Below the pieces are notes generated by a model, which saw only the letters and a program-made list of their open reading frames with translations, was not told where the DNA came from and did no database searches. Shown here one piece after another: positions 1-64,000 of a stretch of DNA of 64,000 nucleotides. Location of the stretch: contig JADKDD010000002.1 of assembly GCA_016718525.1 (NCBI GenBank), positions 639,047-703,046 of the forward strand, given 5' to 3'. The position numbers and the translations under genes are program-made. Origin of the DNA: Rhodocyclaceae bacterium. GTDB lineage: Bacteria > Pseudomonadota > Gammaproteobacteria > Burkholderiales > Rhodocyclaceae. Numbering within the stretch: the stretch's first letter is position 1; each line of letters begins with the position of its first letter.

Positions 1-45
1 GATAAAGGTTACGGCATCGTAGACCGCTCTGGTTGGGAAAGCGAG

Positions 46-534
46 ATGGACTTTTTTTTCAATGCAATCGCCGTGCCAAAACTCGGCAAAGACGCAATTT
101 TAGTCAGTAGCGAGAGTCGAGTTCACATAGACAGACAACTTAACCAGATACTTAGACGCAACAACGTGCCAACAAAAGCTCCGAGTGATGGGGTTGATTT
201 TGAGCATCAATGCGCATTAATGTTGGAGCAAAACGGTTGGTCGGTATCAACAACAAAAGCGTCCGGTGACCAAGGAGCCGACATAGTGGCGAGGATGGAC
301 AGCCTTTCGGTGGTTTTGCAATGCAAGTTATATTCAAAACCCGTTGGAAACGCTGCAGTTCAGGAAGCGTTTGCAGCTAAGTCCCATTACGGTACAAGGT
401 TTGCCGGGGTGGTCACCAAATCGAGTTATACAAAATCTGCAATGACGCTGGCGGCTTCCACTGAAGTCCTGTTGCTTCATTTCGAGGATTTGCCAAACCT
501 TCAAGCGATGTTGAGACCTATTGCGCGCAATTGA
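46..534 (+). CDS. Mrr-type restriction endonuclease domain protein (Mrr_cat-like)
   Basis: 162 aa. The GDQGADIVA...VVLQCK block matches the D-(D/E)xK core of Mrr/PF04471-type nucleases. No methylase or specificity partner is visible; the gene lies at the window edge. Confidence 0.6.
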   Translation: MDFFFNAIAVPKLGKDAILVSSESRVHIDRQLNQILRRNNVPTKAPSDGVDFEHQCALMLEQNGWSVSTTKASGDQGADIVARMDSLSVVLQCKLYSKPVGNAAVQEAFAAKSHYGTRFAGVVTKSSYTKSAMTLAASTEVLLLHFEDLPNLQAMLRPIARN

Positions 535-852
535 CTTGTGACACAGCCGACGTTTCTTCGGAAGTGTCAACCACCATACTGTGAGAACTATCTCAAACAT
601 CACATCACCAATGCGCTACAAGGGCATCTAATGGCTCGCTGGCATCCGAACAGGGCTATTCCTTGGCTATCCCTCTACAAGAGAGACTGAAGCGGCCTGC
701 GGTCATCCTGATGTCCCGGCAGTCAAATTACAATCAGCGCTACCGTAGCCGCTACATGAGATGCAAGCAGGTTGAACTAGCCGTTCCTCCTACTATGTTC
801 CTACCAATAGAAAAGCGGATTCCGGTAAATTCACTGGAACCCGCTTGAATAC

Positions 853-929
853 TGGTGGTGATGAGTGGACTTGAACCACCGACCCCCGGATTATGAATCC
901 GATGCTCTAACCGGCTGAGCTACATCACC
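853..929 (-). tRNA. tRNA-Met (anticodon CAU), elongator type
   Basis: The reverse complement GGTGATGTAGCTCAGCCGGTTAGAGCATCGGATTCATAATCCGGGGGTCGGTGGTTCAAGTCCACTCATCACCACCA folds as a cloverleaf. Acceptor is GGTGATG/CATCACC, D stem GCTC/GAGC, anticodon loop TTCATAA, T arm GGTGG/CCACT, with encoded CCA. It lacks the initiator features (C1:A72 mismatch, 3 G-C pairs in the anticodon stem). Ile2 (lysidine) identity is not fully excluded. Confidence 0.9.
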
Positions 930-1004
930 ATTGAGAAGGGGCGGAATTATCGTCGTCGCAGGCTTGCCTTGTCAAGGCAAGGTGCGCTGGGCGAGAATAC
1001 GGAC

Positions 1005-2171
1005 ATGGACGCAGATATCACAATTGTTGGTGGCGGGTTGGCGGGATTAGCGCTTGCGGTCGCACTGCGGAACGCACGTTTGAACGTTGTGTTGGTCGAG
1101 GGTCGCCCACCGGCGCGCAGTCAGAACGACGCTGATTGGGACAGCAGGCTGTACGCATTGAGCCCCGCCAATGCAAATTTTCTTGAGTCAATCGGGGTGT
1201 GGAAGCATGTGCCGGCCGAACGGCGATGCGGCGTGCAGGCGATGGAAATCTTTGGCGATGCCGGCAGCGAGTTGCATTTTTCCGCCTACGACAGTGGCGT
1301 TTCTGAATTGGCGTGGATCGTCGAGTCTTCGTTGTTGCAAAGCGAGTTATGGCTCTCGGCGCAACGTCAAGCCAATTTGAATTTGCTTTGCCCTGCGCGA
1401 CCGGCAAAGCTGGCAATAGGTGCTGAGACAGCGGTGCTGACGCTGGAAGATGGTCGCTCGATCAATTCGAAGCTGGTTGTAGCAGCAGACGGCGCTGATT
1501 CCTGGACGCGAACGGCGGCCGGCATTTCAGTTGAGTTTTACCCTTACGATCAACTTGGCGTCGTTGCCAATTTTTCCTGTGAAAAGCCACATCGAGACAC
1601 TGCGTTACAGTGGTTTCGTGAGGATGGGGTGCTGGCGTGGTTGCCATTGCCGGAGAATCGCATCTCGATGGTGTGGTCCACCGGGACTGAGCACGCAAAG
1701 GAGCTACTTGCGCTATCCGTTGATGAATTGGCGCGCGTGGTTGCCGAGGCCGGTAAATTTCGCCTTGGTGAACTTAGCCTTTTTGGCACGCCGGCTGGTT
1801 TCCCCTTGCGCTTGATGCGCGCACCGAAAATGGTACAACCACGCTTCGCACTGATAGGCGATGCGGCGCATACGATACATCCGCTTTCGGGACACGGTAT
1901 TAATCTGGGTTTCCAGGACGCTGCCGCGCTGGCCAGGCAGCTAGCCAGCAAACCAGAACATATTGATTGCGGCAATCTGCGACTGCTCCGCGCTTTTGAG
2001 CGCTCCCGTGCAGAGGATGTATTGGCGCTACAAACTGTAACCGATGCTTTGCATCACCTTTTTGGCGCGCCACAAGCACCATTGAAGCGATTAAGGAATT
2101 TTGGATTGAACTTTACCAACCAGTTGCCTGTCATAAAGGATGCGTTGGTCCGTTATGCCCTTGTCTCATAG
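1005..2171 (+). CDS. FAD-dependent ubiquinone-biosynthesis hydroxylase, UbiH/UbiF/VisC/COQ6 family
   Basis: N-terminal ITIVGGGLAGLALA Rossmann motif and C-terminal GDAAHTIHPLSGHGINLG motif typical of this family. The ATG at 1005 is preferred over the upstream alternative start at 969. Confidence 0.8.
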   Translation: MDADITIVGGGLAGLALAVALRNARLNVVLVEGRPPARSQNDADWDSRLYALSPANANFLESIGVWKHVPAERRCGVQAMEIFGDAGSELHFSAYDSGVSELAWIVESSLLQSELWLSAQRQANLNLLCPARPAKLAIGAETAVLTLEDGRSINSKLVVAADGADSWTRTAAGISVEFYPYDQLGVVANFSCEKPHRDTALQWFREDGVLAWLPLPENRISMVWSTGTEHAKELLALSVDELARVVAEAGKFRLGELSLFGTPAGFPLRLMRAPKMVQPRFALIGDAAHTIHPLSGHGINLGFQDAAALARQLASKPEHIDCGNLRLLRAFERSRAEDVLALQTVTDALHHLFGAPQAPLKRLRNFGLNFTNQLPVIKDALVRYALVS

Positions 2172-2244
2172 CTGACGCTTTTGACGCCAGCTGAATTATT
2201 CTGTGATTGACTGTTACTTAACCCATCCCACTTCCGGAGTCTCC

Positions 2245-2949
2245 ATGTTCAAAATCGTCGCCACCAGCCTCATTGCCGTCAGCTTGCTTCCCTCCTTTGC
2301 GCGGGCGGACGAGGCAGCGGTCAGGAAGTTGCTCGAAGGCAAAGCCGCAAAAATCGAGAAGGTCGTGAAATCTCCAGTGGCGGGCTTGTGGGAAGTCAGC
2401 GCAGACAATCAAGTGTTTTATGTCGACGACGCCGGCAAGTATTTGGTGGTCGGGAATCTGATTGAAGGCAAGAGCGGTCGCAACATCACCAACGAACGTC
2501 AATTCGCGATGCTGCCGCTGGAATTTGCGATGAAGCAGGTGCGCGGCGACGGCAAGCAAATGCTGGTGACGTTCGAAGATCCGAATTGCGGGTATTGCAA
2601 AAAACTGGCGAGGGACATGCAGCAACTCAAGAATGTCACCATTTACACCTTCCTTTACCCGGTCCTGGGTGATGACTCGGTAGAGAAGTCGAAGGCAATT
2701 TGGTGTTCGGCCGATAAAGCCAAGGCGTGGAATGATTGGATGATAAGCGGCAAAGCGCCGGCAGCGGCGTCGCCGAAGTGTGATTTGGCCGGACTGGAAA
2801 GATCAGCCGAGACCGGCCAACGGATGCGAGTTAACGGCACGCCAGCCATTTTCTTTGGCAATGGCGAGCGCGCTGGTGGCTATATACCGTTGCCGGAGAT
2901 CGAGAAACGCATGGCGGCTGTCGCCAATGCTACTGCCGGTGCAAACTGA
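2245..2949 (+). CDS. dsbC: Thiol:disulfide interchange protein DsbC
   Basis: Signal peptide (MFKIVATSLIAVSLLPSFARA), CGYC active site and a DsbC-like N-terminal dimerisation region. Start moved to the ATG at 2245. Confidence 0.8.
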   Translation: MFKIVATSLIAVSLLPSFARADEAAVRKLLEGKAAKIEKVVKSPVAGLWEVSADNQVFYVDDAGKYLVVGNLIEGKSGRNITNERQFAMLPLEFAMKQVRGDGKQMLVTFEDPNCGYCKKLARDMQQLKNVTIYTFLYPVLGDDSVEKSKAIWCSADKAKAWNDWMISGKAPAAASPKCDLAGLERSAETGQRMRVNGTPAIFFGNGERAGGYIPLPEIEKRMAAVANATAGAN

Positions 2950-2982
2950 ACATTTCTTCGTTAAGCTCCACCAAGACAAGCG

Positions 2983-4344
2983 TTACTTGGTACCACCATC
3001 CCTGCGCAGTGCATCGGGATTGAAGTCGGCTACCTTGCCCTTGGCATTGAACTTCACCACCGTTTTCAACTCGTTGTCCAAGCCACCGACAATGTAACCG
3101 CCGGTGTCCAGATCGTGCACCATGCCAAATCGATAACCGGGGAACGGCACATCGTAATACTGAACTTGCCCGAGTAAAGCCACGCGCCATAGATCGCCAC
3201 GTCCGGTATAGGTTTCCTCCATCAATACCGCCCAACTGTCTTCATCCAGGTAAAACGTTCTTTTTGCGTAGATATGCGACTGTCCGGGTTTGAGTGTCCC
3301 TTCGACAACCCACATCCTATGCAGTTCATAACGCATGTGCGCCGGGTTGACCGTGCCTTTTTGCACAATATCGGTGTATTTGAGCTTCTTGCTACCCATT
3401 TCGTAGGTGTTATAGGGAACAAATAGTTCCCGCTTGCCGACCAACTTCCAATCGTAACGATCCGGTGCTCCGTTGTAGCCGTCCACCTGATCCGTCGTGA
3501 TCAGCCCTTCGGACCCATCATTAATGCCGTCATAGCCGAGGTCTGGCGCTCGTCGAACTCGCCTCGCACCGGCGTTATAGATCCATGCCGAGCGCTTTTC
3601 AGCCACCTGATCAATTGGCTCATGGACGAGAAACGTCGTGCCCTTCAAACTCGCTGGCTCGATGAAGGAGCCTTTTGCACTGTACAAGCGATTCGGCGTC
3701 TGAACGTCCATGTTTTGGTCATAAATCCGGAATGCATGGAAACCAATTTTGTAGGTGTCGCCATTCGGACGCACAGGGAATGAATGTCCTAAACGTTCAA
3801 CCCCACCACCGGTGTAACGCAGTATGTGATTCCACATCGCCTCGAGACCATTTTTTGGAATCGGAAAAGGAACAGTGGATCCACCCAGATTGGTTACCCC
3901 GAATCCCTGAAGATCGACCTGGGTGGCTTGCGCTTTAACGTTGTCGGTGATTTCCTTTGGCAGCGCTGCCGTGCGATGCGTCGGGTAAACCGGCATGCGG
4001 AAATTCGGGTTCCGCTTCAGTAATGCGGTGACGCCCGGCGCGAGTCCTTCACGGTATTGTTCGTAGTTTTGCGCCGTGATCGTAAATCGCGGCGTTTCGC
4101 CCTCAAACGGATTGGCATATCCCTCTTCGCGGTTCCAGCCGGCTGGTGGCTTGGTCATCCCGCCGGTCCAGGCAGGAATGCTGCCAGCAGCGTTGCCCGC
4201 CTTTTCGGCGCCCACTGGGGTCAAGTCTTTGCCCAATCGCTCCGCATCTGCCGCCGACAACCTGGCGTTCGCGCTGCCAGCCAAAACTACCGCGACCACC
4301 AACGTCGTTGTACGTCGCAAAACATTCCACGCAACTTTCGTCAT
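2983..4344 (-). CDS. DUF1329 family periplasmic/outer-membrane-associated protein (LolA-like fold)
   Basis: 453 aa with a signal peptide. The N-terminal AADAERLGKDLTPVGAEKAGNAAGSIPAWTGG pattern is recognised from DUF1329 proteins. The usual DUF1302 partner is not adjacent. Confidence 0.65.
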   Translation of the reverse strand: MTKVAWNVLRRTTTLVVAVVLAGSANARLSAADAERLGKDLTPVGAEKAGNAAGSIPAWTGGMTKPPAGWNREEGYANPFEGETPRFTITAQNYEQYREGLAPGVTALLKRNPNFRMPVYPTHRTAALPKEITDNVKAQATQVDLQGFGVTNLGGSTVPFPIPKNGLEAMWNHILRYTGGGVERLGHSFPVRPNGDTYKIGFHAFRIYDQNMDVQTPNRLYSAKGSFIEPASLKGTTFLVHEPIDQVAEKRSAWIYNAGARRVRRAPDLGYDGINDGSEGLITTDQVDGYNGAPDRYDWKLVGKRELFVPYNTYEMGSKKLKYTDIVQKGTVNPAHMRYELHRMWVVEGTLKPGQSHIYAKRTFYLDEDSWAVLMEETYTGRGDLWRVALLGQVQYYDVPFPGYRFGMVHDLDTGGYIVGGLDNELKTVVKFNAKGKVADFNPDALRRDGGTK

Positions 4345-4512
4345 GCCTCTCTCCGGTTTATTCGCTACGTCGCCGTGCCACGAACGAACTATTGTGAATT
4401 GAGTTTAGCATTGGACAAAGCGAACGGCCGAAGGAAGCGAATGCAAGTTGAAACGCAAAGTAAGCGCGGCAACAATCATCGGTTGCGGCAAACAGGAGAT
4501 CGGTCGGTCTGT

Positions 4513-5976
4513 CTAACTGCCATCGCGGACCACGCGACAGGATTCAATATCAAACACGACCTTGCCGATGGTCAGCACGGTTTGATCACGAAAACCATTA
4601 ACGAAATTAAGGAATCGTTCGACATCGGCAAAATTACTGGCGATCCCGGTCGACACCCGAATTGCCCCCGCGCTCTTGCCGCCGCGATCCTGCATCACAT
4701 GCAGGAAGCGCTGCAAATTCACTTCAGTGCCAAGCTCGCTGATTCCGGCACGCATGTCAGCTTCATTCAAATCCTCCGCCGTCTCGCCCGCGCCGGGGTT
4801 GCAAAAGCACCCAGTGCGCAGCGAGATCCGCGCTTCGCCGGCAAGTTCCTCAATGCGCCGGTAGTCGATCAAATGACCGTTCGGGTCATAGAAGTTCATC
4901 GTTACCGTGCCACCACGCATCGTCGTATTGGCCGGGCCATACAACCGCACCATCGCTCTGCCGTTGCTATGCTGCATCTCCATCAGGCGCGTGAGCAGCC
5001 AGTCGGTTAAGCAATTGACGCGCTTTTGTATGGTCTCGATGCCAACACGCCGAAGATGTCTGAGGCCAATCCCTACTGCCGGAATGCTCATGTAATTGAG
5101 TGTCCCGTCTTCAAACCCGGCCTCGCCTTTGGACAGCACATGCATTTGCCCCTGCACCGTAGCGAAATTGACGGTGCCGCCACCGAACCACGGACGCCGC
5201 AATTTCTCCAGCGTTTCATTTCGCACCAACAGGCAACCAACACCGGTTGGATAACCAAACATTTTGTAAAACGACACAGTTACAAAGTCAGGCGAAGCGG
5301 TGCGCAAATCCAGGTGATTGGTCGGCACAAATGCGGCCGCATCGAGCAACACTTTCCAGCCCAGCCTGCGCGCCTGTTCGATCAAGGTCAGCGGATGTTT
5401 GACACCGGAGAAATTCGACTGTGCGGGGAAGGCCAACAAATTGTTCTGCGCAGGGTCTGCTTGCGCCAGCAATTCCACCATCGCTGTCATGTCTATGCGC
5501 AGGTCGGGCCGTGTGAGCGGCGCATAGGCAACGGTTGCACCTTTGGTTAGCGCGAACTCGCGAATGCCGTTCACCGAATTGTGATTGTCAGCCGTCATTA
5601 GCAGCCTGCTTTGCGACGAAAACGGGAACGACTCACCTACCAGCTTCAATGCGGCTGAGGCATTTTGTGTAAAGATCGCCGTGTATTCGCCAACCGCATT
5701 GAAGTGTTCAAGCACGGCATAGCGCGCCTGCTCGACGCCGCGCGTGGCTTCGGTGGAACTCGGGCTAGCGGAATGCGGATTGCCCAAAATCTGCTCGCTC
5801 AGCAAACCCGCATGTTGTCGAATTTGACTTGCCGCGTGCAGCCCCGCACCGGTGTAATCCAGATAAACCTGATCCTGCGCATCCAGCCGGCCGTATTCCG
5901 TAGCGCGCAGATCGTCGAGCGCACTGGTGAGCGCATACTCCGGATATCGGCCTGAAAATTGCTCGAAAGACGTCAT
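4513..5976 (-). CDS. Class V-fold PLP-dependent aminotransferase/desulfurase-like enzyme (molybdenum cofactor sulfurase N-domain-like)
   Basis: 487 aa. The start (YPEYALTSALDDLRATEYGRLD...VYLDYTGAG) and the FYKMFGYPTGVG lysine motif resemble the NifS-like domain of MOCOS/ABA3-type proteins. Confidence 0.7.
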   Translation of the reverse strand: MTSFEQFSGRYPEYALTSALDDLRATEYGRLDAQDQVYLDYTGAGLHAASQIRQHAGLLSEQILGNPHSASPSSTEATRGVEQARYAVLEHFNAVGEYTAIFTQNASAALKLVGESFPFSSQSRLLMTADNHNSVNGIREFALTKGATVAYAPLTRPDLRIDMTAMVELLAQADPAQNNLLAFPAQSNFSGVKHPLTLIEQARRLGWKVLLDAAAFVPTNHLDLRTASPDFVTVSFYKMFGYPTGVGCLLVRNETLEKLRRPWFGGGTVNFATVQGQMHVLSKGEAGFEDGTLNYMSIPAVGIGLRHLRRVGIETIQKRVNCLTDWLLTRLMEMQHSNGRAMVRLYGPANTTMRGGTVTMNFYDPNGHLIDYRRIEELAGEARISLRTGCFCNPGAGETAEDLNEADMRAGISELGTEVNLQRFLHVMQDRGGKSAGAIRVSTGIASNFADVERFLNFVNGFRDQTVLTIGKVVFDIESCRVVRDGS

Positions 5977-6016
5977 CGTTTTGTCAATGGCTCACCCGTG
6001 TCAAAAGCGCGTTGCC

Positions 6017-7990
6017 CTAAGGCGAGATGATCGGAAAAGTCTCCGGCGGCTTATCAAGCAAACCGAAGAAACTGACCAGATCGAGCTTGCTGCCGCTGAC
6101 TTTTAGTTCATCGCTGGTCAGCATTTCTGAAATGCCTGCCGTGCCCAGCATCATCTTGAGGAAGATGCCTTTGGTCAGCGCAATGCCGGCATTGGCATCT
6201 TTGGCTGGCGGCGCCTTGCGAAAATGCAGTACCGCGTTTTCAATCCACAGCACATAGTTTTCCTTGAGGTCAGTGAATTCCAGATTGATTTTGAGATTCT
6301 TACCCTCGGCCTTGGCGCCATTCAGACTTGCCGCCCACGCCTGCAAAAAACTTTCCGGATCGGTCCAGGCCAGCATATCCGTCGCCATTTTCACGTTCGA
6401 GCCACGCCCCATCACTCCTGTTCGTAACTCCTGCGCGCCGGTGAGATAGAAATTGCGCCAGATCGCCGACTCGGCCATGTAACCCATCTGGTCGTAGCTT
6501 CTTGCCAACAACTCGCGCGCCGCCTTGTGGTCCGGTTGGGCAAACACCACATGATTCAACAGCTCGGCAACCCATCGATAATCGCCCTTGTCAAAGGCCG
6601 CCTGCGCAGCGCCGACTGCCTTGTCGGCGCCACCCATCAGTTCAACATAGCGTTTGGCCGCATCTGCTCGAGGCAACAAATCGAGGTTCGCCGGATTACC
6701 GTCGAACCAACCGATATAGAACTGGTAAACCGCGCGCGAGTCGTGCTTGAGCGTGCCGTAATAGCCGTGAACTGCAAAGCTGTCATTGAGCGATTTCGGC
6801 AGTTTGATTTCTTCGGCGATTTCATTGGGTTTCATGCCCTTGTTGATCATCCGCACCGTTTGGTCGTGGATGAACTTGTAAACATCACGCTGTTCTTTCA
6901 TGAACTTGGTGATATTCGCATTACCCCATACCGGCCACAAATGGCTGGCAAAGAAAACCTCGGCATCACCGAAACGCACCAGTGCGTCGTCGATGTATCC
7001 CGACCAGCGCAACGAGTCACGCACCTTGGCGCCACGCAAGGTGTATAAGTTGTGCAGTGTCGGCACCATAATTTCGGCACCGCAATAGGCCTTCATGTCC
7101 GGCAGATAAAACGCCAACTCGGCCGGGGCTTCCGAGCCCGGTGCGTTTTGAAAAATGAACCGCACGCCATCGAGCGTCATCTCTTGCGGTGTACGATCGA
7201 CAATGATCGTCGGCGGCAGAATTCCAACGTTACCTGCTGCCACGCTTTTACCTAAACCTGAATTCACCAAGCCTTGTTTGGAAGCTGGCAGCAGATTGCC
7301 GAACTGCCACGTTGCGCGTCGCCCCATCGCCGGGCCGACCAGAATATTTTCACTGGTCGATTCCTCCATGAATCCTTTGGGCGCGACAATCGGCAGCTTT
7401 TGCTTGGCCGCATCCTCGCCGGAAATGATGCCGAGCGCACCGCCGAAATGATCGACATGGCTGTGCGTGAAGATCATCGCCGTCACCGGCTTGTCGCCCA
7501 AATGTTTACGCGCAAACGCCAAGGCCGCCGCTGCCGTTTCGCGCGTGGTCAAAGGATCGACCAGAATCCAGCCGGTCTTGCCGTCAATCAGCGTGATGTT
7601 GGCAATATCAAATCCGCGCAGTTGATGTATGCCTTCCGCAACCTTGAATAGGCCGGCTTCATTGTTCAGCGTCGCATGTCGCCACAAGCTGGGATTAACC
7701 GATGGCGGCGCCTCGCCCTGGATAAAAGCAAAGCGATCGTAGTCCCACACCGTACTGCCATCCGCAGCCAAAACTTTGCCGGTTGGTTTGGCAATCAGTC
7801 CGCGCCTGGCATCTTCAAATCCTTGTTGTTCAGCAAGGTTCAGCGACTTGCCGAACGAAGCATTGCTGGCGACCGTTGTCGCCGTCGCGTCACCCGACGG
7901 TGCCGCAGGCGGTACCTCTTTACTGCATGCCGCCAGCAAGGCAACAATGCAGAGCAAGTACCGCGATCGAAACATTGATGTCTGTTTCAT
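6017..7990 (-). CDS. Alkyl/aryl-sulfatase, metallo-beta-lactamase fold (SdsA1/YjcS/BDS1 family), lipoprotein
   Basis: HSHVDHFGG MBL motif, dimerisation domain and C-terminal SCP2-like domain. Lipobox LLAAC follows MKQTSMF. An RBS (GGAGAG) precedes the ATG at 7990. Confidence 0.8.
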   Translation of the reverse strand: MKQTSMFRSRYLLCIVALLAACSKEVPPAAPSGDATATTVASNASFGKSLNLAEQQGFEDARRGLIAKPTGKVLAADGSTVWDYDRFAFIQGEAPPSVNPSLWRHATLNNEAGLFKVAEGIHQLRGFDIANITLIDGKTGWILVDPLTTRETAAAALAFARKHLGDKPVTAMIFTHSHVDHFGGALGIISGEDAAKQKLPIVAPKGFMEESTSENILVGPAMGRRATWQFGNLLPASKQGLVNSGLGKSVAAGNVGILPPTIIVDRTPQEMTLDGVRFIFQNAPGSEAPAELAFYLPDMKAYCGAEIMVPTLHNLYTLRGAKVRDSLRWSGYIDDALVRFGDAEVFFASHLWPVWGNANITKFMKEQRDVYKFIHDQTVRMINKGMKPNEIAEEIKLPKSLNDSFAVHGYYGTLKHDSRAVYQFYIGWFDGNPANLDLLPRADAAKRYVELMGGADKAVGAAQAAFDKGDYRWVAELLNHVVFAQPDHKAARELLARSYDQMGYMAESAIWRNFYLTGAQELRTGVMGRGSNVKMATDMLAWTDPESFLQAWAASLNGAKAEGKNLKINLEFTDLKENYVLWIENAVLHFRKAPPAKDANAGIALTKGIFLKMMLGTAGISEMLTSDELKVSGSKLDLVSFFGLLDKPPETFPIISP

Positions 7991-8062
7991 GAGAACTCTC
8001 CTGTCGTCGATGACGTTTGACGAGAGCGGCATTGTCGCACTGGAGCGCCAATGATGATTGGT

Positions 8063-8090
8063 TCAACGGCGTCCCGCCAGCACCAACTGG
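8063..8090 (+). repeat. Copy E of the bipartite 28-nt motif (TCAACGGCGTCCCGCCAGCACCAACTGG)
   Basis: Intergenic, between the alkylsulfatase and acyl-CoA dehydrogenase genes. Contains both conserved blocks, AACGGCGT and AGCACCAACT. Confidence 0.6.
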
Positions 8091-8106
8091 CGAATCTCCC
8101 GCAGCA

Positions 8107-9930
8107 TCAGCTAAACGCGAAGTGCTCCTTGTCCATCTGCATTACGGACCTCGTCGGTGCCAAGGCGCCCTTGCGGTGACCATCGGCACGCGGCAGCAGG
8201 CGCTCAAAATAGAACTCGGCGGTCTGGATTTTTGCTCGGTAAAACTCGACTGACTCAGCGCCCTTGCCGCTGTCGATCAGTTCTTGCGCCTTGGCTGCTT
8301 GCAGTGCCCAGAAGTAGGCGACCATGACGAAGCCGGAGTACATCAGGTAATCAACGCTGGCCGAACCGACCAACTCGCGGTCTTTGGCGGCGCGCAGCAT
8401 GATGCGGGTGGTGAGCATGTTCCACTGCACGGCGCGCGCAACCAGCGTGCGGGACATTTTGCCGAGCGGGCCGCCGGCGAACAAATTGCCACGCGCAAAG
8501 CGCCACATGATGCCGGTGAAATCTCGCACGCATTTTCCGCGCGTGCCAAGCAGAACTTTGCGGCCGAGCAAGTCCAGGGCCTGTATGCCGGTGGTGCCTT
8601 CGTAGAGCGTGCTGATGCGTGCGTCGCGGGCGATGTGTTCCATTCCGTTGGAATGAATGTAGCCGTGGCCGCCAAACACCTGCATGCCCAGGTTGGCCGC
8701 TTCCAAACCCATTTCGGTGAGGAATCCTTTGAGGATCGGCGTGTAAAAACCCAAACGACTATCGTAGTCCTCGTACTTTTTGGTATCGCCCTCGAGCACG
8801 GCGTTGAACATGTTGTCGGCGATTTGGGAGGCAGCATAAATCATGGCGCGGCCGCCTTCGGCAATCGCTTTTTGGGTGAGCAGCATGCGCCTTACATCCG
8901 GATGCCATATCAGTGCGTCGGCGGCAAACTCCGGGTCTTTCTTGCCACTGAGTGCGCGCATCGAACGACGCTCTTTGGCATAGGGCAATGCGCCCTGAAA
9001 CGAGGCTTCGGCCTGGGCCACGCCTTGAATTGCTGTTCCGATACGGGCGGTGTTCATGAAAGTGAACATCGCTTCCAATCCCTTGTTCGGCTCGGCGATC
9101 AGATACCCCACCGCTTCGTCAAAATTGAGCACCGCCGTGGCTGAAGCGCGGATACCCATCTTGTGTTCGATCGAGCCACAATTCACCGGGTTACGCGCGC
9201 CCAGGCTGCCGTCGGCATTGACCAATACCTTGGGCACAATGAACAGGGAAATGCCTTTGGTCCCGGCAGGCGCCCCGGGCAGACGGGCCAGCACGATATG
9301 AATGATGTTTTCGGTCAGATCGTGATCTCCGGAAGAGATGTAAATCTTGGTACCGGTCAGTTTGTAGGTGCCATCGGCTTGCGGTTCGGCACGGGTCCGG
9401 ACTTGCGCCAGATCGGTTCCACATTGGGCTTCGGTCAGACACATCGTACCGGCCCACTGGCCGGAAACCATGGTCGGTAAATACTGCTGCTTTTGTGCTT
9501 CGGTGCCGTATTGCATGATGGTGTTGATTGCACCGATCGATAAACCCGGGTACATGTTGAACGACCAATTTGCGGTGCCCATCATTTCCGACTTGAACAC
9601 ATTCACCGACATTGGCAAACCTTGCCCGCCAAATTCCGTGGGAAACGACAAGCTCTGCCAGCCACCCTCAGTGAATTGTTGATAGGCTTCCTTGAACCCC
9701 TTCGGCGTGGTGACGACACCGTCTTTGAATTGACAACCTTCGTCGTCGCCGGACAAACTCAGCGGCGCCAGCACTTCTTCACAAAGCGTCGCGGCGCCTT
9801 CCAGAATCGCCTCGACCATATCCGGCGTGGCATCTTTGCCGTTAGACAGACTGGCGTAGTGCGACGAGTAATCGAGCACTTCATTGATCAGAAAGCGCAT
9901 ATCGCGCAGCGGGGCTTTGTAAGTTGGCAT
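8107..9930 (-). CDS. Long-type acyl-CoA dehydrogenase (about 600 aa, FadE/AcdA-like with C-terminal extension)
   Basis: 607 aa. N-terminus MPTYKAPLRDMRFLINEVLDY is typical of this ACAD subfamily, and the ACAD N/M/C domains are recognisable. Confidence 0.85.
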   Translation of the reverse strand: MPTYKAPLRDMRFLINEVLDYSSHYASLSNGKDATPDMVEAILEGAATLCEEVLAPLSLSGDDEGCQFKDGVVTTPKGFKEAYQQFTEGGWQSLSFPTEFGGQGLPMSVNVFKSEMMGTANWSFNMYPGLSIGAINTIMQYGTEAQKQQYLPTMVSGQWAGTMCLTEAQCGTDLAQVRTRAEPQADGTYKLTGTKIYISSGDHDLTENIIHIVLARLPGAPAGTKGISLFIVPKVLVNADGSLGARNPVNCGSIEHKMGIRASATAVLNFDEAVGYLIAEPNKGLEAMFTFMNTARIGTAIQGVAQAEASFQGALPYAKERRSMRALSGKKDPEFAADALIWHPDVRRMLLTQKAIAEGGRAMIYAASQIADNMFNAVLEGDTKKYEDYDSRLGFYTPILKGFLTEMGLEAANLGMQVFGGHGYIHSNGMEHIARDARISTLYEGTTGIQALDLLGRKVLLGTRGKCVRDFTGIMWRFARGNLFAGGPLGKMSRTLVARAVQWNMLTTRIMLRAAKDRELVGSASVDYLMYSGFVMVAYFWALQAAKAQELIDSGKGAESVEFYRAKIQTAEFYFERLLPRADGHRKGALAPTRSVMQMDKEHFAFS

Positions 9931-9933
9931 TAA

Positions 9934-11223
9934 TTACTTCTCCAGAATCGCGACTACGCCTTGGCCGCCGGCAGCACAAATTGAAATCAGGCCACGACCG
10001 CTACCTTTTTGATTCAGCATTTTTGCCAGTGTGGCGACAATGCGTCCGCCGGTTGCGGCAAAGGGATGGCCGGCGGCAAGCGAGCTGCCGTTGATATTGA
10101 GTTTGCTCAGATCAATCGCGCCGAGCGCTTTGTCCAAACCCAACTTTTCTTTGCAATAGGCTTCGTCCTGCCAGGCTTTCAAGGTGCACAGCACTTGCGC
10201 GGCAAAGGCTTCGTGAATTTCGTAAAAATCAAAATCCTGCAGACTGATCCCGGCGCGTGCCAGCATGCGCGGCACGGCATACGCCGGTGCCATCAACAGG
10301 CCTTCTTTTTTGTCAAAGAAATCCACCGCAGCGACTTCGCTGAAACTCAAATAGGCCAGCACTGGCAGGTTTTTCGCAGCTGCCCATTCCTCGCTGGCGA
10401 GCAACACCGCTGATGCGCCATCGGTCAGCGGGGTGGAATTGCCGGCAGTCAGCGTGCCTTGATTGGGTGCAACCTTCTTGTCGAATGCGGGTTTAAGCGA
10501 ACGCAGCTTTTCGATGGTCAAGTCGGCGCGCAGGTTGTTGTCGACGGCAACGCCTTTAAACGGCGTCATCAGGTCGGTGAAAAAACCGTCCTTGTACGCA
10601 CGCGCCAGATTGAGATGGCTCTTGAGCGCCAGCGCATCTTGATCTTCACGACTGATGTTCCATTCGCGCGCCATCAGTTCGGCGTGCTCGCCCATCGAAT
10701 ACCCGGTGCGTGGCTCGCCGTTGCGCGGCAGCGTAGGTGAGAACAACATACCTGGGCGCATCTTCGCCAAGCTGCCCAATCGCTGTCCAGTGGATTTTGC
10801 ACGCGATGTCTCGAGCAAAATCTTGCGCATCTTTTCATTCACACCGATCGGCGCATCGGACGTGGTGTCAACGCCGCCCGCCATGCCGCATTCGATATGC
10901 CCCAACGCGATCTTGTTGGCAACGATCATCGCTGCTTCAAGACCGGTACCACAGGCTTGCTGGATATCGAACGCTGTTGTTTGCGGCGACAGCGTGGTCG
11001 ACAATACCGACTCGCGCACCAGATTAAAGTCGCGCGAATGCTTCATCACCGCACCGCCGACAACATCGCCCAGGCGCTCGCCGTGCAGGTTGAAACGATC
11101 AACCAAGCCCTGCAATGTGGCGGTCAGCATCTCCTGATTCGACGCCGAGGAATAGACGCTGTTGGACCGTGCAAAGGGAATGCGGTTACCGCCAACAATG
11201 GCGACGCGACGGATAGTGTTCAT
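9934..11223 (-). CDS. Acetyl-CoA C-acyltransferase (thiolase)
   Basis: 429 aa. Thiolase active-site context (QQACGTGLEA; C-terminal NINGSSLAAGHPFAATGGR and CAAGGQG). Confidence 0.9.
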   Translation of the reverse strand: MNTIRRVAIVGGNRIPFARSNSVYSSASNQEMLTATLQGLVDRFNLHGERLGDVVGGAVMKHSRDFNLVRESVLSTTLSPQTTAFDIQQACGTGLEAAMIVANKIALGHIECGMAGGVDTTSDAPIGVNEKMRKILLETSRAKSTGQRLGSLAKMRPGMLFSPTLPRNGEPRTGYSMGEHAELMAREWNISREDQDALALKSHLNLARAYKDGFFTDLMTPFKGVAVDNNLRADLTIEKLRSLKPAFDKKVAPNQGTLTAGNSTPLTDGASAVLLASEEWAAAKNLPVLAYLSFSEVAAVDFFDKKEGLLMAPAYAVPRMLARAGISLQDFDFYEIHEAFAAQVLCTLKAWQDEAYCKEKLGLDKALGAIDLSKLNINGSSLAAGHPFAATGGRIVATLAKMLNQKGSGRGLISICAAGGQGVVAILEK

Positions 11224-11305
11224 GGTTTGCTCCTAAATAGAGTTACGCTTGATTATTAGATATGTCGCCGTGTCACCAGCACAAACTGACAAAACAGCGG
11301 GCGAC

Positions 11306-12193
11306 TTACGCGTAAGTGATCTGTCCGCGCAAGTGCGGCTTGTCGCCTTTTTGATTGCGCACTTCGAATGCGGTGGAAAGTTCGCTATGTGTTGCCCACA
11401 GTGAGGCTGTTGCCGGTAGAAACAACGGTGTTTTGAATTCGACGTTCACCGAAGCTTGTGCCACGGCATAAGGCGGCATCAGTTGCGCCAATGCCCGCGC
11501 TTTGGTCCACAAGCCGTGAGCGATGGCGGCGCGAAAACCGAACAGCTTGGCGGAAAGTGCCGACAAATGAATCGGATTCATGTCACCCGACACCTTGCCG
11601 TAACGACGACCAATGTCGCCTGGGGCGCGAATGTCGGCCTGGCGCGATAACGGCAAATCGGCATTGAGAGCGCTGACGAATTTGTTCCCGGCAGGGTTCT
11701 TGACACCAATTCGCAACAAGGTCTGTGTGGCATCCCAGACCAACTCATCGCCGCGCAGGATCTTCATTTCCATATTGAAGACCTGACCCTTTTCGTGTGC
11801 GATCAAATCCCCGGTCGCGACCTCAACCCGCAGGTCGTCACCCGCTTTCAGGATCGCGTGTTGAGCGATGCGATTGGCCAGATGCACGGTGCCCATCCCA
11901 GGCCACGGACAGTCTGGCGAGGCGAAGAATGCCATCATCAAAGGGAAAGTGAGCATTTGCGGATAAATGATTGGCACGCCCTGAGCTTCGGAGTAACCGC
12001 AGACTTTGGCATAGGCAGCAATATGCGCCGCATCCAATTTCACACTCGGGCGAACATAAGTTATTGACGGCAGCGCCGTGACCACACCGGGCTTTTTGCG
12101 ACTGGATTTAAGTGCGCCGAGGAACATTCCTGCCGGGCTCATCTCCTCGGTGACTTCGATGACTTTCATTGCGGGTTTCTTTGAGCTTGCCAT
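11306..12193 (-). CDS. MaoC-like double hot-dog (R)-specific enoyl-CoA hydratase/dehydratase
   Basis: Start reassigned to the ATG at 12193 (MASSKKPAMKV...). The longer ORF reaching 12541 overlaps the SDR gene and reads as Arg-rich nonsense. The C-terminal half carries the MaoC signature (SGDMNPIHL...AIAHGLW). Confidence 0.75.
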   Translation of the reverse strand: MASSKKPAMKVIEVTEEMSPAGMFLGALKSSRKKPGVVTALPSITYVRPSVKLDAAHIAAYAKVCGYSEAQGVPIIYPQMLTFPLMMAFFASPDCPWPGMGTVHLANRIAQHAILKAGDDLRVEVATGDLIAHEKGQVFNMEMKILRGDELVWDATQTLLRIGVKNPAGNKFVSALNADLPLSRQADIRAPGDIGRRYGKVSGDMNPIHLSALSAKLFGFRAAIAHGLWTKARALAQLMPPYAVAQASVNVEFKTPLFLPATASLWATHSELSTAFEVRNQKGDKPHLRGQITYA

Positions 12194-12204
12194 GGTATTT
12201 ATCC

Positions 12205-13614
12205 TCAAGCGCCGATCAAACTTTGGCCGCAAACGCGAACCACGTTGCCGGTGAGGCCGCTTGATGCGGGATTGGCAAACCAGACAATGGCTTCGGCCAC
12301 ATCCACCGGCAGGCCGCCTTGGCTCATGGAGTTCATCCGCCGCCCGGCTTCGCGCATGGCAAACGGAATCGCTGCGGTCATTTGCGTTTCTATGAAACCC
12401 GGTGCAACGGCATTGATCGTCACGCCATGCTTGGCAAACACCGGCGCGGTGCTTTGCACCATGCCGATGACGCCGGCTTTGGACAGTGCGTAGTTGGTCT
12501 GGCCCATATTGCCGGCGATGCCGGAGATGGACGAAACGCAAACAATGCGCGCGCCGGACTTGAGCACGCCCGATTCAACCAACGCGTCATTGATACGTTC
12601 CTGGGTCGACAGGTTCACGTTCATCACCATCTGCCAGAAACGCTCCTTCATGTTGGCAATCGTTTTGTCGCGCGTGATGCCGGCGTTATGCACGATCACA
12701 TCCCAGCCGCCATCGGCTTTCGCCGCGTCCACCAGTTTCTGTGGTGCGTCTGCTGCGCCGATGTCGAGTTCAATCGCCGTCGCGCCGAGTTTGGCCGCAA
12801 TCTCGTTCAAACCCGGTTGCGCCTGCGGCACATCGAGACAAATCACCGTTGCGCCTTCCCGCACCATCACCTCCGCAATTGAGGCGCCGATACCGCGAGA
12901 AGCACCGGTGACCAGCACTTTCTTGCCAGCCAGTGGCTTGTTCCAGTCCGACGGCGTACCGCCGGCACCAACTGGCAATCCAACGCGAATAACCTGTGCC
13001 GAAACATAGGTCGAGCGTGGCGAGAGCAGGAAGCGAACAGTGGATTCGAGCTGATCTTCCGCGCCTTCAGCCACGTAAACCAATTGCACTGCAATTGCGC
13101 GTTTCAATTCCTTGGCCAAGGATCGCGTCAGGCCTTCCAGTGCGCGCTGAATCGTCGCCTGGCGTGGATTCGCACATTTCTCCGGTGGTCGTCCGAAAAT
13201 AATTACCCGGCCGCACGGCAAGACCGAACGCGCAGCATCGTGGAAAAATTGATACAGCGCATCGGACTGCGTGCTGTCGGTCAATCCAGTGGCGTCAAAA
13301 ACAAGTGCCTTGACCTTCTCGCCTGGTTGGTCATCCACTCCCCAACGTCCGCTCATCAATCCGGCTTGATTTGCCAGCGGCAACCATTGCGGCAAATGCC
13401 GGGGCGCAACGGTTTGTACGCCGATCGATTTGAAGATTTTCGCCAATGTCGGCAACAACGGTGCGTCGCTGCCGCCACCGATCAGTAACGAGCCTTTGAT
13501 CACCGGCTGGCCTTCCTTATAACGATCAAGCACGATGGGTTTGGGCAAACCGAGCGCATCAGCCAACTTGGCACCAACGGCGGAGTTAGCAAAATTGAGA
13601 TAGCTATCGTTCAT
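12205..13614 (-). CDS. Long SDR-family 3-oxoacyl/3-hydroxyacyl reductase (about 450 aa, extra N-terminal domain)
   Basis: The C-terminal half has TGASRGIG, NAG and YxxxK (YALSKAG) SDR motifs. The N-terminal roughly 200 aa matches the long 3-ketoacyl reductase type found in beta-oxidation clusters. Confidence 0.8.
   Translation of the reverse strand: MNDSYLNFANSAVGAKLADALGLPKPIVLDRYKEGQPVIKGSLLIGGGSDAPLLPTLAKIFKSIGVQTVAPRHLPQWLPLANQAGLMSGRWGVDDQPGEKVKALVFDATGLTDSTQSDALYQFFHDAARSVLPCGRVIIFGRPPEKCANPRQATIQRALEGLTRSLAKELKRAIAVQLVYVAEGAEDQLESTVRFLLSPRSTYVSAQVIRVGLPVGAGGTPSDWNKPLAGKKVLVTGASRGIGASIAEVMVREGATVICLDVPQAQPGLNEIAAKLGATAIELDIGAADAPQKLVDAAKADGGWDVIVHNAGITRDKTIANMKERFWQMVMNVNLSTQERINDALVESGVLKSGARIVCVSSISGIAGNMGQTNYALSKAGVIGMVQSTAPVFAKHGVTINAVAPGFIETQMTAAIPFAMREAGRRMNSMSQGGLPVDVAEAIVWFANPASSGLTGNVVRVCGQSLIGA
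12948..12975 (+). repeat. Copy F of the bipartite motif (CCGACGGCGTACCGCCGGCACCAACTGG)
   Basis: Lies inside the SDR gene, antisense to the coding strand. 24 of 28 positions are identical to copy E. Confidence 0.5.
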
Positions 13615-13646
13615 TTGGGAATCCGTTTTCGATTGGACAGTCTCCG

Positions 13647-13658
13647 TACACTAGTGTA
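13647..13658. promoter_or_regulatory. Perfect 12-bp palindrome TACACTAGTGTA, candidate TetR operator
   Basis: Sits in the 88-bp divergent region between the SDR operon (start 13614) and the TetR gene (start 13703). TetR-family repressors typically bind such palindromes. Confidence 0.4.
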
Positions 13659-13702
13659 TCGTTTCCCGTGAGTCAATCAGGAAACTTAGGCGATACCCTC
13701 TA

Positions 13703-14323
13703 ATGAAAGCTTCCATTTCCACTGCTGCGATACCGCCCGATGACGTGCCGACAGCGCGTCTTGGGCGCGATGACTGGCTGGATGCGGCGTTCGAAACGGT
13801 AGCCGAAAGCGGCTTTGATAGTGTGCGCGTACTCACCCTGGCAGCTTCTCTGGGTGTGACGCGAGGCAGCTTTTACTGGCATTTCACGGATCACGCCGAG
13901 CTGATCACGGCGTTGGTCGAACGCTGGCGAACGCGCGAAATTGAAACCCATCAGCGGGCGCTGGAAGCAAACCTGCTGGAGCCGAAAGCTGACCTGGAGC
14001 GCATGCTCGAAGCGGCGCTCGCTCATGCTGGAACCGAGATCAAATACCTGCGCTTCGAACTTGCGTTACGTGGCCTTGGTCGCCACAACCCGGAAGTTGC
14101 CGCAATTTTGGTTGAAGTTGATCGCATGCGCATGCGCTTGTTCGAATCCAAATTCTTGCGCCTTACCAACGATCCGAAGGCTGCTGCCGATCTTGCCGCA
14201 CTGTTTTACCTGGCTATCGTCGGTGGCACTCACGCACTTGCCCGCCCTGCGAATCCGGAGCGGACAAAGGACTATCTACAGCGCATCATCGGGCACTATT
14301 TGATTTCTCAACAAACATCTTGA
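13703..14323 (+). CDS. TetR/AcrR family transcriptional regulator
   Basis: 206 aa. N-terminal HTH (FDSVRVLTLAASLGVTRGSFYWHF). Divergent from the beta-oxidation genes. Confidence 0.85.
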   Translation: MKASISTAAIPPDDVPTARLGRDDWLDAAFETVAESGFDSVRVLTLAASLGVTRGSFYWHFTDHAELITALVERWRTREIETHQRALEANLLEPKADLERMLEAALAHAGTEIKYLRFELALRGLGRHNPEVAAILVEVDRMRMRLFESKFLRLTNDPKAAADLAALFYLAIVGGTHALARPANPERTKDYLQRIIGHYLISQQTS

Positions 14324-14347
14324 GACGCATATCGCACCCTGCTCCCG

Positions 14348-15235
14348 CTATTCCTGGCTCCCGCGCAACTGGTCCAGAAAAGCCACAGCGCTTGGTGAAA
14401 GGCGTTTGCCGCGCAAAGTGACGATGAACCAATTCGAGTGAATCGGAAATCCTTTCACTCGCAATACGGCCAAACCTTCGTCTTCCGGTCTCGTCCCGAT
14501 GGCGTGGCGCGAAACCACGCCGACTCCCATTCCTGCAGCAACGGCTTGCTTGATCGCTTCGTTGCTACCCAACTCCATTCTGATTTGCGGCCTGAATTGC
14601 TGTTCTGTGAAGTGAATCTGGCAGGCAAGGCGGGTGCCTGATCCTTTCTCACGCAGGATGAAACGGTCGTCAAGCAGCTTTTCCAGAGGCACTGAACGCC
14701 TTCCGGCCAACCGATGTTCGAGTGGCGCAATCAGTACCAGCGGGTTTGGCATGAAGGCTTCGCAATCAATATCCATGTCTTCAGGCGGCATGGACATGAT
14801 GACCATATCATCCATGTTCTCCCGTAATCGTCGGACAATGCCATCGCGATTTTCAACCTCGAGCGCGATGTCGATAGCGGGGAAGCGCTTACAAAAACTA
14901 CCCAGCGCACGAGGAATGAAATATTTTGCAGTGCTCACCACGGCTACGCGCAAGCGCCCGCTGGCGACACCTTTCATTTGGTCGATGCGAGCGCCAAATG
15001 CAGACCATTCATCGACCATCGCACGAGCCGACTCAGCAAGCTCCATTCCTGCAGCGGTCAAAAAAAGATTTTTCCCGATCACTTCGTAGAGCGGCAAACC
15101 GACTACAGCGGTGAGCTCGCGCAATTGCATCGACACCGTGGGTTGAGTCACGTGGCAGGCGCGCGCGGCGGCAGTAATGCTCTTGTGCTCAACCAATGCC
15201 AGAAAAACCTGCAACTGCCGAAAACTGATTTGCAT
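14348..15235 (-). CDS. LysR family transcriptional regulator
   Basis: 295 aa. N-terminal LRQLQVFLALVEHKSITAAARACHVTQPTVSMQLRELT wHTH. Divergent from the SbtA-like gene. Confidence 0.9.
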   Translation of the reverse strand: MQISFRQLQVFLALVEHKSITAAARACHVTQPTVSMQLRELTAVVGLPLYEVIGKNLFLTAAGMELAESARAMVDEWSAFGARIDQMKGVASGRLRVAVVSTAKYFIPRALGSFCKRFPAIDIALEVENRDGIVRRLRENMDDMVIMSMPPEDMDIDCEAFMPNPLVLIAPLEHRLAGRRSVPLEKLLDDRFILREKGSGTRLACQIHFTEQQFRPQIRMELGSNEAIKQAVAAGMGVGVVSRHAIGTRPEDEGLAVLRVKGFPIHSNWFIVTLRGKRLSPSAVAFLDQLRGSQE

Positions 15236-15324
15236 AGATATTTAACTATGATTATTACGATGAATATTGATTTTACCTGATGACTAGATGTCCTTAGCAT
15301 TCGCGGCTGTTAAGGAGATCACTC

Positions 15325-16317
15325 ATGTCCAGTCTGCTCGATCCAGCAATTCTGTTTTTTGTGTTTGGTGTCTTCGCCGGTACTGTTAAGTCCAATTTGG
15401 AAATTCCGCCGCAGATCTCGCGTTTCTTGTCGTTGTATCTGTTGATGGCGCTTGGCCTCAAGGGTGGATTTGCACTGGCTCAATCCGGTCTGACCGGCGA
15501 AGTCGCCGTCAGTCTGGGCCTTGCGATACTTCTGGCCATCGTTGTCCCGGCAATCAGCTTTCAGCTGCTGAAGCATTTTGTTTCAGGTTACGACGCTGCG
15601 GCGATCGCTGCGACCTATGGCTCGGTGAGTGCAGTAACTTTCATCACGGCAGTCCAGTATCTGGAAAACCATCAAATTGTTTATGGCGGGCATATGGCGG
15701 CGTCCATGGCACTGATGGAATCTCCCGCCATCATCATGGCGGTAGTGCTCGCCAACGGAATGCGTAACACGAGCCGAATCGAAGCCAATTCGGCCGGATT
15801 TGCGCACGGCAAAATACACGCGGGAACACCGCTGAGCAAGATACTCCATGAGTCATTTACTGACGGCGCGCAACTATTGCTCTTGGGTGCGATGCTGATT
15901 GGAATAATTACTGGGGATGCCGGCAAAGCCGTAATGCAGCCTTTCTCGGTGGATCTGTTCAAGGGCATGCTGGCGTTCTTCCTGCTTGACATGGGTCTCA
16001 CCGCTGCGCGCAATCTGCCGATGCTCAAGGGTAGTTCCCCATGGCTTATCGCCTATGCCATCCTGGCACCGATCAGCCATGCCACGTTGGCATTGTCGCT
16101 GGCGGTAGCTGCAGGACTGTCCGCCGGCAACAGTGCCTTGCTGATGGTCTTGGCTGCCAGCGCGTCCTACATTGCCGTTCCCGCAGTGGTCCGCTACGCG
16201 ATTCCCGAGGCCAACCCATCCTTGTATTTTGGCCTCTCGCTCGGCGTTACATTCCCGTTGAACATCCTGTTCGGGATTCCGATATACGTAGCAATCGCGA
16301 CGAAAGTCTTGGACTAG
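15325..16317 (+). CDS. Sodium-dependent bicarbonate transporter family permease (SbtA-like, Sbt_1/DUF897)
   Basis: 330 aa polytopic protein. The N-terminus MSSLLDPAILFFVFGVFAGTVKSNLEIPPQISRFLSLYLLMALGLKGG is recognised from this family. RBS AAGGAG lies upstream. No P-II-like SbtB gene follows. Confidence 0.6.
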   Translation: MSSLLDPAILFFVFGVFAGTVKSNLEIPPQISRFLSLYLLMALGLKGGFALAQSGLTGEVAVSLGLAILLAIVVPAISFQLLKHFVSGYDAAAIAATYGSVSAVTFITAVQYLENHQIVYGGHMAASMALMESPAIIMAVVLANGMRNTSRIEANSAGFAHGKIHAGTPLSKILHESFTDGAQLLLLGAMLIGIITGDAGKAVMQPFSVDLFKGMLAFFLLDMGLTAARNLPMLKGSSPWLIAYAILAPISHATLALSLAVAAGLSAGNSALLMVLAASASYIAVPAVVRYAIPEANPSLYFGLSLGVTFPLNILFGIPIYVAIATKVLD

Positions 16318-16403
16318 TCAAACAACAGCGAACAGCATTTTTTGCGTTACCCGGTTGTCGCCTGTGGCGCCCGTATCGGTTACACATCTGGCATCATAGG
16401 GTG

Positions 16404-17159
16404 ATGATTTTTTCATCTTTATTTCGCACCAATTTTGCTGGATCCGCGCTCGCCATCGCGGCCATGCCGACAGCTGTAATGGGGGCACCGGCAGCAGTCG
16501 ACATTCAGTTCAGTATTTGCGCACCATCGGCACAGGTTGAACAAGCATTAAAGCTGCGGCAAGTTGGTCCGTCCATGCAAGTCTGGTTATTTGATGATGC
16601 ATCGCTGAGCCTGTTCTCGAGAGGCTTGCGCATTCGCTTGCGCGAAGCCAAAAGTGGTGGCGAACTGACGCTCAAAGTGGCCGATCAGGACTGTGCGAAA
16701 GTAAGCAAGGAACTGCTGCCGTCAGGTGAAGGCAAATGCGAATTCGACATGCATGACAGTAAAACCGCCGGGGCATTGTCGCTGACACGCAAGGTCACTA
16801 TCCCTGCAATACAGTCTCTGATCCATGGTCGTCGCGCTATAGCAGATGAGCTCAGCGCGGCACAAACGCGTTTTCTGCGTGGAGTTCCCGGAGCATGGCC
16901 ATTGCCCCCCGGAATTCGTACACTGGGGCCGGCCCGAGTGAACAGCTACCGTGCCGCTGATAAACCTTATGCAGTCGACATGTCGATTCTGCCAAGTGGC
17001 GATACTTACATCGAAATTTCACAAAAGGTGACTCAGACCGATGCGTTACGTGCAAGCGATGCGCTGGTCGCAGACCTGCAAAAATCCGGCGTCCCGCTCT
17101 GTGTTGACCAGTCTGCCCAAGCGGTCAATAAACTTCGCAAACTGTTGGCTCAACCATGA
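16404..17159 (+). CDS. Secreted hypothetical protein (possible degenerate CYTH-like beta-tunnel)
   Basis: Start set at the ATG at 16404 (MIFSSLF...AIAAMPTAVMGAP signal peptide). The upstream ORF extension overlaps the permease gene. See findings for the CYTH-like pattern. Confidence 0.5.
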   Translation: MIFSSLFRTNFAGSALAIAAMPTAVMGAPAAVDIQFSICAPSAQVEQALKLRQVGPSMQVWLFDDASLSLFSRGLRIRLREAKSGGELTLKVADQDCAKVSKELLPSGEGKCEFDMHDSKTAGALSLTRKVTIPAIQSLIHGRRAIADELSAAQTRFLRGVPGAWPLPPGIRTLGPARVNSYRAADKPYAVDMSILPSGDTYIEISQKVTQTDALRASDALVADLQKSGVPLCVDQSAQAVNKLRKLLAQP

Positions 17160-17242
17160 ATCTGCTCGAAGCAAAGTAAGCCTCTTGCAGGCGCACATCA
17201 AACCAACTATTGTTCACGCTCTCGGAATGGAGGCAATAAGTC

Positions 17243-18232
17243 ATGTGGTGGATCAGTTATCGCGGTGAAGGCAAGTCAGGTGTTGAGAACATTGGCGTTT
17301 TTGAAGACGACGGAACGCCGCGCAAGGAGCATCCATTACTCCTTGATGCTTCGCCCGACGCGCATCCATTGCATATCGCGCGCGGATTTGCACTGGTTGG
17401 CGACGATCTCTACATTGCCAATGCCTGGCGCAAAGACAGCCACATTGCGCGATATACGCGTAATGGAGATATGTTTCATTTTGCTGAAGTGGTGGTCACC
17501 AGCAAAAATGTCGCTGCGATGGTTCATCCGTTTGATGTCGAACTTGGTGATGACGGGCGTATTTACATTTCCTGTCAGGACACCAACACCGTCATCGTCT
17601 TGATGCCGAAGACACGCAAACCGGCACCGGTCGCCAGCCATCTGCGCAAGAAGTTCCCGAAAGGCAATTTCCTTCCCGGCACCCTTGTCGCTTCGAGCAC
17701 CGGGCATTTGCCGGAGGTGGGCAGCAAAATTCCGCTGGATGTCCCGCATCCTCAGGGGCTCAAAGTCGTCCTTGATTTGCATGGCAAACCGAGGCACTCC
17801 GTGCGCGGCGTCATCGCGCACCGCGGCCATCTCTATGTTGCGGACGAGGCGGGCAATGCGGTCAAGATTTTTGAGCTGCCCACCGGGAAACTGATAGCCC
17901 GGATTAAGGGAGCGAAACTCACCAAACCGGTGCACCTGATTCTCCACGGTGACACGCTCTTTATCGGTGCCGCGGGTTCAGGCAGTATTCTTGCGTTTGA
18001 CACTGCTGCAACAAAAGCGCCGAGCGGCAAACTCAAGGCACGCACGATCATCGATGGAAAACTCAAAGCACCCTCTGGATTTGCCGTCGGGCCCGATGGT
18101 GATATCTATGTGGGTGAGCGATTCAATCAGCGTGTGCAGCGTTTCTCCGCCACGGGTAAAAAGAAGAAGACCTTCATTGACGGGTTGCCGGATATGCCGG
18201 AATTTCTTGTTCATGTGCCAGACAGCGCTTGA
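17243..18232 (+). CDS. NHL-repeat beta-propeller protein, no signal peptide
   Basis: 329 aa. Repeated DGxIYV/ISxxDxNxVxV-like blades, for example DDGRIYISCQDTNTVIVL and GPDGDIYVGERFNQRVQRF. Confidence 0.6.
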   Translation: MWWISYRGEGKSGVENIGVFEDDGTPRKEHPLLLDASPDAHPLHIARGFALVGDDLYIANAWRKDSHIARYTRNGDMFHFAEVVVTSKNVAAMVHPFDVELGDDGRIYISCQDTNTVIVLMPKTRKPAPVASHLRKKFPKGNFLPGTLVASSTGHLPEVGSKIPLDVPHPQGLKVVLDLHGKPRHSVRGVIAHRGHLYVADEAGNAVKIFELPTGKLIARIKGAKLTKPVHLILHGDTLFIGAAGSGSILAFDTAATKAPSGKLKARTIIDGKLKAPSGFAVGPDGDIYVGERFNQRVQRFSATGKKKKTFIDGLPDMPEFLVHVPDSA

Positions 18233-18306
18233 AAAGTTCGATCTTGTTGATGTGATGCTGTGTGACCCAAAAAGCGCATTCCTCAAGTCAATAATCAAGA
18301 AAAGTC

Positions 18307-18888
18307 ATGGCCACCTCAAATCCTCCACACATAGTCGTTTCGGGCGTTAGCACCGGTGCACCGGTAGCGCAGACCAGTGCCACCACTGAGGATGCACCAG
18401 AATCAAAGTTAGCCGTCGAATCGCAAATGATGTCCGACTTCATGTTCGGGGGCAGCATTTTGGTCGTCGTTGTGATGTTTCACGCATTCGCCACGCGCTA
18501 CATCACCAGTGTGTTCCTGCAGCGATCGCAGACTCTCACGGCGCATGCCGCACCGTGGCGCGCCGACCTGCTATTTGCTCTTACCTTAACCAGCTTACTC
18601 AGCGTGCATCTGGTCGAGATATTGATTTGGACTGCGGCTTTGGTATACGCGGATGTCGTCAGAGATTGGTCAAAGGCAGCGTATTTCGCGTCAAACTGTT
18701 ACACCGCATTGGGCGAGCCGTTTTCTTTGCCTAGAGCCTGGCGTCTCGTACCGCCGATCATGGCGATCTCCGGCATTTTCACCTTTGCGTGGACGGCAAG
18801 TCTGCTGGTTGATTTTGTCTCGCGTTACAACGATTTGCGGGCAGCAATTCTGGCCCGTCATCGAAAACCGCCCGCCGATCAGAAATAA
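18307..18888 (+). CDS. Membrane protein with K-channel-like pore-loop segment (degenerate filter)
   Basis: 193 aa with about 3 predicted TM helices. The segment AAYFASNCYTALGEPFSLPRAWR resembles the pore helix/filter of Ion_trans_2 channels but lacks GYG. Confidence 0.45.
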   Translation: MATSNPPHIVVSGVSTGAPVAQTSATTEDAPESKLAVESQMMSDFMFGGSILVVVVMFHAFATRYITSVFLQRSQTLTAHAAPWRADLLFALTLTSLLSVHLVEILIWTAALVYADVVRDWSKAAYFASNCYTALGEPFSLPRAWRLVPPIMAISGIFTFAWTASLLVDFVSRYNDLRAAILARHRKPPADQK

Positions 18889-19208
18889 GCCATACGGATC
18901 TACGGTCAATCGGTAGCATAGCGCTCGCTCGGTCAGATCGTCTGCGAAGCATCGTCAGCGTCGCGTTTCGTTTCCCTGCGCGACCGATTCGCATCATATT
19001 CAAGCGGCATTTCCTTAAGTTTGAGTAAGTCTGTCGTCAAGCACGATTTGCTTTCGATACGATTCCTGAAAATTTTCATCACTAGGCACTCAAGCCAAAA
19101 CTTACGATTGGATCCATGACTGGCGGCGCCTTGTCACGACATTTGCGGGCGAAACAGCTTTATGATACGTTGCGCTTCGCCTCAACTTAGCTGATAAAGG
19201 GACCTGCA

Positions 19209-19934
19209 ATGTCAAAAGAAAGACCCACTATCGGAGCGGACGGTCAGCCGCTACCCGTCATGCCGCCGGACCGTGACGGACGCGTCTGGGCCAAACAGGT
19301 CCGCGTGATGTTCTACACACCAGGGTTCCTTGCCATCCTGCTGCTCAAGGTCGGCGAGCCGACAGCCTTCGGTATCACGGTGGAGTTGTTGATGCTCGCG
19401 AGCATGTCGGCCATCGTCGCCGGCCTGTTCATCGGTGCCCACTCCAACGAAGCGGGCGCGGACCATACCTCGCGGGTTGGTGTCGCGAGCGGTGCTCTGG
19501 TGCTCGAACTGTTAGCCGCCGTGCCGTTGCTGTGTGCGGTTCCATCGCTGTTCCATGAACTCGCCAACAGCAAACTGCTGCACTCCGTCACCACAGGCGC
19601 CACAGGCGTACCACTTGGCGTGACGGAGCTGTTACCGGCGGTCGCCATCCTGCCATTCATGGTTTACCAACTGTCCGGATTCGGCACACTGCATTATGTT
19701 GTTTCGAGACAGGTGAACTGGGCCATCAACCTGGCGGTCCTCGGGTTGATCGTCGGCGCCACTGCCGCCAATCGGATGGCCGAGTTCGGCCTGGAAAAGG
19801 CATTGGTCGCGCTACTGGCGATATTCATGGCGCTGGTCACCGGGTACGGTGTCATGAAGCTGCGCCAGATGCAGGCCATCGTCGACAGCAACAGCCCGCG
19901 CAAGGAACCCAAAGAACCGAAAGATCCAAAGTAG
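19209..19934 (+). CDS. Polytopic membrane protein, unknown function, C-terminal KEPKEPKDPK tail
   Basis: 241 aa and hydrophobic throughout. No family recognised. Confidence 0.45.
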   Translation: MSKERPTIGADGQPLPVMPPDRDGRVWAKQVRVMFYTPGFLAILLLKVGEPTAFGITVELLMLASMSAIVAGLFIGAHSNEAGADHTSRVGVASGALVLELLAAVPLLCAVPSLFHELANSKLLHSVTTGATGVPLGVTELLPAVAILPFMVYQLSGFGTLHYVVSRQVNWAINLAVLGLIVGATAANRMAEFGLEKALVALLAIFMALVTGYGVMKLRQMQAIVDSNSPRKEPKEPKDPK

Positions 19935-20105
19935 CGGGGTCACGCAAGACAACTGACAACTCGCTGTAGCGCCCAATCCGTTATTTTCTCGAGCGCCCTA
20001 TAGCGCAATAGTAACTGTAGCCGTCGTTCTTTATGCGCAAACTCACGCACATCATGGCGCAAGGAGTTGCTGGACTGTGCCGGCGATTGACCGGAAAGTT
20101 GATCG

Positions 20106-20918
20106 CTATTTTGGAAACAGTAAAGTCATCTGGAAACGGAAGCCCCAGCCCTTCGGACCAGCATTGTCCGGGCTATCCAGCCAATAACGCAATCCGCCCG
20201 TCAGCGTAATCAACTGGCCACCGACTTTGAGCATCTGGGTAATAGTCGTGTTGATCGGTATCGACCACTTGCCGGTTTCATTGTTATAGGTTGACTCGGA
20301 GTTGATGCTATAGGTTGTGTACCGTGGCGTGGTGAAGGACAGGAAAGGTTGGAGATAGGTGTAGTTGATATCATTAGCGCTGCTGCTTCCACCGACCGAC
20401 CACATATGATTAGCAAGAATGCCATAGGTCCAACCGTGTTCCTGTTTGAGCAGCACCCCCGTCGGGCCAAGGCCCCACTTGTCGGCGGTCAAATCATTTG
20501 CTCCGGATCGCAACAGTGCCTGCGGCCCGACGCCCCAAATCCATCCGTCGGCAGTCGGCGCCTTGGGTGAAAAATAAAACTGTGGTGTGATGTCGCCAAA
20601 TCCCTTTTGGCTGCCACTGACCGGCGTGAAGTCCTTCTGGTCGATGATTGGTACCAAGGTACGAGAAATGACGTTCCAATCTTCGCTGATCGAGATCGGG
20701 ATCACCGGCTGAATGGTCAGCTGGTATTTGTCGCCCTGTTCAAACGGACCGATGTTTTGATCGTAATCGACCTTGAATGGCACGCTGATTAAATTAGCCA
20801 CCGGGTTCTGTGTTTTCTTGGCGATCTCAGCTTCGCTTTCCTCTGCCATCGCGGGCAAAGCAAATGCGCCAAACATGAGCGCCGATAGAGACAATGTGGC
20901 GAAACGAAATGTTCTCAT
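20106..20918 (-). CDS. Outer-membrane beta-barrel protein (MetA-pathway/'transporter' family-like)
   Basis: Signal peptide, then AKKTQNPVANLISVPFKVDYDQNIGP...LTIQPVIPISI. Alternating beta-strand pattern and terminal aromatic-rich strand (MTLLFPK). Family assignment is from memory of similar N-terminal motifs. Confidence 0.55.
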   Translation of the reverse strand: MRTFRFATLSLSALMFGAFALPAMAEESEAEIAKKTQNPVANLISVPFKVDYDQNIGPFEQGDKYQLTIQPVIPISISEDWNVISRTLVPIIDQKDFTPVSGSQKGFGDITPQFYFSPKAPTADGWIWGVGPQALLRSGANDLTADKWGLGPTGVLLKQEHGWTYGILANHMWSVGGSSSANDINYTYLQPFLSFTTPRYTTYSINSESTYNNETGKWSIPINTTITQMLKVGGQLITLTGGLRYWLDSPDNAGPKGWGFRFQMTLLFPK

Positions 20919-21027
20919 TTGGCAGCCTTTCATCCTGAATCAATGCCTGAATTTTACTGATCGGATCAGGACGGTAGCACTTTCCTGATTCCGGATTTGC
21001 CTTTATGAAGGCAGCGTGATAGCCAGC

Positions 21028-21058
21028 GCGGCATTTTCACGCAAAGTGAAAATGCCGC
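21028..21058 (-). terminator. 13-bp perfect stem-loop (GCGGCATTTTCAC-GCAAA-GTGAAAATGCCGC)
   Basis: Lies 10 nt downstream of the stop of the 21068..21544 gene. There is no clear U-tract, so it could be a terminator, attenuator or RNA-stability element. Confidence 0.4.
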
Positions 21059-21067
21059 ATCCGACGA

Positions 21068-21544
21068 TTAGTTGGCGAGCTTGATGGTTACCGAGCTGAC
21101 GCCAAGATTGAGTGCCAGACCCTTGCCTTTGGACTTGGTCGTAATCACGACCTCTTTCAGGCTCTGAAAGCTCGATGCACCGGCACTGGATCCAACCGCA
21201 CCTCCAGCACCGATACCGTTATAGGTACCCGGGAAATCTTCGATCTTCTTCAGAAAACGCACTTCTGCTGTGCCTTCAACTTCCGTGTAGCCAACACCGC
21301 CAACTGTCACGCCAGTCATCGTGAAAGGGTAATCCTTGCCCTTGTAATGAAGCACCCCTTTACCCTCGGCCCCGCCAAAAATCAGTCGCAGCTGTTTGGC
21401 TTCAAAACTGGCGGTGGCATCCGGCGGTCCGCTCAAGTCCTTCATTGGTTTTTGTGCCGAGGTGTCCTGAGCAAAAGTCACCTGCGGAAGTATTGCCGAA
21501 CTCACTGCAACGAGAAAACTGAAAACTATTGAGGAAATGCGCAT
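21068..21544 (-). CDS. Secreted hypothetical protein (possibly DUF1134-like, Gly-rich)
   Basis: Start set at the ATG at 21544 (MRISSIVFSFLVAVSSAILPQVTFA signal peptide). Gly-rich beta pattern. Confidence 0.5.
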   Translation of the reverse strand: MRISSIVFSFLVAVSSAILPQVTFAQDTSAQKPMKDLSGPPDATASFEAKQLRLIFGGAEGKGVLHYKGKDYPFTMTGVTVGGVGYTEVEGTAEVRFLKKIEDFPGTYNGIGAGGAVGSSAGASSFQSLKEVVITTKSKGKGLALNLGVSSVTIKLAN

Positions 21545-21715
21545 GGTGTTTTTCTCCAAAAGATTAACTGCTATAGGTAAGAAATGGTGTTTGAAATCAG
21601 TGCGACCACTCCAATGTTGGCGACAATCGATCTTCCATACTTGGCGACCAAACAATGTACTGCCGCGTTCAAAAGAGAAGTCCCAAACGTAAATATATCA
21701 GGGTCAACGTGACGG

Positions 21716-22675
21716 TTATTGAACACCCAATTCGGCGGCAATCTCAAGTTCATTTTTAACGATGCCTTTCTCAATATCGCGGACTTCGTCCATAAATGCG
21801 ATGGTTGCGGGTGTCAACGTGCGACCTCGTTGAGTAATGAATCCATAGTTACTTTTAATCTCCAAGCAGTTTATCTGGATCAGTGCAAGCTTACGAGCGT
21901 CTAGGTCAGGCTTAAGTATTGACAGAACTGACATGCCGATCGCGTCACAGTTCGGGAGCAGGGTCGCAAGTCGCACCGGCGCATCAATCTCGATGTTAGG
22001 AACAAAGTCTCCGCTTACCGGATCAATGGTTCCGGCGGCTCCCAGCGGCTTGGGCAATTTGGCCGCCATTGCGGGAGGAAATCTGACCGAAAGCCAGGGA
22101 AATTCCATCAATTGACTTAGTGTCACATGCTTACGCTTGGTGAGCGGATGACCAGACCGGCAACAAAAGCGACCAACATGTTGCCCGATCAGCTCAGTGT
22201 CAAACAGTTCATTGTTTTGCAATCCGCGAAGGTCGGCAATGCCGATATCTACGGCCCTTGACGCAACCAGATGCGGCACTTCACGCCAGGCAACAACCGA
22301 TACCGCAACTCTGATTTTCGGATGTCGGGAAAGCATTCTGGCAATTGCGGGATAGCCCGAAGTGATACTTGGGTAGGGTCCAAGCGCAACCTTGAGCGAC
22401 CCTGCTTCATGACCCGCAAGCAACGCCAATTCGCGCTGCAGATCATCTTCTGCTGCAAACAACGGTTTGCAGCGTTGGACTACCAACTCACCGAATGCTG
22501 TCAGCGTCGGTGCCCCACGCGCGCGATCAAGCAGCGTCACACCAAGTTCGGCCTCCAAAGCCTGAATGCTTTTGGTCAATGCGGGTTGCGAAATATTTAA
22601 TGCTTTGGCTGCATGTCCAAAATGCCCGTACTCGACCAGAAATAGCAGATGCTGAAGGCGTCGCAGAGAAATCAT
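21716..22675 (-). CDS. LysR family transcriptional regulator
   Basis: 319 aa. N-terminal LRRLQHLLFLVEYGHFGHAAKALNISQPALTKSIQALE. Divergent from the arylsulfatase gene. Confidence 0.9.
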   Translation of the reverse strand: MISLRRLQHLLFLVEYGHFGHAAKALNISQPALTKSIQALEAELGVTLLDRARGAPTLTAFGELVVQRCKPLFAAEDDLQRELALLAGHEAGSLKVALGPYPSITSGYPAIARMLSRHPKIRVAVSVVAWREVPHLVASRAVDIGIADLRGLQNNELFDTELIGQHVGRFCCRSGHPLTKRKHVTLSQLMEFPWLSVRFPPAMAAKLPKPLGAAGTIDPVSGDFVPNIEIDAPVRLATLLPNCDAIGMSVLSILKPDLDARKLALIQINCLEIKSNYGFITQRGRTLTPATIAFMDEVRDIEKGIVKNELEIAAELGVQ

Positions 22676-22889
22676 AATAAATTTATGTTATCAAGTTTAA
22701 ACAATAATTCATTTTACTCATCGAAGCATTAGAAGTAGAAACTTATAATGTGCTTCAAAAGCTGTGGATTGGCACGTCAGTCTCCGACGAGATATCGCGA
22801 CTAAAGCGATTCTGTTTTCTCTTGCTTAACCGGAGCGCGACTTGCCGCAATTTCGGTCGGTTTCTTAACTCATCAGAAGGGAACGTGCA

Positions 22890-24494
22890 ATGAAACGAAG
22901 CTTGAGAAATCTGGGCCTTGCTGCGTTGCTGCTTGTCGGTGCATTTGCATCAGCGCAGGCCGCCGACAAAAAGCCCAACATCGTCGTCATCATGGGCGAC
23001 GACATCGGTTGGTCCAATATCGGCGCCTACAACCAGGGCATGATGGCTACCCGGACGCCGAACCTCGACAAGCTGGCGGCCGAGGGCATGCGTTTCACCG
23101 ATTACTACGCTGAAGCCAGCTGCACGGCTGGTCGAGCAGCTTTCGTTACCGGCCAGTTGCCTATCCGTACCGGCATGACGACGGTCGGTCAGGCTGGCGC
23201 ACCCACCGGCATGCCGGCACAGGCAATGACCATCGCCACGGCCCTCAAGGAGCAGGGCTACGCGACCGGCCAGTTCGGCAAGAACCACCTCGGCGACAAG
23301 AACGAGTTCCTGCCCACCGTCCATGGTTTTGACGAATTCTTCGGCTACCTCTATCACCTCGACGCGATGGAAGACCCGGCACACCCGAATTACCCGCAGG
23401 AGCTGCTGAACCGGGTCGGGCCGCGCAACATGGTGCACAGCTGGGCTACCGCCACGGACGACGCGACAGTCGATCCACGCTGGGGCAAGGTCGGCAAGCA
23501 GAAGATCGTGGATGCCGGCACGCTCTACCCGAAACGCATGGAAACCGTGGATGACGAGATTCGCGATCTCGCGCTCAAGTTCGTCGAAAAAGCCAAGGCC
23601 GATAACAAGCCTTTCTTCCTTTGGCTGAACCCGACGCGCATGCACATCGTCACCCACCTGTCGCCGAAGTACGAGGCGTTGCGCAACTCGAAAAACGGCT
23701 GGTCCATCCAGGAAGCCGGCATGGCGCAACTGGACGACGATATTGGCATCGTGATGCAGAAGCTCAAGGACATGGGTGTAGATGACAACACGATTGTCGT
23801 CTTCACCACCGATAACGGTACCGAGACCTTCACCTGGCCGGATGGCGGCACCACGCCGTTCAAGGGGCAGAAAGGCACCGGCTACGAAGGCGGCTTCCGC
23901 GCTCCGGCGATTCTCCGCTGGCCGGGCAAGGTGCCTGCAGGCAAGGTCGAGAATGGCGTTATGTCCGGCCTTGACTGGTTCCCGACCCTGGTGGCTGCCG
24001 CCGGCAACCCGAACATCAAGGACGAGTTGCTGAAGGGCAAGACGGTGGGTGGCAAGACCTACAAGAACCACCTCGACAGCTACAACCAGATGCCCATGAT
24101 CACCGGCAAGGGGCCGTCAAACCGCAATGAGGTTTACTACTTCACGGAAAGCAACCTCGCCGCGGTCCGGATCGGCGACTACAAGTATCAATTCATCGAT
24201 CAGCCCCAGGGCTGGCTCGGCGCCAAGAATCATATTGACGTACCGACGCTGATCAACCTGCGTCTGGATCCCTACGAGCGCATGGCCTGGCCGGAGAATG
24301 GAACGCTCAATGGTTCGCAGAACTATTTCTCGTGGTTCCAATATGAATTCTGGCGCTTCGTGTTCGTTCAGGAAGAAGTTGCCAAACTGGCCATGTCAGC
24401 CATCGAGTATCCGCCGATGCAGAAGGGCGCAAGCTTTAATCTCGATGCCGTAAAGGCAAGGATCGCTGCTGCAGCGGCCGCGCAAGGCAAGTAA
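22890..24494 (+). CDS. Arylsulfatase (formylglycine-dependent sulfatase family), secreted
   Basis: Signal peptide, PNIVVIMGDDIGW metal-site motif and the formylglycine motif as C-T-A-G-R (SCTAGRAAFVTGQ). Confidence 0.9.
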   Translation: MKRSLRNLGLAALLLVGAFASAQAADKKPNIVVIMGDDIGWSNIGAYNQGMMATRTPNLDKLAAEGMRFTDYYAEASCTAGRAAFVTGQLPIRTGMTTVGQAGAPTGMPAQAMTIATALKEQGYATGQFGKNHLGDKNEFLPTVHGFDEFFGYLYHLDAMEDPAHPNYPQELLNRVGPRNMVHSWATATDDATVDPRWGKVGKQKIVDAGTLYPKRMETVDDEIRDLALKFVEKAKADNKPFFLWLNPTRMHIVTHLSPKYEALRNSKNGWSIQEAGMAQLDDDIGIVMQKLKDMGVDDNTIVVFTTDNGTETFTWPDGGTTPFKGQKGTGYEGGFRAPAILRWPGKVPAGKVENGVMSGLDWFPTLVAAAGNPNIKDELLKGKTVGGKTYKNHLDSYNQMPMITGKGPSNRNEVYYFTESNLAAVRIGDYKYQFIDQPQGWLGAKNHIDVPTLINLRLDPYERMAWPENGTLNGSQNYFSWFQYEFWRFVFVQEEVAKLAMSAIEYPPMQKGASFNLDAVKARIAAAAAAQGK

Positions 24495-24520
24495 CTGGAA
24501 GAAAATTTAGTTAGTGGAGA

Positions 24521-24551
24521 AAGGGCGGCCCTTGCAGGTCGCCCTTTTTTT
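24521..24551 (+). terminator. Rho-independent terminator after arylsulfatase
   Basis: Stem AAGGGCG / CGCCCTT with a 12-nt loop, followed by a T7 run. Confidence 0.75.
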
Positions 24552-24631
24552 GCGATTGCAGAAATACGAAATCCCGCAAGCGCTTCACCAGAATGACCGG
24601 TCGATGCTCAGACCCTTGGCAAAACCACCAA

Positions 24632-24659
24632 TTAACGGCGTGTCGTGAGCACCAACTCA
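24632..24659 (+). repeat. Copy A of the bipartite motif (TTAACGGCGTGTCGTGAGCACCAACTCA)
   Basis: Intergenic, upstream of the PPIase gene. Near-identical to copy B. Confidence 0.6.
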
Positions 24660-24722
24660 CCTGTCTCACCCGCTAAAATTGCGAGTTCGGGGTTGCTCCA
24701 ACCCACAATCTAGGATGAATAA

Positions 24723-25598
24723 ATGAAACTGAATAAACGCGCTTTGATCATTGCCGGGGCAGTCTCTGTGCTCGCACTTGCGGCCTGTGATGCAACCAAG
24801 GAAGCCAGTCAGGCAGCCAAGAATCCGGCAGCGGCAACCGTTAACGGAAAGGCGATCAGCCAGCGCACGGTCGACATGATTGTTGCGCAGGGGGCCGCTT
24901 CCGGCCGACCGGATACACCGGAAGCGCGTAAGAGCATCATCGAACAACTGGCGCTGCAAATGGTGGTTGCTGATGAAGCGATCAAGAAGGGTTTGGACAA
25001 ATCACCCGAAGTTGCCGAGCAAATCGATGCAGTCAGACAAACCGTGCTGGCCAACGCCTATGTGCAGGACTTCGTCAAAAACACGCCGATCAGTGACGAG
25101 ATGGTGAAAGCCGAGTATGAACGCATCAAGACGATGATCAGCGGCACGGAATACAAGGCCCGCCATATCCTGGTCGAGAAGGAATCTGAGGCCAAGGAGA
25201 TCATCGCCAAGCTCAAGACTGATCCGGCTGCATTTGAGAAGCTGGCAATGCAAAAATCAACTGATACCTCATCCAAAGTTCGCGGCGGCGATTTGGGCTG
25301 GTTTGATTTGCGTGGCATGGTGCCCGAATTCGGCGCGGCGGTCAGCAAGATGGAAAAGGGCAAGTTCACGCTGGAGCCGGTCAAGACGCAATTTGGATAT
25401 CACGTCATCTGGCTGGATGACTCGCGGCCAATCCAAGCCCCGCCGCTAGAAAGTGTGAAGCCTCAACTCACCGAGCAACTCCAGCAAAAAAACGTGAAGA
25501 CTGCGCTGGATGAACTGAAGGCAAAAGCCAAGATTGAAATCGTCAGCGCGGTTGCACAACCAGCGCCGGCGACACCCACCGCGCCAGCATCCAAGTAG
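24723..25598 (+). CDS. PpiC/parvulin-type peptidyl-prolyl isomerase, lipoprotein (SurA/PrsA-like)
   Basis: Lipobox LALAAC. Parvulin core ARHILV...GGDLGWF...FGYHVI. Confidence 0.85.
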   Translation: MKLNKRALIIAGAVSVLALAACDATKEASQAAKNPAAATVNGKAISQRTVDMIVAQGAASGRPDTPEARKSIIEQLALQMVVADEAIKKGLDKSPEVAEQIDAVRQTVLANAYVQDFVKNTPISDEMVKAEYERIKTMISGTEYKARHILVEKESEAKEIIAKLKTDPAAFEKLAMQKSTDTSSKVRGGDLGWFDLRGMVPEFGAAVSKMEKGKFTLEPVKTQFGYHVIWLDDSRPIQAPPLESVKPQLTEQLQQKNVKTALDELKAKAKIEIVSAVAQPAPATPTAPASK

Positions 25599-25605
25599 GT
25601 TATTA

Positions 25606-25638
25606 GTGGTGTCAGGGGCAGACAGCCCCTGACACCAC
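25606..25638. terminator. 13-bp perfect stem-loop between convergent genes
   Basis: GTGGTGTCAGGGG-CAGACAG-CCCCTGACACCAC. Sits between the PPIase stop (25598) and the stop of the 25706..26671 gene. No strong T-tract. Confidence 0.5.
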
Positions 25639-25705
25639 TGCCACTGAGTCACGCGGCATACCAAGCCAGCGAGCATCACCCTCTGTCTTCAGCGCACGTC
25701 GGGAT

Positions 25706-26671
25706 TCAAGGCTTAATAATCAGGCTGCGAAATTTGTGTTGGGCTTGCGGCAGCTTCTTGCACTCAATGCCGTTAACACGGATTCCGCCGTCATCGCTGA
25801 GCAATTGCACGTCGTTGCCGGAGCCAGTTGCAAACAGCGCCTCAGGCCGCAAGTCTTTAAGTGCAGCGTCCAGCAAAATGGCGCCGTGACCGGCAATTCC
25901 AGACCACTTGAATAAGGCGAAGCTTCCGCTATCGGTGATAGGGCCGGCAACGATCAGGTAGCCGCCATCCACCTGTGTGATGCTGCGGATTCCGCGTTGG
26001 CCCAAATCGAGTTCAATTGGCGCGCCGAACTTTGCTGCCTTGCCAGCGATCAACTCGGCCGGATTTTCCAGAGGAACGATCAGTGCCCGCCGATGCGGCA
26101 AAGGGTTACGAAAACCGATCAGCAGCGTGCCCTCAGGCGTTGCCGCAAGCCCTTCGATATTGAGACCGCCTTCTGCCTCGGCAGGCAGTCGCGCCGCATC
26201 TTCAAGTTTGTAGTGTTTGAGTGCGCGCACCTTCCCCATGTCGCGCAGCAATTTCGTGTAGGGTTCTCCGACAGGCTTGAGCGAGGGTGGTTTGCCGGGC
26301 ACGATATCGGTGGCAAAGAAGCGATGCCGGCTGTGCTGAGTTTTGCCCTTGCTGTTGCTGCCGTGTGAGGTGACCCAGTAGATTCGCCCCCCAATCGCTG
26401 CTGCGCCCTCAATGTCAGACTCTTCGTCTGCTTTGGTGCCAAGAAAACGAGTAAGGTCAATCGAACCAACGGCAGCGCTTTGGCCGCGTCGGTAGACCAA
26501 CAAGGTATCCATTTCATCGGTACCGACTACGAAGTGTTCGGCATCCAGTGCAGCTACGGCAGAGGCGTCGCAAGGGCCTTGATAAACCACAATCTGCGGC
26601 TCAACCGCGTCGGCTGTAAGTGTGGCAAGGCTCAGCGCCACCGTAGCTAATCCGGCCAATCGAGTCATCAT
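25706..26671 (-). CDS. Secreted DUF3616-like beta-propeller-type protein
   Basis: 321 aa with a signal peptide. Motifs SDIEGAAAIGGRIYWVTSHG and NIEGLAATPEGTLLIGFRNPL are recalled from DUF3616 proteins of similar length. Confidence 0.5.
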   Translation of the reverse strand: MMTRLAGLATVALSLATLTADAVEPQIVVYQGPCDASAVAALDAEHFVVGTDEMDTLLVYRRGQSAAVGSIDLTRFLGTKADEESDIEGAAAIGGRIYWVTSHGSNSKGKTQHSRHRFFATDIVPGKPPSLKPVGEPYTKLLRDMGKVRALKHYKLEDAARLPAEAEGGLNIEGLAATPEGTLLIGFRNPLPHRRALIVPLENPAELIAGKAAKFGAPIELDLGQRGIRSITQVDGGYLIVAGPITDSGSFALFKWSGIAGHGAILLDAALKDLRPEALFATGSGNDVQLLSDDGGIRVNGIECKKLPQAQHKFRSLIIKP

Positions 26672-26744
26672 TCGTGTTGCGTTGTCGTCAGCCTGATTGG
26701 CTATGGCGCTTACATCAATTTTCGTGGCGTTTCAGCACAACCGT

Positions 26745-27095
26745 TTAAGTTGTCCTGGTCGCCTTGGCCTTCACCACCCGGGGCTTAGCCGGAGCTTTGG
26801 CAATCACTTTGGTGGCGGCTTTGGGAGTTGGCTTGGCCGTGGCACTCGGCTTCGGTGCAACCGCTTTAGGGGCCGCCTTCGGTGCCGCTTTAGGGGCTGT
26901 CTTGGGGACTGCCTTGACTGCCACTTTTTTGGTTCTGGATTTCTCCGGAACCTGTTTGCTAGCCAGCCTTGTTGCAGCTTTCTTTCGAGACTTTTCGACC
27001 AGCCCCTCCAACTTCTTCTGCAGCTTCTCAATCTTCACGGCAGCCTTGTTGGCAACTTTTTCAATCTTGGCTTTAACGTTTTCAACGGTAGTCAT
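26745..27095 (-). CDS. Histone H1-like Lys/Ala/Pro-repeat protein
   Basis: 116 aa. Helical N-terminus, then a KAVPKTAPKAAPKAAPKAVAPKPSATAKPTPKAATK low-complexity tail, as in AlgP/BpH1/PhaF-tail type proteins. Confidence 0.6.
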   Translation of the reverse strand: MTTVENVKAKIEKVANKAAVKIEKLQKKLEGLVEKSRKKAATRLASKQVPEKSRTKKVAVKAVPKTAPKAAPKAAPKAVAPKPSATAKPTPKAATKVIAKAPAKPRVVKAKATRTT

Positions 27096-27358
27096 GGTCG
27101 ATCCTAGGTAGTGGATAACGATTGGGTAAAAAGCGTCAGGTGTTATAAGGCTACATCATGACCTAAAACGACGAGTTAATGTGGCTCAAACTAACGACAG
27201 CTATTGGCCCGTCGCTGCGCTCGATTCCTTGTTCATCGCCGCTTGGCAAACCGACTGTTTTGGTTATGCAAGAAGACGGCGCAGCATCGTCGATTGACGC
27301 AGTCTTGAATGATAGTTCTCCGCTTGACAAGCAGGTGGATTAAGCAGACAAGTGTTCC

Positions 27359-27808
27359 ATGAGATATTGGATGAAAGTTTTGCTCTTGGCGACTACTGTG
27401 ATCATCGTTTTAGGCACAGGGATAGCCGTACTTTCCGGATTGATCGGGGAGACGTCACGCGGTAAAACGCTGGCGCAAGCATTCGGAATTCCGCGACCGG
27501 CCGTCATTGCACATCGCGGCGCGTCCTATCTGGCCCCGGAGGAAACCCGGCCGGCGTTTTTAATGGCCCGGGAGCTTGGCGCCGACTATCTTGAGTTCGA
27601 CATCCAGCGCACAAAAGACGGCGTACTGATTGCCTTGCACGACGATGATCTCTCGCGCACCACCAATGTTGCCGAGATTTTCCCCGGCCGGGAGAAAGAC
27701 ACAATTGATACCTTTAGCTTTGCGGAATTGGCAGTGATGCGGTCCGGATTGGAAAAGTGCACTACTGGCTTTCACCAAGGCTGCATGAAACTGATGTTCC
27801 CTGCATGA
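27359..27808 (+). pseudogene. Truncated glycerophosphodiester phosphodiesterase (GDPD) gene, N-terminal part only
   Basis: TM anchor plus GDPD catalytic N-half (VIAHRGASYLAPEETRPAF...EFDIQRTKDGVLIALHDDDLSRTTNV). The ORF stops at 149 aa, where homologues continue for at least 100 more. I recognised no continuation in any frame. Confidence 0.6.
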
Positions 27809-28265
27809 CCACAGGACAAGATGTCCTGTTTTTGGCTCCGACTCGGCCAACTTATTCCGCTCCCCGGACAACATCTGTCTGCTGTCGCACATAAATAAGG
27901 TTCCAAGGCAATCGACCCGCAGATTCGTGCCGGAGACGCTGCAGCCCGGGCTGACCTGGTCATCAGATCCAATATCACTATCCTGTTTTTGGCTGCTTTC
28001 AACATGAGATTTCTTAACAGTATCGAAGGCTCCGTCATCGTTGTATCAACCGCTATTTGTGTGTGCTGGCATACATACAAGCCAGCTAGCGCGGCTTAGG
28101 CTGAATTCCTATCGGACAAATCCTTTTGCCTCGCCATCCCACTGTCTGCCCATGGCGATTCAATGATTCCTGACAGGTCAAATACGTTGATGAGTTCGAC
28201 TCAGGTAGCAGTTACCCGTTTGCACAAGCAGGAATGAAAAAGTTTCCGGCACCAGCACAGCCGCA

Positions 28266-29441
28266 TTGTCCCGAACAGAGTGTCACAACGTGAACAGCAC
28301 ATTCAAGACGATTTCGGAATCCGACATTCTTGGCGCCAGTATTCTGATTGTGGACGATCAGGAATCGAACATTCGGCTGCTTGGTCACATGTTGCGTAAT
28401 GCCGGTTACACATCGATTACCACCACGACCAAGCCGCGAGAAGTTTTTGCGCTACACCTGCAACATCGGTTTGACTTGATTCTGCTGGATATCCAGATGG
28501 ACGGAATGGATGGGTTTCAGGTGATGGACGGGCTTAAAAAAATCGAAAAGGACGATTACCTCCCAGTGATTGTCATCACTTCACAGCCCGAATACAGGCT
28601 GCGTGCGTTACATCTCGGCGCCAAGGATTTCATCAGCACACCATTTGAACGTGCCGAGGTTTTGGCTCGCGCCCATAACATGCTGGAAGTGCGTCTGCTG
28701 CACGAGGAATCCAAACGCCAGCGAACGTCACTGGCACAAAAGGTCATTGAGGTCGAAACCAGCAATCAAGTCATCAGCCGGCAGCGGGACGAGGTCAAAC
28801 GTCTATATGACGATATCTTGGCCGAGCAACAACGCTCGATGAAATTAAGCTTGCAGCCCGGCGCCATGGTCGGCGTGGAAAACGAGGAACGCCTTGCAAC
28901 CGGTTGGTATCGGAGCCTGAGGTTGCGCCACCCCTGGCTACAACTCAATCTACTCACGGCCTTCGTCGCCGCTGCCGTGGTAGGCATGTTCCAGGGTACC
29001 ATCGACCGGATGCTGATTCTGACCATGTTCCTCCCGGTACTGGCCGGCCAATCAGGCAACACCGGTAGTCAGGCACTGGCCATTACCTTGCGTGGAATGG
29101 CCCTGGGCGATTTGCAATCGGGCAAGGAAACCGCGCTGATAAGGAAGGAAGCGTTGCTGGGTTTGCTCAACGGTGGTCTGGTCGGGATGGTGGCGGCCGC
29201 AGGCATGTATTTTGTTGCCAGTTCCCAGCACTTGTCCGGCACGCTGATGCTAAGCCTCATCGTGTTATTGGCCATGATTGGCAGTTGCATCATCAGCGGT
29301 ATTTGCGGTGCCTTCGTGCCATTGTTGCTGAAGCGACTCGGTGCCGATCCGGTGACCGCGTCCAGTATTTTTCTGACCACCGCCACAGACGTGGTGAGCA
29401 TGGGAATGTTGCTCGGACTGGCAGCGATTCTGGTGAAGTAG
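28266..29441 (+). CDS. Response-regulator receiver domain fused to MgtE-type divalent-cation channel transmembrane domain
   Basis: Residues about 24-140 form a complete REC domain (DD pocket, LLDIQMDGMDG acceptor Asp, VITSQ, KDFISTPF). A coiled-coil linker follows. The C-terminal roughly 180 aa match the MgtE TM domain (FLPVLAGQSGNTGSQALAITLRGMALGD; DPVTASSIFLTTATDVVSMG). Start is uncertain: TTG at 28266 or GTG at 28290. Confidence 0.8.
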   Translation: MSRTECHNVNSTFKTISESDILGASILIVDDQESNIRLLGHMLRNAGYTSITTTTKPREVFALHLQHRFDLILLDIQMDGMDGFQVMDGLKKIEKDDYLPVIVITSQPEYRLRALHLGAKDFISTPFERAEVLARAHNMLEVRLLHEESKRQRTSLAQKVIEVETSNQVISRQRDEVKRLYDDILAEQQRSMKLSLQPGAMVGVENEERLATGWYRSLRLRHPWLQLNLLTAFVAAAVVGMFQGTIDRMLILTMFLPVLAGQSGNTGSQALAITLRGMALGDLQSGKETALIRKEALLGLLNGGLVGMVAAAGMYFVASSQHLSGTLMLSLIVLLAMIGSCIISGICGAFVPLLLKRLGADPVTASSIFLTTATDVVSMGMLLGLAAILVK

Positions 29442-29751
29442 ACGTGACAAACTTCGAATGCCTGAAGCTGCTGACCTTGTCAAACAGTAGTCAGCCAAAA
29501 CTGCCTTATAGGGAAGCGGTGCATCGGAAATTTGCGACTTCAGCGCCGGACTGCTCACAACCACAAATTATCAGGGTTGGCTATTCGCGGCTGACGCCGG
29601 TGTACGGCCCGCACGAATAAGGGTTTCTATAAACTGTCATGGCATGGCCCAGGAAGTAAGCTCGCGGACGCTTCATGCTAGACCTATCTTGACGATTTTT
29701 AATGCATTGTTGTTACTCGTCTTGTTGAAACCAAATGGCTAGAATAAAAAA

Positions 29752-31044
29752 ATGAACAATCTCAGTTGCCGTCTCTCGGTCGGCCTTTTTGTGCGCAATG
29801 CTCTTGGTTTTGTCTTCTGCAGTTTCGCTGGTATTGCGGTAGCGTCAGGATCAGCATCAACGGCAAGCTCTGCCGCAAATCCACAACGCCAACTGCTCGC
29901 GGCCCTGACCGATTTAGCAACCAAACAACCGCGCCATGTCGGTGCGGCTTATGTTGCTGCGCGAACTGCCGCCGCCCTGGGTGATGAACAAACCGCTTTC
30001 TATTGGCTGGACAGGCTGGCCGAGATTGGACTGGGTGACGAGATTGATCCGGACGATTTCGGTCCGCTGGCATTGACGCCCGGCTTCATTGAGCGCGCGA
30101 TTCGCTTTGCAGAAAAGGCTCCGCCGATAGGAAGCGCCGCGCAGGTGCTTGAACTGCAGTGCGGCAACCTGCTGCCGGAAGGCACTGCCTTTGATAGCAA
30201 GCGCGAAGAATTACTGATATCGAGCGGACGACGGCGCACGATTGTTGCCGTCGATGCTCGTGGTCGTTGTCGCGATGTTGTTCCCGAAGGAGACGGCACA
30301 CTGTTTGCTGTTTTGGGCATGTACGCCGACCCGTCGAACGATACACTATGGGTAGCGAGTGCGGCAGCGCCGTTCATGATCAATGCCACACCGGCCGAAG
30401 CTGGCGGATCGATATTGGCACGTATCGACCTTGCCCGTGGCAGAGTCATCGCGTCTTATCGGCTTGCCGGTTCCGGACTGCTCAACGATTTGAGCCGCGG
30501 GAAAGATGGTTCGGTTTACGTCACCGAATCCCGTGGCGGCACCATTTATGTGTTGCGACCAACGCATAACGAGCTGCAACCGCTGTTCCCGCAAGACACT
30601 TTTGAAAGCCCCAACGGCATTCTGGTATTGCCTGACGGAAACCTGCTGGTCGCAGATTTTGACGGTCTTGCACTCATCCTTGATCCTTCTGCAACCGAAC
30701 CGCGCGTTCAAAGACTGAATACGCCAGACGATCTTTACCTTGGCGGCATTGATGGCTTGGCGTGGTCCGAAGGACGCGTGGTTGCCATTCAAAATCTTGT
30801 TGGCCGTAGTCGAATCTGGTCACTTTCCATTGACCCAAAAGGTAGCCGTATCAGCAATGCGCTCGTACTAATGCGCGGACATCCGGATTTTCTGAATCCG
30901 ACTACTGGTGTTGTCGTCGGACGATCATTCAGGTTTATCGCCGATACCAAGCTGCAAACTGTCTTGCCGGACGGCACCCTCTCTGCACTTCCCGCTGGGC
31001 GAACAGGGCATCGCGTCATCACCTTAATGATCGATTTTCCTTAA
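29752..31044 (+). CDS. Secreted protein with helical N-domain and SMP-30/gluconolactonase/LRE-like beta-propeller
   Basis: 430 aa with a signal peptide. Propeller-like blades (KDGSVYVTESRGGTIYVL; PNGILVLPDGNLLVADFDG). Confidence 0.5.
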   Translation: MNNLSCRLSVGLFVRNALGFVFCSFAGIAVASGSASTASSAANPQRQLLAALTDLATKQPRHVGAAYVAARTAAALGDEQTAFYWLDRLAEIGLGDEIDPDDFGPLALTPGFIERAIRFAEKAPPIGSAAQVLELQCGNLLPEGTAFDSKREELLISSGRRRTIVAVDARGRCRDVVPEGDGTLFAVLGMYADPSNDTLWVASAAAPFMINATPAEAGGSILARIDLARGRVIASYRLAGSGLLNDLSRGKDGSVYVTESRGGTIYVLRPTHNELQPLFPQDTFESPNGILVLPDGNLLVADFDGLALILDPSATEPRVQRLNTPDDLYLGGIDGLAWSEGRVVAIQNLVGRSRIWSLSIDPKGSRISNALVLMRGHPDFLNPTTGVVVGRSFRFIADTKLQTVLPDGTLSALPAGRTGHRVITLMIDFP

Positions 31045-31050
31045 TCGAAT

Positions 31051-31110
31051 GAAGTGATTTGAGCACGTCGAAATGGTGCACCGGCGTGCTCAAATCACTT
31101 CGCCTCTTTT
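31051..31110 (+). terminator. 17-bp perfect inverted repeat plus T-run, terminator between convergent genes
   Basis: GAAGTGATTTGAGCACG (31051-31067), a 17-nt loop, then CGTGCTCAAATCACTTC (31085-31101), followed by GCCTCTTTT. The right arm overlaps the stop codon (31095-31097) of the minus-strand permease gene. Confidence 0.6.
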
Positions 31111-31865
31111 GATCCCGCAATGAGGCCAAGCATTGCCGTCAAGCCAAGTACACAGACCACTGTTGGCCCGGGCGGTAAATCGGTGACACCGGAGGCAGCC
31201 AGGCCAACGGCATAGGCGATGATGCCTACGATATAGCCACGATACAAGCCCCGTTTGCCATTCAAGCGACGGCTGGCTAATGCCGGCGCAATCAGGCTGG
31301 CAAAAACCAAAAACACACCGACCAGTTGTACCGACAGCGTCACCGTCAGGGCGAACAATAAATAAAAACCAGTATCCCCAAGTCGCGGTCCGACCCTGAA
31401 CCAAGTCATCAGCACAATTACATAAATGACCGATGGCAGCAGCAATTGTCCCCAGCTGACCCAGAGAATTTGCCCTGCCAGCAGATCGCGCAGATGTTCG
31501 CCGCCATGCGGGTTGTGCGCCAACAACAAAATGCCGACGCAGGCGGAGACAGCAAACAAGAGGCCGATCAGGGCCTCCTGAATTTCCGGCCAGCGTCGTC
31601 CCGACCAGGTCAGCAACAGCGCGCCACAGACGGCGGCCGCAACAGCCGTCGCCTGGGTTGCCAGATCAATGCCACCGTCCGCGTCACCCCAACCAGCCAG
31701 GTGCGCCGCCATCACTCCCAAGCCTGCGACCTGAGCAATTGCGAGGTCGATAAAGATGATGCCGCGACGAAGCACTTCGCGCCCCAAAGGTACGTGCGTC
31801 GCGAGCACCAGCAAACCGGCACAAAACGGCACCAGCAGCAAACCAAAATCAATCGCCTCGATCAT
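31095..31865 (-). CDS. Metal ABC transporter permease (ABC-3 / ZnuB-TroC family)
   Basis: 256 aa. The HVPLGREVLRRGIIFIDLAIAQVAGLG motif is typical of ZnuB-like permeases. Confidence 0.85.
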   Translation of the reverse strand: MIEAIDFGLLLVPFCAGLLVLATHVPLGREVLRRGIIFIDLAIAQVAGLGVMAAHLAGWGDADGGIDLATQATAVAAAVCGALLLTWSGRRWPEIQEALIGLLFAVSACVGILLLAHNPHGGEHLRDLLAGQILWVSWGQLLLPSVIYVIVLMTWFRVGPRLGDTGFYLLFALTVTLSVQLVGVFLVFASLIAPALASRRLNGKRGLYRGYIVGIIAYAVGLAASGVTDLPPGPTVVCVLGLTAMLGLIAGSKEAK

Positions 31866-31867
31866 GG

Positions 31868-32764
31868 TTATGGTTGTACCAATCGGGATATGGTCAGATC
31901 GAAAGTGCTGAACAAGTCTGTCGCCTTTTCATCGCCGCCAACGGTAAACGGCAATACCGCAATCGGCACATTGGCTTCACGTGAGAACCATTCCGCAGGT
32001 CGCGGCGAATTGTAGGCAGCACGAATCACCATCTTTACGCCACGGCCGGAAGTCTTCGCAACGACGTCGCTCAGATATGCCGCCGAAGGCTCGACCCCGG
32101 GCTTGGGCTCGAGCGTCGCGATTTGTTTCATCCCGAGCCAATTCAACAGGTAAGTGAATGACGCGTGTTGGACCACGACCAGTGCACCGCGTAGTGGCGC
32201 TGCAGTTTTCTCCCAACGCGCAATCGCCACCGTCCAGCGCTCTGCAAACCGCGCCAGGTTCGCCTGATATGCGGCAGCGTTGGCAGTATCGATCTCGCCC
32301 AAACGTTTACTCAAGGCTTGGCCTACGCGCAGGATGTTTCGCGGGTCAGTCTGGATGTGCGGGTTGCCGGCGGCATGCACGTCACCATCAGCCCGATCAA
32401 GGCGCGTCGGCACTTCCAGCATCGTCACGTACTGCGCCGCCTCAAAATTGCCTGGCTGCCCCGGCTGTATCCTCGGGTTGCCTGATTCGCGCAACACAAC
32501 CGGCAACCAGCCCACCTCAAGTTCGGCTCCGGTTGATATCAATAGATCTGCGTTGCGCGCACGCGCTACCAGCGAGGGGCGGGCCTCAATACGATGCGGA
32601 TCCTGCATCCCTGTGGTCGCCGACGACACCTTGACTTTGTCGCCGCCGATTTCCTGAGCCAGTGCCGCCCATTCCGGTACCGTGGCGAGAATGTTGAGAG
32701 CGGCATTGGCTGGCACGGCTGTCGCCGTAAGCACCATTGCCGCGAGGGTGAAGAGTATTTTCAT
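31868..32764 (-). CDS. Metal ABC transporter substrate-binding protein (cluster A-I, ZnuA/TroA-like)
   Basis: Start set at the ATG at 32764 (MKILFTLAAMVLTATAVPANA). Metal-site motif GDVHAAGNPHIQTDP. No long His-rich loop. Confidence 0.85.
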   Translation of the reverse strand: MKILFTLAAMVLTATAVPANAALNILATVPEWAALAQEIGGDKVKVSSATTGMQDPHRIEARPSLVARARNADLLISTGAELEVGWLPVVLRESGNPRIQPGQPGNFEAAQYVTMLEVPTRLDRADGDVHAAGNPHIQTDPRNILRVGQALSKRLGEIDTANAAAYQANLARFAERWTVAIARWEKTAAPLRGALVVVQHASFTYLLNWLGMKQIATLEPKPGVEPSAAYLSDVVAKTSGRGVKMVIRAAYNSPRPAEWFSREANVPIAVLPFTVGGDEKATDLFSTFDLTISRLVQP

Positions 32765-32783
32765 TTTTTCTCCCGGGTTCTGG

Positions 32784-34193
32784 TTAGTATTTGTGCGCGC
32801 CGTGCGCGCCGAGATTGACGATGTAGTGCAGCCAGACTTGATTGTCCGTGATGTCGTTTCGGGCTTTATCGCGGGCAAACTGAACACGGAAACGCGAAAA
32901 CTCGCTAGGTGACCAATCGAACATCACTGTGTTGCGGGACGGGTTGTAAGGATTTAGTCCCGGAATATTGCCTGCAGCAACATCAACGTTATCAATATGT
33001 CCGTAGTCAAGCCGGTCATAGCGATAGCCAACGCGCCAGGCGGGCAGGAACTGATAGACGCTTTGCAGGTACCAACCCGATTGCGTGGAATCGTAGCTGT
33101 TTGTTGTCCCGGCCAAATAGTTGAGGTCGCCATTTTCATGACGCCGCATGTATTCACCCTGCAGTTTCAAACTGGCCCCGCTGCTGTCCTCCGGTTTCCA
33201 TTTGTACACAAAGTCGCCGATCAGCATTTTGGTGCGCGCCGAAATCGCGTAGCTGGCGATATCAGGATCATCAACCCGGTCTCGCGGTTTGGTAGTCAGG
33301 TAGGAGGCCCCTGCACGCCAACTCTGCGTATTGCCGATGTCGCCGCCAACATTGGCGAAGAACGCGGCCGTTTCTACGCCATTTTTGCCATTGTTGGTCG
33401 AGGGGAAACTCATCCCGTTGATCGCCTCAGCTCCCAGCGAAAAATATATGTCACTTGGCGCCAGCCATTTGAGCTGCAGGCCATCGTCGATCAGTTGCCC
33501 GCCAAAAAATGCCTGGTAGGGAAGCGGTGCATCTGAAAAATCCCAAGTGTGCGCATGCTGACTATTGAGGTAACCGACCCCGGACAGGAAACGCCCGGCA
33601 GTCAGGCCAAATCCGTTCGGCAACGAACTTGAACGAATGAAAGCCTCTTCGATTTCCGGGCTCTCGCCATTTTCAGGCGGCAGGGCCAGCGTCAGCCGGC
33701 CTGACCACATAGGGTCAATGCTGGCCTCCAGCGACAGCTCTGATTCACCAATATTGAAACCACGGGATGGCGGACCAATTTCACCCAACGATGGCGCGAA
33801 ACCATCAATTCGATAGGGCGTCTTGTTGGGGTCATTCTGCAGATGGGTGTACATCCCCGACAGCACCAATGAAATTGCCGGATTGAAGGCATTGGCCGCT
33901 GGCGGTGGCGCGGGCTGTTTAACTGGCGGAACAGCCGCAATCTGCTCTGCGCGACTAGCGGTCGTCTCGGCCTTTTGCGCCGACACCTCGGCTTTTTGGG
34001 CAGTCGCTTCAGCCGCATTCAGGCGCCTTTCAAGCGCCGCAATTTGCTGCTCATAGTTGCTTTTCATTTGCGCAATTTCAGCGCGCAACAACTTCAAATC
34101 AGCGTCAGAGGCTGCCGCCGCGACGCCAGGTACGACAAACGGAGAGGCAAGGGCAATAGCTGCCGCGAGCCCCGAAATTGTGGGGTTCTGCAT
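32784..34193 (-). CDS. Outer-membrane porin-like protein with N-terminal coiled coil
   Basis: Start set at the ATG at 34193 (MQNPTISGLAAAIALASP...). Heptad-like segment LKLLRAEIAQMKSNYEQQIAALERRLNAAE, then a beta-barrel-like C-terminal region ending ...GAHGAHKY. Confidence 0.55.
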   Translation of the reverse strand: MQNPTISGLAAAIALASPFVVPGVAAAASDADLKLLRAEIAQMKSNYEQQIAALERRLNAAEATAQKAEVSAQKAETTASRAEQIAAVPPVKQPAPPPAANAFNPAISLVLSGMYTHLQNDPNKTPYRIDGFAPSLGEIGPPSRGFNIGESELSLEASIDPMWSGRLTLALPPENGESPEIEEAFIRSSSLPNGFGLTAGRFLSGVGYLNSQHAHTWDFSDAPLPYQAFFGGQLIDDGLQLKWLAPSDIYFSLGAEAINGMSFPSTNNGKNGVETAAFFANVGGDIGNTQSWRAGASYLTTKPRDRVDDPDIASYAISARTKMLIGDFVYKWKPEDSSGASLKLQGEYMRRHENGDLNYLAGTTNSYDSTQSGWYLQSVYQFLPAWRVGYRYDRLDYGHIDNVDVAAGNIPGLNPYNPSRNTVMFDWSPSEFSRFRVQFARDKARNDITDNQVWLHYIVNLGAHGAHKY

Positions 34194-34269
34194 AGTGTGT
34201 TCTCCAAAGCAATGATGTAAGCCACCCGGCGCAATGTGCGGGGTGGACAACAGAAACGTTTGCTGTGCT

Positions 34270-34611
34270 TTAGAAGACGCTAGGAGGACCGCGGGGGAGC
34301 GCACGCCACTGTGGAAAGGCATGCAAAAAACCAGTTGAAACACCCAACGCTATCACCAGCATGAACGCTGCTGGTGCCGGTCCGGCAAATGCGGCGAGTG
34401 GCACCGCATCGACGCCGGCAAAGGCCAGGCAGGTAGAACAAACGTGAGACAGTTGCTCGGGCGCGCCGTGCTCTACGTCCTGCTGCTGAACAACAGTGTC
34501 GGTCTTTGCAGTCCCAAGGTGGCCAAGCAAATGCCAATACGCCGCTTGCTGTGAATACAGCAGCAACAGCGCAAGCGCGATGACGAACGGGAATGAGCGA
34601 TGAAGCTTCAT
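34270..34611 (-). CDS. Small membrane/secreted His/Cys protein, DUF2946-like
   Basis: 113 aa. N-terminal TM segment, HLLGH, and a HVCSTCLAFAG motif resembling the CxxC-L-x-x-AG of DUF2946 proteins found in metal-uptake loci. Confidence 0.4.
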   Translation of the reverse strand: MKLHRSFPFVIALALLLLYSQQAAYWHLLGHLGTAKTDTVVQQQDVEHGAPEQLSHVCSTCLAFAGVDAVPLAAFAGPAPAAFMLVIALGVSTGFLHAFPQWRALPRGPPSVF

Positions 34612-34679
34612 GGGACTGCCGATTGTACTTCAGCAAACTCACCAGTCATGAAATCGGACCGAGTCGGTCATCGGCTGAG

Positions 34680-35177
34680 TCAGGTCTGCGTCGGCAACAT
34701 CCGGTAATGGCCACCGTAGTACAACAGCGGCGGCGGAGCATCCTTGTTGCGGTGATGACGTTCGACATGACCGATAAAGATGACGTGATCGCCACCCGGG
34801 TATTGCGTTTCGCGGCGGCACTCGAAGCTGGCACAGCAGCCGACAATCAACGGCGTGTCACCAGCACCAACTCGCAAGTCGAGGCCGGTAAATTTGTCCT
34901 GCCGGGTTCCGGCAAAGCGTCGTGAAATATCGACCTGATTTTCGGCCAGCACATTCACCGCAAAATGTGTACAGGCTTCAAAGGCAGGCAGTAATTTCGA
35001 GTCGGAAGTCAGGCTCCACAGTATCAGCGGTGGATCAAGGGATACCGACGCAAAGGAATTGACTGTCAAGCCGACAAAGCGACCATCGATCCCGCGCGCA
35101 GTAACCACCGTAACGCCAGTGGCAAATTGTCCGAGCGACTGACGCAACGAGCGGTGAGTGGATTCTGAAGGTGCCAT
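34680..35177 (-). CDS. Flavin reductase family protein (HpaC/RutF-like)
   Basis: Start set at the ATG at 35177 (MAPSESTHRSLRQSLGQFATGVTVVTA...). Conserved NSFASVSLDPPLILWSL and GGDHVIFIG. The upstream part of the 316-aa ORF is low-complexity and not credible. Confidence 0.8.
   Translation of the reverse strand: MAPSESTHRSLRQSLGQFATGVTVVTARGIDGRFVGLTVNSFASVSLDPPLILWSLTSDSKLLPAFEACTHFAVNVLAENQVDISRRFAGTRQDKFTGLDLRVGAGDTPLIVGCCASFECRRETQYPGGDHVIFIGHVERHHRNKDAPPPLLYYGGHYRMLPTQT
34847..34874 (+). repeat. Copy B of the bipartite motif (TCAACGGCGTGTCACCAGCACCAACTCG)
   Basis: Lies inside the flavin reductase gene, antisense to the coding strand, where the gene encodes RVGAGDTPLI. Confidence 0.6.
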
Positions 35178-35350
35178 GAAGGTGCTCGTCAATGCATCTG
35201 ATGTTGATGTGACCGGACGGTCATCTCGACTTTGCATCGACCCGTCAGCCCGGTGGTTTTGGCAATTATTGCATTTCAAAGCCGGATGTTGGGTTGGGAA
35301 TGCGTAGCCGCAAACCGTTGCTGTTGGCTTGGTCTGCGTAGAATCGTCAC

Positions 35351-35977
35351 ATGGAAGCTGCACTGGAATTTCTCTACTCGCTGCAGGGCTGGCCTGCTTA
35401 TGGGCTGGTGCTCGGCCTGTTGATTCTGTGCGGTATCGGTGCACCAATGAATGAGGATATCGTTTTGCTGGTCGCCGCCGCGCTAACGCTAAAGGGCGTG
35501 ATGGATCCGCTGCCGCTGATGTTGGTGGGCTGGATCGGGATAATGATTGGTGACACGCTGGTATTTCATTGGGGGCATCGCTTTGGCGCACCACTGCTCG
35601 GTTCGCGCTTCTTTTCGCGCATCGTCTCACCGGCGCGATTGGTCGAAATGCAGGAGCGGGTACGTCGCGGCGGACCGTACTTCATTTTTGTGATCCGTTT
35701 TTTGCCGGGCATCCGTACCGCACTATTTTTTGCCGCAGGCTCGCTCAAGCTGCCTTACCGCACCTTGTTCATCTACGACGGCGCCGCTGCGTTGATTGAG
35801 CTGCCGCTGCTGGTTTATGCGGTGCGTTATGTCGGTGGCAATTGGCAGCAGATCTGGCAAACCGTGGCCAACGCGCAAGGTGATTTGCTGGCCGGGATCG
35901 CCGCGCTGCTGCTGTTCTGGCTAGCTCGACGCTGGTACCTGAACCGGCAGCTTAAAAAACGAGGAGAGCGCGCATGA
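35351..35977 (+). CDS. DedA family (VTT/SNARE-associated) membrane protein
   Basis: 208 aa. GAPMNEDIVLLVAAAL ... RFLPGIRTALFFAAG motifs. Confidence 0.85.
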   Translation: MEAALEFLYSLQGWPAYGLVLGLLILCGIGAPMNEDIVLLVAAALTLKGVMDPLPLMLVGWIGIMIGDTLVFHWGHRFGAPLLGSRFFSRIVSPARLVEMQERVRRGGPYFIFVIRFLPGIRTALFFAAGSLKLPYRTLFIYDGAAALIELPLLVYAVRYVGGNWQQIWQTVANAQGDLLAGIAALLLFWLARRWYLNRQLKKRGERA

Positions 35978-37434
35978 CACGAACTGCATTGCCCGCCAAG
36001 GGCCGCCCTGCGGATGAAATTCTGACCGAGCTGAAAGACTTTTCGGCCGGCGACCCCGACTACAAACACGGTCGCTTGTGGAGTCTGGTGTATTACCTGG
36101 ACGAGGATTACGCTGATTTTCTGGGCAAGGCCTATCAGCAGTTCGCCTCGGCCAACGGTCTGAATCCGACCGCATTCAAGAGTCTGAAACGCTTCGAGAA
36201 CGAAATCATTGCAGCAGTGGCGGAACTGTTTCACGGCACGCCGGAAGTTTGCGGTGTAGTCACCTCCGGTGGCACCGAAAGCTGCCTGCTGGCGGTCAAG
36301 ACTTACCGTGACATGGCGCGCGCCGAGCGGCGCGTCAAGAACCCCGAAATGGTGTTGCCGGTCACCGCTCACGTCGCCTGGTTCAAGGCTGCAGAGTATT
36401 TTGATGTCAAGGTGCGCCTGCTGCCGCTGGACAAAAACTTGCGCGCCGATGTGAAGAAACTCAAGGGGCTGATCAACCGCAACACGGTGATGATTCTTGG
36501 TTCGGCGCCGGAATATCCACACGGCACCATCGACCCGATCGCCGAATTCGGCAAGGTCGCACAGCAACACAAAATTCCTTTGCATGTCGATGCCTGCGTC
36601 GGCGGATTCATCCTGCCCTTCATCGCAATGAATGGCCGCGAGGTACCGTTGTGGGATTACCGCGTGCAGGGCGTTACCTCGATTTCGGCCGACATTCACA
36701 AATACGGCTTCGCCGCCAAGGGCGCTTCGACCATCACTTACCGCAACCTGAATTACCTCAAGCATCAGATGTTCGTTTATGAAGATTGGCCTGGCGGCAT
36801 TTTCGCTTCACCTGCCCTGCTCGGCACCCGGCCGGGTGGCGCGTATTCGGCCGCGTGGGCGGCGATGCAATACATGGGTACCACGGGCTATCGCGATCTG
36901 GCGCGCAAGACTTGCAAGGCACTCGATGCATTGCGTAACGGTATCGCGAAAATTCCGGAACTGTATGTCATGGGTGATCCGGCTTTTGTGGTCGGGCCGC
37001 TACTGGCTTATGGCTCGCGTGACGCAGGTGTCAATATTTTTGCGGTCGGCGACCAAATGGATGCGAAGGGCTGGAAGATCAATCGTCTGCAGAATCCCGA
37101 CGGGCTTCACGCGATGATCACTGCGCAACACACCGCGGTAACTGCTGACTACCTGCGCGACCTCAAGGCCGCAGTGGCCACGGTAAAAGCCAATCCCGAA
37201 TTGGCAAAGTCCGGCAGTGCGGCAACCTACGGCCTGATGTCGCACCTGCCGTTGCGCGGGATGGTGCGCAGCAAAGTACTGGAGACGTTTGCTGCGATGT
37301 ACCGTGCCGGTGGCGGTGAAGTGGATCTTGACGCCGCGCACGAGACACCGCAGGGCGGACTCAATGGACTGGTGACACGCCTGGCACACTGGGTTTCTGA
37401 TGTGGCTGCAAAGCGTCAGCACCGTCAGCCTTGA
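35974..37434 (+). CDS. Sphingosine-1-phosphate lyase-like PLP-dependent enzyme (group II decarboxylase fold), soluble form
   Basis: 486 aa. TSGGTESCLLAVK, LHVDACVGGFILPF and the Lys motif SISADIHKYGFAAKGAS match the SPL signature (SADTHKYG). The start ATG overlaps the DedA stop (ATGA). Confidence 0.8.
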   Translation: MTRTALPAKGRPADEILTELKDFSAGDPDYKHGRLWSLVYYLDEDYADFLGKAYQQFASANGLNPTAFKSLKRFENEIIAAVAELFHGTPEVCGVVTSGGTESCLLAVKTYRDMARAERRVKNPEMVLPVTAHVAWFKAAEYFDVKVRLLPLDKNLRADVKKLKGLINRNTVMILGSAPEYPHGTIDPIAEFGKVAQQHKIPLHVDACVGGFILPFIAMNGREVPLWDYRVQGVTSISADIHKYGFAAKGASTITYRNLNYLKHQMFVYEDWPGGIFASPALLGTRPGGAYSAAWAAMQYMGTTGYRDLARKTCKALDALRNGIAKIPELYVMGDPAFVVGPLLAYGSRDAGVNIFAVGDQMDAKGWKINRLQNPDGLHAMITAQHTAVTADYLRDLKAAVATVKANPELAKSGSAATYGLMSHLPLRGMVRSKVLETFAAMYRAGGGEVDLDAAHETPQGGLNGLVTRLAHWVSDVAAKRQHRQP

Positions 37435-37442
37435 CCTGATCA

Positions 37443-38201
37443 ATGCCGGCCGAGTTGGCCTATTCGCTGGGCGTTGTGTTCACCGGCTACGTGGTGTTCG
37501 GCTTGACCGGTTTCGGCTCGGCACTGGTCATTGTGCCGCTGCTGGCGTTTCGTTTGCCGCTGCAAGAGGTGGTGCCTTTAGTGTTGTTGCTTGATTTGGC
37601 GGCGTCGGCGCAACTGGGTCATCTCAACTTTTCGGCGATTCGTTTTAACGAATTGTGGCGACTGATTCCTGCCATGGTGCTCGGTGCCGCGCTGGGGCTT
37701 TATCTCGCCAACGGAGGCAATGATCCACTCTGGTTGCTCGCGCTCGGCATCTATATTGTCAGCGTCGGCGCCACCGGCTGGCGCCGCCCGCCTGCCAAGC
37801 AGACTCCGCCAATTGGACAAGGCTGGTCCTGGCCATTTGGCTTTGGCAGTGGATTGATTGAAGCGGTGTTTGCGACCTCCGGTCCATTGATTGTTGCCTA
37901 CCTCACACGCCGACTGACCGACGTCAACGCCTTGCGCAGCACGATCAGCAGCGGCATTTTCATCGTCGTCCTGATTGCGCTTGGCGGCATGGCGGCGACC
38001 GGCAGGTTGAGCGATGCCGAGCTGTGGCAGCGTTTGCCCTGGTTACTGGTGGCGACAGCGACCGGTTGTTTTATTGGCCACCGGGCTGCCGGCCGGATCG
38101 CGCCGGAGCGTCTCAAGCGCGGCATTTATCTTGTCCTGATGGCGAGCGGCATAGCGATGGCAGTTCATGCAGTCGGCGAACTAGGCGTTTCCCTAAAATA
38201 G
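37443..38201 (+). CDS. TauE/SafE family sulfite/anion exporter-like membrane protein (DUF81)
   Basis: 252 aa, about 7-8 TM helices, with [12 protein letters not shown] and [17 protein letters not shown] repeat halves. Confidence 0.8.
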
Positions 38202-38224
38202 AGCTTCACCTGAAGGAATACATT

Positions 38225-39442
38225 ATGAAAATCGGTACGCCACTTTCACCCTCCGCGACCCGCGTGATGCTGCTTGGCTGTGGTGAATTAGGCAAAGAAG
38301 TGATCATTGCTTTGCAGCGCTTGGGTGTCGAAGTGATCGGAGTTGATCGCTATGCGGACGCGCCGGGAATGCAAGTGGCGCATCGCAGTCATGTGATTAC
38401 CATGACCGACGGCGAGGCCTTGCGCAAGGTGATCGCGTTGGAAAAACCGCATTTCGTCGTACCGGAAATTGAAGCCATCGCCACCGCGACGTTGGTTGAG
38501 ATAGAGCGCGAAGGTCTTGCGACGGTGATACCGACCGCGCGGGCAGCACAACTCACCATGAATCGCGAAGGCATTCGTCGCCTGGCGGCTGAAACGCTCG
38601 GTCTTGCAACATCGCCTTACGCCTTCGCTGATTCTTTGGCGGAGCTTCAAGCAGCGGTCGAGAATTCGAGCAACGGTATCGGCTTCCCGTGTGTGCTCAA
38701 ACCAGTGATGTCCTCATCCGGCAAAGGTCAGTCGGTGTTGCGCAATCCGACCGACATTCAAACCGCATGGAATTACGCGCAGGCGGGAGGTCGCGTTGGT
38801 AAGGGCCGCGTGATTGTCGAGGGCTTCATTGACTTCGATTACGAAATCACCCTGCTGACGGTCCGTGCAGTCGGCGCTAACGGTGAAATTGAAACGCATT
38901 TTTGCGAGCCGATCGGACATGTTCAGGTCAATGGCGACTATGTCGAATCCTGGCAACCGATGGCAATGTCGGCGCTGGCATTGGAAAGATCGCGGCACAT
39001 TGCGCGGACCGTTACCGGCAATCTCGGCGGACGCGGGATTTTTGGCGTTGAACTTTTTGTCAAAGGTGATGAGGTCTGGTTTTCGGAAGTCAGCCCGCGC
39101 CCGCACGATACCGGCCTGGTAACTTTGGCGACACAACGCTTGTCCGAATTTGAATTGCACGCCCGCGCCATACTCGGATTGCCGGTGGACACCAGTCTTC
39201 GTCGGCCCGGTGCCTCGGCGGTAATTTATGGTGGATTGGAAGCTGCCGGAATTGCGTTTGACGGCATTGATACGGCATTACAAGTTCCTGAATCCGACCT
39301 GCGCTTGTTTGGCAAACCGGAGAGTTTTTTGAAGCGTCGTATGGGTGTCGCGGTTGCCAATGCTGACACCACTGATGAAGCACGAACCCGCGCCAAGCTC
39401 GCCGCGAGTCGTGTCGTCACGAAACTACCCGACACACCTTGA
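38225..39442 (+). CDS. purT: Formate-dependent phosphoribosylglycinamide formyltransferase
   Basis: Start set at the ATG at 38225 ([26 protein letters not shown]...). ATP-grasp core. Strong resemblance to PurT throughout. Confidence 0.9.
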
Positions 39443-40469
39443 GCGATTTTTCGCGCCGCCTGATCCGCTGGCACAAGCGCCACGGCCGCCACGATTTACC
39501 TTGGCAAAACACTACCGATCCCTACCGGGTTTGGTTGTCGGAAATCATGTTGCAGCAAACGCAAGTGGCAACCGCAATGCCCTATTACGAGCGTTTTCTG
39601 CAACATTTCCCGACCTTGGCCGATCTCGCCGATGCGCCGGTTGGTGAGGTGATGGCGCTGTGGAGCGGCTTGGGTTACTACGCCCGGGCGCGCAATCTGC
39701 ATGCCTGCGCGCGGATGGTCATGACGCAGCATGGCGGATTGTTTCCGGACCAGCCGGAGCAACTCGCTGAGCTACCCGGCATTGGCCGTTCGACGGCAAA
39801 TTCGATTGCAACCTTCTGCTTTGGCGCTCGTGCGCCCATCCTCGATGGCAATGTCAAACGCGTGCTCAGCCGATGCTTTGGCGTCGAGGGATTTCCCGGC
39901 AACACTATCGTCGAGAAGCAGCTGTGGTCGCTGGCAGAAGAATTGATGCCGGCCAAGCATGGTGACATCTACAACCAGGCACAAATGGATTTGGGAGCCA
40001 CGCTTTGTACGCGCAGTAAGCCGCGCTGTACTGATTGCCCGTTGGAGGATATCTGTGTTGCCAATGTGACCGGCAGGCAGACCGAGCTACCACATAGAAA
40101 ACCGCGCGCAGCGATTCCCGAACGAGCGGTGACCGTGCTGATCCTGCGGCACAACAACAGGGTTTTGTTGGAACATAGACCCCCGCATGGAATTTGGGGC
40201 GGCTTGTGGTCCCTGCCGGAATTGCCCGATGGCACTCCAGCAGACGTTTTTTGAATCAACGATTCAGTTGCCAAATACGCACCGCGTCGCCAGCACCAAC
40301 GCTCACCCACACCTTCACTCACTTCCGTTTGCAGATTCTGCCATTGGTCTGCGACGTGACTGCACCACCGCAGGTCATGGAAACGGGAACGACTTGGTTT
40401 TTACTAAGCTCAGTGAACAGCATCGCGCTACCTGCGCCGATCAAAAAACTGTTGAGTTCGTTGATTTAA
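39439..40469 (+). pseudogene. mutY: A/G-specific adenine glycosylase MutY, interrupted by a frameshift at a T6 run
   Basis: The N-terminal 271 aa (HhH-GPD, 4Fe-4S Cys cluster CTRSKPRCTDCPLEDIC) run in the 39439 frame and end at the TGA at 40252-40254, directly after T6 (40247-40252). The NUDIX-like C-terminus (THTFTHFRLQILPL...) continues in the -1 frame to 40469. Confidence 0.8.
40281..40305 (+). repeat. Copy G of the bipartite motif, shortened (ACCGCGTCGCCAGCACCAACGCTCA)
   Basis: Lies inside the mutY C-terminal segment. Shares the exact 15-mer GTCGCCAGCACCAAC with copy C. Confidence 0.45.
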
Positions 40470-41020
40470 CTCGAGGCTAGCGGAATCTCGTCACCCAGCA
40501 GGACGGTCTCGCGCAATTCGCAGGCGATTTTGTAGCAGTCATCCACGTGGGCGTTGCCGAGCATTTTCATGGCACCGAAACTGATCCCGGCGGCAATGCC
40601 TTGACCAAGAATGGGGATGAAGCGCAACGCCGATTTGCTCGCCACCCGCACGCCAATTTTTTGCAACAGACGCATCAGAATTTGCCGGGTGATGAAGTTG
40701 CCCACCAGCTCACTGCCAATACTGGTGGCGGCTACCAGAACAATCTTCTTGAGCTGAGGGTCAAGTAATTCAACTTGCTTTTGCGACAGTCCGAATCTGC
40801 GGTTGATGGTTTCGAGCATTTCGCTGAGGATCACCATGTCTGCACCGATATCCAGACCCGGAATGGGAACGATGGACGCGCCTGCGGATATCCCTGCGCG
40901 CCGGGTTACCAGTGCTTTGCATTCCTCGCGAATCTGTTCCAGGTCGACCGGCAATACACGCGTAGCCAATGCCGGAAGTTGCTTTTTTGCGCGCGCCTTC
41001 ACTCTGCTTGCTCTCCCCAA
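40466..41020 (-). CDS. DUF697-like membrane-associated protein
   Basis: 184 aa. The SIVPIPGLDIGADMVILSEM ... IPILGQGIAAGISFGAMKMLG pattern resembles DUF697 (YcjF-type) domains. Overlaps the ubiX 3' end by 22 nt. Confidence 0.55.
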   Translation of the reverse strand: MGRASRVKARAKKQLPALATRVLPVDLEQIREECKALVTRRAGISAGASIVPIPGLDIGADMVILSEMLETINRRFGLSQKQVELLDPQLKKIVLVAATSIGSELVGNFITRQILMRLLQKIGVRVASKSALRFIPILGQGIAAGISFGAMKMLGNAHVDDCYKIACELRETVLLGDEIPLASS

Positions 41021-41610
41021 CGCGGCATTAACTGATGCGCTACTCCTAGCTGATCCAGTATCCGCGCAACGACAAAATCAACCACGCCATCAATATCTTT
41101 CGGGTGATGATAAAAACCCGGATTGGGCGGCAAAATCACGGCGCCGGCGCGCGCCAAGCGCAGCATGTTCTCCAGATGGATGACCGAGAATGGCGATTCC
41201 CGCGGCACCAGAATCAGTTTGCGACCTTCCTTCAAAACGACATCCGCCGCCCGTGAGATCAAGTCGTCAGCCATTCCGGCGGCAACCTTCGCCAGGGTTC
41301 CCATGGTGCACGGGCAGATGACGTAAGCATTGGGCGGATTGGATCCAGAGGCGAGTGGCGCAAACCATTCCTGCTGTCCAAAGACACGAAGCTGCCCGGG
41401 CGCCGCTTTGAATCTTTCAGTGAAATCCGTTTCAACTTCACTCGGACGTGAACGCAGCGTAAACCCGATTTCCTGTTGCGCAACGACTTGCGTCGCCGGT
41501 GAGTACAGTAGCTGAACGTTGACACCAGCTGCGATTAAACACTCGACCAGCCGCATGCCGTAGGGTAGGCCGGATGCTCCGGTAAATGCCACGGCGATTG
41601 TTGAATTCAC
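40999..41610 (-). CDS. ubiX: Flavin prenyltransferase UbiX
   Basis: 203 aa. VAFTGASGLPYGMRLVECL ... ICPCTMGTLAKVAAGMADDLISRAADV is the typical UbiX/Pad1 sequence. Confidence 0.9.
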   Translation of the reverse strand: MNSTIAVAFTGASGLPYGMRLVECLIAAGVNVQLLYSPATQVVAQQEIGFTLRSRPSEVETDFTERFKAAPGQLRVFGQQEWFAPLASGSNPPNAYVICPCTMGTLAKVAAGMADDLISRAADVVLKEGRKLILVPRESPFSVIHLENMLRLARAGAVILPPNPGFYHHPKDIDGVVDFVVARILDQLGVAHQLMPRWGEQAE

Positions 41611-42239
41611 TTTGATAACTCCATTCCGTCAGTTGGTGCTGATGAGCTCTGCATGCCTTGGACTCCGCTGCGCGGGGTGGCAACGCCGTCGTCCTTCATC
41701 AGCTGCCCGGCAACCAGTCCATTGACAATACCAAACACCAAGGCGGCCAAACCAAATATCGGCAATAAATAAAACACGCCATCATGTGGCACCAACCAAA
41801 GGCGTGCAACCACGATCTGACCGCCGATATGGGCAAACGCCGCCACAACGCTATGGCTGACCGGCCCGAACCATGCGGCAGGCAACCGGCAACTGAGCCC
41901 CAGTACGGTCAGACTGCAAATGGCGCCGGCCAGACTCATAAAAAAGCCCGGGGCAAGAAAAGTCCCGCCAACCAGCGCAGCGGCGAAAACCCTCAACAAA
42001 CTCACCCAAGCCGCATCTTTCCAGCCGTGCTTGAGCAACACGACCAGGATGATGATATTCGCCAGCCCCGGCTTGACCCCGGGCAAGGGGCTGGGCAAGG
42101 CTCCTTCGGCGATGGTTATCGCAATCGCTGCCGCCGCATAGCCGGCGATACGATAGTCGTCGGCGCTCGGGCGCAAAACGATTTCGGTCGGTTTAGTAGT
42201 TGAGGCTGTCATGACGATTGCCTGAGCCGCGACCGGCAA
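41607..42239 (-). CDS. Gx transporter family / heptaprenyl-diphosphate-synthase-component-I-like membrane protein (PF07456-like)
   Basis: Polytopic. IAEGALPSPLPGVKPGLANIIILVVLL is recognised from this family. The stop overlaps the ubiX start (4 nt). The start is uncertain. Confidence 0.55.
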   Translation of the reverse strand: MPVAAQAIVMTASTTKPTEIVLRPSADDYRIAGYAAAAIAITIAEGALPSPLPGVKPGLANIIILVVLLKHGWKDAAWVSLLRVFAAALVGGTFLAPGFFMSLAGAICSLTVLGLSCRLPAAWFGPVSHSVVAAFAHIGGQIVVARLWLVPHDGVFYLLPIFGLAALVFGIVNGLVAGQLMKDDGVATPRSGVQGMQSSSAPTDGMELSK

Positions 42240-42600
42240 GCATTAACGAGACCTGGTTCGGCGCGCATATTGCGACCGCATTGACCCGCGTCAGCCACCC
42301 CTGCTGAACACAGTACTGGCGAAGTCCGGGGTCCGATACGACCCGGGCGCGACCGGGCGCGAGTTCAATCACGGTCTTGCCAATCGGGCCTTCGACTTCG
42401 ATACGGCGCTCTGTTATCAGTGAATGCTCGGCAACCAATTCGCCGCCCTGCCGAATGATGGCGCGATCAGCGCGCGTGTTGCTCCACAGCGTGGCGAAGA
42501 GCGTGACCACCAGGCTGACCGCCAGCGCAAGGGTCAGCGCATCGCCAGGCCGCAAGCAAGTCAGCCAGGCGTTCATTGATGTCCCAACCGGGACCGTCAT
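42193..42600 (-). CDS. NusG domain II-containing protein (DUF1312)
   Basis: N-terminal TM segment, then IIRQGGELVAEHSL...IEVEGPIGKTVIEL...ARVVSDPGLRQYCVQQGW...AICAPNQVSL, the characteristic NusG_II pattern. The start could be 42576. Confidence 0.6.
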   Translation of the reverse strand: MTVPVGTSMNAWLTCLRPGDALTLALAVSLVVTLFATLWSNTRADRAIIRQGGELVAEHSLITERRIEVEGPIGKTVIELAPGRARVVSDPGLRQYCVQQGWLTRVNAVAICAPNQVSLMLAGRGSGNRHDSLNY

Positions 42601-43439
42601 TCGGCTAATGCCCGGTGACGCACCAGACTACGTACGCTGGGCTGCAAACGGGCACACAAGCATTCGGCGAGGTACACCGATCGATGCTGCCCGCCGGTAC
42701 AGCCGATGGCGACGGTGAGATAGGTACGGTTGTCACGCACATAACCCGGTAACCAATCGCTGAGGAACCGGAAAATATCGGCTTCCATCCGCTGCACATC
42801 GGACTCGGCGCTTAAAAAGTTGATTACTTCGGTATCGCGTCCGGTCAGTGGACGCAAAGCCGGATCGTAATGTGGATTAGGCAGGCAGCGAACGTCGAAT
42901 ACCAGATCGGCGTCTAGTGGAATTCCGTGTTTGAAGCCAAACGACTCAAACAACAACGTCAAACCCTGGCGTTCGTCCAGCGCAACAAAATCCTTGACGA
43001 AGGCGCGCAATGCATTTGCGCGCAGATGGCTGGTGTCGATATGATGTCCCATCATCGACAACGTCTCCAGCGCCTCGCGTTCAAGTGCGATAGCTTCGGC
43101 CAATGTTGTATTGCCGGCGGCCAGTGGATGCCGACGACGCGTTTCGGAGAAACGTTGTATCAGCACCTCATCACGTGCATCACAAAAGATGAATCGCATG
43201 GCAATCCCGCTCGCCTCGATGCTGCGCAACTCAGCAGGCAAGGCCGCAATCGACGCGCCACTACGCATATCGACCGCCACCGCAACCCGTTCGTGATTCT
43301 CATGTTTGAGTTGCTCGACCAGGGAGGCCAGAAGCAGTGCGGGCAAATTGTCAACGCAGAAATAACCGGCATCCTCCAGCACATTGAGTGCCACGGATTT
43401 ACCGGAACCAGACATTCCGCTAATCAATACCAGTTGCAT
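42597..43439 (-). CDS. rapZ: RNase adapter protein RapZ (YhbJ)
   Basis: 280 aa. Walker A ISGMSGSGKSVALNVLEDAGYFCVDNLP and the C-terminal GCTGGQHRSV motif. Confidence 0.9.
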   Translation of the reverse strand: MQLVLISGMSGSGKSVALNVLEDAGYFCVDNLPALLLASLVEQLKHENHERVAVAVDMRSGASIAALPAELRSIEASGIAMRFIFCDARDEVLIQRFSETRRRHPLAAGNTTLAEAIALEREALETLSMMGHHIDTSHLRANALRAFVKDFVALDERQGLTLLFESFGFKHGIPLDADLVFDVRCLPNPHYDPALRPLTGRDTEVINFLSAESDVQRMEADIFRFLSDWLPGYVRDNRTYLTVAIGCTGGQHRSVYLAECLCARLQPSVRSLVRHRALAE

Positions 43440-43451
43440 GATGTCTAAACT

Positions 43452-43754
43452 TCAGCCACCGGGTGTTACCGGCTTGGCATCGTATATTGTCATCGCAGGC
43501 GGTTCGGCGGCCATGGTGCGCACGGTCGCGACAAAGGCGCCGGACGCCGGCACCTTGAAGTGGGTCATTAGCGCCGGCATATCCTGCCATTCTTCAAAGA
43601 ACACCAATCGGTCAGGATTTTCTGCGTCGATATGCACGGCATGCGAAACACAACCGGCTTCGGTTCGTGAACGACGGGTGTGCGCCAGGCATTCCCGCAT
43701 CAGCGTCTCAACCATTCCGGCTTTTGCCACCACGCTACCCGTAACGATAATCAC
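43452..43754 (-). CDS. Antibiotic-biosynthesis-monooxygenase (ABM) domain protein, YgiN-like
   Basis: 100 aa with the ferredoxin-like ABM pattern (...GCVSHAVHIDAENPDRLVFFEEWQD). Confidence 0.7.
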   Translation of the reverse strand: MIIVTGSVVAKAGMVETLMRECLAHTRRSRTEAGCVSHAVHIDAENPDRLVFFEEWQDMPALMTHFKVPASGAFVATVRTMAAEPPAMTIYDAKPVTPGG

Positions 43755-43861
43755 TTTCTGGTCTCCTCAATCCACTCAAGTCGATGGATGACTCATTGTA
43801 GCGAGCCTGTTAGCGGCATACCTTCAGGCAAGCCAAGCCGCTACCTGTTCCTTTCCAGGGC

Positions 43862-44227
43862 TTAGCGTACATCCGCAACGATGAAACCGGGATTTTCGAT
43901 AATCCCGAAACGATTACCAAACGGATCTTTCACTGATGCAACTCGAATTCCGCCACCTACCTCAGTGACCGGTTCGAGCAAACTTGCGCCCAGTTCCAGC
44001 AACCTTGCCAAGGTGGTGTCCGCATCGGTCACGCCCCACATAGCCTGCGATCCGCCAATCCCTGGTTCGCCGTCGGGAATCAAGCCAAGCTCAAATCCAC
44101 CAATAGAAAAGCCGACATAAAACGCTTCATCAAAGTAAGGCGACTGACCGAGCACTGCTTCGTACCAGGCCTTTGCCGCACCCAAATCCGGCGCCGGATA
44201 GACGACCGTCCGCAGACCAAGAATCAT
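43862..44227 (-). CDS. VOC family (glyoxalase/bleomycin-resistance fold) protein
   Basis: 121 aa. Paired beta-alpha-beta-beta-beta pattern and a DPFGNRFGI-type C-terminal motif. Confidence 0.75.
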   Translation of the reverse strand: MILGLRTVVYPAPDLGAAKAWYEAVLGQSPYFDEAFYVGFSIGGFELGLIPDGEPGIGGSQAMWGVTDADTTLARLLELGASLLEPVTEVGGGIRVASVKDPFGNRFGIIENPGFIVADVR

Positions 44228-44249
44228 AGAACCCTCGCTAAGTAGTTAC

Positions 44250-44501
44250 TCACACTCTCGCTGACCTACAACCAGCAGGATTGACAACACGTTCCGTCGA
44301 CGCCGGGTTGGCCGCAAGTTTGGCTGCCGGGCGGCGTGGACGTGTCACCAACTCGCCGCCACAGTTTGGACAGATTCCGTGCAACACAGTTTCGGCACAA
44401 GCGACACAAAAGGTACATTCAAAGGAACAAATCCGTGCTTCGGTTGATTCCGGCGGCAAGGCCGAATCACAGCACTCACATGATGGTCTCAATTGCAACA
44501 T
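44250..44501 (-). CDS. DUF1272 domain protein (Cys-rich zinc-ribbon-like)
   Basis: 83 aa. MLQLRPSCECCD...CSFECTFCVACAE...CPNCGGELV matches the DUF1272 pattern. Confidence 0.7.
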   Translation of the reverse strand: MLQLRPSCECCDSALPPESTEARICSFECTFCVACAETVLHGICPNCGGELVTRPRRPAAKLAANPASTERVVNPAGCRSARV

Positions 44502-44525
44502 GACTCGCCTCCATATTCCATAGCG

Positions 44526-44867
44526 CTAATCGACAATAAACAGGCGGGCGCCTTTCTGGGTCGATGATCGGTGCGCCTCGGCATTATCCGCCACTTGATA
44601 GCTCATCCCGGCAGTCAACGTAAAGCGCCGGCCGTCGTCCAGTTCGGTCTCCAGCGTGCCTTCAAGACACAGCAGAATATGCCCCTTAAGACACCAATGA
44701 TCGGCGAGGTAGCCGGCAGAGTATTCAACCATCCGTACCCGGATTTTTTCCAAACCCTCTCCGAAATATTTCGTGCGCCAGATCGCCTCTCCGCGCTCAC
44801 CCGCGTGTGTGATCGCTTCGACCTTAGACCAATCGGTGGTGCCAAACGGAATCTCGCTCATCTTCAT
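44526..44867 (-). CDS. DHCW-motif cupin fold protein
   Basis: 113 aa containing YLADHWCLKGHILLCLEG. Confidence 0.7.
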   Translation of the reverse strand: MKMSEIPFGTTDWSKVEAITHAGERGEAIWRTKYFGEGLEKIRVRMVEYSAGYLADHWCLKGHILLCLEGTLETELDDGRRFTLTAGMSYQVADNAEAHRSSTQKGARLFIVD

Positions 44868-44892
44868 ACGGGTTCGATTGCCTCCGTGGGTA

Positions 44893-45243
44893 CTACAGCT
44901 TATTTTTCGCCGCGACGGGTCGCTTGGCCAGCAACGGTTTGGGTGCTTTGGCCTCCCATGCGTGCGTAATTAGTTGCTTCACCAAAGCTGGTTTCGCCTT
45001 GGCGAGCCTGATGCGCAAACCAACCGCCTTTTCACCCCACAGCAACTTCTCGATAAATTCGGGCGCAAGCAATAATGCAAGTTCTCGCTGTTCTTCAACA
45101 ACAAAGACATGGATATATTCCGCCCCGGGTGGAACAGTAATGAAGATTTTTCCGGCGACGCGGAATGACGAGAAATGGTGGTGAGGCGATTCCGTCACCT
45201 CGGGTAGCGACAAGGAAAAGATGCGGACTTGATCAATTTTCAC
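44893..45243 (-). CDS. MmcQ/YjbR family protein
   Basis: 116 aa. LPEVTESPHHHFSSFRVAGKIF is a YjbR-like pattern. Confidence 0.65.
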   Translation of the reverse strand: MKIDQVRIFSLSLPEVTESPHHHFSSFRVAGKIFITVPPGAEYIHVFVVEEQRELALLLAPEFIEKLLWGEKAVGLRIRLAKAKPALVKQLITHAWEAKAPKPLLAKRPVAAKNKL

Positions 45244-45267
45244 GAGCGCAATACTTTGTCCGAGGAG

Positions 45268-45864
45268 CTACGGTGAAACACTCGGCAACACATCCGGTCG
45301 ATCTCGCTCAACGAGATTGAGATAGGTCTCAACAGAGCCCGCACAGAGCGATTTCAATAGCACCCTGACTGTACTGACCAGATTCCCCGTTTGTAACCCT
45401 TTCCGCTGGCGCAATTCCGTGTATCCCATTTTCTGCCAGAACCGCTCGGCGCGCTGATTACCAAGCACAACACCCAGACGTATCCACTGCGCCCCGCTTT
45501 GACTCATCCACGCTTCCAAAGCGGTATAAATGGATGAGGCAGTGCCATTGCCGTGCAATCGGGTTGCCACAATGAACAGACCAATATGCCAAACGCCACT
45601 GGCGATGAAGTTAGACAGCACCGATGCCATGGCGACTAACTGGTTTTGGTGATCAAAAATGCCGATCATGACTTGTCGCTCGTAAGGCATTCCCGCTGGT
45701 GGTCGATCATTGAACTCTTGCCACGCCTCATCCTCTCGTGGCGGCATGCCATTTACGGCGTGGAAATACTCCGGGTTAGCGGCGAAAAATAACTGCAGCG
45801 CGGGGAGATCGTCTGCCGTGATTTCGCAGGCATCCCACTTATCGATAACAAACAGCCCGTGCAT
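45268..45864 (-). CDS. GNAT family N-acetyltransferase
   Basis: Start set at the ATG at 45864 (MHGLFVIDKW...). Acetyl-CoA-binding region RLHGNGTASSIY. The upstream ORF extension is Cys/Arg-rich and not credible. Confidence 0.7.
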   Translation of the reverse strand: MHGLFVIDKWDACEITADDLPALQLFFAANPEYFHAVNGMPPREDEAWQEFNDRPPAGMPYERQVMIGIFDHQNQLVAMASVLSNFIASGVWHIGLFIVATRLHGNGTASSIYTALEAWMSQSGAQWIRLGVVLGNQRAERFWQKMGYTELRQRKGLQTGNLVSTVRVLLKSLCAGSVETYLNLVERDRPDVLPSVSP

Positions 45865-45931
45865 CACGGTTACTCGCCTTCCAGATTCGCACTGCCTGCA
45901 TTCTAATTGCCGGAAAAGGTAAGCGTTGCCA

Positions 45932-46309
45932 TTACGTCGACTGGTTGCGCAGTGCAAGCAGTTGCAGCGTGGAAAGCACTGCCGCGGCAACTAACAGTGC
46001 GATGGACATTGGCTGTATGAAGGCCTCAGATCCGCTTAAGAAAAAACCGGTGTGAATCACCACGGTGAGATAACCCAGTGCGGCAATTGATTTGTAGTAG
46101 GCGCGCGTCTGTGGGGTGCCAGCTGACACCTGCGCCTGCGCATACAGCACGTAGGCAATGATCGGTAGATTCAACAACAGATTGACTTGGTTGCCACCAG
46201 GGATGTGGAACAACTCCCACTCATGCCAGAACGCGGCATCAATCTGATGCGTAATCAGTACCGTAGCATTGAGTAGAAACAAGGTCCGTTGAAATAACGT
46301 GAGTTTCAT
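45932..46309 (-). CDS. Small 4-TM membrane protein, unknown function
   Basis: 125 aa, hydrophobic. No family recognised. Confidence 0.4.
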   Translation of the reverse strand: MKLTLFQRTLFLLNATVLITHQIDAAFWHEWELFHIPGGNQVNLLLNLPIIAYVLYAQAQVSAGTPQTRAYYKSIAALGYLTVVIHTGFFLSGSEAFIQPMSIALLVAAAVLSTLQLLALRNQST

Positions 46310-46453
46310 TGCGTGGGGCGATTCGATTCAAAGTCAGAAGTGAACGTTGCGCTATGAATGAATAAGAGCGCAACTACCTGAGAAGTAATAATACGGCCCG
46401 CTGCTTTTCAGTTCATGCAGACACGAGATCGACCAAACAAACGGGTTTCCGTC

Positions 46454-46768
46454 TTAACGAAACTCAGGTTCCGCCACAATCAACTCGTAGTGGGAAACCT
46501 GCGGGAACGGTTCGTAAAAGTGATGCAAGAGTGTCTTCCACGCTTGGTACCTTGGCGACTGGCGGAAGCCAATTTCATGATCTTCCAGTGTTTGCCACCG
46601 CACCAGAAGAAGGTATTCATTCTCGCGCTCAATGCAGCGCTGGAGTTCATGGGACACATATCCCTGCATCGAACAGATAATGGCCTGCGCTTCCTGAAAG
46701 GCCGATTCGAACTGCATAGCCTGACCCGGCCTGATGTATAGAGGAGCAACCTCAAGAATCATCAGCAA
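46454..46768 (-). CDS. ABM-domain monooxygenase-like protein
   Basis: 104 aa. ...GYVSHELQRCIERENEYLLLVRWQTLEDH is an ABM pattern. Confidence 0.7.
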   Translation of the reverse strand: MLMILEVAPLYIRPGQAMQFESAFQEAQAIICSMQGYVSHELQRCIERENEYLLLVRWQTLEDHEIGFRQSPRYQAWKTLLHHFYEPFPQVSHYELIVAEPEFR

Positions 46769-46810
46769 TGTGCGTAGGTGGATTCACAGGCAATCTGGCC
46801 GATATACAAC

Positions 46811-48112
46811 TCAAACCGCTGCTGCAATCGACGCATCAATAATATCGAGCGCTTCATCGAAGTGAGCGTCAGCAATCGTCAGCGGATAAAGAAAACGCAC
46901 GACGTTGAAATACACGCCGCAAGTGAGCAGAATCAAACCGCGATTGCGCGCTTCGCTCTGTACCCGTTTGGTGAAATCTGCATCGGGTTTACCAGTCTTC
47001 GGATCATTAAATTCGCAGGCAATCATTGAGCCGGGGCCGCGAATGTCGGCGATCTGCGGGAATTTCTTGGCAGCATTTGCAAGGCGCGCCTTGAGCTTGT
47101 CGCCAAGCATGTTGGAGCGAGCAATCAGCCCTTCTTCCTCAATTGCGGCAATCACCGCATGCGATGCGGCGATCGCCAAAGGGTTGCCGGCATAGGTTCC
47201 ACCGAGACCGCCAGGTGCAGGCGCGTCCATGATTTCGGCACGGCCGCAGACGGCGGAAAGCGTGGTGCCGCCGGCCATGCTTTTGGCCATGGTCATGATG
47301 TCGGGCAAGACGTCGTAGTGATTCATGGCAAACCATTTTCCGGTACGACCGAATCCAGTCTGGACTTCATCGGCCACCATCAAGATGCCGTGTTCGTCGC
47401 AAATCTTGCGCAGCGCGGTCATGAATTCAGGCGGTGCCATATAGAAACCGCCCTCGCCTTGCACCGGCTCCAAAATAATCGCTGCAACGCGCTTGGCTTC
47501 AATTTCGGATTTGAAAATATGTTCGATGTAGGCGAGCGAATCCTCAACGCTGACGCCATGTAACGGAATCGGAAACGGCGCGTGAAATATTTCACCCGGG
47601 AAAGGGCCGAAGCCGATCTTGTAGGGCGCCACTTTGCCGGTGAGTGCGGCTGCCATCATCGAGCGGCCGTGGAAGGCGCCTGAGAAAGCGATGATGCCGG
47701 AGCGGCCGGTAGCGCAGCGGGCGATTTTGACAACGTTCTCGACCGCCTCGGCGCCAGTGGAAAAGAACGCGGTCTTTTTGGCGTGGTTGCCGGGTGTGAT
47801 CTGATTGATCTTTTCAGCCAGCGTGACATACGACTCGTAGGGCACGACCTGATAGCACGAGTGCGTGAATCGATCGATCTGCGCCTTGAGTGCGGCGACA
47901 ACTTTGGGATGGCGGTGACCGGTGTTGAGTACCGCGATGCCACCGGCGAAGTCGATGAAGCGGCGGCCTTCAACATCCCACAGCTCGCCATTTTCGGCAC
48001 GATCAATAAAGAAATCTGCCATTACGCCGATGCCGCGCGGGGTGGCGGCGAGACGACGGGCGTGGAGTTCCGCGTTGCTGACTTTGATGGTTGATTTCAT
48101 CGGCGCATTCAT
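46811..48112 (-). CDS. gabT: 4-aminobutyrate--2-oxoglutarate transaminase
   Basis: NAELHARRLAATPRGIG...DFAGGIAVLNTGHRHPKVVAAL... is closely GabT-like. The ATG at 48112 forms an ATGA overlap with the upstream ALDH stop. Starts at 48130 or 48100 are also possible. Confidence 0.9.
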   Translation of the reverse strand: MNAPMKSTIKVSNAELHARRLAATPRGIGVMADFFIDRAENGELWDVEGRRFIDFAGGIAVLNTGHRHPKVVAALKAQIDRFTHSCYQVVPYESYVTLAEKINQITPGNHAKKTAFFSTGAEAVENVVKIARCATGRSGIIAFSGAFHGRSMMAAALTGKVAPYKIGFGPFPGEIFHAPFPIPLHGVSVEDSLAYIEHIFKSEIEAKRVAAIILEPVQGEGGFYMAPPEFMTALRKICDEHGILMVADEVQTGFGRTGKWFAMNHYDVLPDIMTMAKSMAGGTTLSAVCGRAEIMDAPAPGGLGGTYAGNPLAIAASHAVIAAIEEEGLIARSNMLGDKLKARLANAAKKFPQIADIRGPGSMIACEFNDPKTGKPDADFTKRVQSEARNRGLILLTCGVYFNVVRFLYPLTIADAHFDEALDIIDASIAAAV

Positions 48113-49605
48113 TGGTCTATCCTTATCCACGTGGTCTTCAGCTCGGTGTACTTTTCCATCGCGTGCAGTGATTTGTCGCGGCCATTGCCCGACTGTTTGT
48201 AGCCGCCAAAGGGTACGGTGATGTCGTCTTCATCATAGGAATTCACATGCACGGTGCCGGCACGTAGTGCGCGCGCAACGCGGTGCGCCCGAGACAGATT
48301 GCCCGACCAGACGGCGGCGTTGAGTCCATAGGGAGAATCGTTGGCCATCGCGATGGCATCGGCCTCGTCTTTGAAGCGAATGATGCTCAGCACCGGCCCG
48401 AAGATTTCTTCGCGGGTGATCTTCATGTCATTGCTGCAACCGTCGAAAACGGTTGGCGCAACAAAAAAACCGCCGGACTCAGGTCGTGCCTGTACTCCGC
48501 CAGCGACACATTTGGCGCCTTCGTTCTTGCCGGCTTCGATGTAGCCAAGCACCACATTCATCTGCCCGACATCGACCAGCGCGCCAAGTTCCGTGTTTGC
48601 GTCCAAAGGATCGCCTGCAGCATAGCCAGGTGTTTGCGCAACGATCCGGGCGACAAATTCATCGGCGATGGATTCCTGTACGAACAAGCGCGACGGCGCG
48701 TTACAGGATTCGCCCTGGTTGTAGAACATGCTGCCGGCAGCGGTTTCTGCCGCGCGCTGCAAATCATCGCAATCGGCAAAGATGAGGTTGGCCGATTTTC
48801 CGCCAAGCTCGTTGTACACGCGCTTCAGGTTTGATCGACCAGCGTATTCCAGCATCTTGCGACCGACGCGCGTCGAACCGGTAAAACCAATCGCATCGAC
48901 GTCCATGTGCAGTGCCAGTGCTTCACCCGCTTCGTGGCCAAAGCCTGGCACAACATTGAAGACGCCCTCGGGTAGCCCGGCTTCAAGGGCAAGCTCTGCC
49001 AGTCGCAAGGCGGTCAACGGTGACTTCTCGGACGGCTTGAGCACCACGCTATTGCCGGTTGCCAGGGCCGGGCCAAGTTTCCATGCGGCCATCAGCATTG
49101 GGTAGTTCCACGGCACGATGACGCCGATGACGCCCATTGGTTCGCGATCAATCAGTGCCAAGGCATTGTCCCCGGTTGGTGCAATTTCGCCATACACCTT
49201 GTCGATGGCTTCACCGTACCAGGCGATACAGTTCGCCGAGCCGGGCACATCGGCGGCGAGACTATTTTTAATCGGCTTACCCATGTCTAGCGTTTCCAGC
49301 AGCGCCAATTCATCGCAATGTGCAAGCATTTTTTCTGCGAACGCCTGCAGGATTTTCTTTCGCGCAGACGGTGCTTGCCCGGCCCAGGTGCGGGCGTTGA
49401 ATGCTCGCCGGGCCGCGGCAACAGCGAGATCAATATCCGCCAATTGCCCGCGCGCGATTTGTCCGAGTACTTTGCCATTCAGCGGCGAGATGCAGTCAAA
49501 GGTTTGTGAGTTGGTGCTGGCGACACGCCGTCCGTTGATCAAGCAGCGGCCATCAATACTCACTGCTGCTGCGCGGGCATGCCAATCGGGTGTTGGAGTA
49601 TTCAT
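48109..49605 (-). CDS. NAD(P)-dependent aldehyde dehydrogenase, PuuC/PauC/KauB-like (gamma-glutamyl-gamma-aminobutyraldehyde / aminobutyraldehyde)
   Basis: 498 aa. ALDH catalytic motifs ELGGKS and the FYNQGESCNAPSR Cys region. N-terminus resembles PuuC. Confidence 0.85.
   Translation of the reverse strand: MNTPTPDWHARAAAVSIDGRCLINGRRVASTNSQTFDCISPLNGKVLGQIARGQLADIDLAVAAARRAFNARTWAGQAPSARKKILQAFAEKMLAHCDELALLETLDMGKPIKNSLAADVPGSANCIAWYGEAIDKVYGEIAPTGDNALALIDREPMGVIGVIVPWNYPMLMAAWKLGPALATGNSVVLKPSEKSPLTALRLAELALEAGLPEGVFNVVPGFGHEAGEALALHMDVDAIGFTGSTRVGRKMLEYAGRSNLKRVYNELGGKSANLIFADCDDLQRAAETAAGSMFYNQGESCNAPSRLFVQESIADEFVARIVAQTPGYAAGDPLDANTELGALVDVGQMNVVLGYIEAGKNEGAKCVAGGVQARPESGGFFVAPTVFDGCSNDMKITREEIFGPVLSIIRFKDEADAIAMANDSPYGLNAAVWSGNLSRAHRVARALRAGTVHVNSYDEDDITVPFGGYKQSGNGRDKSLHAMEKYTELKTTWIRIDQ
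49507..49538 (-). repeat. Copy C of the bipartite motif (rc: TCAACGGACGGCGTGTCGCCAGCACCAACTCA)
   Basis: Lies inside the ALDH gene in the sense orientation, encoding INGRRVASTNS. Has a 3-nt insertion relative to the other copies. Shares the exact 17-mer TGAGTTGGTGCTGGCGA with copy D. Confidence 0.6.
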
Positions 49606-49656
49606 ATTTGAAGATCCTATACAGGTGTCGTAGGTGAAGCTCTACTAGTAACAATC

Positions 49657-49792
49657 GAGCGTAGCTCGCTAATCAGTAACCCCGCCCCGGGGGTGGAGCA
49701 GGGGTTTCGCGGGGCACGCCCCGCGCCTGCGGAACGGCACAGGCATGCAAGCCTGTGCGCGCCCTGCAAGGGGGGAAGGGGTGGGGGGCTTT
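49657..49792. repeat. Structured GC-rich intergenic repeat, long copy (REP/MITE-like)
   Basis: The left arm AGCGTAGCTCGCTAATCAGTAACCCCGCC and right arm GGAAGGGGTGGGGGGCTTT match the element at 58606..58669. The interior carries two extra hairpins: CGCGGGG-CACG-CCCCGCG and GCACAGGC-ATGCAA-GCCTGTGC. Confidence 0.7.
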
Positions 49793-49806
49793 ATTTGCGC
49801 ATTGCT

Positions 49807-51264
49807 TCATCGATTTATGTCGCCAAGGCAAACGTATTTGATTTCCAAATAATCCTCAATGCCGTGCCGCGACCCTTCACGACCCAAACCTGATTGTTTG
49901 ACGCCACCGAACGGCGCTTCTGCGGTCGAGATCAGGCCGGTGTTAACGCCGACCATGCCGTATTCCAGGGCTTCGGCGACGCGGAAGATACGGCCGATAT
50001 CGCGACTGAAGAAATACGATGCCAGACCGAACTCGGTACGATTGGCCAGTTCGATTACTTCGGCCTCGTCTTTAAATTTGATCAAGGGCGCCACTGGGCC
50101 GAAGGTTTCTTCGCGGAAAATTTTCATGTCGGCAGTGACGCCGGTGAGTACGGTCGGCATGAAGAAGGTGCCACCCAGGGCGTGACGCTTGCCGCCCAAC
50201 GTTACGGCGCCGCCGTTGGCGAGCACATCCGCGACGTGTTCTTCTACCTTCAGCACGGCATCTTCATTGATCAATGGTCCCTGATTGACGCCATCGTCCA
50301 TGCCGTTGCCGACCTTGAATGCGGCAACCCGCGCTGCCAGCTTCTCGGCAAATTTGTCGTAGATCCCGGCCTGCACAAACAGGCGGTTGGCACAGACACA
50401 GGTTTGGCCCGAATTGCGAAACTTGGAAATGATTGCGCCTTCGACAGCGGAATCAAGATCGGCATCATCAAAGACAATGAACGGTGCGTTGCCACCCAGT
50501 TCCAGTGCCAGCTTTTTGATGGTTGGCGCGCACTGCTGCATCAGGATGCGGCCAACTTCCGTTGATCCGGTGAAAGACAGTTTGGTGACCGTCGGGTTGG
50601 AAGTCATCTCGCCGCCGATGGCGTGCGAATCACCAGTGATGACCGACATAAGTCCCGCAGGCAAACCGGCCTCTTCGGCCAACACGGCCAGCGCAAAGGC
50701 GGATAGTGGTGTCTCCAGTGCCGGCTTGATCACTTGCGCGCAGCCGGCCGCAAGTGCCGGGCCGACCTTACGGGTGATCATTGCATTGGGGAAATTCCAC
50801 GGCGTGATTGCCGCAGTAACACCAATGGGTTGCTTGAGCACCAGAATGCGTTTGTCTGCCGCGTGCTGCGGAACGGTTTCGCCGTACACGCGTTTGCCTT
50901 CTTCCGCGAACCACTCGATGAACGAAGCACCATAGGCAATTTCGCCGCGTGCTTCGTTCAGTGATTTACCCATTTCGGTGGTGAGAATGATCGCCAGATC
51001 TTCCTGATTGGCCATCATCAGCTCGAACCACTTGCGCAGAATTCCGGCGCGGTCTTTCGCGGTGCGCGCAGCCCACAAATTTTGCGCTACCTTGGCACCA
51101 TCGATCGCGCGCCGCGTTTCTGCGGCACCCATCACCGGGACATGCGCGATGATTTCGCCGGTCGCCGGATTTGTGACCGGCGCAGTGCTGCCGTCATCAG
51201 CCCCTACCCATTTGCCGTTGAGATAGCACTGCTGACGAAGTAAATCGGGGCGTTTAAGTAGCAT
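49807..51264 (-). CDS. gabD: NAD(P)-dependent succinate-semialdehyde dehydrogenase
   Basis: 485 aa. YLNGKWVG...VTNPATGEIIA N-terminus and full-length GabD-like ALDH motifs. Confidence 0.9.
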   Translation of the reverse strand: MLLKRPDLLRQQCYLNGKWVGADDGSTAPVTNPATGEIIAHVPVMGAAETRRAIDGAKVAQNLWAARTAKDRAGILRKWFELMMANQEDLAIILTTEMGKSLNEARGEIAYGASFIEWFAEEGKRVYGETVPQHAADKRILVLKQPIGVTAAITPWNFPNAMITRKVGPALAAGCAQVIKPALETPLSAFALAVLAEEAGLPAGLMSVITGDSHAIGGEMTSNPTVTKLSFTGSTEVGRILMQQCAPTIKKLALELGGNAPFIVFDDADLDSAVEGAIISKFRNSGQTCVCANRLFVQAGIYDKFAEKLAARVAAFKVGNGMDDGVNQGPLINEDAVLKVEEHVADVLANGGAVTLGGKRHALGGTFFMPTVLTGVTADMKIFREETFGPVAPLIKFKDEAEVIELANRTEFGLASYFFSRDIGRIFRVAEALEYGMVGVNTGLISTAEAPFGGVKQSGLGREGSRHGIEDYLEIKYVCLGDINR

Positions 51265-51283
51265 GATGATGATTCCAGAAGTA

Positions 51284-51307
51284 ACGCCGGGAAGTCACTC
51301 CCGGCGT
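51284..51307 (-). terminator. 9-bp stem-loop between porin and gabD (ACGCCGGGA-AGTCAC-TCCCGGCGT)
   Basis: Intercistronic hairpin with a weak U-tract. Could be an attenuator or mRNA-stability element. Confidence 0.35.
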
Positions 51308-51388
51308 AAATTGATCGACACGCGGCCAACAAAGATCGGCGCCATTCACCCACCGTGGCAGGTGGATGAAACAGCGCCGGGGTAACGC

Positions 51389-52840
51389 TTAGAACTTCAC
51401 GACGGTTTGCACACCAACCAGACTGTTGGAGTTTTTCCAGTTGGTGAAATCCTGATTGACGAACGAATTCAGGTTTGAATGATCATAGCGATACTCAAAC
51501 TTGAGCAAGGCGTTTTCGTTGTATTGATAGTTCAGTCCCAGGGTGAGTGCGGTACGTTTGGTGCCTTTGTTGATATTGCCAAGCTCCCAAATTCCTGAGG
51601 CCGCGTTGTAATTCACACCCGGACCAAAACCGCTGCGGTAGTCCCCGCAGATCGCGGCCAATGTAGCGGTCCCGGTGCCATCATCCGGACATGGCGTGCC
51701 AAAGACAATTGCCGCGCCACCGCCGCCGTTCTTGCCGTTGTCCAGATAGTCACCGCGAATATGCGCCTCCCATTCAGGCGTCAGTTTGTAAGCGGCCAAT
51801 AGCGATACGCCGGTCATCGAGGCGTCGCCGCCATTGAAGGCGCCATTGTTCATTTTGGAGCCTTCCAGCTGCGCGTTCAGTGTCAGATCGCCACGGGTGT
51901 ACCAGTAGTCTGCCTCTAGATAGTTATAGGCGGAGCCATAAATCTTGCCGTGCATGCCGGAAATCCCCCAGCCTGAGAATTCACCGAGGGTGACGTCGCC
52001 ACGCCAATGCGCGCCGAAATTATTGTCACCCGGGAGGTCGCGATAGGTATTCAGATTACCGGCCATGGTCTTCACAGCCATTGAACCGATCTTGAAGTTC
52101 AAGCCCGCGCCGGTAACAAATGACGGGCCACCGAAATCCCACAGCAAATTGTGAGTAATCGATTTTTTCTGGAATGAATCGGTGTATTCATAACCGTTAA
52201 AGCTGATGACTTTACCTGCAACCGCAGACATACCATCACCAATCGGAACGGTTACGGTCGCCTCTTCAATAATTGTTGCCGATCCTGTGGCTGACTTTTG
52301 AGGGCGGAGGTTAACCATGGTCATCATCCCGCCGCCAAGGTCTTTTTCAAATTTGATGCTGACGCCACCAAAATTGCTGTTGTCATAACCCCAGGCATCC
52401 TGCTTCAGATCATTGACTTCGCCATCCTGTGCATTCAGGAATTGAAACGACCCTCGATGCGCCCTGGCGTTATAAATATAGATAGGATCGATCATGCCCG
52501 AGATCTTCAAGCCTTTCATGCCATTGGCTTCCTGCGAGTCCTCCATTGCCTCGACTTTGACCCGGATGCGATTGAACTCTGCGGGGTCTACCGTTGCAAC
52601 CGGCGCTGGAGCAGGAGGCGCTTTGACGATTGCTGGTGCTGGAGCGGCAGCCTTTTCCATGACCATTTTTTTCAGTTCGGCAAGTTGCTTTTTGAGTTCG
52701 TCTATTTCACTCTGCAGTTGCTCTGTCGTTGGTTTCGCCGTGGCTTGCGTGGCCGCAGAAGCATTAAGTGGATAGGCAAACGCCAATGCCAACACCAGGG
52801 GGCTCAATTTGGTACTCAAATTCAAAAATGGTTTGGTCAT
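51389..52840 (-). CDS. Outer-membrane porin-like protein with N-terminal coiled coil (possibly DUF3138-like)
   Basis: Start set at the ATG at 52840 (MTKPFLNLSTKLSPLVLALAFAYPLNASA). Coiled coil QLQSEIDELKKQLAELKKMV, an Ala/Pro linker, then a beta-barrel-like region ending ...VGVQTVVKF. Confidence 0.55.
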   Translation of the reverse strand: MTKPFLNLSTKLSPLVLALAFAYPLNASAATQATAKPTTEQLQSEIDELKKQLAELKKMVMEKAAAPAPAIVKAPPAPAPVATVDPAEFNRIRVKVEAMEDSQEANGMKGLKISGMIDPIYIYNARAHRGSFQFLNAQDGEVNDLKQDAWGYDNSNFGGVSIKFEKDLGGGMMTMVNLRPQKSATGSATIIEEATVTVPIGDGMSAVAGKVISFNGYEYTDSFQKKSITHNLLWDFGGPSFVTGAGLNFKIGSMAVKTMAGNLNTYRDLPGDNNFGAHWRGDVTLGEFSGWGISGMHGKIYGSAYNYLEADYWYTRGDLTLNAQLEGSKMNNGAFNGGDASMTGVSLLAAYKLTPEWEAHIRGDYLDNGKNGGGGAAIVFGTPCPDDGTGTATLAAICGDYRSGFGPGVNYNAASGIWELGNINKGTKRTALTLGLNYQYNENALLKFEYRYDHSNLNSFVNQDFTNWKNSNSLVGVQTVVKF

Positions 52841-52902
52841 AACGGCTCCTTTAGTTTGATTGGCAAGTGCTACGTTCTTGTTGATGCATTGAATCAATGA
52901 AC

Positions 52903-53737
52903 TCATCCATCACGATAAGCCGCAGCCTGCTCGGCAGCGCGACGCTTTTCCTGCTTGTACATCCACAGACTGCCGGCCATGACACCGACCGCAACCACCG
53001 CAACGGTGATCGTGGCAATGGCATTGATGGTCGGGTTCAAACCCAGCTTTGCGCGTGACAAGATCAGTACCGGCAAGGTGGTCGAACCGGGCCCGGACAG
53101 GAAGGCAGTTGCCACCACATCGTCAAGCGAAACGGTAAATGTCAGCAGCCAGGCCGACGCCAGCGCCTGGCCGATCATCGGCAAGGTCACCAGATAGAAA
53201 ACCTGAAATGGCTTGCAGCCCAAATCCTGCGCCGCTTCTTCGAGCGATTTATCCATCTCCAGCAAACGCGACTGAATTACCACCGCAGCGTATGCCATTC
53301 CAACTGAGGTGTGTCCGGCCCAGATCAAACATGCCGCGCTCCGGCCAGCCAAACGTGCGTTGTAGCATCACAAAAAACAATAGCAGGGACAGGCCGGTAA
53401 TGACTTCCGGCACCACCAGCGGGGCGCTCAAATGGGCGGAGAAAACGGTTCGGCCAAGAAATTTCTTGTAACGCACCATCGCAAAGGCGCCGAGCATGCC
53501 AAGCACTACCGAACTGGTTGCGGTGGTCACCGCGAGCTTTAAAGACAGCTTAAGCGCTTCGAGAACTTCGCGGTCTTCCGCCAGCACCGAGTACCACTTA
53601 AATGTGAAACCACCCCAAACCGTAACCATCTTTGAATCGTTAAACGAATAAACGATCAGCGTGAGAATCGGCAGGTAGAGAAAGGCATACCCTGCCATGA
53701 GCCAGAAGCGTCCGAAATTATTCACGCCGCCGTTCAT
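52903..53737 (-). pseudogene. Polyamine ABC transporter permease (PotI/PotC/SpuH-like) interrupted by a +1 frameshift
   Basis: The N-terminal part (53249..53737) reads a normal PotI-like sequence up to ...FGWPERGM. The C-terminal part (...IWAGHTSVGMAYAAVVIQSRLLEMDKSLEEAAQDLG..., EAA loop) continues in the +1 frame (52903..53352). Removing one T from the coding-strand TTT (plus-strand AAA at 53327-53329) restores a single ORF. Confidence 0.8.
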
Positions 53738-54654
53738 CAGACAGAACCTCTGCCAACGCCATCGGTTTGATACTTGTTGAACAACGCAAGCGGGAAAAGG
53801 ATCAGGAATACCATGGTGACCGCCACGGCAGAGGCCATCGACCAGTCATTGTTGGAGAAGAACTCATCCCACAATACACGTCCGATCATCAAGGTCTCAG
53901 GCCCGCCGAGCAGTTCGGGAATAACGTACTCGCCGACGCTCGGGATAAATACCAGCATTGATCCGGCGATGATGCCGTTTTTCGACAGCGGTACCGTCAC
54001 CAGCCAGAAGGCGCGGAACGGACTGGCGCCCAGATCGTTGGCCGCTTCAATCAGCCGGCCGTCCATTTTGACCAAGTTCGCGTAGAGAGGGAGGATCATG
54101 AACGGCAAATAGGTATACACCATACCCACTGACAACGAAAAGGCGGTGTACATCATCTTGATCGGCTCGTCGATCAGGCCAAACGACAACAGCAAGCTGT
54201 TGATCGTTCCGGAGTCGTCAAGCAAGCCCTTCCAGGCATACACGCGAAGCAGATACGAGGTCCAAAACGGAAGAGACACAAGCATCAGCAGCACCGGACG
54301 AATCGACACCGGGGAGCGTGCCATGAAGTAGGCAAACGGGTAGCCGATGAACAAACAGCACAAGGTGTTGATGGTGGCAAACTTGAGCGAGGATCCATAG
54401 GTATTGAGGTAAAGATCATCGGTGAACAAGAAGCGGTATTTCTGAAACGATGCCGTGAAGCTGAACACCCAGTCGTTGAAGGTGCTCAGATCCTCAAAAC
54501 GAATTCCGTCATTCGACGTGGAAACACTGATTTTGAGGACAACAAAAAACGGGATCGAGAAAACCAGAATCAAAAAGATGTAAGGCGTTCCGATGACCAT
54601 GAGCCGACCCCAACGGTCAACCAGTCGATCAACGAGCGATGTTGCGGTACTCAT
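53737..54654 (-). CDS. Polyamine ABC transporter permease (PotH/PotB/SpuG-like)
   Basis: 305 aa with the EAA-loop region IEAANDLGASPFRAFWLVTVPLS. The stop overlaps the next start (TGATG). Confidence 0.85.
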   Translation of the reverse strand: MSTATSLVDRLVDRWGRLMVIGTPYIFLILVFSIPFFVVLKISVSTSNDGIRFEDLSTFNDWVFSFTASFQKYRFLFTDDLYLNTYGSSLKFATINTLCCLFIGYPFAYFMARSPVSIRPVLLMLVSLPFWTSYLLRVYAWKGLLDDSGTINSLLLSFGLIDEPIKMMYTAFSLSVGMVYTYLPFMILPLYANLVKMDGRLIEAANDLGASPFRAFWLVTVPLSKNGIIAGSMLVFIPSVGEYVIPELLGGPETLMIGRVLWDEFFSNNDWSMASAVAVTMVFLILFPLALFNKYQTDGVGRGSV

Positions 54655-54668
54655 AGCCTTGTGGTCGT

Positions 54669-55778
54669 TCAGTTGATGAGCACAACCAGCGCGTCGGAGC
54701 GGCAGGTAACCCAGACCTCCTCACCCCGGCGGTAAAGTTCATCGTGCCGCTCGGTGTGCGTAATCGCTACCTGTATCCGCTGACCGCCCGCCAAGTCGAC
54801 CCGATAGACGGAAAAGCTGCCGTAGTAACCGCTGTCGACAACGGTTCCGCGGAATGCATTGCTGCTGATATCTTCAGGTGCTTCGGCTTGGAGTCCGATT
54901 TTCTCAGGGCGCAAAGCCACTGACAGGGACATGCCGATCGTTCCGGTGATGCCATGACCGACAAAGAACCGGCCTTGAGGTGTGTCAATTTCGCAATGAT
55001 CCGGCTCATCGACAACCAACACCCCGTCAAACAAATTGACCTTGCCGATGAAGTCGGCCACGAATCGACTGCTCGGTGTTTCATAAATCTCATGCGGGCG
55101 GCCGACCTGAATAAAGCTGCCTTCGCTCATGACCGCAATGCGATCAGCCATGGTCATCGCCTCTTCCTGATCGTGGGTGACCAGCACACAGGTAACACCG
55201 ACCGCCTTGATGATATTCACCAACTCAAACTGCGTTTGCTCGCGCAACTTTCTGTCCAGCGCGCCAAGCGGTTCATCAAGCAATAACAATTTTGGTTGTT
55301 TAGCCAGACAGCGCGCCAACGCAACGCGCTGTTGCTGTCCGCCCGACAACTGGTGCGGCTTGCGTTTGGCATAGCGCTTGAGCTGAACCATGTTGAGCAT
55401 TTCTTCAACACGCGCATTGATTTGCGCTTTGGGCATACCATCGCGTTTCAAGCCAAACGCGATGTTTTCGGTGACTGTCAAATGCGGGAAAAGTGCATAA
55501 GACTGAAACATCATGTTCATCGGCCGCTGATGTGGCGGCATGTTTATCACCGAAACGCCTTCCAGTGAGATATTGCCTTCGCTGGGCGTTTCAAATCCCG
55601 CCAACATTCGCAGCAGAGTCGATTTTCCACATCCGGACGACCCGAGCAGGGCGAAAATCTCACCCTTGGTAATGTCCAGGGACACATTATCGACAGCAGC
55701 GACATCCCCGAATCGCTTGGTTAACCGATCAATCCGGACAAACGCCTTGCTCGCTCCGTACGCGAAATTTGCTGTCAT
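54669..55778 (-). CDS. Polyamine ABC transporter ATP-binding protein (PotG/PotA/SpuF-like)
   Basis: 369 aa. Walker A GSSGCGKST, LSGGQQQR, Walker B LLLDEP and a C-terminal TOBE-like domain. Confidence 0.9.
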   Translation of the reverse strand: MTANFAYGASKAFVRIDRLTKRFGDVAAVDNVSLDITKGEIFALLGSSGCGKSTLLRMLAGFETPSEGNISLEGVSVINMPPHQRPMNMMFQSYALFPHLTVTENIAFGLKRDGMPKAQINARVEEMLNMVQLKRYAKRKPHQLSGGQQQRVALARCLAKQPKLLLLDEPLGALDRKLREQTQFELVNIIKAVGVTCVLVTHDQEEAMTMADRIAVMSEGSFIQVGRPHEIYETPSSRFVADFIGKVNLFDGVLVVDEPDHCEIDTPQGRFFVGHGITGTIGMSLSVALRPEKIGLQAEAPEDISSNAFRGTVVDSGYYGSFSVYRVDLAGGQRIQVAITHTERHDELYRRGEEVWVTCRSDALVVLIN

Positions 55779-55811
55779 TTACGAGCCCTTACACAAATCA
55801 TCTGCAAATTT

Positions 55812-55841
55812 CCAGCGGAGCAGAGACGCGCGCTCCGCTGG
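55812..55841 (-). terminator. 10-bp stem-loop after the binding-protein gene (CCAGCGGAGC...GCTCCGCTGG)
   Basis: Intercistronic hairpin between the SBP stop (55855) and the ATPase start (55778). This position is classic for partial terminators or stabilisers that raise SBP stoichiometry. Confidence 0.45.
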
Positions 55842-55854
55842 TAACCAAAGACTT

Positions 55855-56970
55855 TTAACGTCCGGTCTTAAAGGTAGTAAACAACCGGGTTCGCAAGCGC
55901 CGGATGTCGTTGTTGACAGCCTCCGGCGGAACCATTTTGGCGAGATCCTCGGCGGTCATGAAAACAGTTTTGTTCGCAGCGACTTCGGCCTTGATGAACT
56001 TGGCACTGGATGGAACACCGTTGGCATAAAACACCTTGTTGGTCAGCTCGGCATTTACTTCGGGGCGAAGAATGTAATTAATGAACTTGTGGGCGTTCTC
56101 AGGATGGGCGGCATCCGCGGGAATCGCCATCGTATCGAAGAACAACACAGCGCCAGTGCTCGGAACCAGCGACACAATGTTGTTGCCGTTCTTGGCCTCT
56201 TTGGCTCGTGCCGCAGCGATGTTGATGTCGCCGTTCCAGCCAAGCGAGAGGCACAGCGAGCCGCCGGCCAGGTCGTTAATGTAGCCTGACGACGAGAACA
56301 AGGTTACGTAAGGGCGGATTGTCTTGAGCATATCGGCGGCCACCTGATAGTCGGCGCTGTTTTTGCTGTACGGGGGCTTACCCACGTAACGCATCGCTGC
56401 AGGAAACACTTCGTCGGCGGAGTCGAGCATCGAGATGCCGCAGGACTTGAGCTTGCTGGCGTATTCCGGCTTGAAAATCAGGTCCCACGCATTTTCCGGC
56501 AGTGGTCCGCCAATCGCGGCTTTGACCTTGTCAACGTTGATGCCAAGCGTCGTAATGCCCCAAAGCCACGGAGTGATGTAGGCATTGCCCGGATCCATCG
56601 AACCCAGCTGTTTCATCAGATTGGGATCAAGATTCTTCAGATTGGGGATCTTGCTCTTGTCGAGCGGCATCAGCAGACCGCCTTCAAGTTGGATCTTGGC
56701 CCAGTTTGAAGAGGGCACAACGAGGTCATAACCGGTCTTTCCGGCGACAAGTTTGGCGTGGAGAATTTCATTCGTATCAAAGTTGTCGTAACGCACTTTG
56801 ATTCCCGTTTCTTTCTCGAAGTTCGCCACCGTATCGGGGCCGATGTAATCCGACCAGTTGTAGATATTGAGCACCTTTTCTTCGGCTGCTTGTGCAGGCG
56901 ACATCAAGCTGGTGATTGAAACTGCAAGCACGGCAACAGCACGATGAAAATTGCGAGGAAACAATGTCAT
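55855..56970 (-). CDS. Putrescine/polyamine ABC transporter substrate-binding protein (PotF/SpuD-like)
   Basis: Start at the ATG at 56970, with GGAGG RBS and a signal peptide. LNIYNWSDYIGPDTVANFEKETGIKV is typical of PotF/PotD. Confidence 0.85.
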   Translation of the reverse strand: MTLFPRNFHRAVAVLAVSITSLMSPAQAAEEKVLNIYNWSDYIGPDTVANFEKETGIKVRYDNFDTNEILHAKLVAGKTGYDLVVPSSNWAKIQLEGGLLMPLDKSKIPNLKNLDPNLMKQLGSMDPGNAYITPWLWGITTLGINVDKVKAAIGGPLPENAWDLIFKPEYASKLKSCGISMLDSADEVFPAAMRYVGKPPYSKNSADYQVAADMLKTIRPYVTLFSSSGYINDLAGGSLCLSLGWNGDINIAAARAKEAKNGNNIVSLVPSTGAVLFFDTMAIPADAAHPENAHKFINYILRPEVNAELTNKVFYANGVPSSAKFIKAEVAANKTVFMTAEDLAKMVPPEAVNNDIRRLRTRLFTTFKTGR

Positions 56971-57171
56971 GGAATCATCCTCCAAAAGAAATATCGAAAC
57001 GGTACGCCGACATGGCGCGGAAACATTGAAGCGGCCGGACTGTTAACACTATCGAATCAGCCAAGCATTCGAACGCAATCCTAGTACAAAACGCCTTCTC
57101 CGCCTAGAAGCCGATGGCATAAAGTCCTTATGCCGTGGCGATATGGCGACAAATCACAATACTGGTGCAGG

Positions 57172-58578
57172 CTATGCACTGTGCTGGAGCCAACCACGCC
57201 CTTTGATATCCGCATGCGCCGCATCCAGACAGGATCGGATCAAGCCCATCATTTCGTCGATCTGACCACGGGTGATAACAAACGGCGGAGCTATGATCAG
57301 TCGGTCACCAACGGCACGCATGATCATTCCGTTGCCGAACAGATGGCCGCGACAAACCATGCCAACCCCTTTGTCGGCAGCAAACATTTCCAGGGTCGCC
57401 TTGTTTTTCACCAGAACCAAACCCGCCATCAAGCCGCATGCATTGGCAACCCCTACCAGAGGATGATCGGTCAATGCCTCAAACTGTTGCTTGAAGTACG
57501 GGCCAATGTCTGTGCGAATCCGCTCGACCAGGTTTTCACGCTGCAAAATCGCGATGTTTTCCAGTGCTACGGCGCAGGCTACCGGATGGCCGGAGTAGGT
57601 GAAGCCGTGGTTGAAATCGCCACCTTGCTCAATCAGTACATTGGCAACACGGTCGCCGACCAGCACCCCGCCCAATGGGATGTAACCTGAGCTGACGCCT
57701 TTGGCAAAGGTGATCAAGTCCGGCTGGTAGCCCAGGGTCTGACAGCCAAACCAGGTTCCCAAACGACCGAAGCCGCAAATCACTTCATCAGAAACCAGCA
57801 GCACGTCGTACTTGGCGCATATCCGTTGGATTTCCGGCCAGTAGGTCCGTGGTGGAATGATCACGCCGCCGGCACCCTGTACCGGTTCGCCAATGAAAGC
57901 GGCTACCTTATCGGCACCCAGTTCAAGTATCTTTTCCTCTAACCACGATGCTGCCTTCAAGCCGAACTCATCTTCGCTCAGCCCTTGGCCATGTTCGAAA
58001 TAGTAGGGCTGCTGGATGTGAGCAATTCCGGGGATCGGCAAGTCACCCTGCTCGTGCATGTAACTCATGCCGCCGAGTGAAGCGCCGCAAACGGTGGAGC
58101 CGTGATACGCGTTATGGCGGGCGATAAATGTCTTCTTCTGCGGCTGACCCTTTACATCCCAGAAGCGCCGCACCATGCGAAAGATCGTGTCATTGCCCTC
58201 GGAACCGGACCCGGTAAAAAACACATGATTGAAACCATCCGGCGCAACGTCGACAATCGCTTTCGCCAGATTCACCGCAGGCAGATTGGTGGTATTGAAA
58301 AAGCTGTTGTAGTAAGGCAGCACATCCATCTGCGCCACGGCGGCGCGGCTGAGTTCCTTGCGTCCGTAGCCGACATTGACGCACCATAAGCCGGACATGC
58401 CGTCGAGAATTTTCTTGCCCTCGGAATCCCAAATGTAGATTCCCTCGCCCTTGACGATAACCCGAGCACCCTGGGTCGCCAAAGCTTTGGTGTCGGTAAA
58501 CGCGTGTATGTAGTGGGCACTATCGAGCGCCTGAACGCTTTTTGTATCGACAGCAATCGAATCGCGAGGAGAGTTCAT
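57172..58578 (-). CDS. spuC: Putrescine--pyruvate aminotransferase-like omega-transaminase
   Basis: 468 aa. SGLWCVNVGYGR...YNSFF...DEVICGFGRLG motifs of class III aminotransferases. Position and sequence resemble Pseudomonas SpuC. Confidence 0.8.
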   Translation of the reverse strand: MNSPRDSIAVDTKSVQALDSAHYIHAFTDTKALATQGARVIVKGEGIYIWDSEGKKILDGMSGLWCVNVGYGRKELSRAAVAQMDVLPYYNSFFNTTNLPAVNLAKAIVDVAPDGFNHVFFTGSGSEGNDTIFRMVRRFWDVKGQPQKKTFIARHNAYHGSTVCGASLGGMSYMHEQGDLPIPGIAHIQQPYYFEHGQGLSEDEFGLKAASWLEEKILELGADKVAAFIGEPVQGAGGVIIPPRTYWPEIQRICAKYDVLLVSDEVICGFGRLGTWFGCQTLGYQPDLITFAKGVSSGYIPLGGVLVGDRVANVLIEQGGDFNHGFTYSGHPVACAVALENIAILQRENLVERIRTDIGPYFKQQFEALTDHPLVGVANACGLMAGLVLVKNKATLEMFAADKGVGMVCRGHLFGNGMIMRAVGDRLIIAPPFVITRGQIDEMMGLIRSCLDAAHADIKGRGWLQHSA

Positions 58579-58605
58579 GATCTTGGGCCTTGAAAATAGT
58601 TATCT

Positions 58606-58669
58606 AGCGTAGCGAGCCAATCAATAACCCCGCCCGGGCGGGAAAAGGTTGGGAAGGGGTGGGGGGTTT
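58606..58669. repeat. Structured GC-rich intergenic repeat, short copy
   Basis: AGCGTAGCGAGCCAATCAATAACCCCGCCCGGGCGGGAAAAGGTTGGGAAGGGGTGGGGGGTTT. Contains the perfect 14-nt palindrome CCCGCCCGGGCGGG. Its arms match the 49657..49792 element. Confidence 0.7.
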
Positions 58670-58704
58670 CACTTAGCATTTGTTGTTGAACCGGAGAGCG
58701 ATGC

Positions 58705-60072
58705 TCACACGTTCAACAACAAGTGCTGCCGCTCCCAGGGACTGATGACAGCGTTGTATTCACCTAATTCCCACTCCTTGACGGCGGCAAATACAGTGAC
58801 AAATTGTTTGGACAGAACGTCGTGAATATCTTTGCAATTCTTGATCCGGTCAAGGGATTCACGTAGCGTCCGCGGTAACTGGTGCTTGCCGTCGTAGGCA
58901 TTGCCTTTGGTCTCCGCTTCCGGCTTTATTTTGTCCATCATGCCCAGATATCCACAGGCCAATGTCGTTGCCAAAGCTAGGTAGATATTGGCGTCGGCGC
59001 CAACGAGACGGTTTTCGACGCGCCGCGCGATTGGTGAGGAATGCGGCACGCGCAGACCGACTGTACGATTGTCGGTTCCCCAACACACGTTTGTCGGCGC
59101 CGCCATGTTCTTGACCAACCGCCGGTATGAGTTCACATACGGCGCGAATATCGCCATGGTCTCCGGCAAATAGCGTTGCATTCCGCCGATGAAGTAGGAA
59201 AAGTTTTTTGTTGCATTTCCGTTCTTGTCGCTAAAAATATTGGCGCCGGTTTTGTTGTCGATGATGCTGGTGTGGATGTGCATCGCGCTACCGGGCTGAT
59301 TGGCCATGGGTTTGGCCATAAAGGTGGCGTACATGTTGTGGCGGAACGCCGTTTCACGGACGGTGCGTTTGAAGGTAAACACGCTGTCCGCCAACTCCAG
59401 CGCATTGCCATGGAGAAAATTAATTTCCATTTGGCCGGTACCAATTTCATGAATCAGCGTATCGATGTCGAGTTTTTGCGCCTTGCAATAGTCGTAGATA
59501 TCTTCAAACAATGGGTCGAACTCATTTACTGCATCGATGCTGTAGGACTGCCGCCCCGACTCGGGGCGACCGCTGCGCCCGATCGGCGGCTGCAACGGCA
59601 AATCCGGATCTGTATTCCGGGCAGTAATGTAGAACTCCAGTTCAGGCGCCACAACAGGTTCCCAACCCTGTTTCTTATAAAGATCGAGTACCCGGCGCAA
59701 TACACTGCGGGACGCAAACTCGACCAGACGGCCATCCGAGTGGTAGCAATCATGAATCACGATCGCCGTCGGATCAGTTGCCCAGGGGACGATGCGGACA
59801 GTGGATGGATCAGGTTTCAGCACCATGTCCAGATCGATCTCGTTGATGACGTCGTAGTAAGGTCCCGCCTCCGGAAAATTGCCGGTCACCGTCATCCCCA
59901 TTACTGCCTCGGGCAGGCGCAAGCCCCGCTCCTCAACGAACTTCTCGCGCGGAGTAATTTTCCCGCGTGCCGTACCGGTCAAATCCGGCACCATACATTC
60001 AACTTCAGTGACGCGGTGCTCGTTGAGCCAGGCATCCATTTCCGCGTATTGCATTTGCTCACGATTCGACAT
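58705..60072 (-). CDS. Glutamine synthetase family protein, gamma-glutamylpolyamine synthetase (PuuA/PauA/SpuB-like)
   Basis: 455 aa type-III-like GS. Motifs FMAKPM...GSAMHIHTS and its position in an spu-like operon. Confidence 0.85.
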   Translation of the reverse strand: MSNREQMQYAEMDAWLNEHRVTEVECMVPDLTGTARGKITPREKFVEERGLRLPEAVMGMTVTGNFPEAGPYYDVINEIDLDMVLKPDPSTVRIVPWATDPTAIVIHDCYHSDGRLVEFASRSVLRRVLDLYKKQGWEPVVAPELEFYITARNTDPDLPLQPPIGRSGRPESGRQSYSIDAVNEFDPLFEDIYDYCKAQKLDIDTLIHEIGTGQMEINFLHGNALELADSVFTFKRTVRETAFRHNMYATFMAKPMANQPGSAMHIHTSIIDNKTGANIFSDKNGNATKNFSYFIGGMQRYLPETMAIFAPYVNSYRRLVKNMAAPTNVCWGTDNRTVGLRVPHSSPIARRVENRLVGADANIYLALATTLACGYLGMMDKIKPEAETKGNAYDGKHQLPRTLRESLDRIKNCKDIHDVLSKQFVTVFAAVKEWELGEYNAVISPWERQHLLLNV

Positions 60073-60103
60073 CTGGTTCCCCTAAAAAATCTGTGTACCG
60101 ATA

Positions 60104-60862
60104 CTACTTGTTATCGCGATAGCGCCGGCAGGCGTCACCAAAGGCGGTAAATAGTTTGACCGAGTCCGGGTTATCCATCACCTTCCATTCGGGATGCCAC
60201 TGCACCGCCATGGCGAAGTTTTTTGCCGCCGCAACCCGCACCGCCTCAATTTGTCCATCCGGCGCAATTGCTTCAGCGACCAGTCCGGCACCGAGGCAAT
60301 CAATGCCCTGGCCATGAATCGAGTTCACCCGGATCGCAGTCGACCCGCCGAGAAGGTGTTGCAAATAGCTACCCTCGGTGATGGTGACCGGGTGTGCCGG
60401 ACCGTATTGCACGTCGAGTGGTTGATCCTTGTCCTCACGATGGTCGAGGCGTCCAGGGACCGCATGAACCTGTTGGTGCAGGGTGCCACCCAGCGCAACG
60501 TTCAACTCCTGAAATCCTCGGCATATGCCAAACACCGGCATACCTATTTCGAGCGCGGCCTGAATTAGCGGTAGGGTGGTTTCGTCACGTTCCAGATCCA
60601 TCAACATTTCCGGGCTGTGTGGCACCTGCCCGTAGCGTTGCGGTTCGACGTTCGATGCTGACCCGGTCAACAACAAGCCATCGAGCAGCTCGAGTAATTG
60701 CTGGCGGTCCTGCGCTTCACCCAATGCCGGCAAAAGCAAAGGTGTACAACCGGCGGCGGTTGCCACTGCATCGACGTATTTACGCCCGACCACATGAAAA
60801 TCATGCAGGCCGATAGGTTTTATACAGGCAGGGATTCCGACTACAGGACGACACGCGGACAT
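60104..60862 (-). CDS. Gamma-glutamyl-gamma-aminobutyrate hydrolase (PuuD/PauD/SpuA-like, peptidase C26 class I amidotransferase)
   Basis: 252 aa. GICRGFQELNV nucleophile elbow and the WHPEW motif. Confidence 0.85.
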   Translation of the reverse strand: MSACRPVVGIPACIKPIGLHDFHVVGRKYVDAVATAAGCTPLLLPALGEAQDRQQLLELLDGLLLTGSASNVEPQRYGQVPHSPEMLMDLERDETTLPLIQAALEIGMPVFGICRGFQELNVALGGTLHQQVHAVPGRLDHREDKDQPLDVQYGPAHPVTITEGSYLQHLLGGSTAIRVNSIHGQGIDCLGAGLVAEAIAPDGQIEAVRVAAAKNFAMAVQWHPEWKVMDNPDSVKLFTAFGDACRRYRDNK

Positions 60863-60903
60863 GGCTTTACCTTAGGAGTGAGAGCAACTCAAATGCGCAC
60901 ATT

Positions 60904-62007
60904 TCAAACCAGCGGTTCGTATTTATAGCCCAAATCACGCGCGACGGCTTCATAGGTGATTGCACCGCGATGCACATTGAGGCCCTTCGCCAGATGCTGA
61001 TTGTCGATCAAGGCCTGCCGGTACCCCTTGTTGGCGATCTGCAAGACAAAGGGCAATGTTGCGTTGGTCAGCGCCAGTGTCGAGGTGCGGGCGACGCCGC
61101 CCGGCATATTGGCCACGCAATAGTGCACGACGCCGTCCACAACGTAGGTTGGATTCTGATGCGTCGTCGCGTGCGAAGTCTCCAGACAGCCGCCCTGGTC
61201 AATTGCCACATCGACGATCACCGTGCCCGGCCGCATCAGGGCGAGCATTTCGCGAGTAATCAGCTTGGGCGCTGCCGCACCAGGAATCAGCACACCGCCA
61301 ATCACCAGATCGACATGCGACAGATGGCTGGCGATATTTTCGCGACTCGAAACCTCAGTCATCAGTCGCGGTCCGAAATCGTTGTCAATCTGCGTCAAGC
61401 GCGGCAGCGATATATCCATGATGGTCACTTGCGCACCAAAACCCAAAGCAATTCGCGCGGCATTGATGCCAACGACCCCACCACCGAGCACCAGCACTCG
61501 TGCGGGTGGCACGCCCGGTACCCCGGAAAGCAAAACACCCAACCCACCATGCGACTTTTCCAATGCCTGCGCACCCGCCTGGATTGACATACGGCCCGCG
61601 ACTTCGGACATCGGCTTGAGTAACGGCAGGCCGCCGTGGTCATCGGTGACAGTTTCGTAGGCGATCGCGACGCAGTCGGAATTGACCAGACCTTTGGTTT
61701 GCTCCGGGTCTGGTGCCAGATGCAGGTAGGTAAACAATATTTGTCCGGGACGCAGTTGGCGATACTCTTCAGGTTGCGGCTCCTTTACCTTGACCACCAT
61801 ATCGGCAGCGGAAAATATCTCTGCTGCCGTAGTGACAATTTGGCCACCGGCTGCCTGATACATCGCATCGCTAAACCCGACACCATTGCCTGCCTTAGTC
61901 TCGACCGAGACCTGATGCCCGGCGCGGGTCAGGGCCGCCACGCCGGCCGGAGTCAGGCCGACCCGGTACTCATGATTCTTGATTTCCTTGCATACGCCGA
62001 CTCGCAT
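60904..62007 (-). CDS. ald: Alanine dehydrogenase
   Basis: Start set at the ATG at 62007 (MRVGVCKEIKNHEYRVGLTPAGV...). NAD motif VLVLGGGVVGINAA. Ald-like across the full length. Confidence 0.9.
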   Translation of the reverse strand: MRVGVCKEIKNHEYRVGLTPAGVAALTRAGHQVSVETKAGNGVGFSDAMYQAAGGQIVTTAAEIFSAADMVVKVKEPQPEEYRQLRPGQILFTYLHLAPDPEQTKGLVNSDCVAIAYETVTDDHGGLPLLKPMSEVAGRMSIQAGAQALEKSHGGLGVLLSGVPGVPPARVLVLGGGVVGINAARIALGFGAQVTIMDISLPRLTQIDNDFGPRLMTEVSSRENIASHLSHVDLVIGGVLIPGAAAPKLITREMLALMRPGTVIVDVAIDQGGCLETSHATTHQNPTYVVDGVVHYCVANMPGGVARTSTLALTNATLPFVLQIANKGYRQALIDNQHLAKGLNVHRGAITYEAVARDLGYKYEPLV

Positions 62008-62099
62008 GATTGCTGCTCCATTTTTCTTGTTGGATCGGATGACGATTCGTGTCGTCAATTCCGCAATCTGGGACTGTAGCGACTATTGGTATCATTGGA

Positions 62100-62133
62100 A
62101 GAGCCACTTTTCATGTTTCGATAGAGCCACTTT
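62100..62133. promoter_or_regulatory. Two 11-nt direct repeats AGAGCCACTTT spaced 23 bp apart, candidate MocR operator
   Basis: Exact copies at 62100-62110 and 62123-62133, in the ald / MocR divergent intergenic region. Confidence 0.35.
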
Positions 62134-62163
62134 ACTTTTTCTTAGATCGGTCGACTGACCCAC

Positions 62164-63645
62164 ATGATCCCGTTTTCTCTCGGTGAATGGCTGCTTGCAG
62201 ACATGCAGCAGAGTGTGTCCAAGGCTGCGCCCGGTGCCCTGCGCCGTTACCGTAGCGTTTATGAAGGAATCCGCAAGGCAATACTCAGTCGTCGAATGTC
62301 TGCAGGTATCCGTTTGCCGTCAAGCCGGGCATTGGCAGAGGAACTCGGCGTCTCGCGCAATACCGTGGTGGCGGCCTTCGATCAGTTGTTGGCAGAAGGT
62401 TACGTGACCGCAGCGACGGGCAGCGGAACCTATGTCTCCGACATCGGCCGCGGCGAGAATATTCGTCCCAAGCCGGTTCGTTTGCATCGCGGACCGGCGC
62501 TTTCCGCGCGTGGCCGGCGAATCGTTGCCGCTCCGGGCGGGAACACGCATGAGATTCAACCATTTGTTCCCGGGATGGATGATTTTTCGGTCTTTCCATC
62601 AAAAATCTGGCAGCGCCTGCAAAACAAATATTGGCGTGAAAGTCCGCCTGAATTGCTCGATTACGCTGCGGCCGGTGGTTATCAACCGCTACGACGGACC
62701 ATCGCCAACTACTTGAGCATTTCACGCTCGGTCCGGGTGGCTGCCGAACAAGTACTGATCACTGCAGGCACGCAGCAATCACTCCACCTATGTGCTCAGT
62801 TACTCGCCAGTCCGGGTGAGTTGGCCTGGGTTGAAGACCCGGGATACTGGGCGGCACGGAAGGTCTTCGAGGCCTGTGACCTGACCTTGCGTCCGATCGC
62901 AGTGGATGCCGAAGGGATACATCCCGCAGCCGCCGATCTTGCCACTTCGCCGCGGCTGATCTATGTCACGCCATCGCATCATTACCCAACCAGCGCAGTG
63001 ATGAGTTTGCCGCGCCGCCAGGGTTTGCTGGATTTGGCGGCGGGCAAAGGCGCATGGATACTCGAAGATGATTACGATAGCGAGTTTCGCTACAGCGGAC
63101 GCCCGCTTTCTTCCTTGCAAGGGCTGGACAGTCACGACTGCGTCATCTACCTGGGCACCTTCTCAAAAATTCTCTACCCCGGTATCAAGCTTGGTTATTT
63201 GGTAGTGCCCGCTGATCTGGCCGAATCGTTCAAGACTTCCCTTTATGACACTCAGCGACCCGGTCAAGTGATGCTGCAAGCAGCTCTGGCCGACTTTATC
63301 GAACAGGGTCACTTCGCCACACACGTGCGCAAAGTCCGCCAGGTCTATGGCGAGCGACGGGAATCTCTGGTGCGGGTCTTGCAATCCATCCTTGGCCGGC
63401 ACGCCAAGCTTTCAAAGGAAGCGTCAGGCATGCACCTGGTCATCGAACTACCCGATGCAGCTTCTGATCTACACATTGCGGCGGAAGCAGCCAAACAGGG
63501 GCTCGTGGTCAGAGCATTGTCGAGTTACTATCTCGGTCAGCCGCAACGCAGGGGTCTGGTGGTTGGCTATGCGTATGTGCCAACCGAGCGAATTCAGCAC
63601 TTCGGCAGCTTGTTGGGCAACATCGTCAAGAAGGCACTCCGGTGA
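62164..63645 (+). CDS. MocR/GabR-family transcriptional regulator (GntR-type wHTH fused to aminotransferase-like domain)
   Basis: 493 aa. N-terminal VYEGIRKAILSRRMSAGIRLPSSRALAEELGVSRNTVVAAFDQLLAEGYV, and a fold-type-I AAT domain with the FSKILYPGIKLGY lysine. Confidence 0.85.
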   Translation: MIPFSLGEWLLADMQQSVSKAAPGALRRYRSVYEGIRKAILSRRMSAGIRLPSSRALAEELGVSRNTVVAAFDQLLAEGYVTAATGSGTYVSDIGRGENIRPKPVRLHRGPALSARGRRIVAAPGGNTHEIQPFVPGMDDFSVFPSKIWQRLQNKYWRESPPELLDYAAAGGYQPLRRTIANYLSISRSVRVAAEQVLITAGTQQSLHLCAQLLASPGELAWVEDPGYWAARKVFEACDLTLRPIAVDAEGIHPAAADLATSPRLIYVTPSHHYPTSAVMSLPRRQGLLDLAAGKGAWILEDDYDSEFRYSGRPLSSLQGLDSHDCVIYLGTFSKILYPGIKLGYLVVPADLAESFKTSLYDTQRPGQVMLQAALADFIEQGHFATHVRKVRQVYGERRESLVRVLQSILGRHAKLSKEASGMHLVIELPDAASDLHIAAEAAKQGLVVRALSSYYLGQPQRRGLVVGYAYVPTERIQHFGSLLGNIVKKALR

Positions 63646-63666
63646 TAATTGCCTGGTACAGACTTA

Positions 63667-63716
63667 TGAGTTGGTGCTGGCGAGGGACTGGCCCGTTTAT
63701 CGGCCACACGCCGTTG
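63667..63716 (-). repeat. Copy D of the bipartite motif, split by a 22-nt spacer
   Basis: rc: CAACGGCGTGTGGCC-[22 nt]-CGCCAGCACCAACTCA. Intergenic, between the MocR and LLM oxidoreductase genes. Confidence 0.55.
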
Positions 63717-63772
63717 TATCCCCAAGCGACAACACTGTGCTTCATTGAATCCAACCTGCCCGATTACTAACC

Positions 63773-64000
63773 ATGCCAATCCCGCTTTCCGTGCTTGACC
63801 TCGCGCCGATTCTTGCCGGCGCAGATTCGCCTAATCCTGCCACGCAGTCCTTCCGTAACAGCCTCGACCTGGCCCAACATTGCGAACGCTGGGGCTATCG
63901 ACGTTTCTGGTTGGCTGAACATCACGGCATGCCCGGCATTGCCAGTGCGGCCACCGCAGTTGTCATCGGTCATGTCGCGGCCGGCACGTCGAGCATTCGC
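63773..64000 (+). CDS. LLM-class (luciferase-like) flavin-dependent oxidoreductase, 5' partial at window end
   Basis: [20 protein letters not shown]...[40 protein letters not shown] matches the YhbW/LLM N-terminus. The ORF runs off the window. Confidence 0.75.

Follow-up and report, generated by a model that had tools for sequence, protein, structure and literature searches.

The stretch of DNA analysed here (64 kb in total, hereafter the window) carries about 10 copies of a sharply bounded motif of 28–30 bp, with consensus ACGGCGTGTC[A/G]CCAGCACCAACT(GGCGA), that is restricted to one narrow group of uncultured Rhodocyclaceae. Tentatively, and at somewhat less than an even chance, we read the motif as a “self” tag on double-stranded DNA that is specific to its lineage and would be spread by a sequence-directed drive like that of uptake signals. 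The original prediction had described a word with uptake-signal-like behaviour, strand polarity and a mini inverted repeat. The first of these stood, as the motif is lineage-specific, both genic and intergenic, orientation-neutral and frame-biased, with genic copies that arose in place; the other two did not.

The 10-mer AGCACCAACT, proposed to be over-represented, was found six times in the window, exactly where it had been placed, against 0.10 occurrences expected, and none of 100 shuffled sequences reached six. Furthermore, the 25-mer consensus matched three times at up to three mismatches (0 expected), and the top over-represented 11- and 12-mers of the window were words derived from the motif; AACGGCGT by itself was marginal (7 vs. 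3.6 expected). All seven copies listed previously were found, and three were added to them: 11263–11293 (+), about 44330–44355 (+), and 41631–41640 (−) (Table 1).

Table 1. Copies of the motif in the 64-kb window, with their genomic context and remarks on single copies
Form	Position	Strand	Context	Remarks
Short form, 1 mismatch	8064..8094	+	Intergenic: alkyl-sulfatase gene (6017–8032, −) / acyl-CoA dehydrogenase gene (8107–9930, −)	Orthologous intergenic site in GCA_016718245.1 (L192:11842) also carries a copy
Degenerate short form, 3 mismatches	11263..11293	+	Intergenic: thiolase gene (9934–11223, −) / MaoC-dehydratase gene (11306–12232, −)	L192 orthologue (8537) has 1 mismatch
Short form	12949..12979	+	Inside FabG4-like reductase gene (12205–13614, −); antisense	Encodes PVGAGGTPS in the interdomain linker
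Short form, 1 mismatch	24633..24663	+	Intergenic: sulfatase gene (22890–24494, +) / PPIase gene (24723–25598, +)	No terminator-like hairpin at this copy
Perfect core	34848..34878	+	Inside flavin reductase gene (34680–about 35200, −); antisense	Encodes RVGAGDTPL
Shortened by 2 nt	40279..40305	+	Frameshifted C-terminal part of mutY; sense	Encodes ASPAPT
Right half only (AGCACCAACT)	41631..41640	−	3′ end of Hpre_diP_synt_I family gene (41607–42239, −); sense	Encodes ISAPTD
Rearranged, degenerate (GGCGTGGACGTGTCACCAACTCG)	44330..44355	+	Intergenic	Weakest member
Perfect	49503..49533	−	N-terminal region of aldehyde dehydrogenase gene (48109–49605, −); sense	Encodes NGRRVASTNSQ
Long “B” form	63667..63716	−	Intergenic, 22 nt past MocR/GntR gene (62164–63645, +)	Insert of 23 nt, GGCCGATAAACGGGCC+AGTCCCT, parts the two halves

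Several details of the original prediction had to be corrected. At 49507–49538, where a 3-nt insertion had been described, the core is perfect and the upstream TCAACGG lies outside the motif, while the halves of the 63667–63716 copy are split by one nucleotide more than the 22 reported. The words shared between copies had been misassigned: the 17-mer is common to the 49507 and 63667 copies, and the 15-mer to those at 40281 and 49507. Intergenic copies number at least five, instead of three, and the inverted repeat GGCG-N3-CGCC, attributed to four copies, is present in three window copies and is not conserved in relatives. The 40281 copy does lie in mutY, but only because the gene, owing to a frameshift at a T6 run, is read on in a different frame.

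In a logo built from 118 exact copies, the information is confined to positions −2 to +28, thus beginning 2 nt before ACGGCG, and the flanks are random. The copies in relatives show about 23 near-invariant positions across the 28–30 bp; at the motif centre they vary by transitions only, position 10 being A in ~62% of them. The mismatch spectrum peaks sharply at 0–1 (110, 52, 22, 10, and 4 copies at 0 to 4 mismatches, respectively), where column-permuted motifs give an expectation of ~0 copies. The short form has no secondary structure (−2.6 kcal/mol, z = +0.35) and about half of the copies are genic, in agreement with the proposal that this is not a REP element. The Rfam 15 covariance models found only one tRNA in the window, and no match at the motif or at its long variants. 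As a side observation, the window species may own a 3′ variant of the motif (AACTCA/CG vs. AACTGGC; five copies compared).

The reference scan covered ~186,000 genomes and returned at least 100 matching blocks. Among the matches listed, two Rhodocyclaceae MAGs contributed every block except one, with at least 118 exact copies in unrelated flanks; lineage restriction combined with high copy number (here >100 blocks in two MAGs) is what is expected of USS/DUS. The motif was also found in three further relatives and in independent assemblies produced by different methods. Its unbiased density is ~1 copy per 5–9 kb, with copies on either strand and both inside and outside genes, and 1.03 Mb of control contigs contained no copies. 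No copies were present in L193 and L194, which have the same operon as the window, nor in L189 and L190, both with the MocR locus; the best that L190 offers at this site is a match with 5 mismatches, and no other repeat was seen in either of the latter two. The motif is missing from relatives whose operons are the same but whose proteins have diverged further.

Intergenic DNA, which makes up 12% of the total, hosts 50% of the copies. These favour gene 3′ ends: convergent spacers are enriched ~2-fold, and in tandem spacers 34 of 47 copies lie closer to the upstream stop codon. Intrinsic terminators were absent from the three intergenic window copies inspected for them, and inverted pairs are rare (2 among ~190 copies). 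The genic copies (44 sense and 47 antisense) are hosted by ordinary and essential genes and use five of the six frames, the sixth having a stop codon. A frame preference is evident, with the PVGAGDTPS (39 copies) and DGVSPAPTGE (29 copies) frames dominating. Within the window, the genic copies were correctly described as lying in different frames and on both strands: VGAG(D/G)TP is encoded twice in antisense, (S)PAPT twice in sense, and RRVASTNS once in sense. With half of the copies intergenic, five frames in use and both strands involved, the claim of a genome-wide, over-represented DNA-level motif, and not of protein paralogy, is supported.

Alignments with homologues show the genic copies to be substitutions in place, not insertions. 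The aldehyde dehydrogenase copy aligns without indels to PDB 6b4r (NGEYSNAASGE), and homologues elsewhere already have I-x-G-[QR]-R-V-A-S at the motif site. Similarly, the flavin reductase copy aligns without indels to PDB 5zc2 (DLGVGNIPL), and so does motif-bearing DapB to its homologues (HLTACRQHQLSM vs. HLQKCVEKQVNI). The FabG4-like protein is 469 aa long in carriers and non-carriers alike, and its copy is an in-place substitution, since motif-free relatives read GAAVGASVVPADW or GQAVGPRTLPADW there. In total, none of these four short-form proteins changed in length. The copies also persist at orthologous sites between species of only 75–86% identity: all three window copies of the segment shared with L192 are at orthologous sites (75–84% nucleotide identity), the two MAGs share five of five copies (78–86% identity), and the 63667 copy is shared with JADKHX01.

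About 10% of the copies bear conserved hairpin inserts between the two halves (forms B, C, and D). Between the conserved ends (left ACGGCG, right CAYCAGCACCAACTGGCG), the interior measures 3 nt in the short form, 21–23 nt in B, about 75 nt in C, and about 65–70 nt in D. The long forms have the same two ends with sharp boundaries at many unrelated loci, and their stems carry compensatory changes. The site downstream of the MocR/GntR gene contains B in the window and D in L187; in JADKHX01 and L188 it contains the short form. The D form resembles an insertion that repeats 6 bp of the motif centre, and within aroA-cmk one MAG alone has a 21-nt in-frame B-type insert. Both B and D inserts are insertions relative to empty orthologous sites, a MITE-type feature which therefore applies to the inserts and not to the motif. 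We regarded the long, hairpin-bearing variants as secondary, arising either from small modules that insert at the motif’s centre or from an exchange of sequence between copies. Such nested hairpin modules rank among the smallest bacterial units that appear to be mobile.

According to the self-tag reading, a clade-specific, sequence-specific DNA-binding factor would read the motif, which would have spread through the genome by sequence-directed drive and not by transposition. The most likely drive would be that of USS/DUS, in which competent cells favour the uptake of motif-bearing fragments and then recombine them. Because such fragments would be preferentially taken up and recombined, a mutation moving a tolerant site towards the consensus would gain a transmission advantage. 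Copies would then accumulate where they are least harmful, just past stop codons, and also in protein segments already resembling one of the five stop-free motif translations. We infer that the reader is the DNA-uptake machinery and that the carrier bacteria are competent. We found no competence literature for the carrier clade and no competence or pilin genes within the window, and a prepilin-signature scan of ~780 kb of sampled blocks, corresponding to ~10–20% of each genome, gave no match. Pure uptake drive cannot produce hairpin inserts recurring at many loci, and the transition-only centre would also fit recognition by base pairing.

The arrangement of the copies in the window, with plus-strand copies left of about 44 kb and full minus-strand copies right of 49 kb, had led to the proposal of a chromosome-architecture signal with strand polarity, of the Chi, KOPS or AIMS kind, that would point with replication. 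However, among the 193 copies from relatives and window, 97 were in plus and 96 in minus orientation. Orientation was independent of whether GC skew was positive or negative (Fisher p = 0.72) and also of gene strand (p = 0.63). Both orientations were mixed along single long contigs, adjacent copies had the same orientation in 53 cases and a different one in 38 (p = 0.14, not significant), and no GC-skew switch was seen at the orientation change of the window. A polar signal, which we consider extremely improbable, is refuted by these data, and the plus-left/minus-right pattern is a small-sample accident, since orientation is balanced and unlinked to skew or strand. Even more remote is an origin by chance, by codon usage or peptide bias, or by faulty assembly: VGAGDTP and SPAPT peptides do account for most genic copies, but the intergenic half, the five frames and the two strands are at odds with it, and it is refuted by the shuffles and permuted motifs, which expect 0 copies, together with the independent assemblies.

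Two further explanations deserve more weight. The motif could form an array of binding sites for a cytoplasmic DNA-binding protein specific to the clade, with copies maintained by ordinary selection at each site, possibly to organise the chromosome or set domain barriers, for loading of the gyrase or condensin type, or as a self-marker in defence or repair. A long, asymmetric two-block motif with a “soft”, transition-only centre is a typical protein footprint, and orientation neutrality, retention at orthologous sites and the lack of terminators at the three intergenic window copies would all fit; the ~5–9 kb spacing is, in our own comparison, near the size of supercoil domains. Nevertheless, we consider such an array rather unlikely, as it needs selection at hundreds of sites, strong enough to rewrite conserved segments such as that of DapB, and no candidate protein was identified; moreover, we know of no nucleoid or partition site family both this long and common in coding sequence. 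Less likely again, the motif could represent ultra-small elements of one family, either mobile or gene-converting, propagated by an enzyme encoded elsewhere or by templated conversion between copies. The long forms argue for it, with their shared ends and sharp boundaries at many unrelated loci, the compensatory changes in their hairpins, the occupation of one orthologous site by short, B or D form depending on the species, the insertion-like D form with its centre repeat, and the in-frame insert in aroA-cmk. Yet the dominant genic short form is not an insertion, and non-carrier orthologues are pre-adapted to it; it lacks secondary structure, and its copies are old, being conserved at 75–86% identity and not decaying. 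No Rfam family matches, and at the ten loci considered the motif-flanked genes are ordinary metabolic genes, with no transposase or RAYT-like gene among or beside them.

To our knowledge, only two bacterial families, both host-associated (Haemophilus/Pasteurellaceae and Neisseria/Neisseriaceae), are known to take up DNA in a sequence-specific manner, and every argument on why uptake signals evolve is limited for this reason. In its most specific form, our proposal is that of the first uptake-signal system outside these families, in an uncultured wastewater and freshwater Rhodocyclaceae clade, with a ~28-bp two-block signal whose centre would be a landing site for 21–75-nt hairpin mini-elements, even in frame in essential genes; we regard this as possible but doubtful. 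If the motif is an uptake signal, it would represent a third independent system and a new test case, with a signal three times longer, in environmental Betaproteobacteria abundant in activated sludge. Such a system would allow tests of the molecular-drive model and of the co-evolution of receptor and signal, as well as of species barriers to gene flow in engineered ecosystems. Should something other than the uptake machinery be the reader, a 28-bp word has still overwritten conserved stretches of essential enzymes in hundreds of cases, which implies a sequence-directed force that is both strong and unrecognised. In practice, the motif can also serve as a marker for binning and tracing the DNA of this clade in metagenomes.

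Among known systems, the motif resembles the USS of Pasteurellaceae and the DUS of Neisseriaceae in the hundreds of copies of one lineage-specific word, in the equal frequency of the two orientations without replichore polarity, in the presence of genic and intergenic copies with an intergenic 3′-end excess and a reading-frame bias, and in copies that derive from substitution in tolerant protein segments and are kept at orthologous sites in relatives. Coherently, a frame bias and a roughly half intergenic location are described for uptake signals (bioRxiv 10.1101/2025.10.24.684340). On the other hand, USS/DUS have cores of 9–12 bp and a density of ~1 per kb, whereas our motif has 28–30 bp with ~23 near-invariant positions and is 5–8 times sparser than in Haemophilus or Neisseria. 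Unlike known uptake signals, about half of which lie in intrinsic terminators, often as inverted pairs (bioRxiv 10.1101/2025.10.24.684340), it is outside such terminators (three window copies) and almost never forms inverted pairs; it also has hairpin-insert variants, and its host family is without reported competence.

HIP1 of cyanobacteria (GCGATCGC), whose function is unknown, is likewise a hyper-abundant word in coding and non-coding DNA with conservation at orthologous sites beyond expectation (PMC5861425), but it is an 8-bp palindrome, methyltransferase-linked and present in more than one copy per gene, whereas the motif has 28 bp, lacks symmetry and is far less common. REP/REPIN elements with RAYT transposases share with it the hundreds of short interspersed copies and the intergenic excess, mainly after genes; they differ in being imperfect palindromes, extragenic and usually arranged in inverted pairs, while the motif is unstructured and half genic. 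Chi, KOPS and architecture-imparting 8-mers are also over-represented words tolerated in genes, although these 5–8 bp words have a strong leading-strand skew and the motif has no polarity. The closest precedent for mobile elements is that of the very small dispersed repeats of Nostoc (SDR, 21–27 nt), reportedly described by Elhai and colleagues in 2008: these are tiny, nested modules associated with hairpins and found inside genes, and the B and D inserts behave in the same way. The SDR are insertions relative to orthologues, whereas the main short form of the motif is a same-length substitution.

Six occurrences of AGCACCAACT were counted in the 64-kb window against 0.10 expected, and none of 100 dinucleotide-preserving shuffles reached six; the original prediction had placed all six correctly. 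The top over-represented 11- and 12-mers of the window are words of one 28–30 bp two-block motif, and its 25-nt consensus has three matches with up to three mismatches, where none is expected. Scanning a 23-nt core with its common alternatives allowed recovered six copies with up to three mismatches (~0 under a third-order Markov null), and the window total reaches ~10 once shortened, split, rearranged and half copies are added. At least five of the window copies are intergenic, rather than the three originally counted, one of several details of the original prediction that needed correction. The genic hosts are genes for a FabG4-like reductase, a flavin reductase, MutY, a heptaprenyl-diphosphate-synthase-like protein and an aldehyde dehydrogenase (ALDH), with copies in three frames and on both strands, in agreement with the mixture first described. 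The mutY gene is frameshifted at a T6 run, its C-terminal NUDIX-like domain (HTFTHFRLQI...) carrying on in another frame; the gene either contains a sequencing error in the homopolymer or is a pseudogene. A second over-represented word, CTACAACCAG/CTGGTTGTAG, was found six times (0.09 expected); four of these encode Tyr-Asn-Gln in frame in unrelated genes, pointing to a codon or peptide effect, and it was thus rejected as a second DNA repeat.

A reference collection holding one genome per species (~186,000 species) was scanned with ACGGCGTNNCNNNAGCACCAACT. At least 100 blocks matched and, among the matches listed, two Rhodocyclaceae MAGs (JADKHX01 and JANYAW01, 78–86% identical to each other) account for all except one; the window belongs to a third species, syntenic with JADKHX01 at ~77% nucleotide identity. 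In the logo of 118 exact copies, information is confined to the stretch from 2 nt before ACGGCG through ~28 nt after it (consensus T-R-ACGGCGT-G-T-C-[A/G]-[C/T]-C-AGCACCAACT-G-[G/A]-C-R-A), and the five central positions vary by transitions only. Because the flanking sequence is random, the unit is ~30 bp long and not the end of a larger element. An assembly artefact was rejected, as independently made assemblies (long-read, short-read and Logan) contain the motif.

Further relatives, retrieved through window proteins as DNA blocks (L-numbers), include both carriers and motif-free relatives. No different "dialect" or other repeat was found in the motif-free L189 and L190. The two 5-mismatch matches of L190 are similar to each other (GCCGTAYCGYYAGCRYCGACTTT), and one lies precisely at the orthologous position that follows the MocR gene, perhaps as a decayed or ancestral copy. 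Zero copies were found in 1.03 Mb of metagenome contigs with ALDH homologues, which belong to distant relatives only (≤76% amino-acid identity) and serve as a negative control rather than as orthologue data. The unbiased density, from the window and L192, is one copy per 5–9 kb, which would put each genome at a few hundred copies, ~800 at most. In a viral collection, the sole match was the phage contig L195 (IMG/VR UViG_3300020050_000709; 10.9 kb, GC 49%, with a major head protein and virion proteins), whose perfect copy lies inside a 589-aa ORF and has the clade's 3' extension. The literature search found no description of the motif sequence.

Placement was evaluated on 193 copies from 99 blocks plus the window, using our own rough gene caller (88% of the DNA coding). 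About half of the copies are intergenic, a ~7-fold excess. These prefer gene 3' ends: convergent spacers are ~2-fold enriched and divergent ones depleted, and in tandem spacers 34/47 copies are closer to the upstream stop codon (median ~21 nt). Orientation relative to transcription in tandem spacers is random (22 same, 25 opposite), which makes an RNA-level role of the motif unlikely. Genic copies (44 sense, 47 antisense) are commoner near protein termini, and their hosts include the essential genes dapB, aroA-cmk, purK, deaD and a P-type ATPase gene. All five stop-free frames are occupied, the sixth having a TGA. A frame preference, raised as a question by the original prediction, does exist: two frames dominate, antisense PVGAGDTPS with 39 copies and sense DGVSPAPTGE with 29. 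A shared peptide motif is ruled out by the copies between genes and by the use of five frames.

Over all copies the two orientations are balanced (97:96), independently of GC-skew sign (p = 0.72) and gene strand (p = 0.63); neighbouring copies show no significant tendency to share orientation (p = 0.14), and the window contains no GC-skew switch. Thus, the Chi/KOPS-like strand polarity suggested earlier fails. Two head-to-head dimers, the only inverted pairs seen, form a near-perfect ~40 bp palindrome (AGTTGGTGCTGG.ACACGCCGTGT.CCAGCACCAACT).

Genic copies as insertions were rejected, since ALDH, flavin reductase and DapB align to their homologues without indels. ALDH homologues elsewhere already have I-x-G-[QR]-R-V-A-S at the motif site, which was thus pre-adapted. 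The cleanest case is the FabG4-like protein, 469 aa long in each of two carriers and two non-carriers, with GLPVGAGGTPSDW or GTPVGAGGTPLNW at the motif site in the former and GAAVGASVVPADW or GQAVGPRTLPADW in the latter. Equal length and a similar non-carrier site indicate that the motif was written over an existing similar sequence.

Once present, copies persist: 3/3 window copies in the segment common with L192 are at orthologous positions (75–84% nucleotide identity), JADKHX01 and JANYAW01 share 5/5 copies, and the window copy at 63667 is also found in JADKHX01. Turnover was seen as well, at two sites without counterpart in the window. Mismatch classes 0 to 4 hold 110, 52, 22, 10 and 4 copies against ~0 expected from 60 column-permuted motifs, classes 0–1 being inflated because blocks were selected for exact matches; classes 5–6 show a small excess only.

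Roughly one copy in ten is a long variant (form B, C or D), in which ACGGCG (usually ACGGCGTGT) still forms the left end and CAYCAGCACCAACTGGCG the right, with conserved inserts between. Compensatory changes are present in the stems of B (GGCC/GGCC vs CCCC/GGGG), C (GTCGGC/GCCGAC vs CTCGGC/GCCGAG) and D (GCGC/GCGC vs GGGC/GCCC). Form D resembles an insertion into the centre of the motif and has a 6-bp repeat, TCAYCA. The fused aroA-cmk gene (EPSP synthase plus cytidylate kinase) has two motif copies, one of which has in JADKHX01 a 21-nt in-frame B-type hairpin insert (GVS-PDTGIAS-SAPTD); the insert is missing from the JANYAW01 orthologue, where the copy is of the short form. The inserts cannot have arisen in place. 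They seem to represent very small units, mobile or exchanged, that always lie between the motif halves: either tiny elements targeting the motif centre, or products of exchange between copies with the halves as homology arms. An unrelated REP-like repeat family with a hairpin, CCCCATCCCCACCC..CTCCCCTTGAAGGGGAGGG, was observed in JANYAW01.

Coordinates and comparisons of motif copies, long variants, relatives and other features
Feature	Sequence	Position	Description
Shortened copy	window		in mutY; counted in the ~10
Split copy	window	63667-63716	form B; counted in the ~10
Rearranged copy	window	near 44330	counted in the ~10
Right half	window	41631	counted in the ~10
mutY	window	39439-40480	T6 run near 40243-40248
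tRNA gene	window	856-929 (-)	sole Rfam match in window
CTACAACCAG/CTGGTTGTAG	window	1473, 23027, 24080, 39969, 44266, 48715	
ALDH	window		NGRRVASTNSQTF; homologue PDB 6b4r NGEYSNAASGETF
Flavin reductase	window		RVGAGDTPL; homologue PDB 5zc2 DLGVGNIPL
DapB	JADKHX01		HLTACRQHQLSM; homologue PDB 6bdx HLQKCVEKQVNI
Relative	L192 (GCA_016718245.1)		acyl-CoA dehydrogenase 86% identical to window's; motif present
Relative	L187		MocR regulator 86% identical; motif present
Relative	L188		MocR regulator 81% identical; motif present
Relative	L189		MocR regulator 75% identical; motif absent
Relative	L190	11502, 13086	MocR regulator 69% identical; motif absent, 5-mismatch matches only
Relative	L193		acyl-CoA dehydrogenase 82% identical; window's FabG4-MaoC-thiolase-ACAD operon; motif absent
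Relative	L194		acyl-CoA dehydrogenase 81% identical; same operon; motif absent
Phage copy	L195	4849-4871	
Copies without window counterpart	L020; L192	1637; 15500	
Head-to-head dimers	L022; L104	6733-6771; 5731-5769	
Form B			insert 21-23 nt, GGCCGATGAACGGGCC+ATTCCAT, exactly between motif positions 8 and 9; at least 10 copies
Form C			~75 nt, two hairpins; 6 copies
Form D			~65-70 nt; 5 copies
Long variants (B, C, D)	relatives	L080:2006-2057, L092:3938-3989, L098:6025-6076, L051:6108-6154, L049:3811-3853, L083:247-289; L027:4548-4650, L074:2722-2812, L041:1082-1140, L063:3820-3877; L073, L101, L187:1955-2080, L192:15490-15590	
Intergenic site just after MocR	JADKHX01, L188		short form
Intergenic site just after MocR	window		B form
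Intergenic site just after MocR	L187		D form
Intergenic site just after MocR	L189		no copy
Intergenic site just after MocR	L190		5-mismatch match, possibly decayed copy
aroA-cmk	L105; L024	4547-6583 (-); 4722-6635 (+)	
REP-like repeats	JANYAW01	L059:118-156, L077:1184-1309 and 2753-2854, L078:2520-2637, L086:68-104	

Several described classes were considered and rejected. Rfam returned nothing relevant to the motif in the window (gathering threshold) or at seven loci with long variants (E-value threshold), so neither the motif nor its long variants match a described RNA family. By folding, the short form is unstructured, and among the variants only form C is clearly structured. A REP family (palindromic repeats with a RAYT transposase) is contradicted by the unstructured short form, the genic half of the copies and the rarity of inverted pairs; no RAYT or transposase gene was found beside motif-flanked genes, and the ten genes bracketed by two copies, searched for mobility genes, are ordinary metabolic genes. 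A location in intrinsic terminators was discarded, as no terminator overlaps the three window intergenic copies scanned. The length would fit a CRISPR repeat, but arrays are lacking; recombination sites of the attC or dif type are excluded by non-complementary ends and dispersed copies, and the motif is far too long for a Type I restriction-modification site.

Tolerant sites were overwritten hundreds of times, in either orientation, within one narrow clade, and the copies were then retained; such a record calls for either a drive directed by sequence or strong selection at each site, exerted by way of a DNA-binding reader specific to the clade. To our knowledge, the only well-understood process with such a signature is DNA uptake with a sequence bias and subsequent recombination, known from the DNA uptake signals USS and DUS. 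We therefore tentatively favour the reading that the motif works like an uptake signal, without filing it as a member of the USS/DUS family. A chromosomal protein-binding array seems rather improbable to us, and we are slightly more sceptical of a family of ultra-small mobile or converting elements. Under the uptake reading, motif-bearing DNA would be taken up preferentially and then recombined in, as with USS and DUS, and we infer competence of the clade, a receptor and an uptake bias. A prepilin N-terminal signature had no match in the ~780 kb of sampled blocks, only ~10–20% of each genome. According to the literature searched, uptake signals are confined to Pasteurellaceae and Neisseriaceae, and neither an uptake signal nor natural competence was found reported for Rhodocyclaceae. 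With USS and DUS the motif shares its many copies in one lineage, its balanced orientations, and genic copies that arose in place with a frame bias. Compared with USS and DUS, the motif differs in its lack of terminator association, its length, its density and its hairpin variants.

What the first reader, a model, noticed from the sequence alone, without database searches (positions are those of the whole stretch)
28266..29441. Receiver domain fused directly to an MgtE channel pore, replacing the Mg-sensing N/CBS domains
Canonical MgtE has an N-domain, a CBS pair and a 5-TM pore, and its cytosolic domains gate the pore in response to Mg2+. In this 391-aa ORF the complete pore domain is present, including the GNxGSQ-type motif and the conserved TM5 Asp in TTATDVV. 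It is preceded only by an intact CheY-like receiver (all phospho-acceptor pocket residues present) and a coiled-coil linker of about 60 aa. This suggests a divalent-cation channel gated by phosphorylation rather than by ligand-binding CBS domains. No histidine kinase is encoded anywhere in the window, so it is an orphan receiver. The upstream neighbour is a decayed gene, which suggests local rearrangement.
Basis: partly seen in the sequence, partly recalled or inferred. Interest (0 to 1): 0.68.

Follow-up and report, generated by a model that had tools for sequence, protein, structure and literature searches.

The report
Response regulator fused to MgtE pore
This intact gene joins a two-component phospho-receiver domain directly to the pore of an MgtE magnesium channel, and it belongs to a widespread but unstudied family that probably lets a phosphorelay open or close a cation channel directly.

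Summary
An intact gene (most likely 28290-29441, + strand, 383 aa) encodes a CheY-like receiver, one long helix and a complete five-helix MgtE pore. It has no MgtE_N or CBS domain. It is not a chimera: an independent contig is colinear at 99.7%, and at least 155 protein clusters share the architecture, including one in the cultured Ferriphaselus amnicola.

- The receiver is not fully canonical. The conserved lysine (CheY K109) is Thr here and in 24 of 157 relatives.
- "Orphan" holds only locally. Relatives lie directly downstream of CHASE3/PAS hybrid kinases, beside sibling REC-HD-GYP and REC-GGDEF genes.
- The likely start is the GTG at 28290, not the TTG at 28266.

New finding: the pore's single acidic residue alternates between TM5 (T. 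thermophilus D432 position) and TM2 (G325 position). It switched at least 12 times, and no sequence is acidic at both sites (0 of 157; 31.8 expected).

All three segments are under purifying selection (dN/dS about 0.1). The best reading is a phosphorylation-gated divalent-cation channel, which is inferred and untested. I found no publication on it. I rate it a new variant of known kinds, of moderately high interest.

The parts
28290..29441 (+). REC-MgtE gene with its most likely GTG start (383 aa plus stop).
   Evidence: ORF list. The exact 383-aa product is NCBI MBP7080503.1, 'response regulator [Rhodocyclaceae bacterium]', and the 391-aa form is absent from the collection. Codons were checked.
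28341..28670 (+). CheY-like receiver (REC) domain, aa 26-135 in 391-aa numbering.
   Evidence: Pfam PF00072, 84.3 bits. The AF2 model shows a (beta-alpha)5 fold. Foldseek matches PleD, CheY and PhoP receivers with target-normalised TM-scores of about 0.88.
28488..28490 (+). Predicted phospho-acceptor Asp75 (CheY D57 equivalent). The acidic pair D30/D31 is at 28353-28358 and T105 (CheY T87) at 28578-28580.
   Evidence: Alignment to PleD. These residues are invariant or nearly so in 157 family members. Codons checked.
28638..28640 (+). Thr125 (codon ACA) at the position of the conserved receiver Lys (CheY K109).
   Evidence: PleD 'DFLTKP' aligns with window 'DFISTP'. The family has K 131, T 24, A 1, I 1 at this position. 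It covaries with A88->S and P61->D/Q/E.
28650..28850 (+). Single long predicted helix (aa 129-195): receiver alpha5, signalling linker and plug-helix segment.
   Evidence: AF2 helix 121-187 in 383-aa numbering. The spacer is 85 aa in 119 of 121 relatives, with no indels. 3.5-residue periodicity peaks over aa 154-195.
28809..28925 (+). Segment homologous to the MgtE plug helix and connecting region (aa 182-220, 'DDILAEQQRSMKLSLQPGAMVGVENEER...'). The fusion junction lies at its start.
   Evidence: TIGR00400 match begins at profile position 245. The profile alignment to 2yvx places Tt E255/E258/D259 opposite K/L/Q. A sibling REC-coiled-coil-REC protein stays similar only up to 'LYDKVV'.
28926..29438 (+). 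MgtE-type five-helix transmembrane pore domain (aa 221-391).
   Evidence: Pfam PF01769, full-length match, 94.1 bits. Alignment to 4u9n and 2yvx. Foldseek match to 4u9l_B with target-normalised TM-score 0.92 and rmsd 1.8 A.
29046..29048 (+). TM2 Gly261 (codon GGC; T. thermophilus G325 position), the alternative site of the pore carboxylate. It is Asp in 58 of 157 relatives.
   Evidence: Alignment numbering derived. Covariation and exclusivity with position 375.
29055..29072 (+). TM2 GNTGSQ motif (aa 264-269; T. thermophilus G328-Q333).
   Evidence: N, T, G and Q are at least 97% conserved in the family.
29388..29390 (+). TM5 Asp375 (codon GAC; T. thermophilus D432, the selectivity-filter carboxylate).
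   Evidence: Alignment. In the first 120 relatives this position is N 60, D 48, E 10, S 2. In the extended 157-sequence set it is acidic in 86.
27359..27808 (+). Truncated glycerophosphodiester phosphodiesterase gene (5' fragment). It is context only, not part of the system.
   Evidence: Pfam GDPD profile positions 1-71 of 244. The same fragment is present in the independent contig L088.

Best explanation
The gene encodes a membrane-bound response regulator whose output domain is an MgtE-type divalent-cation channel pore.

Shown:
- A receiver domain, one long helix and a complete five-helix MgtE pore lie in a single reading frame under purifying selection.
- The N and CBS Mg2+/ATP-sensing domains are absent.
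- The aligned positions of three acidic plug-helix residues (T. thermophilus E255, E258, D259) are K, L and Q here.
- In relatives the gene lies in operon-like clusters directly behind CHASE3/multi-PAS hybrid histidine kinases. A single-domain receiver or a REC-Hpt protein often sits between them, and REC-HD-GYP or REC-GGDEF genes carrying a 60-64% identical receiver module lie beside it.

Inferred:
- Like MgtE, the protein is a homodimer with the pore formed by TM2 and TM5 of both subunits.
- Phosphorylation of Asp75 changes the packing of the two receivers. This change travels along the length-invariant alpha5-linker helix pair, by rotation, register shift or scissoring as in WspR- and DgcR-type receiver-stalk regulators.
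- The helix pair ends in the plug helices, which move and open or close the cytoplasmic side of the pore. Cation flux (most likely Mg2+, possibly another divalent cation) would thus be set by a phosphorelay instead of by cytosolic Mg2+ or ATP, in parallel with c-di-GMP turnover by the sibling regulators.
- The pore keeps exactly one carboxylate per subunit at the M1 site, either on TM5 (as in this window copy) or on TM2. That argues that ion binding in the pore is under selection.

The window copy is a special case. It has been separated from its kinase neighbourhood, and it belongs to a subclade with Thr in place of the receiver Lys. Its partner kinase, if it has one, must be encoded elsewhere in the genome.
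For: - Domain content and boundaries.
- Fold: AF2 mean pLDDT 83, with receiver, a 67-residue helix and five TM helices. Foldseek matches MgtE (4u9l TMt 0.92; 5x9h over 212 columns), PleD and CheY.
- Not a chimera: L088 is colinear at 99.73% over 2990 bp without gaps. The exact protein occurs in two NCBI MAG records and several other contigs. At least 155 clusters at 67-99% identity share the architecture.
- Purifying selection: dN/dS is 0.10-0.13 overall. By segment it is 0.08-0.16 in the receiver, 0.07-0.13 in the linker and 0.10-0.18 in the pore.
- Phosphorelay context: seven of the eight relatives' loci examined hold a kinase. The eighth (L089) shows a single-domain receiver and an unannotated gene cut by the contig end. 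F. amnicola has kinase, 9-bp gap, REC-MgtE, 24-bp gap, REC-HD-GYP.
- Shared receiver module with sibling regulators.
- Invariant phospho-acceptor pocket D30, D31, D75, T105 and switch residue F122 in 157 sequences.
- Linker length fixed at 85 aa in 119 of 121.
- Pore: 65 positions are at least 97% conserved. One-carboxylate rule: 0 of 157 have acids at both TM2-261 and TM5-375, against 31.8 expected. There were at least 12-13 independent switches.
- Literature: D432 is the sole conserved pore acid and D432N is inactive. The M1 site uses the carbonyls of P321 and L324, next to G325 (PMC4241985). The plug helices close the pore, and G325 is a gating kink (PMC8104411).
Against: - There is no functional data for any member, so transport, ion identity, dimerisation and phosphorylation are all untested.
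- The window copy has Thr at the conserved receiver Lys, a residue normally needed for the phosphorylation-induced switch. It has no kinase or Hpt gene within 64 kb.
- 13 of 157 members have no pore carboxylate at either site. By analogy with D432N these might not conduct Mg2+.
- The G325-equivalent glycine, important for gating in T. thermophilus MgtE, is Asp in 58 members and Ser in 12.
- The G435-equivalent is Ser in this family and in its closest CBS-type relatives, so gating mechanics may differ from the model channel.
- The AF2 model is a monomer (pTM 0.50), and the coiled-coil pairing is inferred.
- The direction of gating (phosphorylation opens or closes) cannot be deduced.
Confidence: 0.55

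Rival explanations
1. In this window's subclade the receiver is a phosphorylation-independent pseudo-receiver. With Thr at the Lys position and without a local kinase, it would serve only as a constitutive dimerisation or scaffold module. The channel would then be constitutively set or regulated by something else, such as membrane potential, a binding partner or the ion itself.
For: K109->Thr in the window and 24 of 157 relatives, together with coupled changes next to the active site (A88->S, P61->D/Q/E). There is no kinase or Hpt gene in 64 kb. The gene was moved without its neighbours.
Against: The acidic pocket, the acceptor Asp, T87 and the F122 switch residue remain invariant in the Thr subclade. 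Other Thr-variant genes (P0009, P0010, P0036, P0003) still lie beside REC-Hpt proteins, hybrid kinases or single-domain receivers. Receiver dN/dS is as low as in the pore.
Confidence: 0.2
2. The information flow is reversed, or the protein is a membrane-anchored phosphate sink. The MgtE-like domain would act as an anchor or ion sensor, and the receiver would drain or buffer phosphoryl groups from the shared hybrid kinase. That would tune the sibling REC-HD-GYP and REC-GGDEF regulators rather than gate ion flux.
For: Sibling regulators carry a 60-64% identical receiver module and probably compete for the same kinase. Single-domain receivers and REC-Hpt proteins in the same clusters indicate branched phosphorelays. 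8% of members lack any pore carboxylate.
Against: A mere anchor would not need 65 near-invariant pore positions, an intact P-x3-G...GNTGSQ motif, or a compensated one-carboxylate rule maintained through at least 12 switches. The fixed-length helix joined in register to the plug helix points to mechanical coupling to the pore.
Confidence: 0.15
3. The ORF is an artefact: an assembly chimera of a response-regulator gene and an mgtE gene, or a decaying pseudogene left by local rearrangement.
For: The upstream neighbour is a truncated gene, and the gene lacks its family's usual neighbours.
Against: An independent assembly is colinear at 99.73% across the junction. The exact protein is present in two NCBI MAG records and in Logan and ENA contigs. 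More than 155 homologous clusters have the same architecture and the same 85-aa spacer. The frame is intact and dN/dS is about 0.1.
Confidence: 0.01

Closest known systems
MgtE Mg2+ channel (Thermus thermophilus; PDB 2YVX, 2ZY9, 4U9L, 5X9H)
   Same: The five-helix TM domain is the same (TMt 0.92, rmsd 1.8 A). So are the TM2 P-x3-G...GNTGxQ motif, the TM5 Asp at the M1 site, the periplasmic acidic residue (Tt E311, window D247) and a plug-helix-homologous segment.
   Different: There is no N domain and no CBS pair. The plug-helix acids E255, E258 and D259 are K, L and Q. The TIGR00400 score is 96 against a cutoff of 233, so it is not an equivalog. The G435 equivalent is Ser. Within the family the D432 position varies (Asp, Asn, Glu or Ser) and an Asp can appear at the G325 position. 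No M-box riboswitch lies upstream.
Uncharacterised CBS-MgtE subfamily of about 410-415 aa, mainly from Burkholderiales MAGs (e.g. P0122, P0126, P0138)
   Same: These are the nearest pore relatives, at 50-67% identity over plug helix plus pore. They share 'GQSGNTGCQA' and 'TTATDV.S'.
   Different: They keep a CBS pair and a weak MgtE_N domain. The TM5 Asp is essentially fixed across the CBS-type pore relatives as a whole, both this subfamily and the canonical ~450-aa MgtEs (89 of about 97 aligned), and none has Asp at the TM2 G325 position.
Receiver-stalk-output response regulators (WspR, PleD and DgcR type REC-GGDEF proteins; RpfG type REC-HD-GYP proteins)
   Same: A receiver whose alpha5 continues into a long helix that carries the signal to the output domain. 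The best sequence matches of the receiver are PleD (E 1e-22) and DgcR-like proteins 6zxb/6zxc. WspR structures appear in the fold search. Sibling REC-GGDEF and REC-HD-GYP genes in the same clusters share the receiver module.
   Different: The output is a transmembrane ion-channel pore rather than a soluble enzyme. The helix merges with a channel plug helix. The window copy lacks the conserved Lys.

Membership tests
Response regulator receiver domain (CheY-like, PF00072) | Profile match above the curated threshold, and a (beta-alpha)5 fold | tested here: met
   84.3 bits against a 30.2 cutoff. AF2 secondary structure. Foldseek target-normalised TM-score about 0.88 to CheY and PhoP receivers.
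Response regulator receiver domain (CheY-like, PF00072) | Acidic pocket (D12, D13), phospho-acceptor Asp (D57) and Thr/Ser (T87) | tested here: met
   D30, D31, D75 and T105 align to PleD. They are invariant or nearly so in 157 relatives.
Response regulator receiver domain (CheY-like, PF00072) | Conserved Lys (K109) preceding the cis-Pro | tested here: not met
   Thr125-Pro126 ('DFISTP' against PleD 'DFLTKP'). Thr occurs in 24 of 157 relatives and Lys in 131.
Response regulator receiver domain (CheY-like, PF00072) | Phosphotransfer from a cognate histidine kinase or Hpt protein | not testable with these tools
   None is encoded in the window. Kinase or Hpt genes are adjacent in relatives. Biochemistry is required.
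MgtE Mg2+ channel (PF01769 pore; TIGR00400 full-length equivalog) | Complete five-helix MgtE transmembrane domain | tested here: met
   PF01769 positions 1-125 of 125, 94.1 bits. Target-normalised TM-score 0.92 to 4u9l.
MgtE Mg2+ channel (PF01769 pore; TIGR00400 full-length equivalog) | TM5 selectivity Asp (D432) and TM2 Pro/Gly-rich GNxGxQ motif | tested here: met
   D375, P257, G261, G264, N265 and Q269 align to Tt D432, P321, G325, G328, N329 and Q333. The Asp is not fixed in the wider REC family.
MgtE Mg2+ channel (PF01769 pore; TIGR00400 full-length equivalog) | Cytosolic N domain (PF03448) and CBS pair (PF00571) that sense Mg2+ and ATP | tested here: not met
   No hit at E<=1. The region is a receiver plus a single helix in the AF2 model.
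MgtE Mg2+ channel (PF01769 pore; TIGR00400 full-length equivalog) | Full-length equivalog score (TIGR00400 cutoff 232.75) | tested here: not met
   96.1 bits, matching only profile positions 245-447.
MgtE Mg2+ channel (PF01769 pore; TIGR00400 full-length equivalog) | Acidic plug-helix residues that bind regulatory Mg2+ (Tt E255, E258, D259). Their Mg2+-binding role is recalled from my own knowledge of the MgtE structures, not from a paper read here. | tested here: not met
   Aligned residues are K, L and Q in the window.
MgtE Mg2+ channel (PF01769 pore; TIGR00400 full-length equivalog) | Mg2+ transport activity and homodimeric pore | not testable with these tools
   Requires complementation, flux or structural experiments. 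Only a monomer model was possible.
Receiver-stalk (signalling-helix) response regulators, WspR/DgcR type | Receiver alpha5 continuous with a long helix of conserved length leading to the output | tested here: met
   AF2 helix 121-187. The 85-aa spacer is the same length in 119 of 121 relatives.
Receiver-stalk (signalling-helix) response regulators, WspR/DgcR type | Parallel dimeric coiled coil whose register or rotation changes on phosphorylation | tested here: inconclusive
   Heptad-like 3.5 periodicity appears only over about aa 154-195. No dimer model or phospho-state comparison was possible.

The most novel reading that the evidence does not exclude
REC-MgtE proteins are a class of phosphorelay-gated ion channels, the first response regulators whose direct output is cation flux across the membrane. 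They operate in parallel with c-di-GMP enzymes under the same stress-sensing hybrid kinase. Their selectivity filter exists in interchangeable states: carboxylate on TM5, carboxylate on TM2, or none. These states would give different ion selectivity or conductance and would interconvert by single G<->A transitions (GGC/GAC at codon 261, GAC/AAC at codon 375).
Probability: 0.35. Interest if true: 0.8.

Novelty: new variant of a known kind. Interest (0 to 1): 0.62.

Why it matters
Two-component outputs are almost always transcription, enzymes or protein-protein contacts. A receiver wired straight into a channel pore would show that phosphorelays can control ion flux on a millisecond-to-second scale without gene expression. 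It would also give a clean, modular system for studying how a helical linker transmits a phospho-signal into a membrane gate.

For the MgtE and SLC41 field, the family is a natural mutagenesis experiment on the selectivity filter. The 'sole conserved' pore Asp, whose D432N mutant is dead in the model channel, is Asn in about 44% of members. Most of these (58 of 69) have an Asp appearing on TM2 at a glycine thought to be a gating hinge.

The presence of the operon in a cultured iron oxidiser (Ferriphaselus amnicola, complete genome) makes all of this testable.

Tried and rejected
- **Cryptic N or CBS domain in the linker.** Rejected: no Pfam hit at E<=1, and the AF2 model shows a single helix.
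- **Assembly chimera or pseudogene.** Rejected.
- **Lys->Thr change marks copies that lost their kinase.** Rejected: Thr variants P0009, P0010, P0036 and P0003 still have REC-Hpt, hybrid-kinase or receiver neighbours.
- **Remnant of a kinase, Hpt protein or receiver in the 450-bp upstream spacer or elsewhere in the window.** None found by tblastn with 21 probes. The upstream fragment is an unrelated GDPD gene.
- **Alternative pore acid in the 13 members lacking both carboxylates.** None is enriched.
- **Mg2+ riboswitch upstream.** Rfam found only a tRNA in the whole window.
- **Family size from a junction-only query.** The search failed: the word index returned 4 hits and missed even the 99% identical P0001, so one search is uninformative. 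Counts of '8000' and '6752' hits are inflated by plain receiver or MgtE proteins and were not used as family size.
- **Technical failures.** A Pfam scan of the 150-sequence alignment exceeded the residue limit and was replaced by 10 representatives plus local phmmer. An DNA alignment was over its length limit and was replaced by blastn.
- **Literature.** Five searches for any description of a receiver-MgtE fusion found nothing. Galperin's 2006 response-regulator census is not held in the library, so prior mention in a census table cannot be excluded.
- **ORF-poor stretch at 43.4-45.3 kb.** It contains only small ordinary genes.
Full report
**1. The observation**

The ORF 28266-29441 (+, 391 aa from a TTG) is present. 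Pfam finds Response_reg at aa 26-135 (84.3 bits) and a full-length MgtE pore domain at aa 256-385 (94.1 bits). No CBS or MgtE_N match appears even at E<=1. The full-length MgtE model TIGR00400 matches only aa 182-390, equal to model positions 245-447 of 450. It scores 96 bits against a cutoff of 233. So the plug helix and pore are kept, while the N and CBS domains are absent.

Alignments to solved structures map GNTGSQ to T. thermophilus (Tt) G328-Q333 and D375 to Tt D432. The most likely start is the GTG at 28290. The resulting 383-aa protein is an exact match to NCBI MBP7080503.1. A 376-aa start call (MBK9522187.1) also exists, and the 391-aa form is in no database. Both NCBI records are named only 'response regulator'. 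The window comes from a Rhodocyclaceae MAG.

**2. One correction to the observation**

The receiver is not fully canonical. D30, D31, D75 (the acceptor), T105 and the switch residue F122 are present. However, the conserved Lys (CheY K109) is Thr125: PleD 'DFLTKP' aligns with 'DFISTP'. Among 157 family members this position is K in 131, T in 24, A in 1 and I in 1. It changed about five times on the tree.

**3. Not a chimera and not a pseudogene**

- An independent ENA contig (L088) is colinear with window 26688-29677 at 99.73% identity with no gaps. It includes the truncated upstream gene.
- The exact protein recurs in several assemblies.
- At least 155 protein clusters at 67-99% identity share the architecture, and almost all are 377 aa long.
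- Pairwise dN/dS against six relatives is 0.10-0.13 overall and similar in receiver, linker and pore.

**4. Anatomy**

The AF2 model has mean pLDDT 83. It gives a (beta-alpha)5 receiver whose alpha5 continues as one 67-residue helix (aa 121-187 in 383-aa numbering). A short loop and five TM helices follow.

- Foldseek matches the pore to the MgtE TM domain (4u9l, target-normalised TM-score 0.92, rmsd 1.8 A).
- It matches pore plus plug to full-length MgtE over 212 columns.
- It matches the receiver to PleD and CheY.
- WspR-type receiver-stalk proteins are also among the hits.

A profile alignment to full-length Tt MgtE places 'DDILAEQQRSMKLSLQPGAMVGV' opposite 'DDVLDVLEAEATEDIHKLGAV', the end of CBS2 and the plug helix. 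The acidic residues E255, E258 and D259 are K, L and Q here.

The receiver-to-TM1 spacer is 85 aa in 119 of 121 relatives, with no indels. It shows 3.5-residue periodicity over about aa 154-195. A sibling REC-coiled-coil-REC protein in locus L002 is similar up to '...LYDKVV', exactly where MgtE homology starts in the fusion. This pins the junction.

**5. Where the parts came from**

An exhaustive search with the plug-plus-pore segment, followed by domain scans, identifies the nearest pore relatives. They are an uncharacterised subfamily of about 410-415 aa (50-67% identity) with a CBS pair and a weak N domain. Canonical MgtEs of about 450 aa are at 40-49%.

Of 80 species-level genome loci retrieved, 74 are this CBS-type sister and only 6 are true receiver fusions. 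The six are two Rhodocyclales/Rhodocyclaceae MAGs, a Gallionella MAG, a Pseudomonadales MAG, and MAGs binned as Chitinophagaceae and Ignavibacteriaceae.

The receiver module, including its N-terminal 'SDIL' cap and the 'HNMLEVRLLH' alpha5 extension, is 54-64% identical to the receivers of neighbouring regulators in loci L002 and L003. These neighbours are REC-HD-GYP, REC-GGDEF and REC-coiled-coil-REC genes. In loci L001 and L004 the REC-HD-GYP receivers are only 35-38% identical. The fusion therefore looks like a cluster-resident receiver-stalk module grafted onto an MgtE pore at the plug helix.

**6. Genomic context**

Eight relatives' loci were examined. In seven, the gene lies in a two-component cluster that contains a kinase.

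| Locus | Arrangement |
|---|---|
| L001 | Multi-PAS kinase, REC-kinase-REC, receiver, then the gene |
| L002 | PAS hybrid kinase, then the gene, REC-x, REC-HD-GYP |
| L003 | CHASE3-PAS kinase, receiver, then the gene, REC-GGDEF |
| L004-L006 | REC-Hpt, then the gene, with a CHASE3 hybrid kinase and REC-HD-GYP on the opposite strand |
| L007 | Three kinases, REC-Hpt, then the gene |
| P0036 locus | REC-Hpt and a REC-HATPase protein adjacent |
| L089 | Receiver, then the gene; the gene upstream of the receiver is cut by the contig end and unannotated |
| L090 (F. amnicola AP018738.1) | 1594-aa CHASE3/multi-PAS hybrid kinase, 9-bp gap, the gene, 24-bp gap, REC-HD-GYP |

General-stress-type genes (BON, CsbD, DUF883, OmpA-like, Gly-zipper) recur around these clusters.

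The window differs. No HisKA, HATPase_c or Hpt domain is found in 64 kb. DNA similarity to all other relatives starts and stops at the gene borders. The upstream gene is a truncated, unrelated GDPD gene. The 'orphan' state is thus a local peculiarity of this copy. Whether a partner kinase is encoded elsewhere in the MAG could not be tested.

**7.

In CBS-type MgtEs the TM5 Asp is essentially fixed (89 of about 97 aligned). The literature calls it the sole conserved acidic pore residue. D432A and D432N abolish Mg2+ transport (PMC4241985).

Within the receiver-fused family it is not fixed. Across 157 sequences the TM2-261/TM5-375 pairs are:

| TM2-261 / TM5-375 | Count |
|---|---|
| G/D | 64 |
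| D/N | 58 |
| S/D | 12 |
| G/E | 10 |
| G/N | 7 |
| A/N | 3 |
| G/S | 2 |
| Y/N | 1 |

- No sequence is acidic at both sites (0, against 31.8 expected under independence), and 13 are acidic at neither.
- Position 261 is the column with the highest mutual information with 375 (0.74 bits).
- On a neighbour-joining tree built without these columns, parsimony needs at least 12 changes of the TM5 acid and at least 13 of the TM2 acid. This is repeated coordinated switching, not one inherited event. The tree is approximate, so these counts are rough.
- Position 261 aligns to Tt G325. It lies next to L324 and one turn from P321, whose carbonyls form part of the M1 ion site. It is also one of the glycines whose kink opens the pore, and G325A nearly abolishes complementation (PMC8104411).
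- In the window both sites are one G<->A transition from the alternative state: GGC to GAC at codon 261, and GAC to AAC at codon 375.

My reading is an inference: selection keeps exactly one carboxylate per subunit at the M1 site but tolerates two positions for it. This argues that the pore binds cations and is functional. Whether the two states differ in selectivity is unknown.

**8. Mechanism**

The best-supported model (confidence 0.55) is a homodimeric cation channel gated by receiver phosphorylation. The signal would pass through the fixed-length alpha5-linker helix pair into the plug helices. This replaces gating by cytosolic Mg2+ or ATP and makes cation flux a direct phosphorelay output, alongside c-di-GMP turnover by sibling regulators.

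- Shown: architecture, conservation, context and selection.
- Inferred: dimerisation, helix pairing, phosphorylation, ion identity and gating direction.

The rivals are:
- a phosphorylation-independent pseudo-receiver in the Thr subclade that includes this window copy (0.2);
- a membrane-anchored phosphate sink or reverse signalling (0.15);
- an artefact (0.01).

**9. Novelty**

Databases already hold the family under generic names ('response regulator', 'magnesium transporter MgtE'). The architecture itself can therefore be found by anyone browsing domain combinations. I found no paper that describes or tests it. A census paper that might list it was not available.

It fails full MgtE membership: no N or CBS domain, and a score below the equivalog cutoff. 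It also fails one canonical receiver criterion in this copy. I file it as a new variant of known kinds, namely a response regulator with a channel-pore output. The carboxylate toggle is an additional result that I did not find described.

Noticed in passing
window 29046-29048 and 29388-29390; family alignment of 157 sequences: The pore's single acidic residue alternates between TM5 (Tt D432 position) and TM2 (Tt G325 position) across the family. No sequence has both, 13 have neither, and there were at least 12 independent switches. Each site is one G<->A transition from the alternative state in the window's codons.
   Followed up: yes
L002:9181-10218: A 345-aa sibling protein has the same receiver and coiled-coil module (54% identity over 195 aa). 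It carries an insertion of about 30 aa after 'KEIEP' and ends in a second receiver instead of a pore. Its similarity stops exactly at the MgtE fusion junction.
   Followed up: partly
L011:8695-9066, 10025-11129, 11198-11575 (Gallionella MAG): Three tandem copies of the receiver module lie side by side at the DNA level (68% identity to the window's receiver). This indicates a cluster of paralogous regulators flanking the REC-MgtE gene.
   Followed up: partly
L090, L001, L002, L003, L007 flanks: Loci of the family repeatedly carry small general-stress or envelope genes (BON, CsbD, DUF883, DUF1328, Gly-zipper, OmpA-like, catalase). This hints that the phosphorelay responds to osmotic or envelope stress.
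   Followed up: no
window 28502 and 29101 versus L088: The only two differences inside the gene between the window and the independent contig are both nonsynonymous (D79E next to the acceptor loop, and A279D in the TM2-TM3 loop). Five of the eight mismatches overall cluster at 26693-26747, near the L088 contig end, and are probably assembly-end noise.
   Followed up: partly
window 27811-27837 and 27982-27995: A terminator-like hairpin sits right after the truncated GDPD ORF. The 13-base motif 'TCCTGTTTTTGGC' occurs twice in the 450-bp spacer upstream of the REC-MgtE gene and could be a scar of the rearrangement.
   Followed up: no
window 31095-34343 (- strand): A ZnuA-like binding protein and an ABC-3 permease have no adjacent ABC ATPase ORF. 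They are preceded by a 519-aa protein with no Pfam match whose sequence suggests, by eye, an outer-membrane protein. This metal-uptake locus lies 1.6 kb downstream of the channel gene.
   Followed up: no
window 11306-13614 (- strand): Two long ORFs in different frames overlap by 337 nt. One has a MaoC dehydratase domain at its C-terminus and the other an SDR domain. This could be a frameshifted or mis-started multifunctional hydratase/dehydrogenase gene.
   Followed up: no
window 26745-27095 (- strand): A 116-aa protein rich in Lys, Ala and Pro, resembling histone H1, lies between DUF3616 and the GDPD fragment.
   Followed up: no
window 46-929: An Mrr-type restriction endonuclease gene lies next to the only tRNA in the window (tRNA-Met, 853-929, - strand).
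   Followed up: no
whole window: Rfam finds no M-box or other Mg2+ riboswitch anywhere, so the usual RNA-level Mg2+ control of mgtE genes is absent here.
   Followed up: yes
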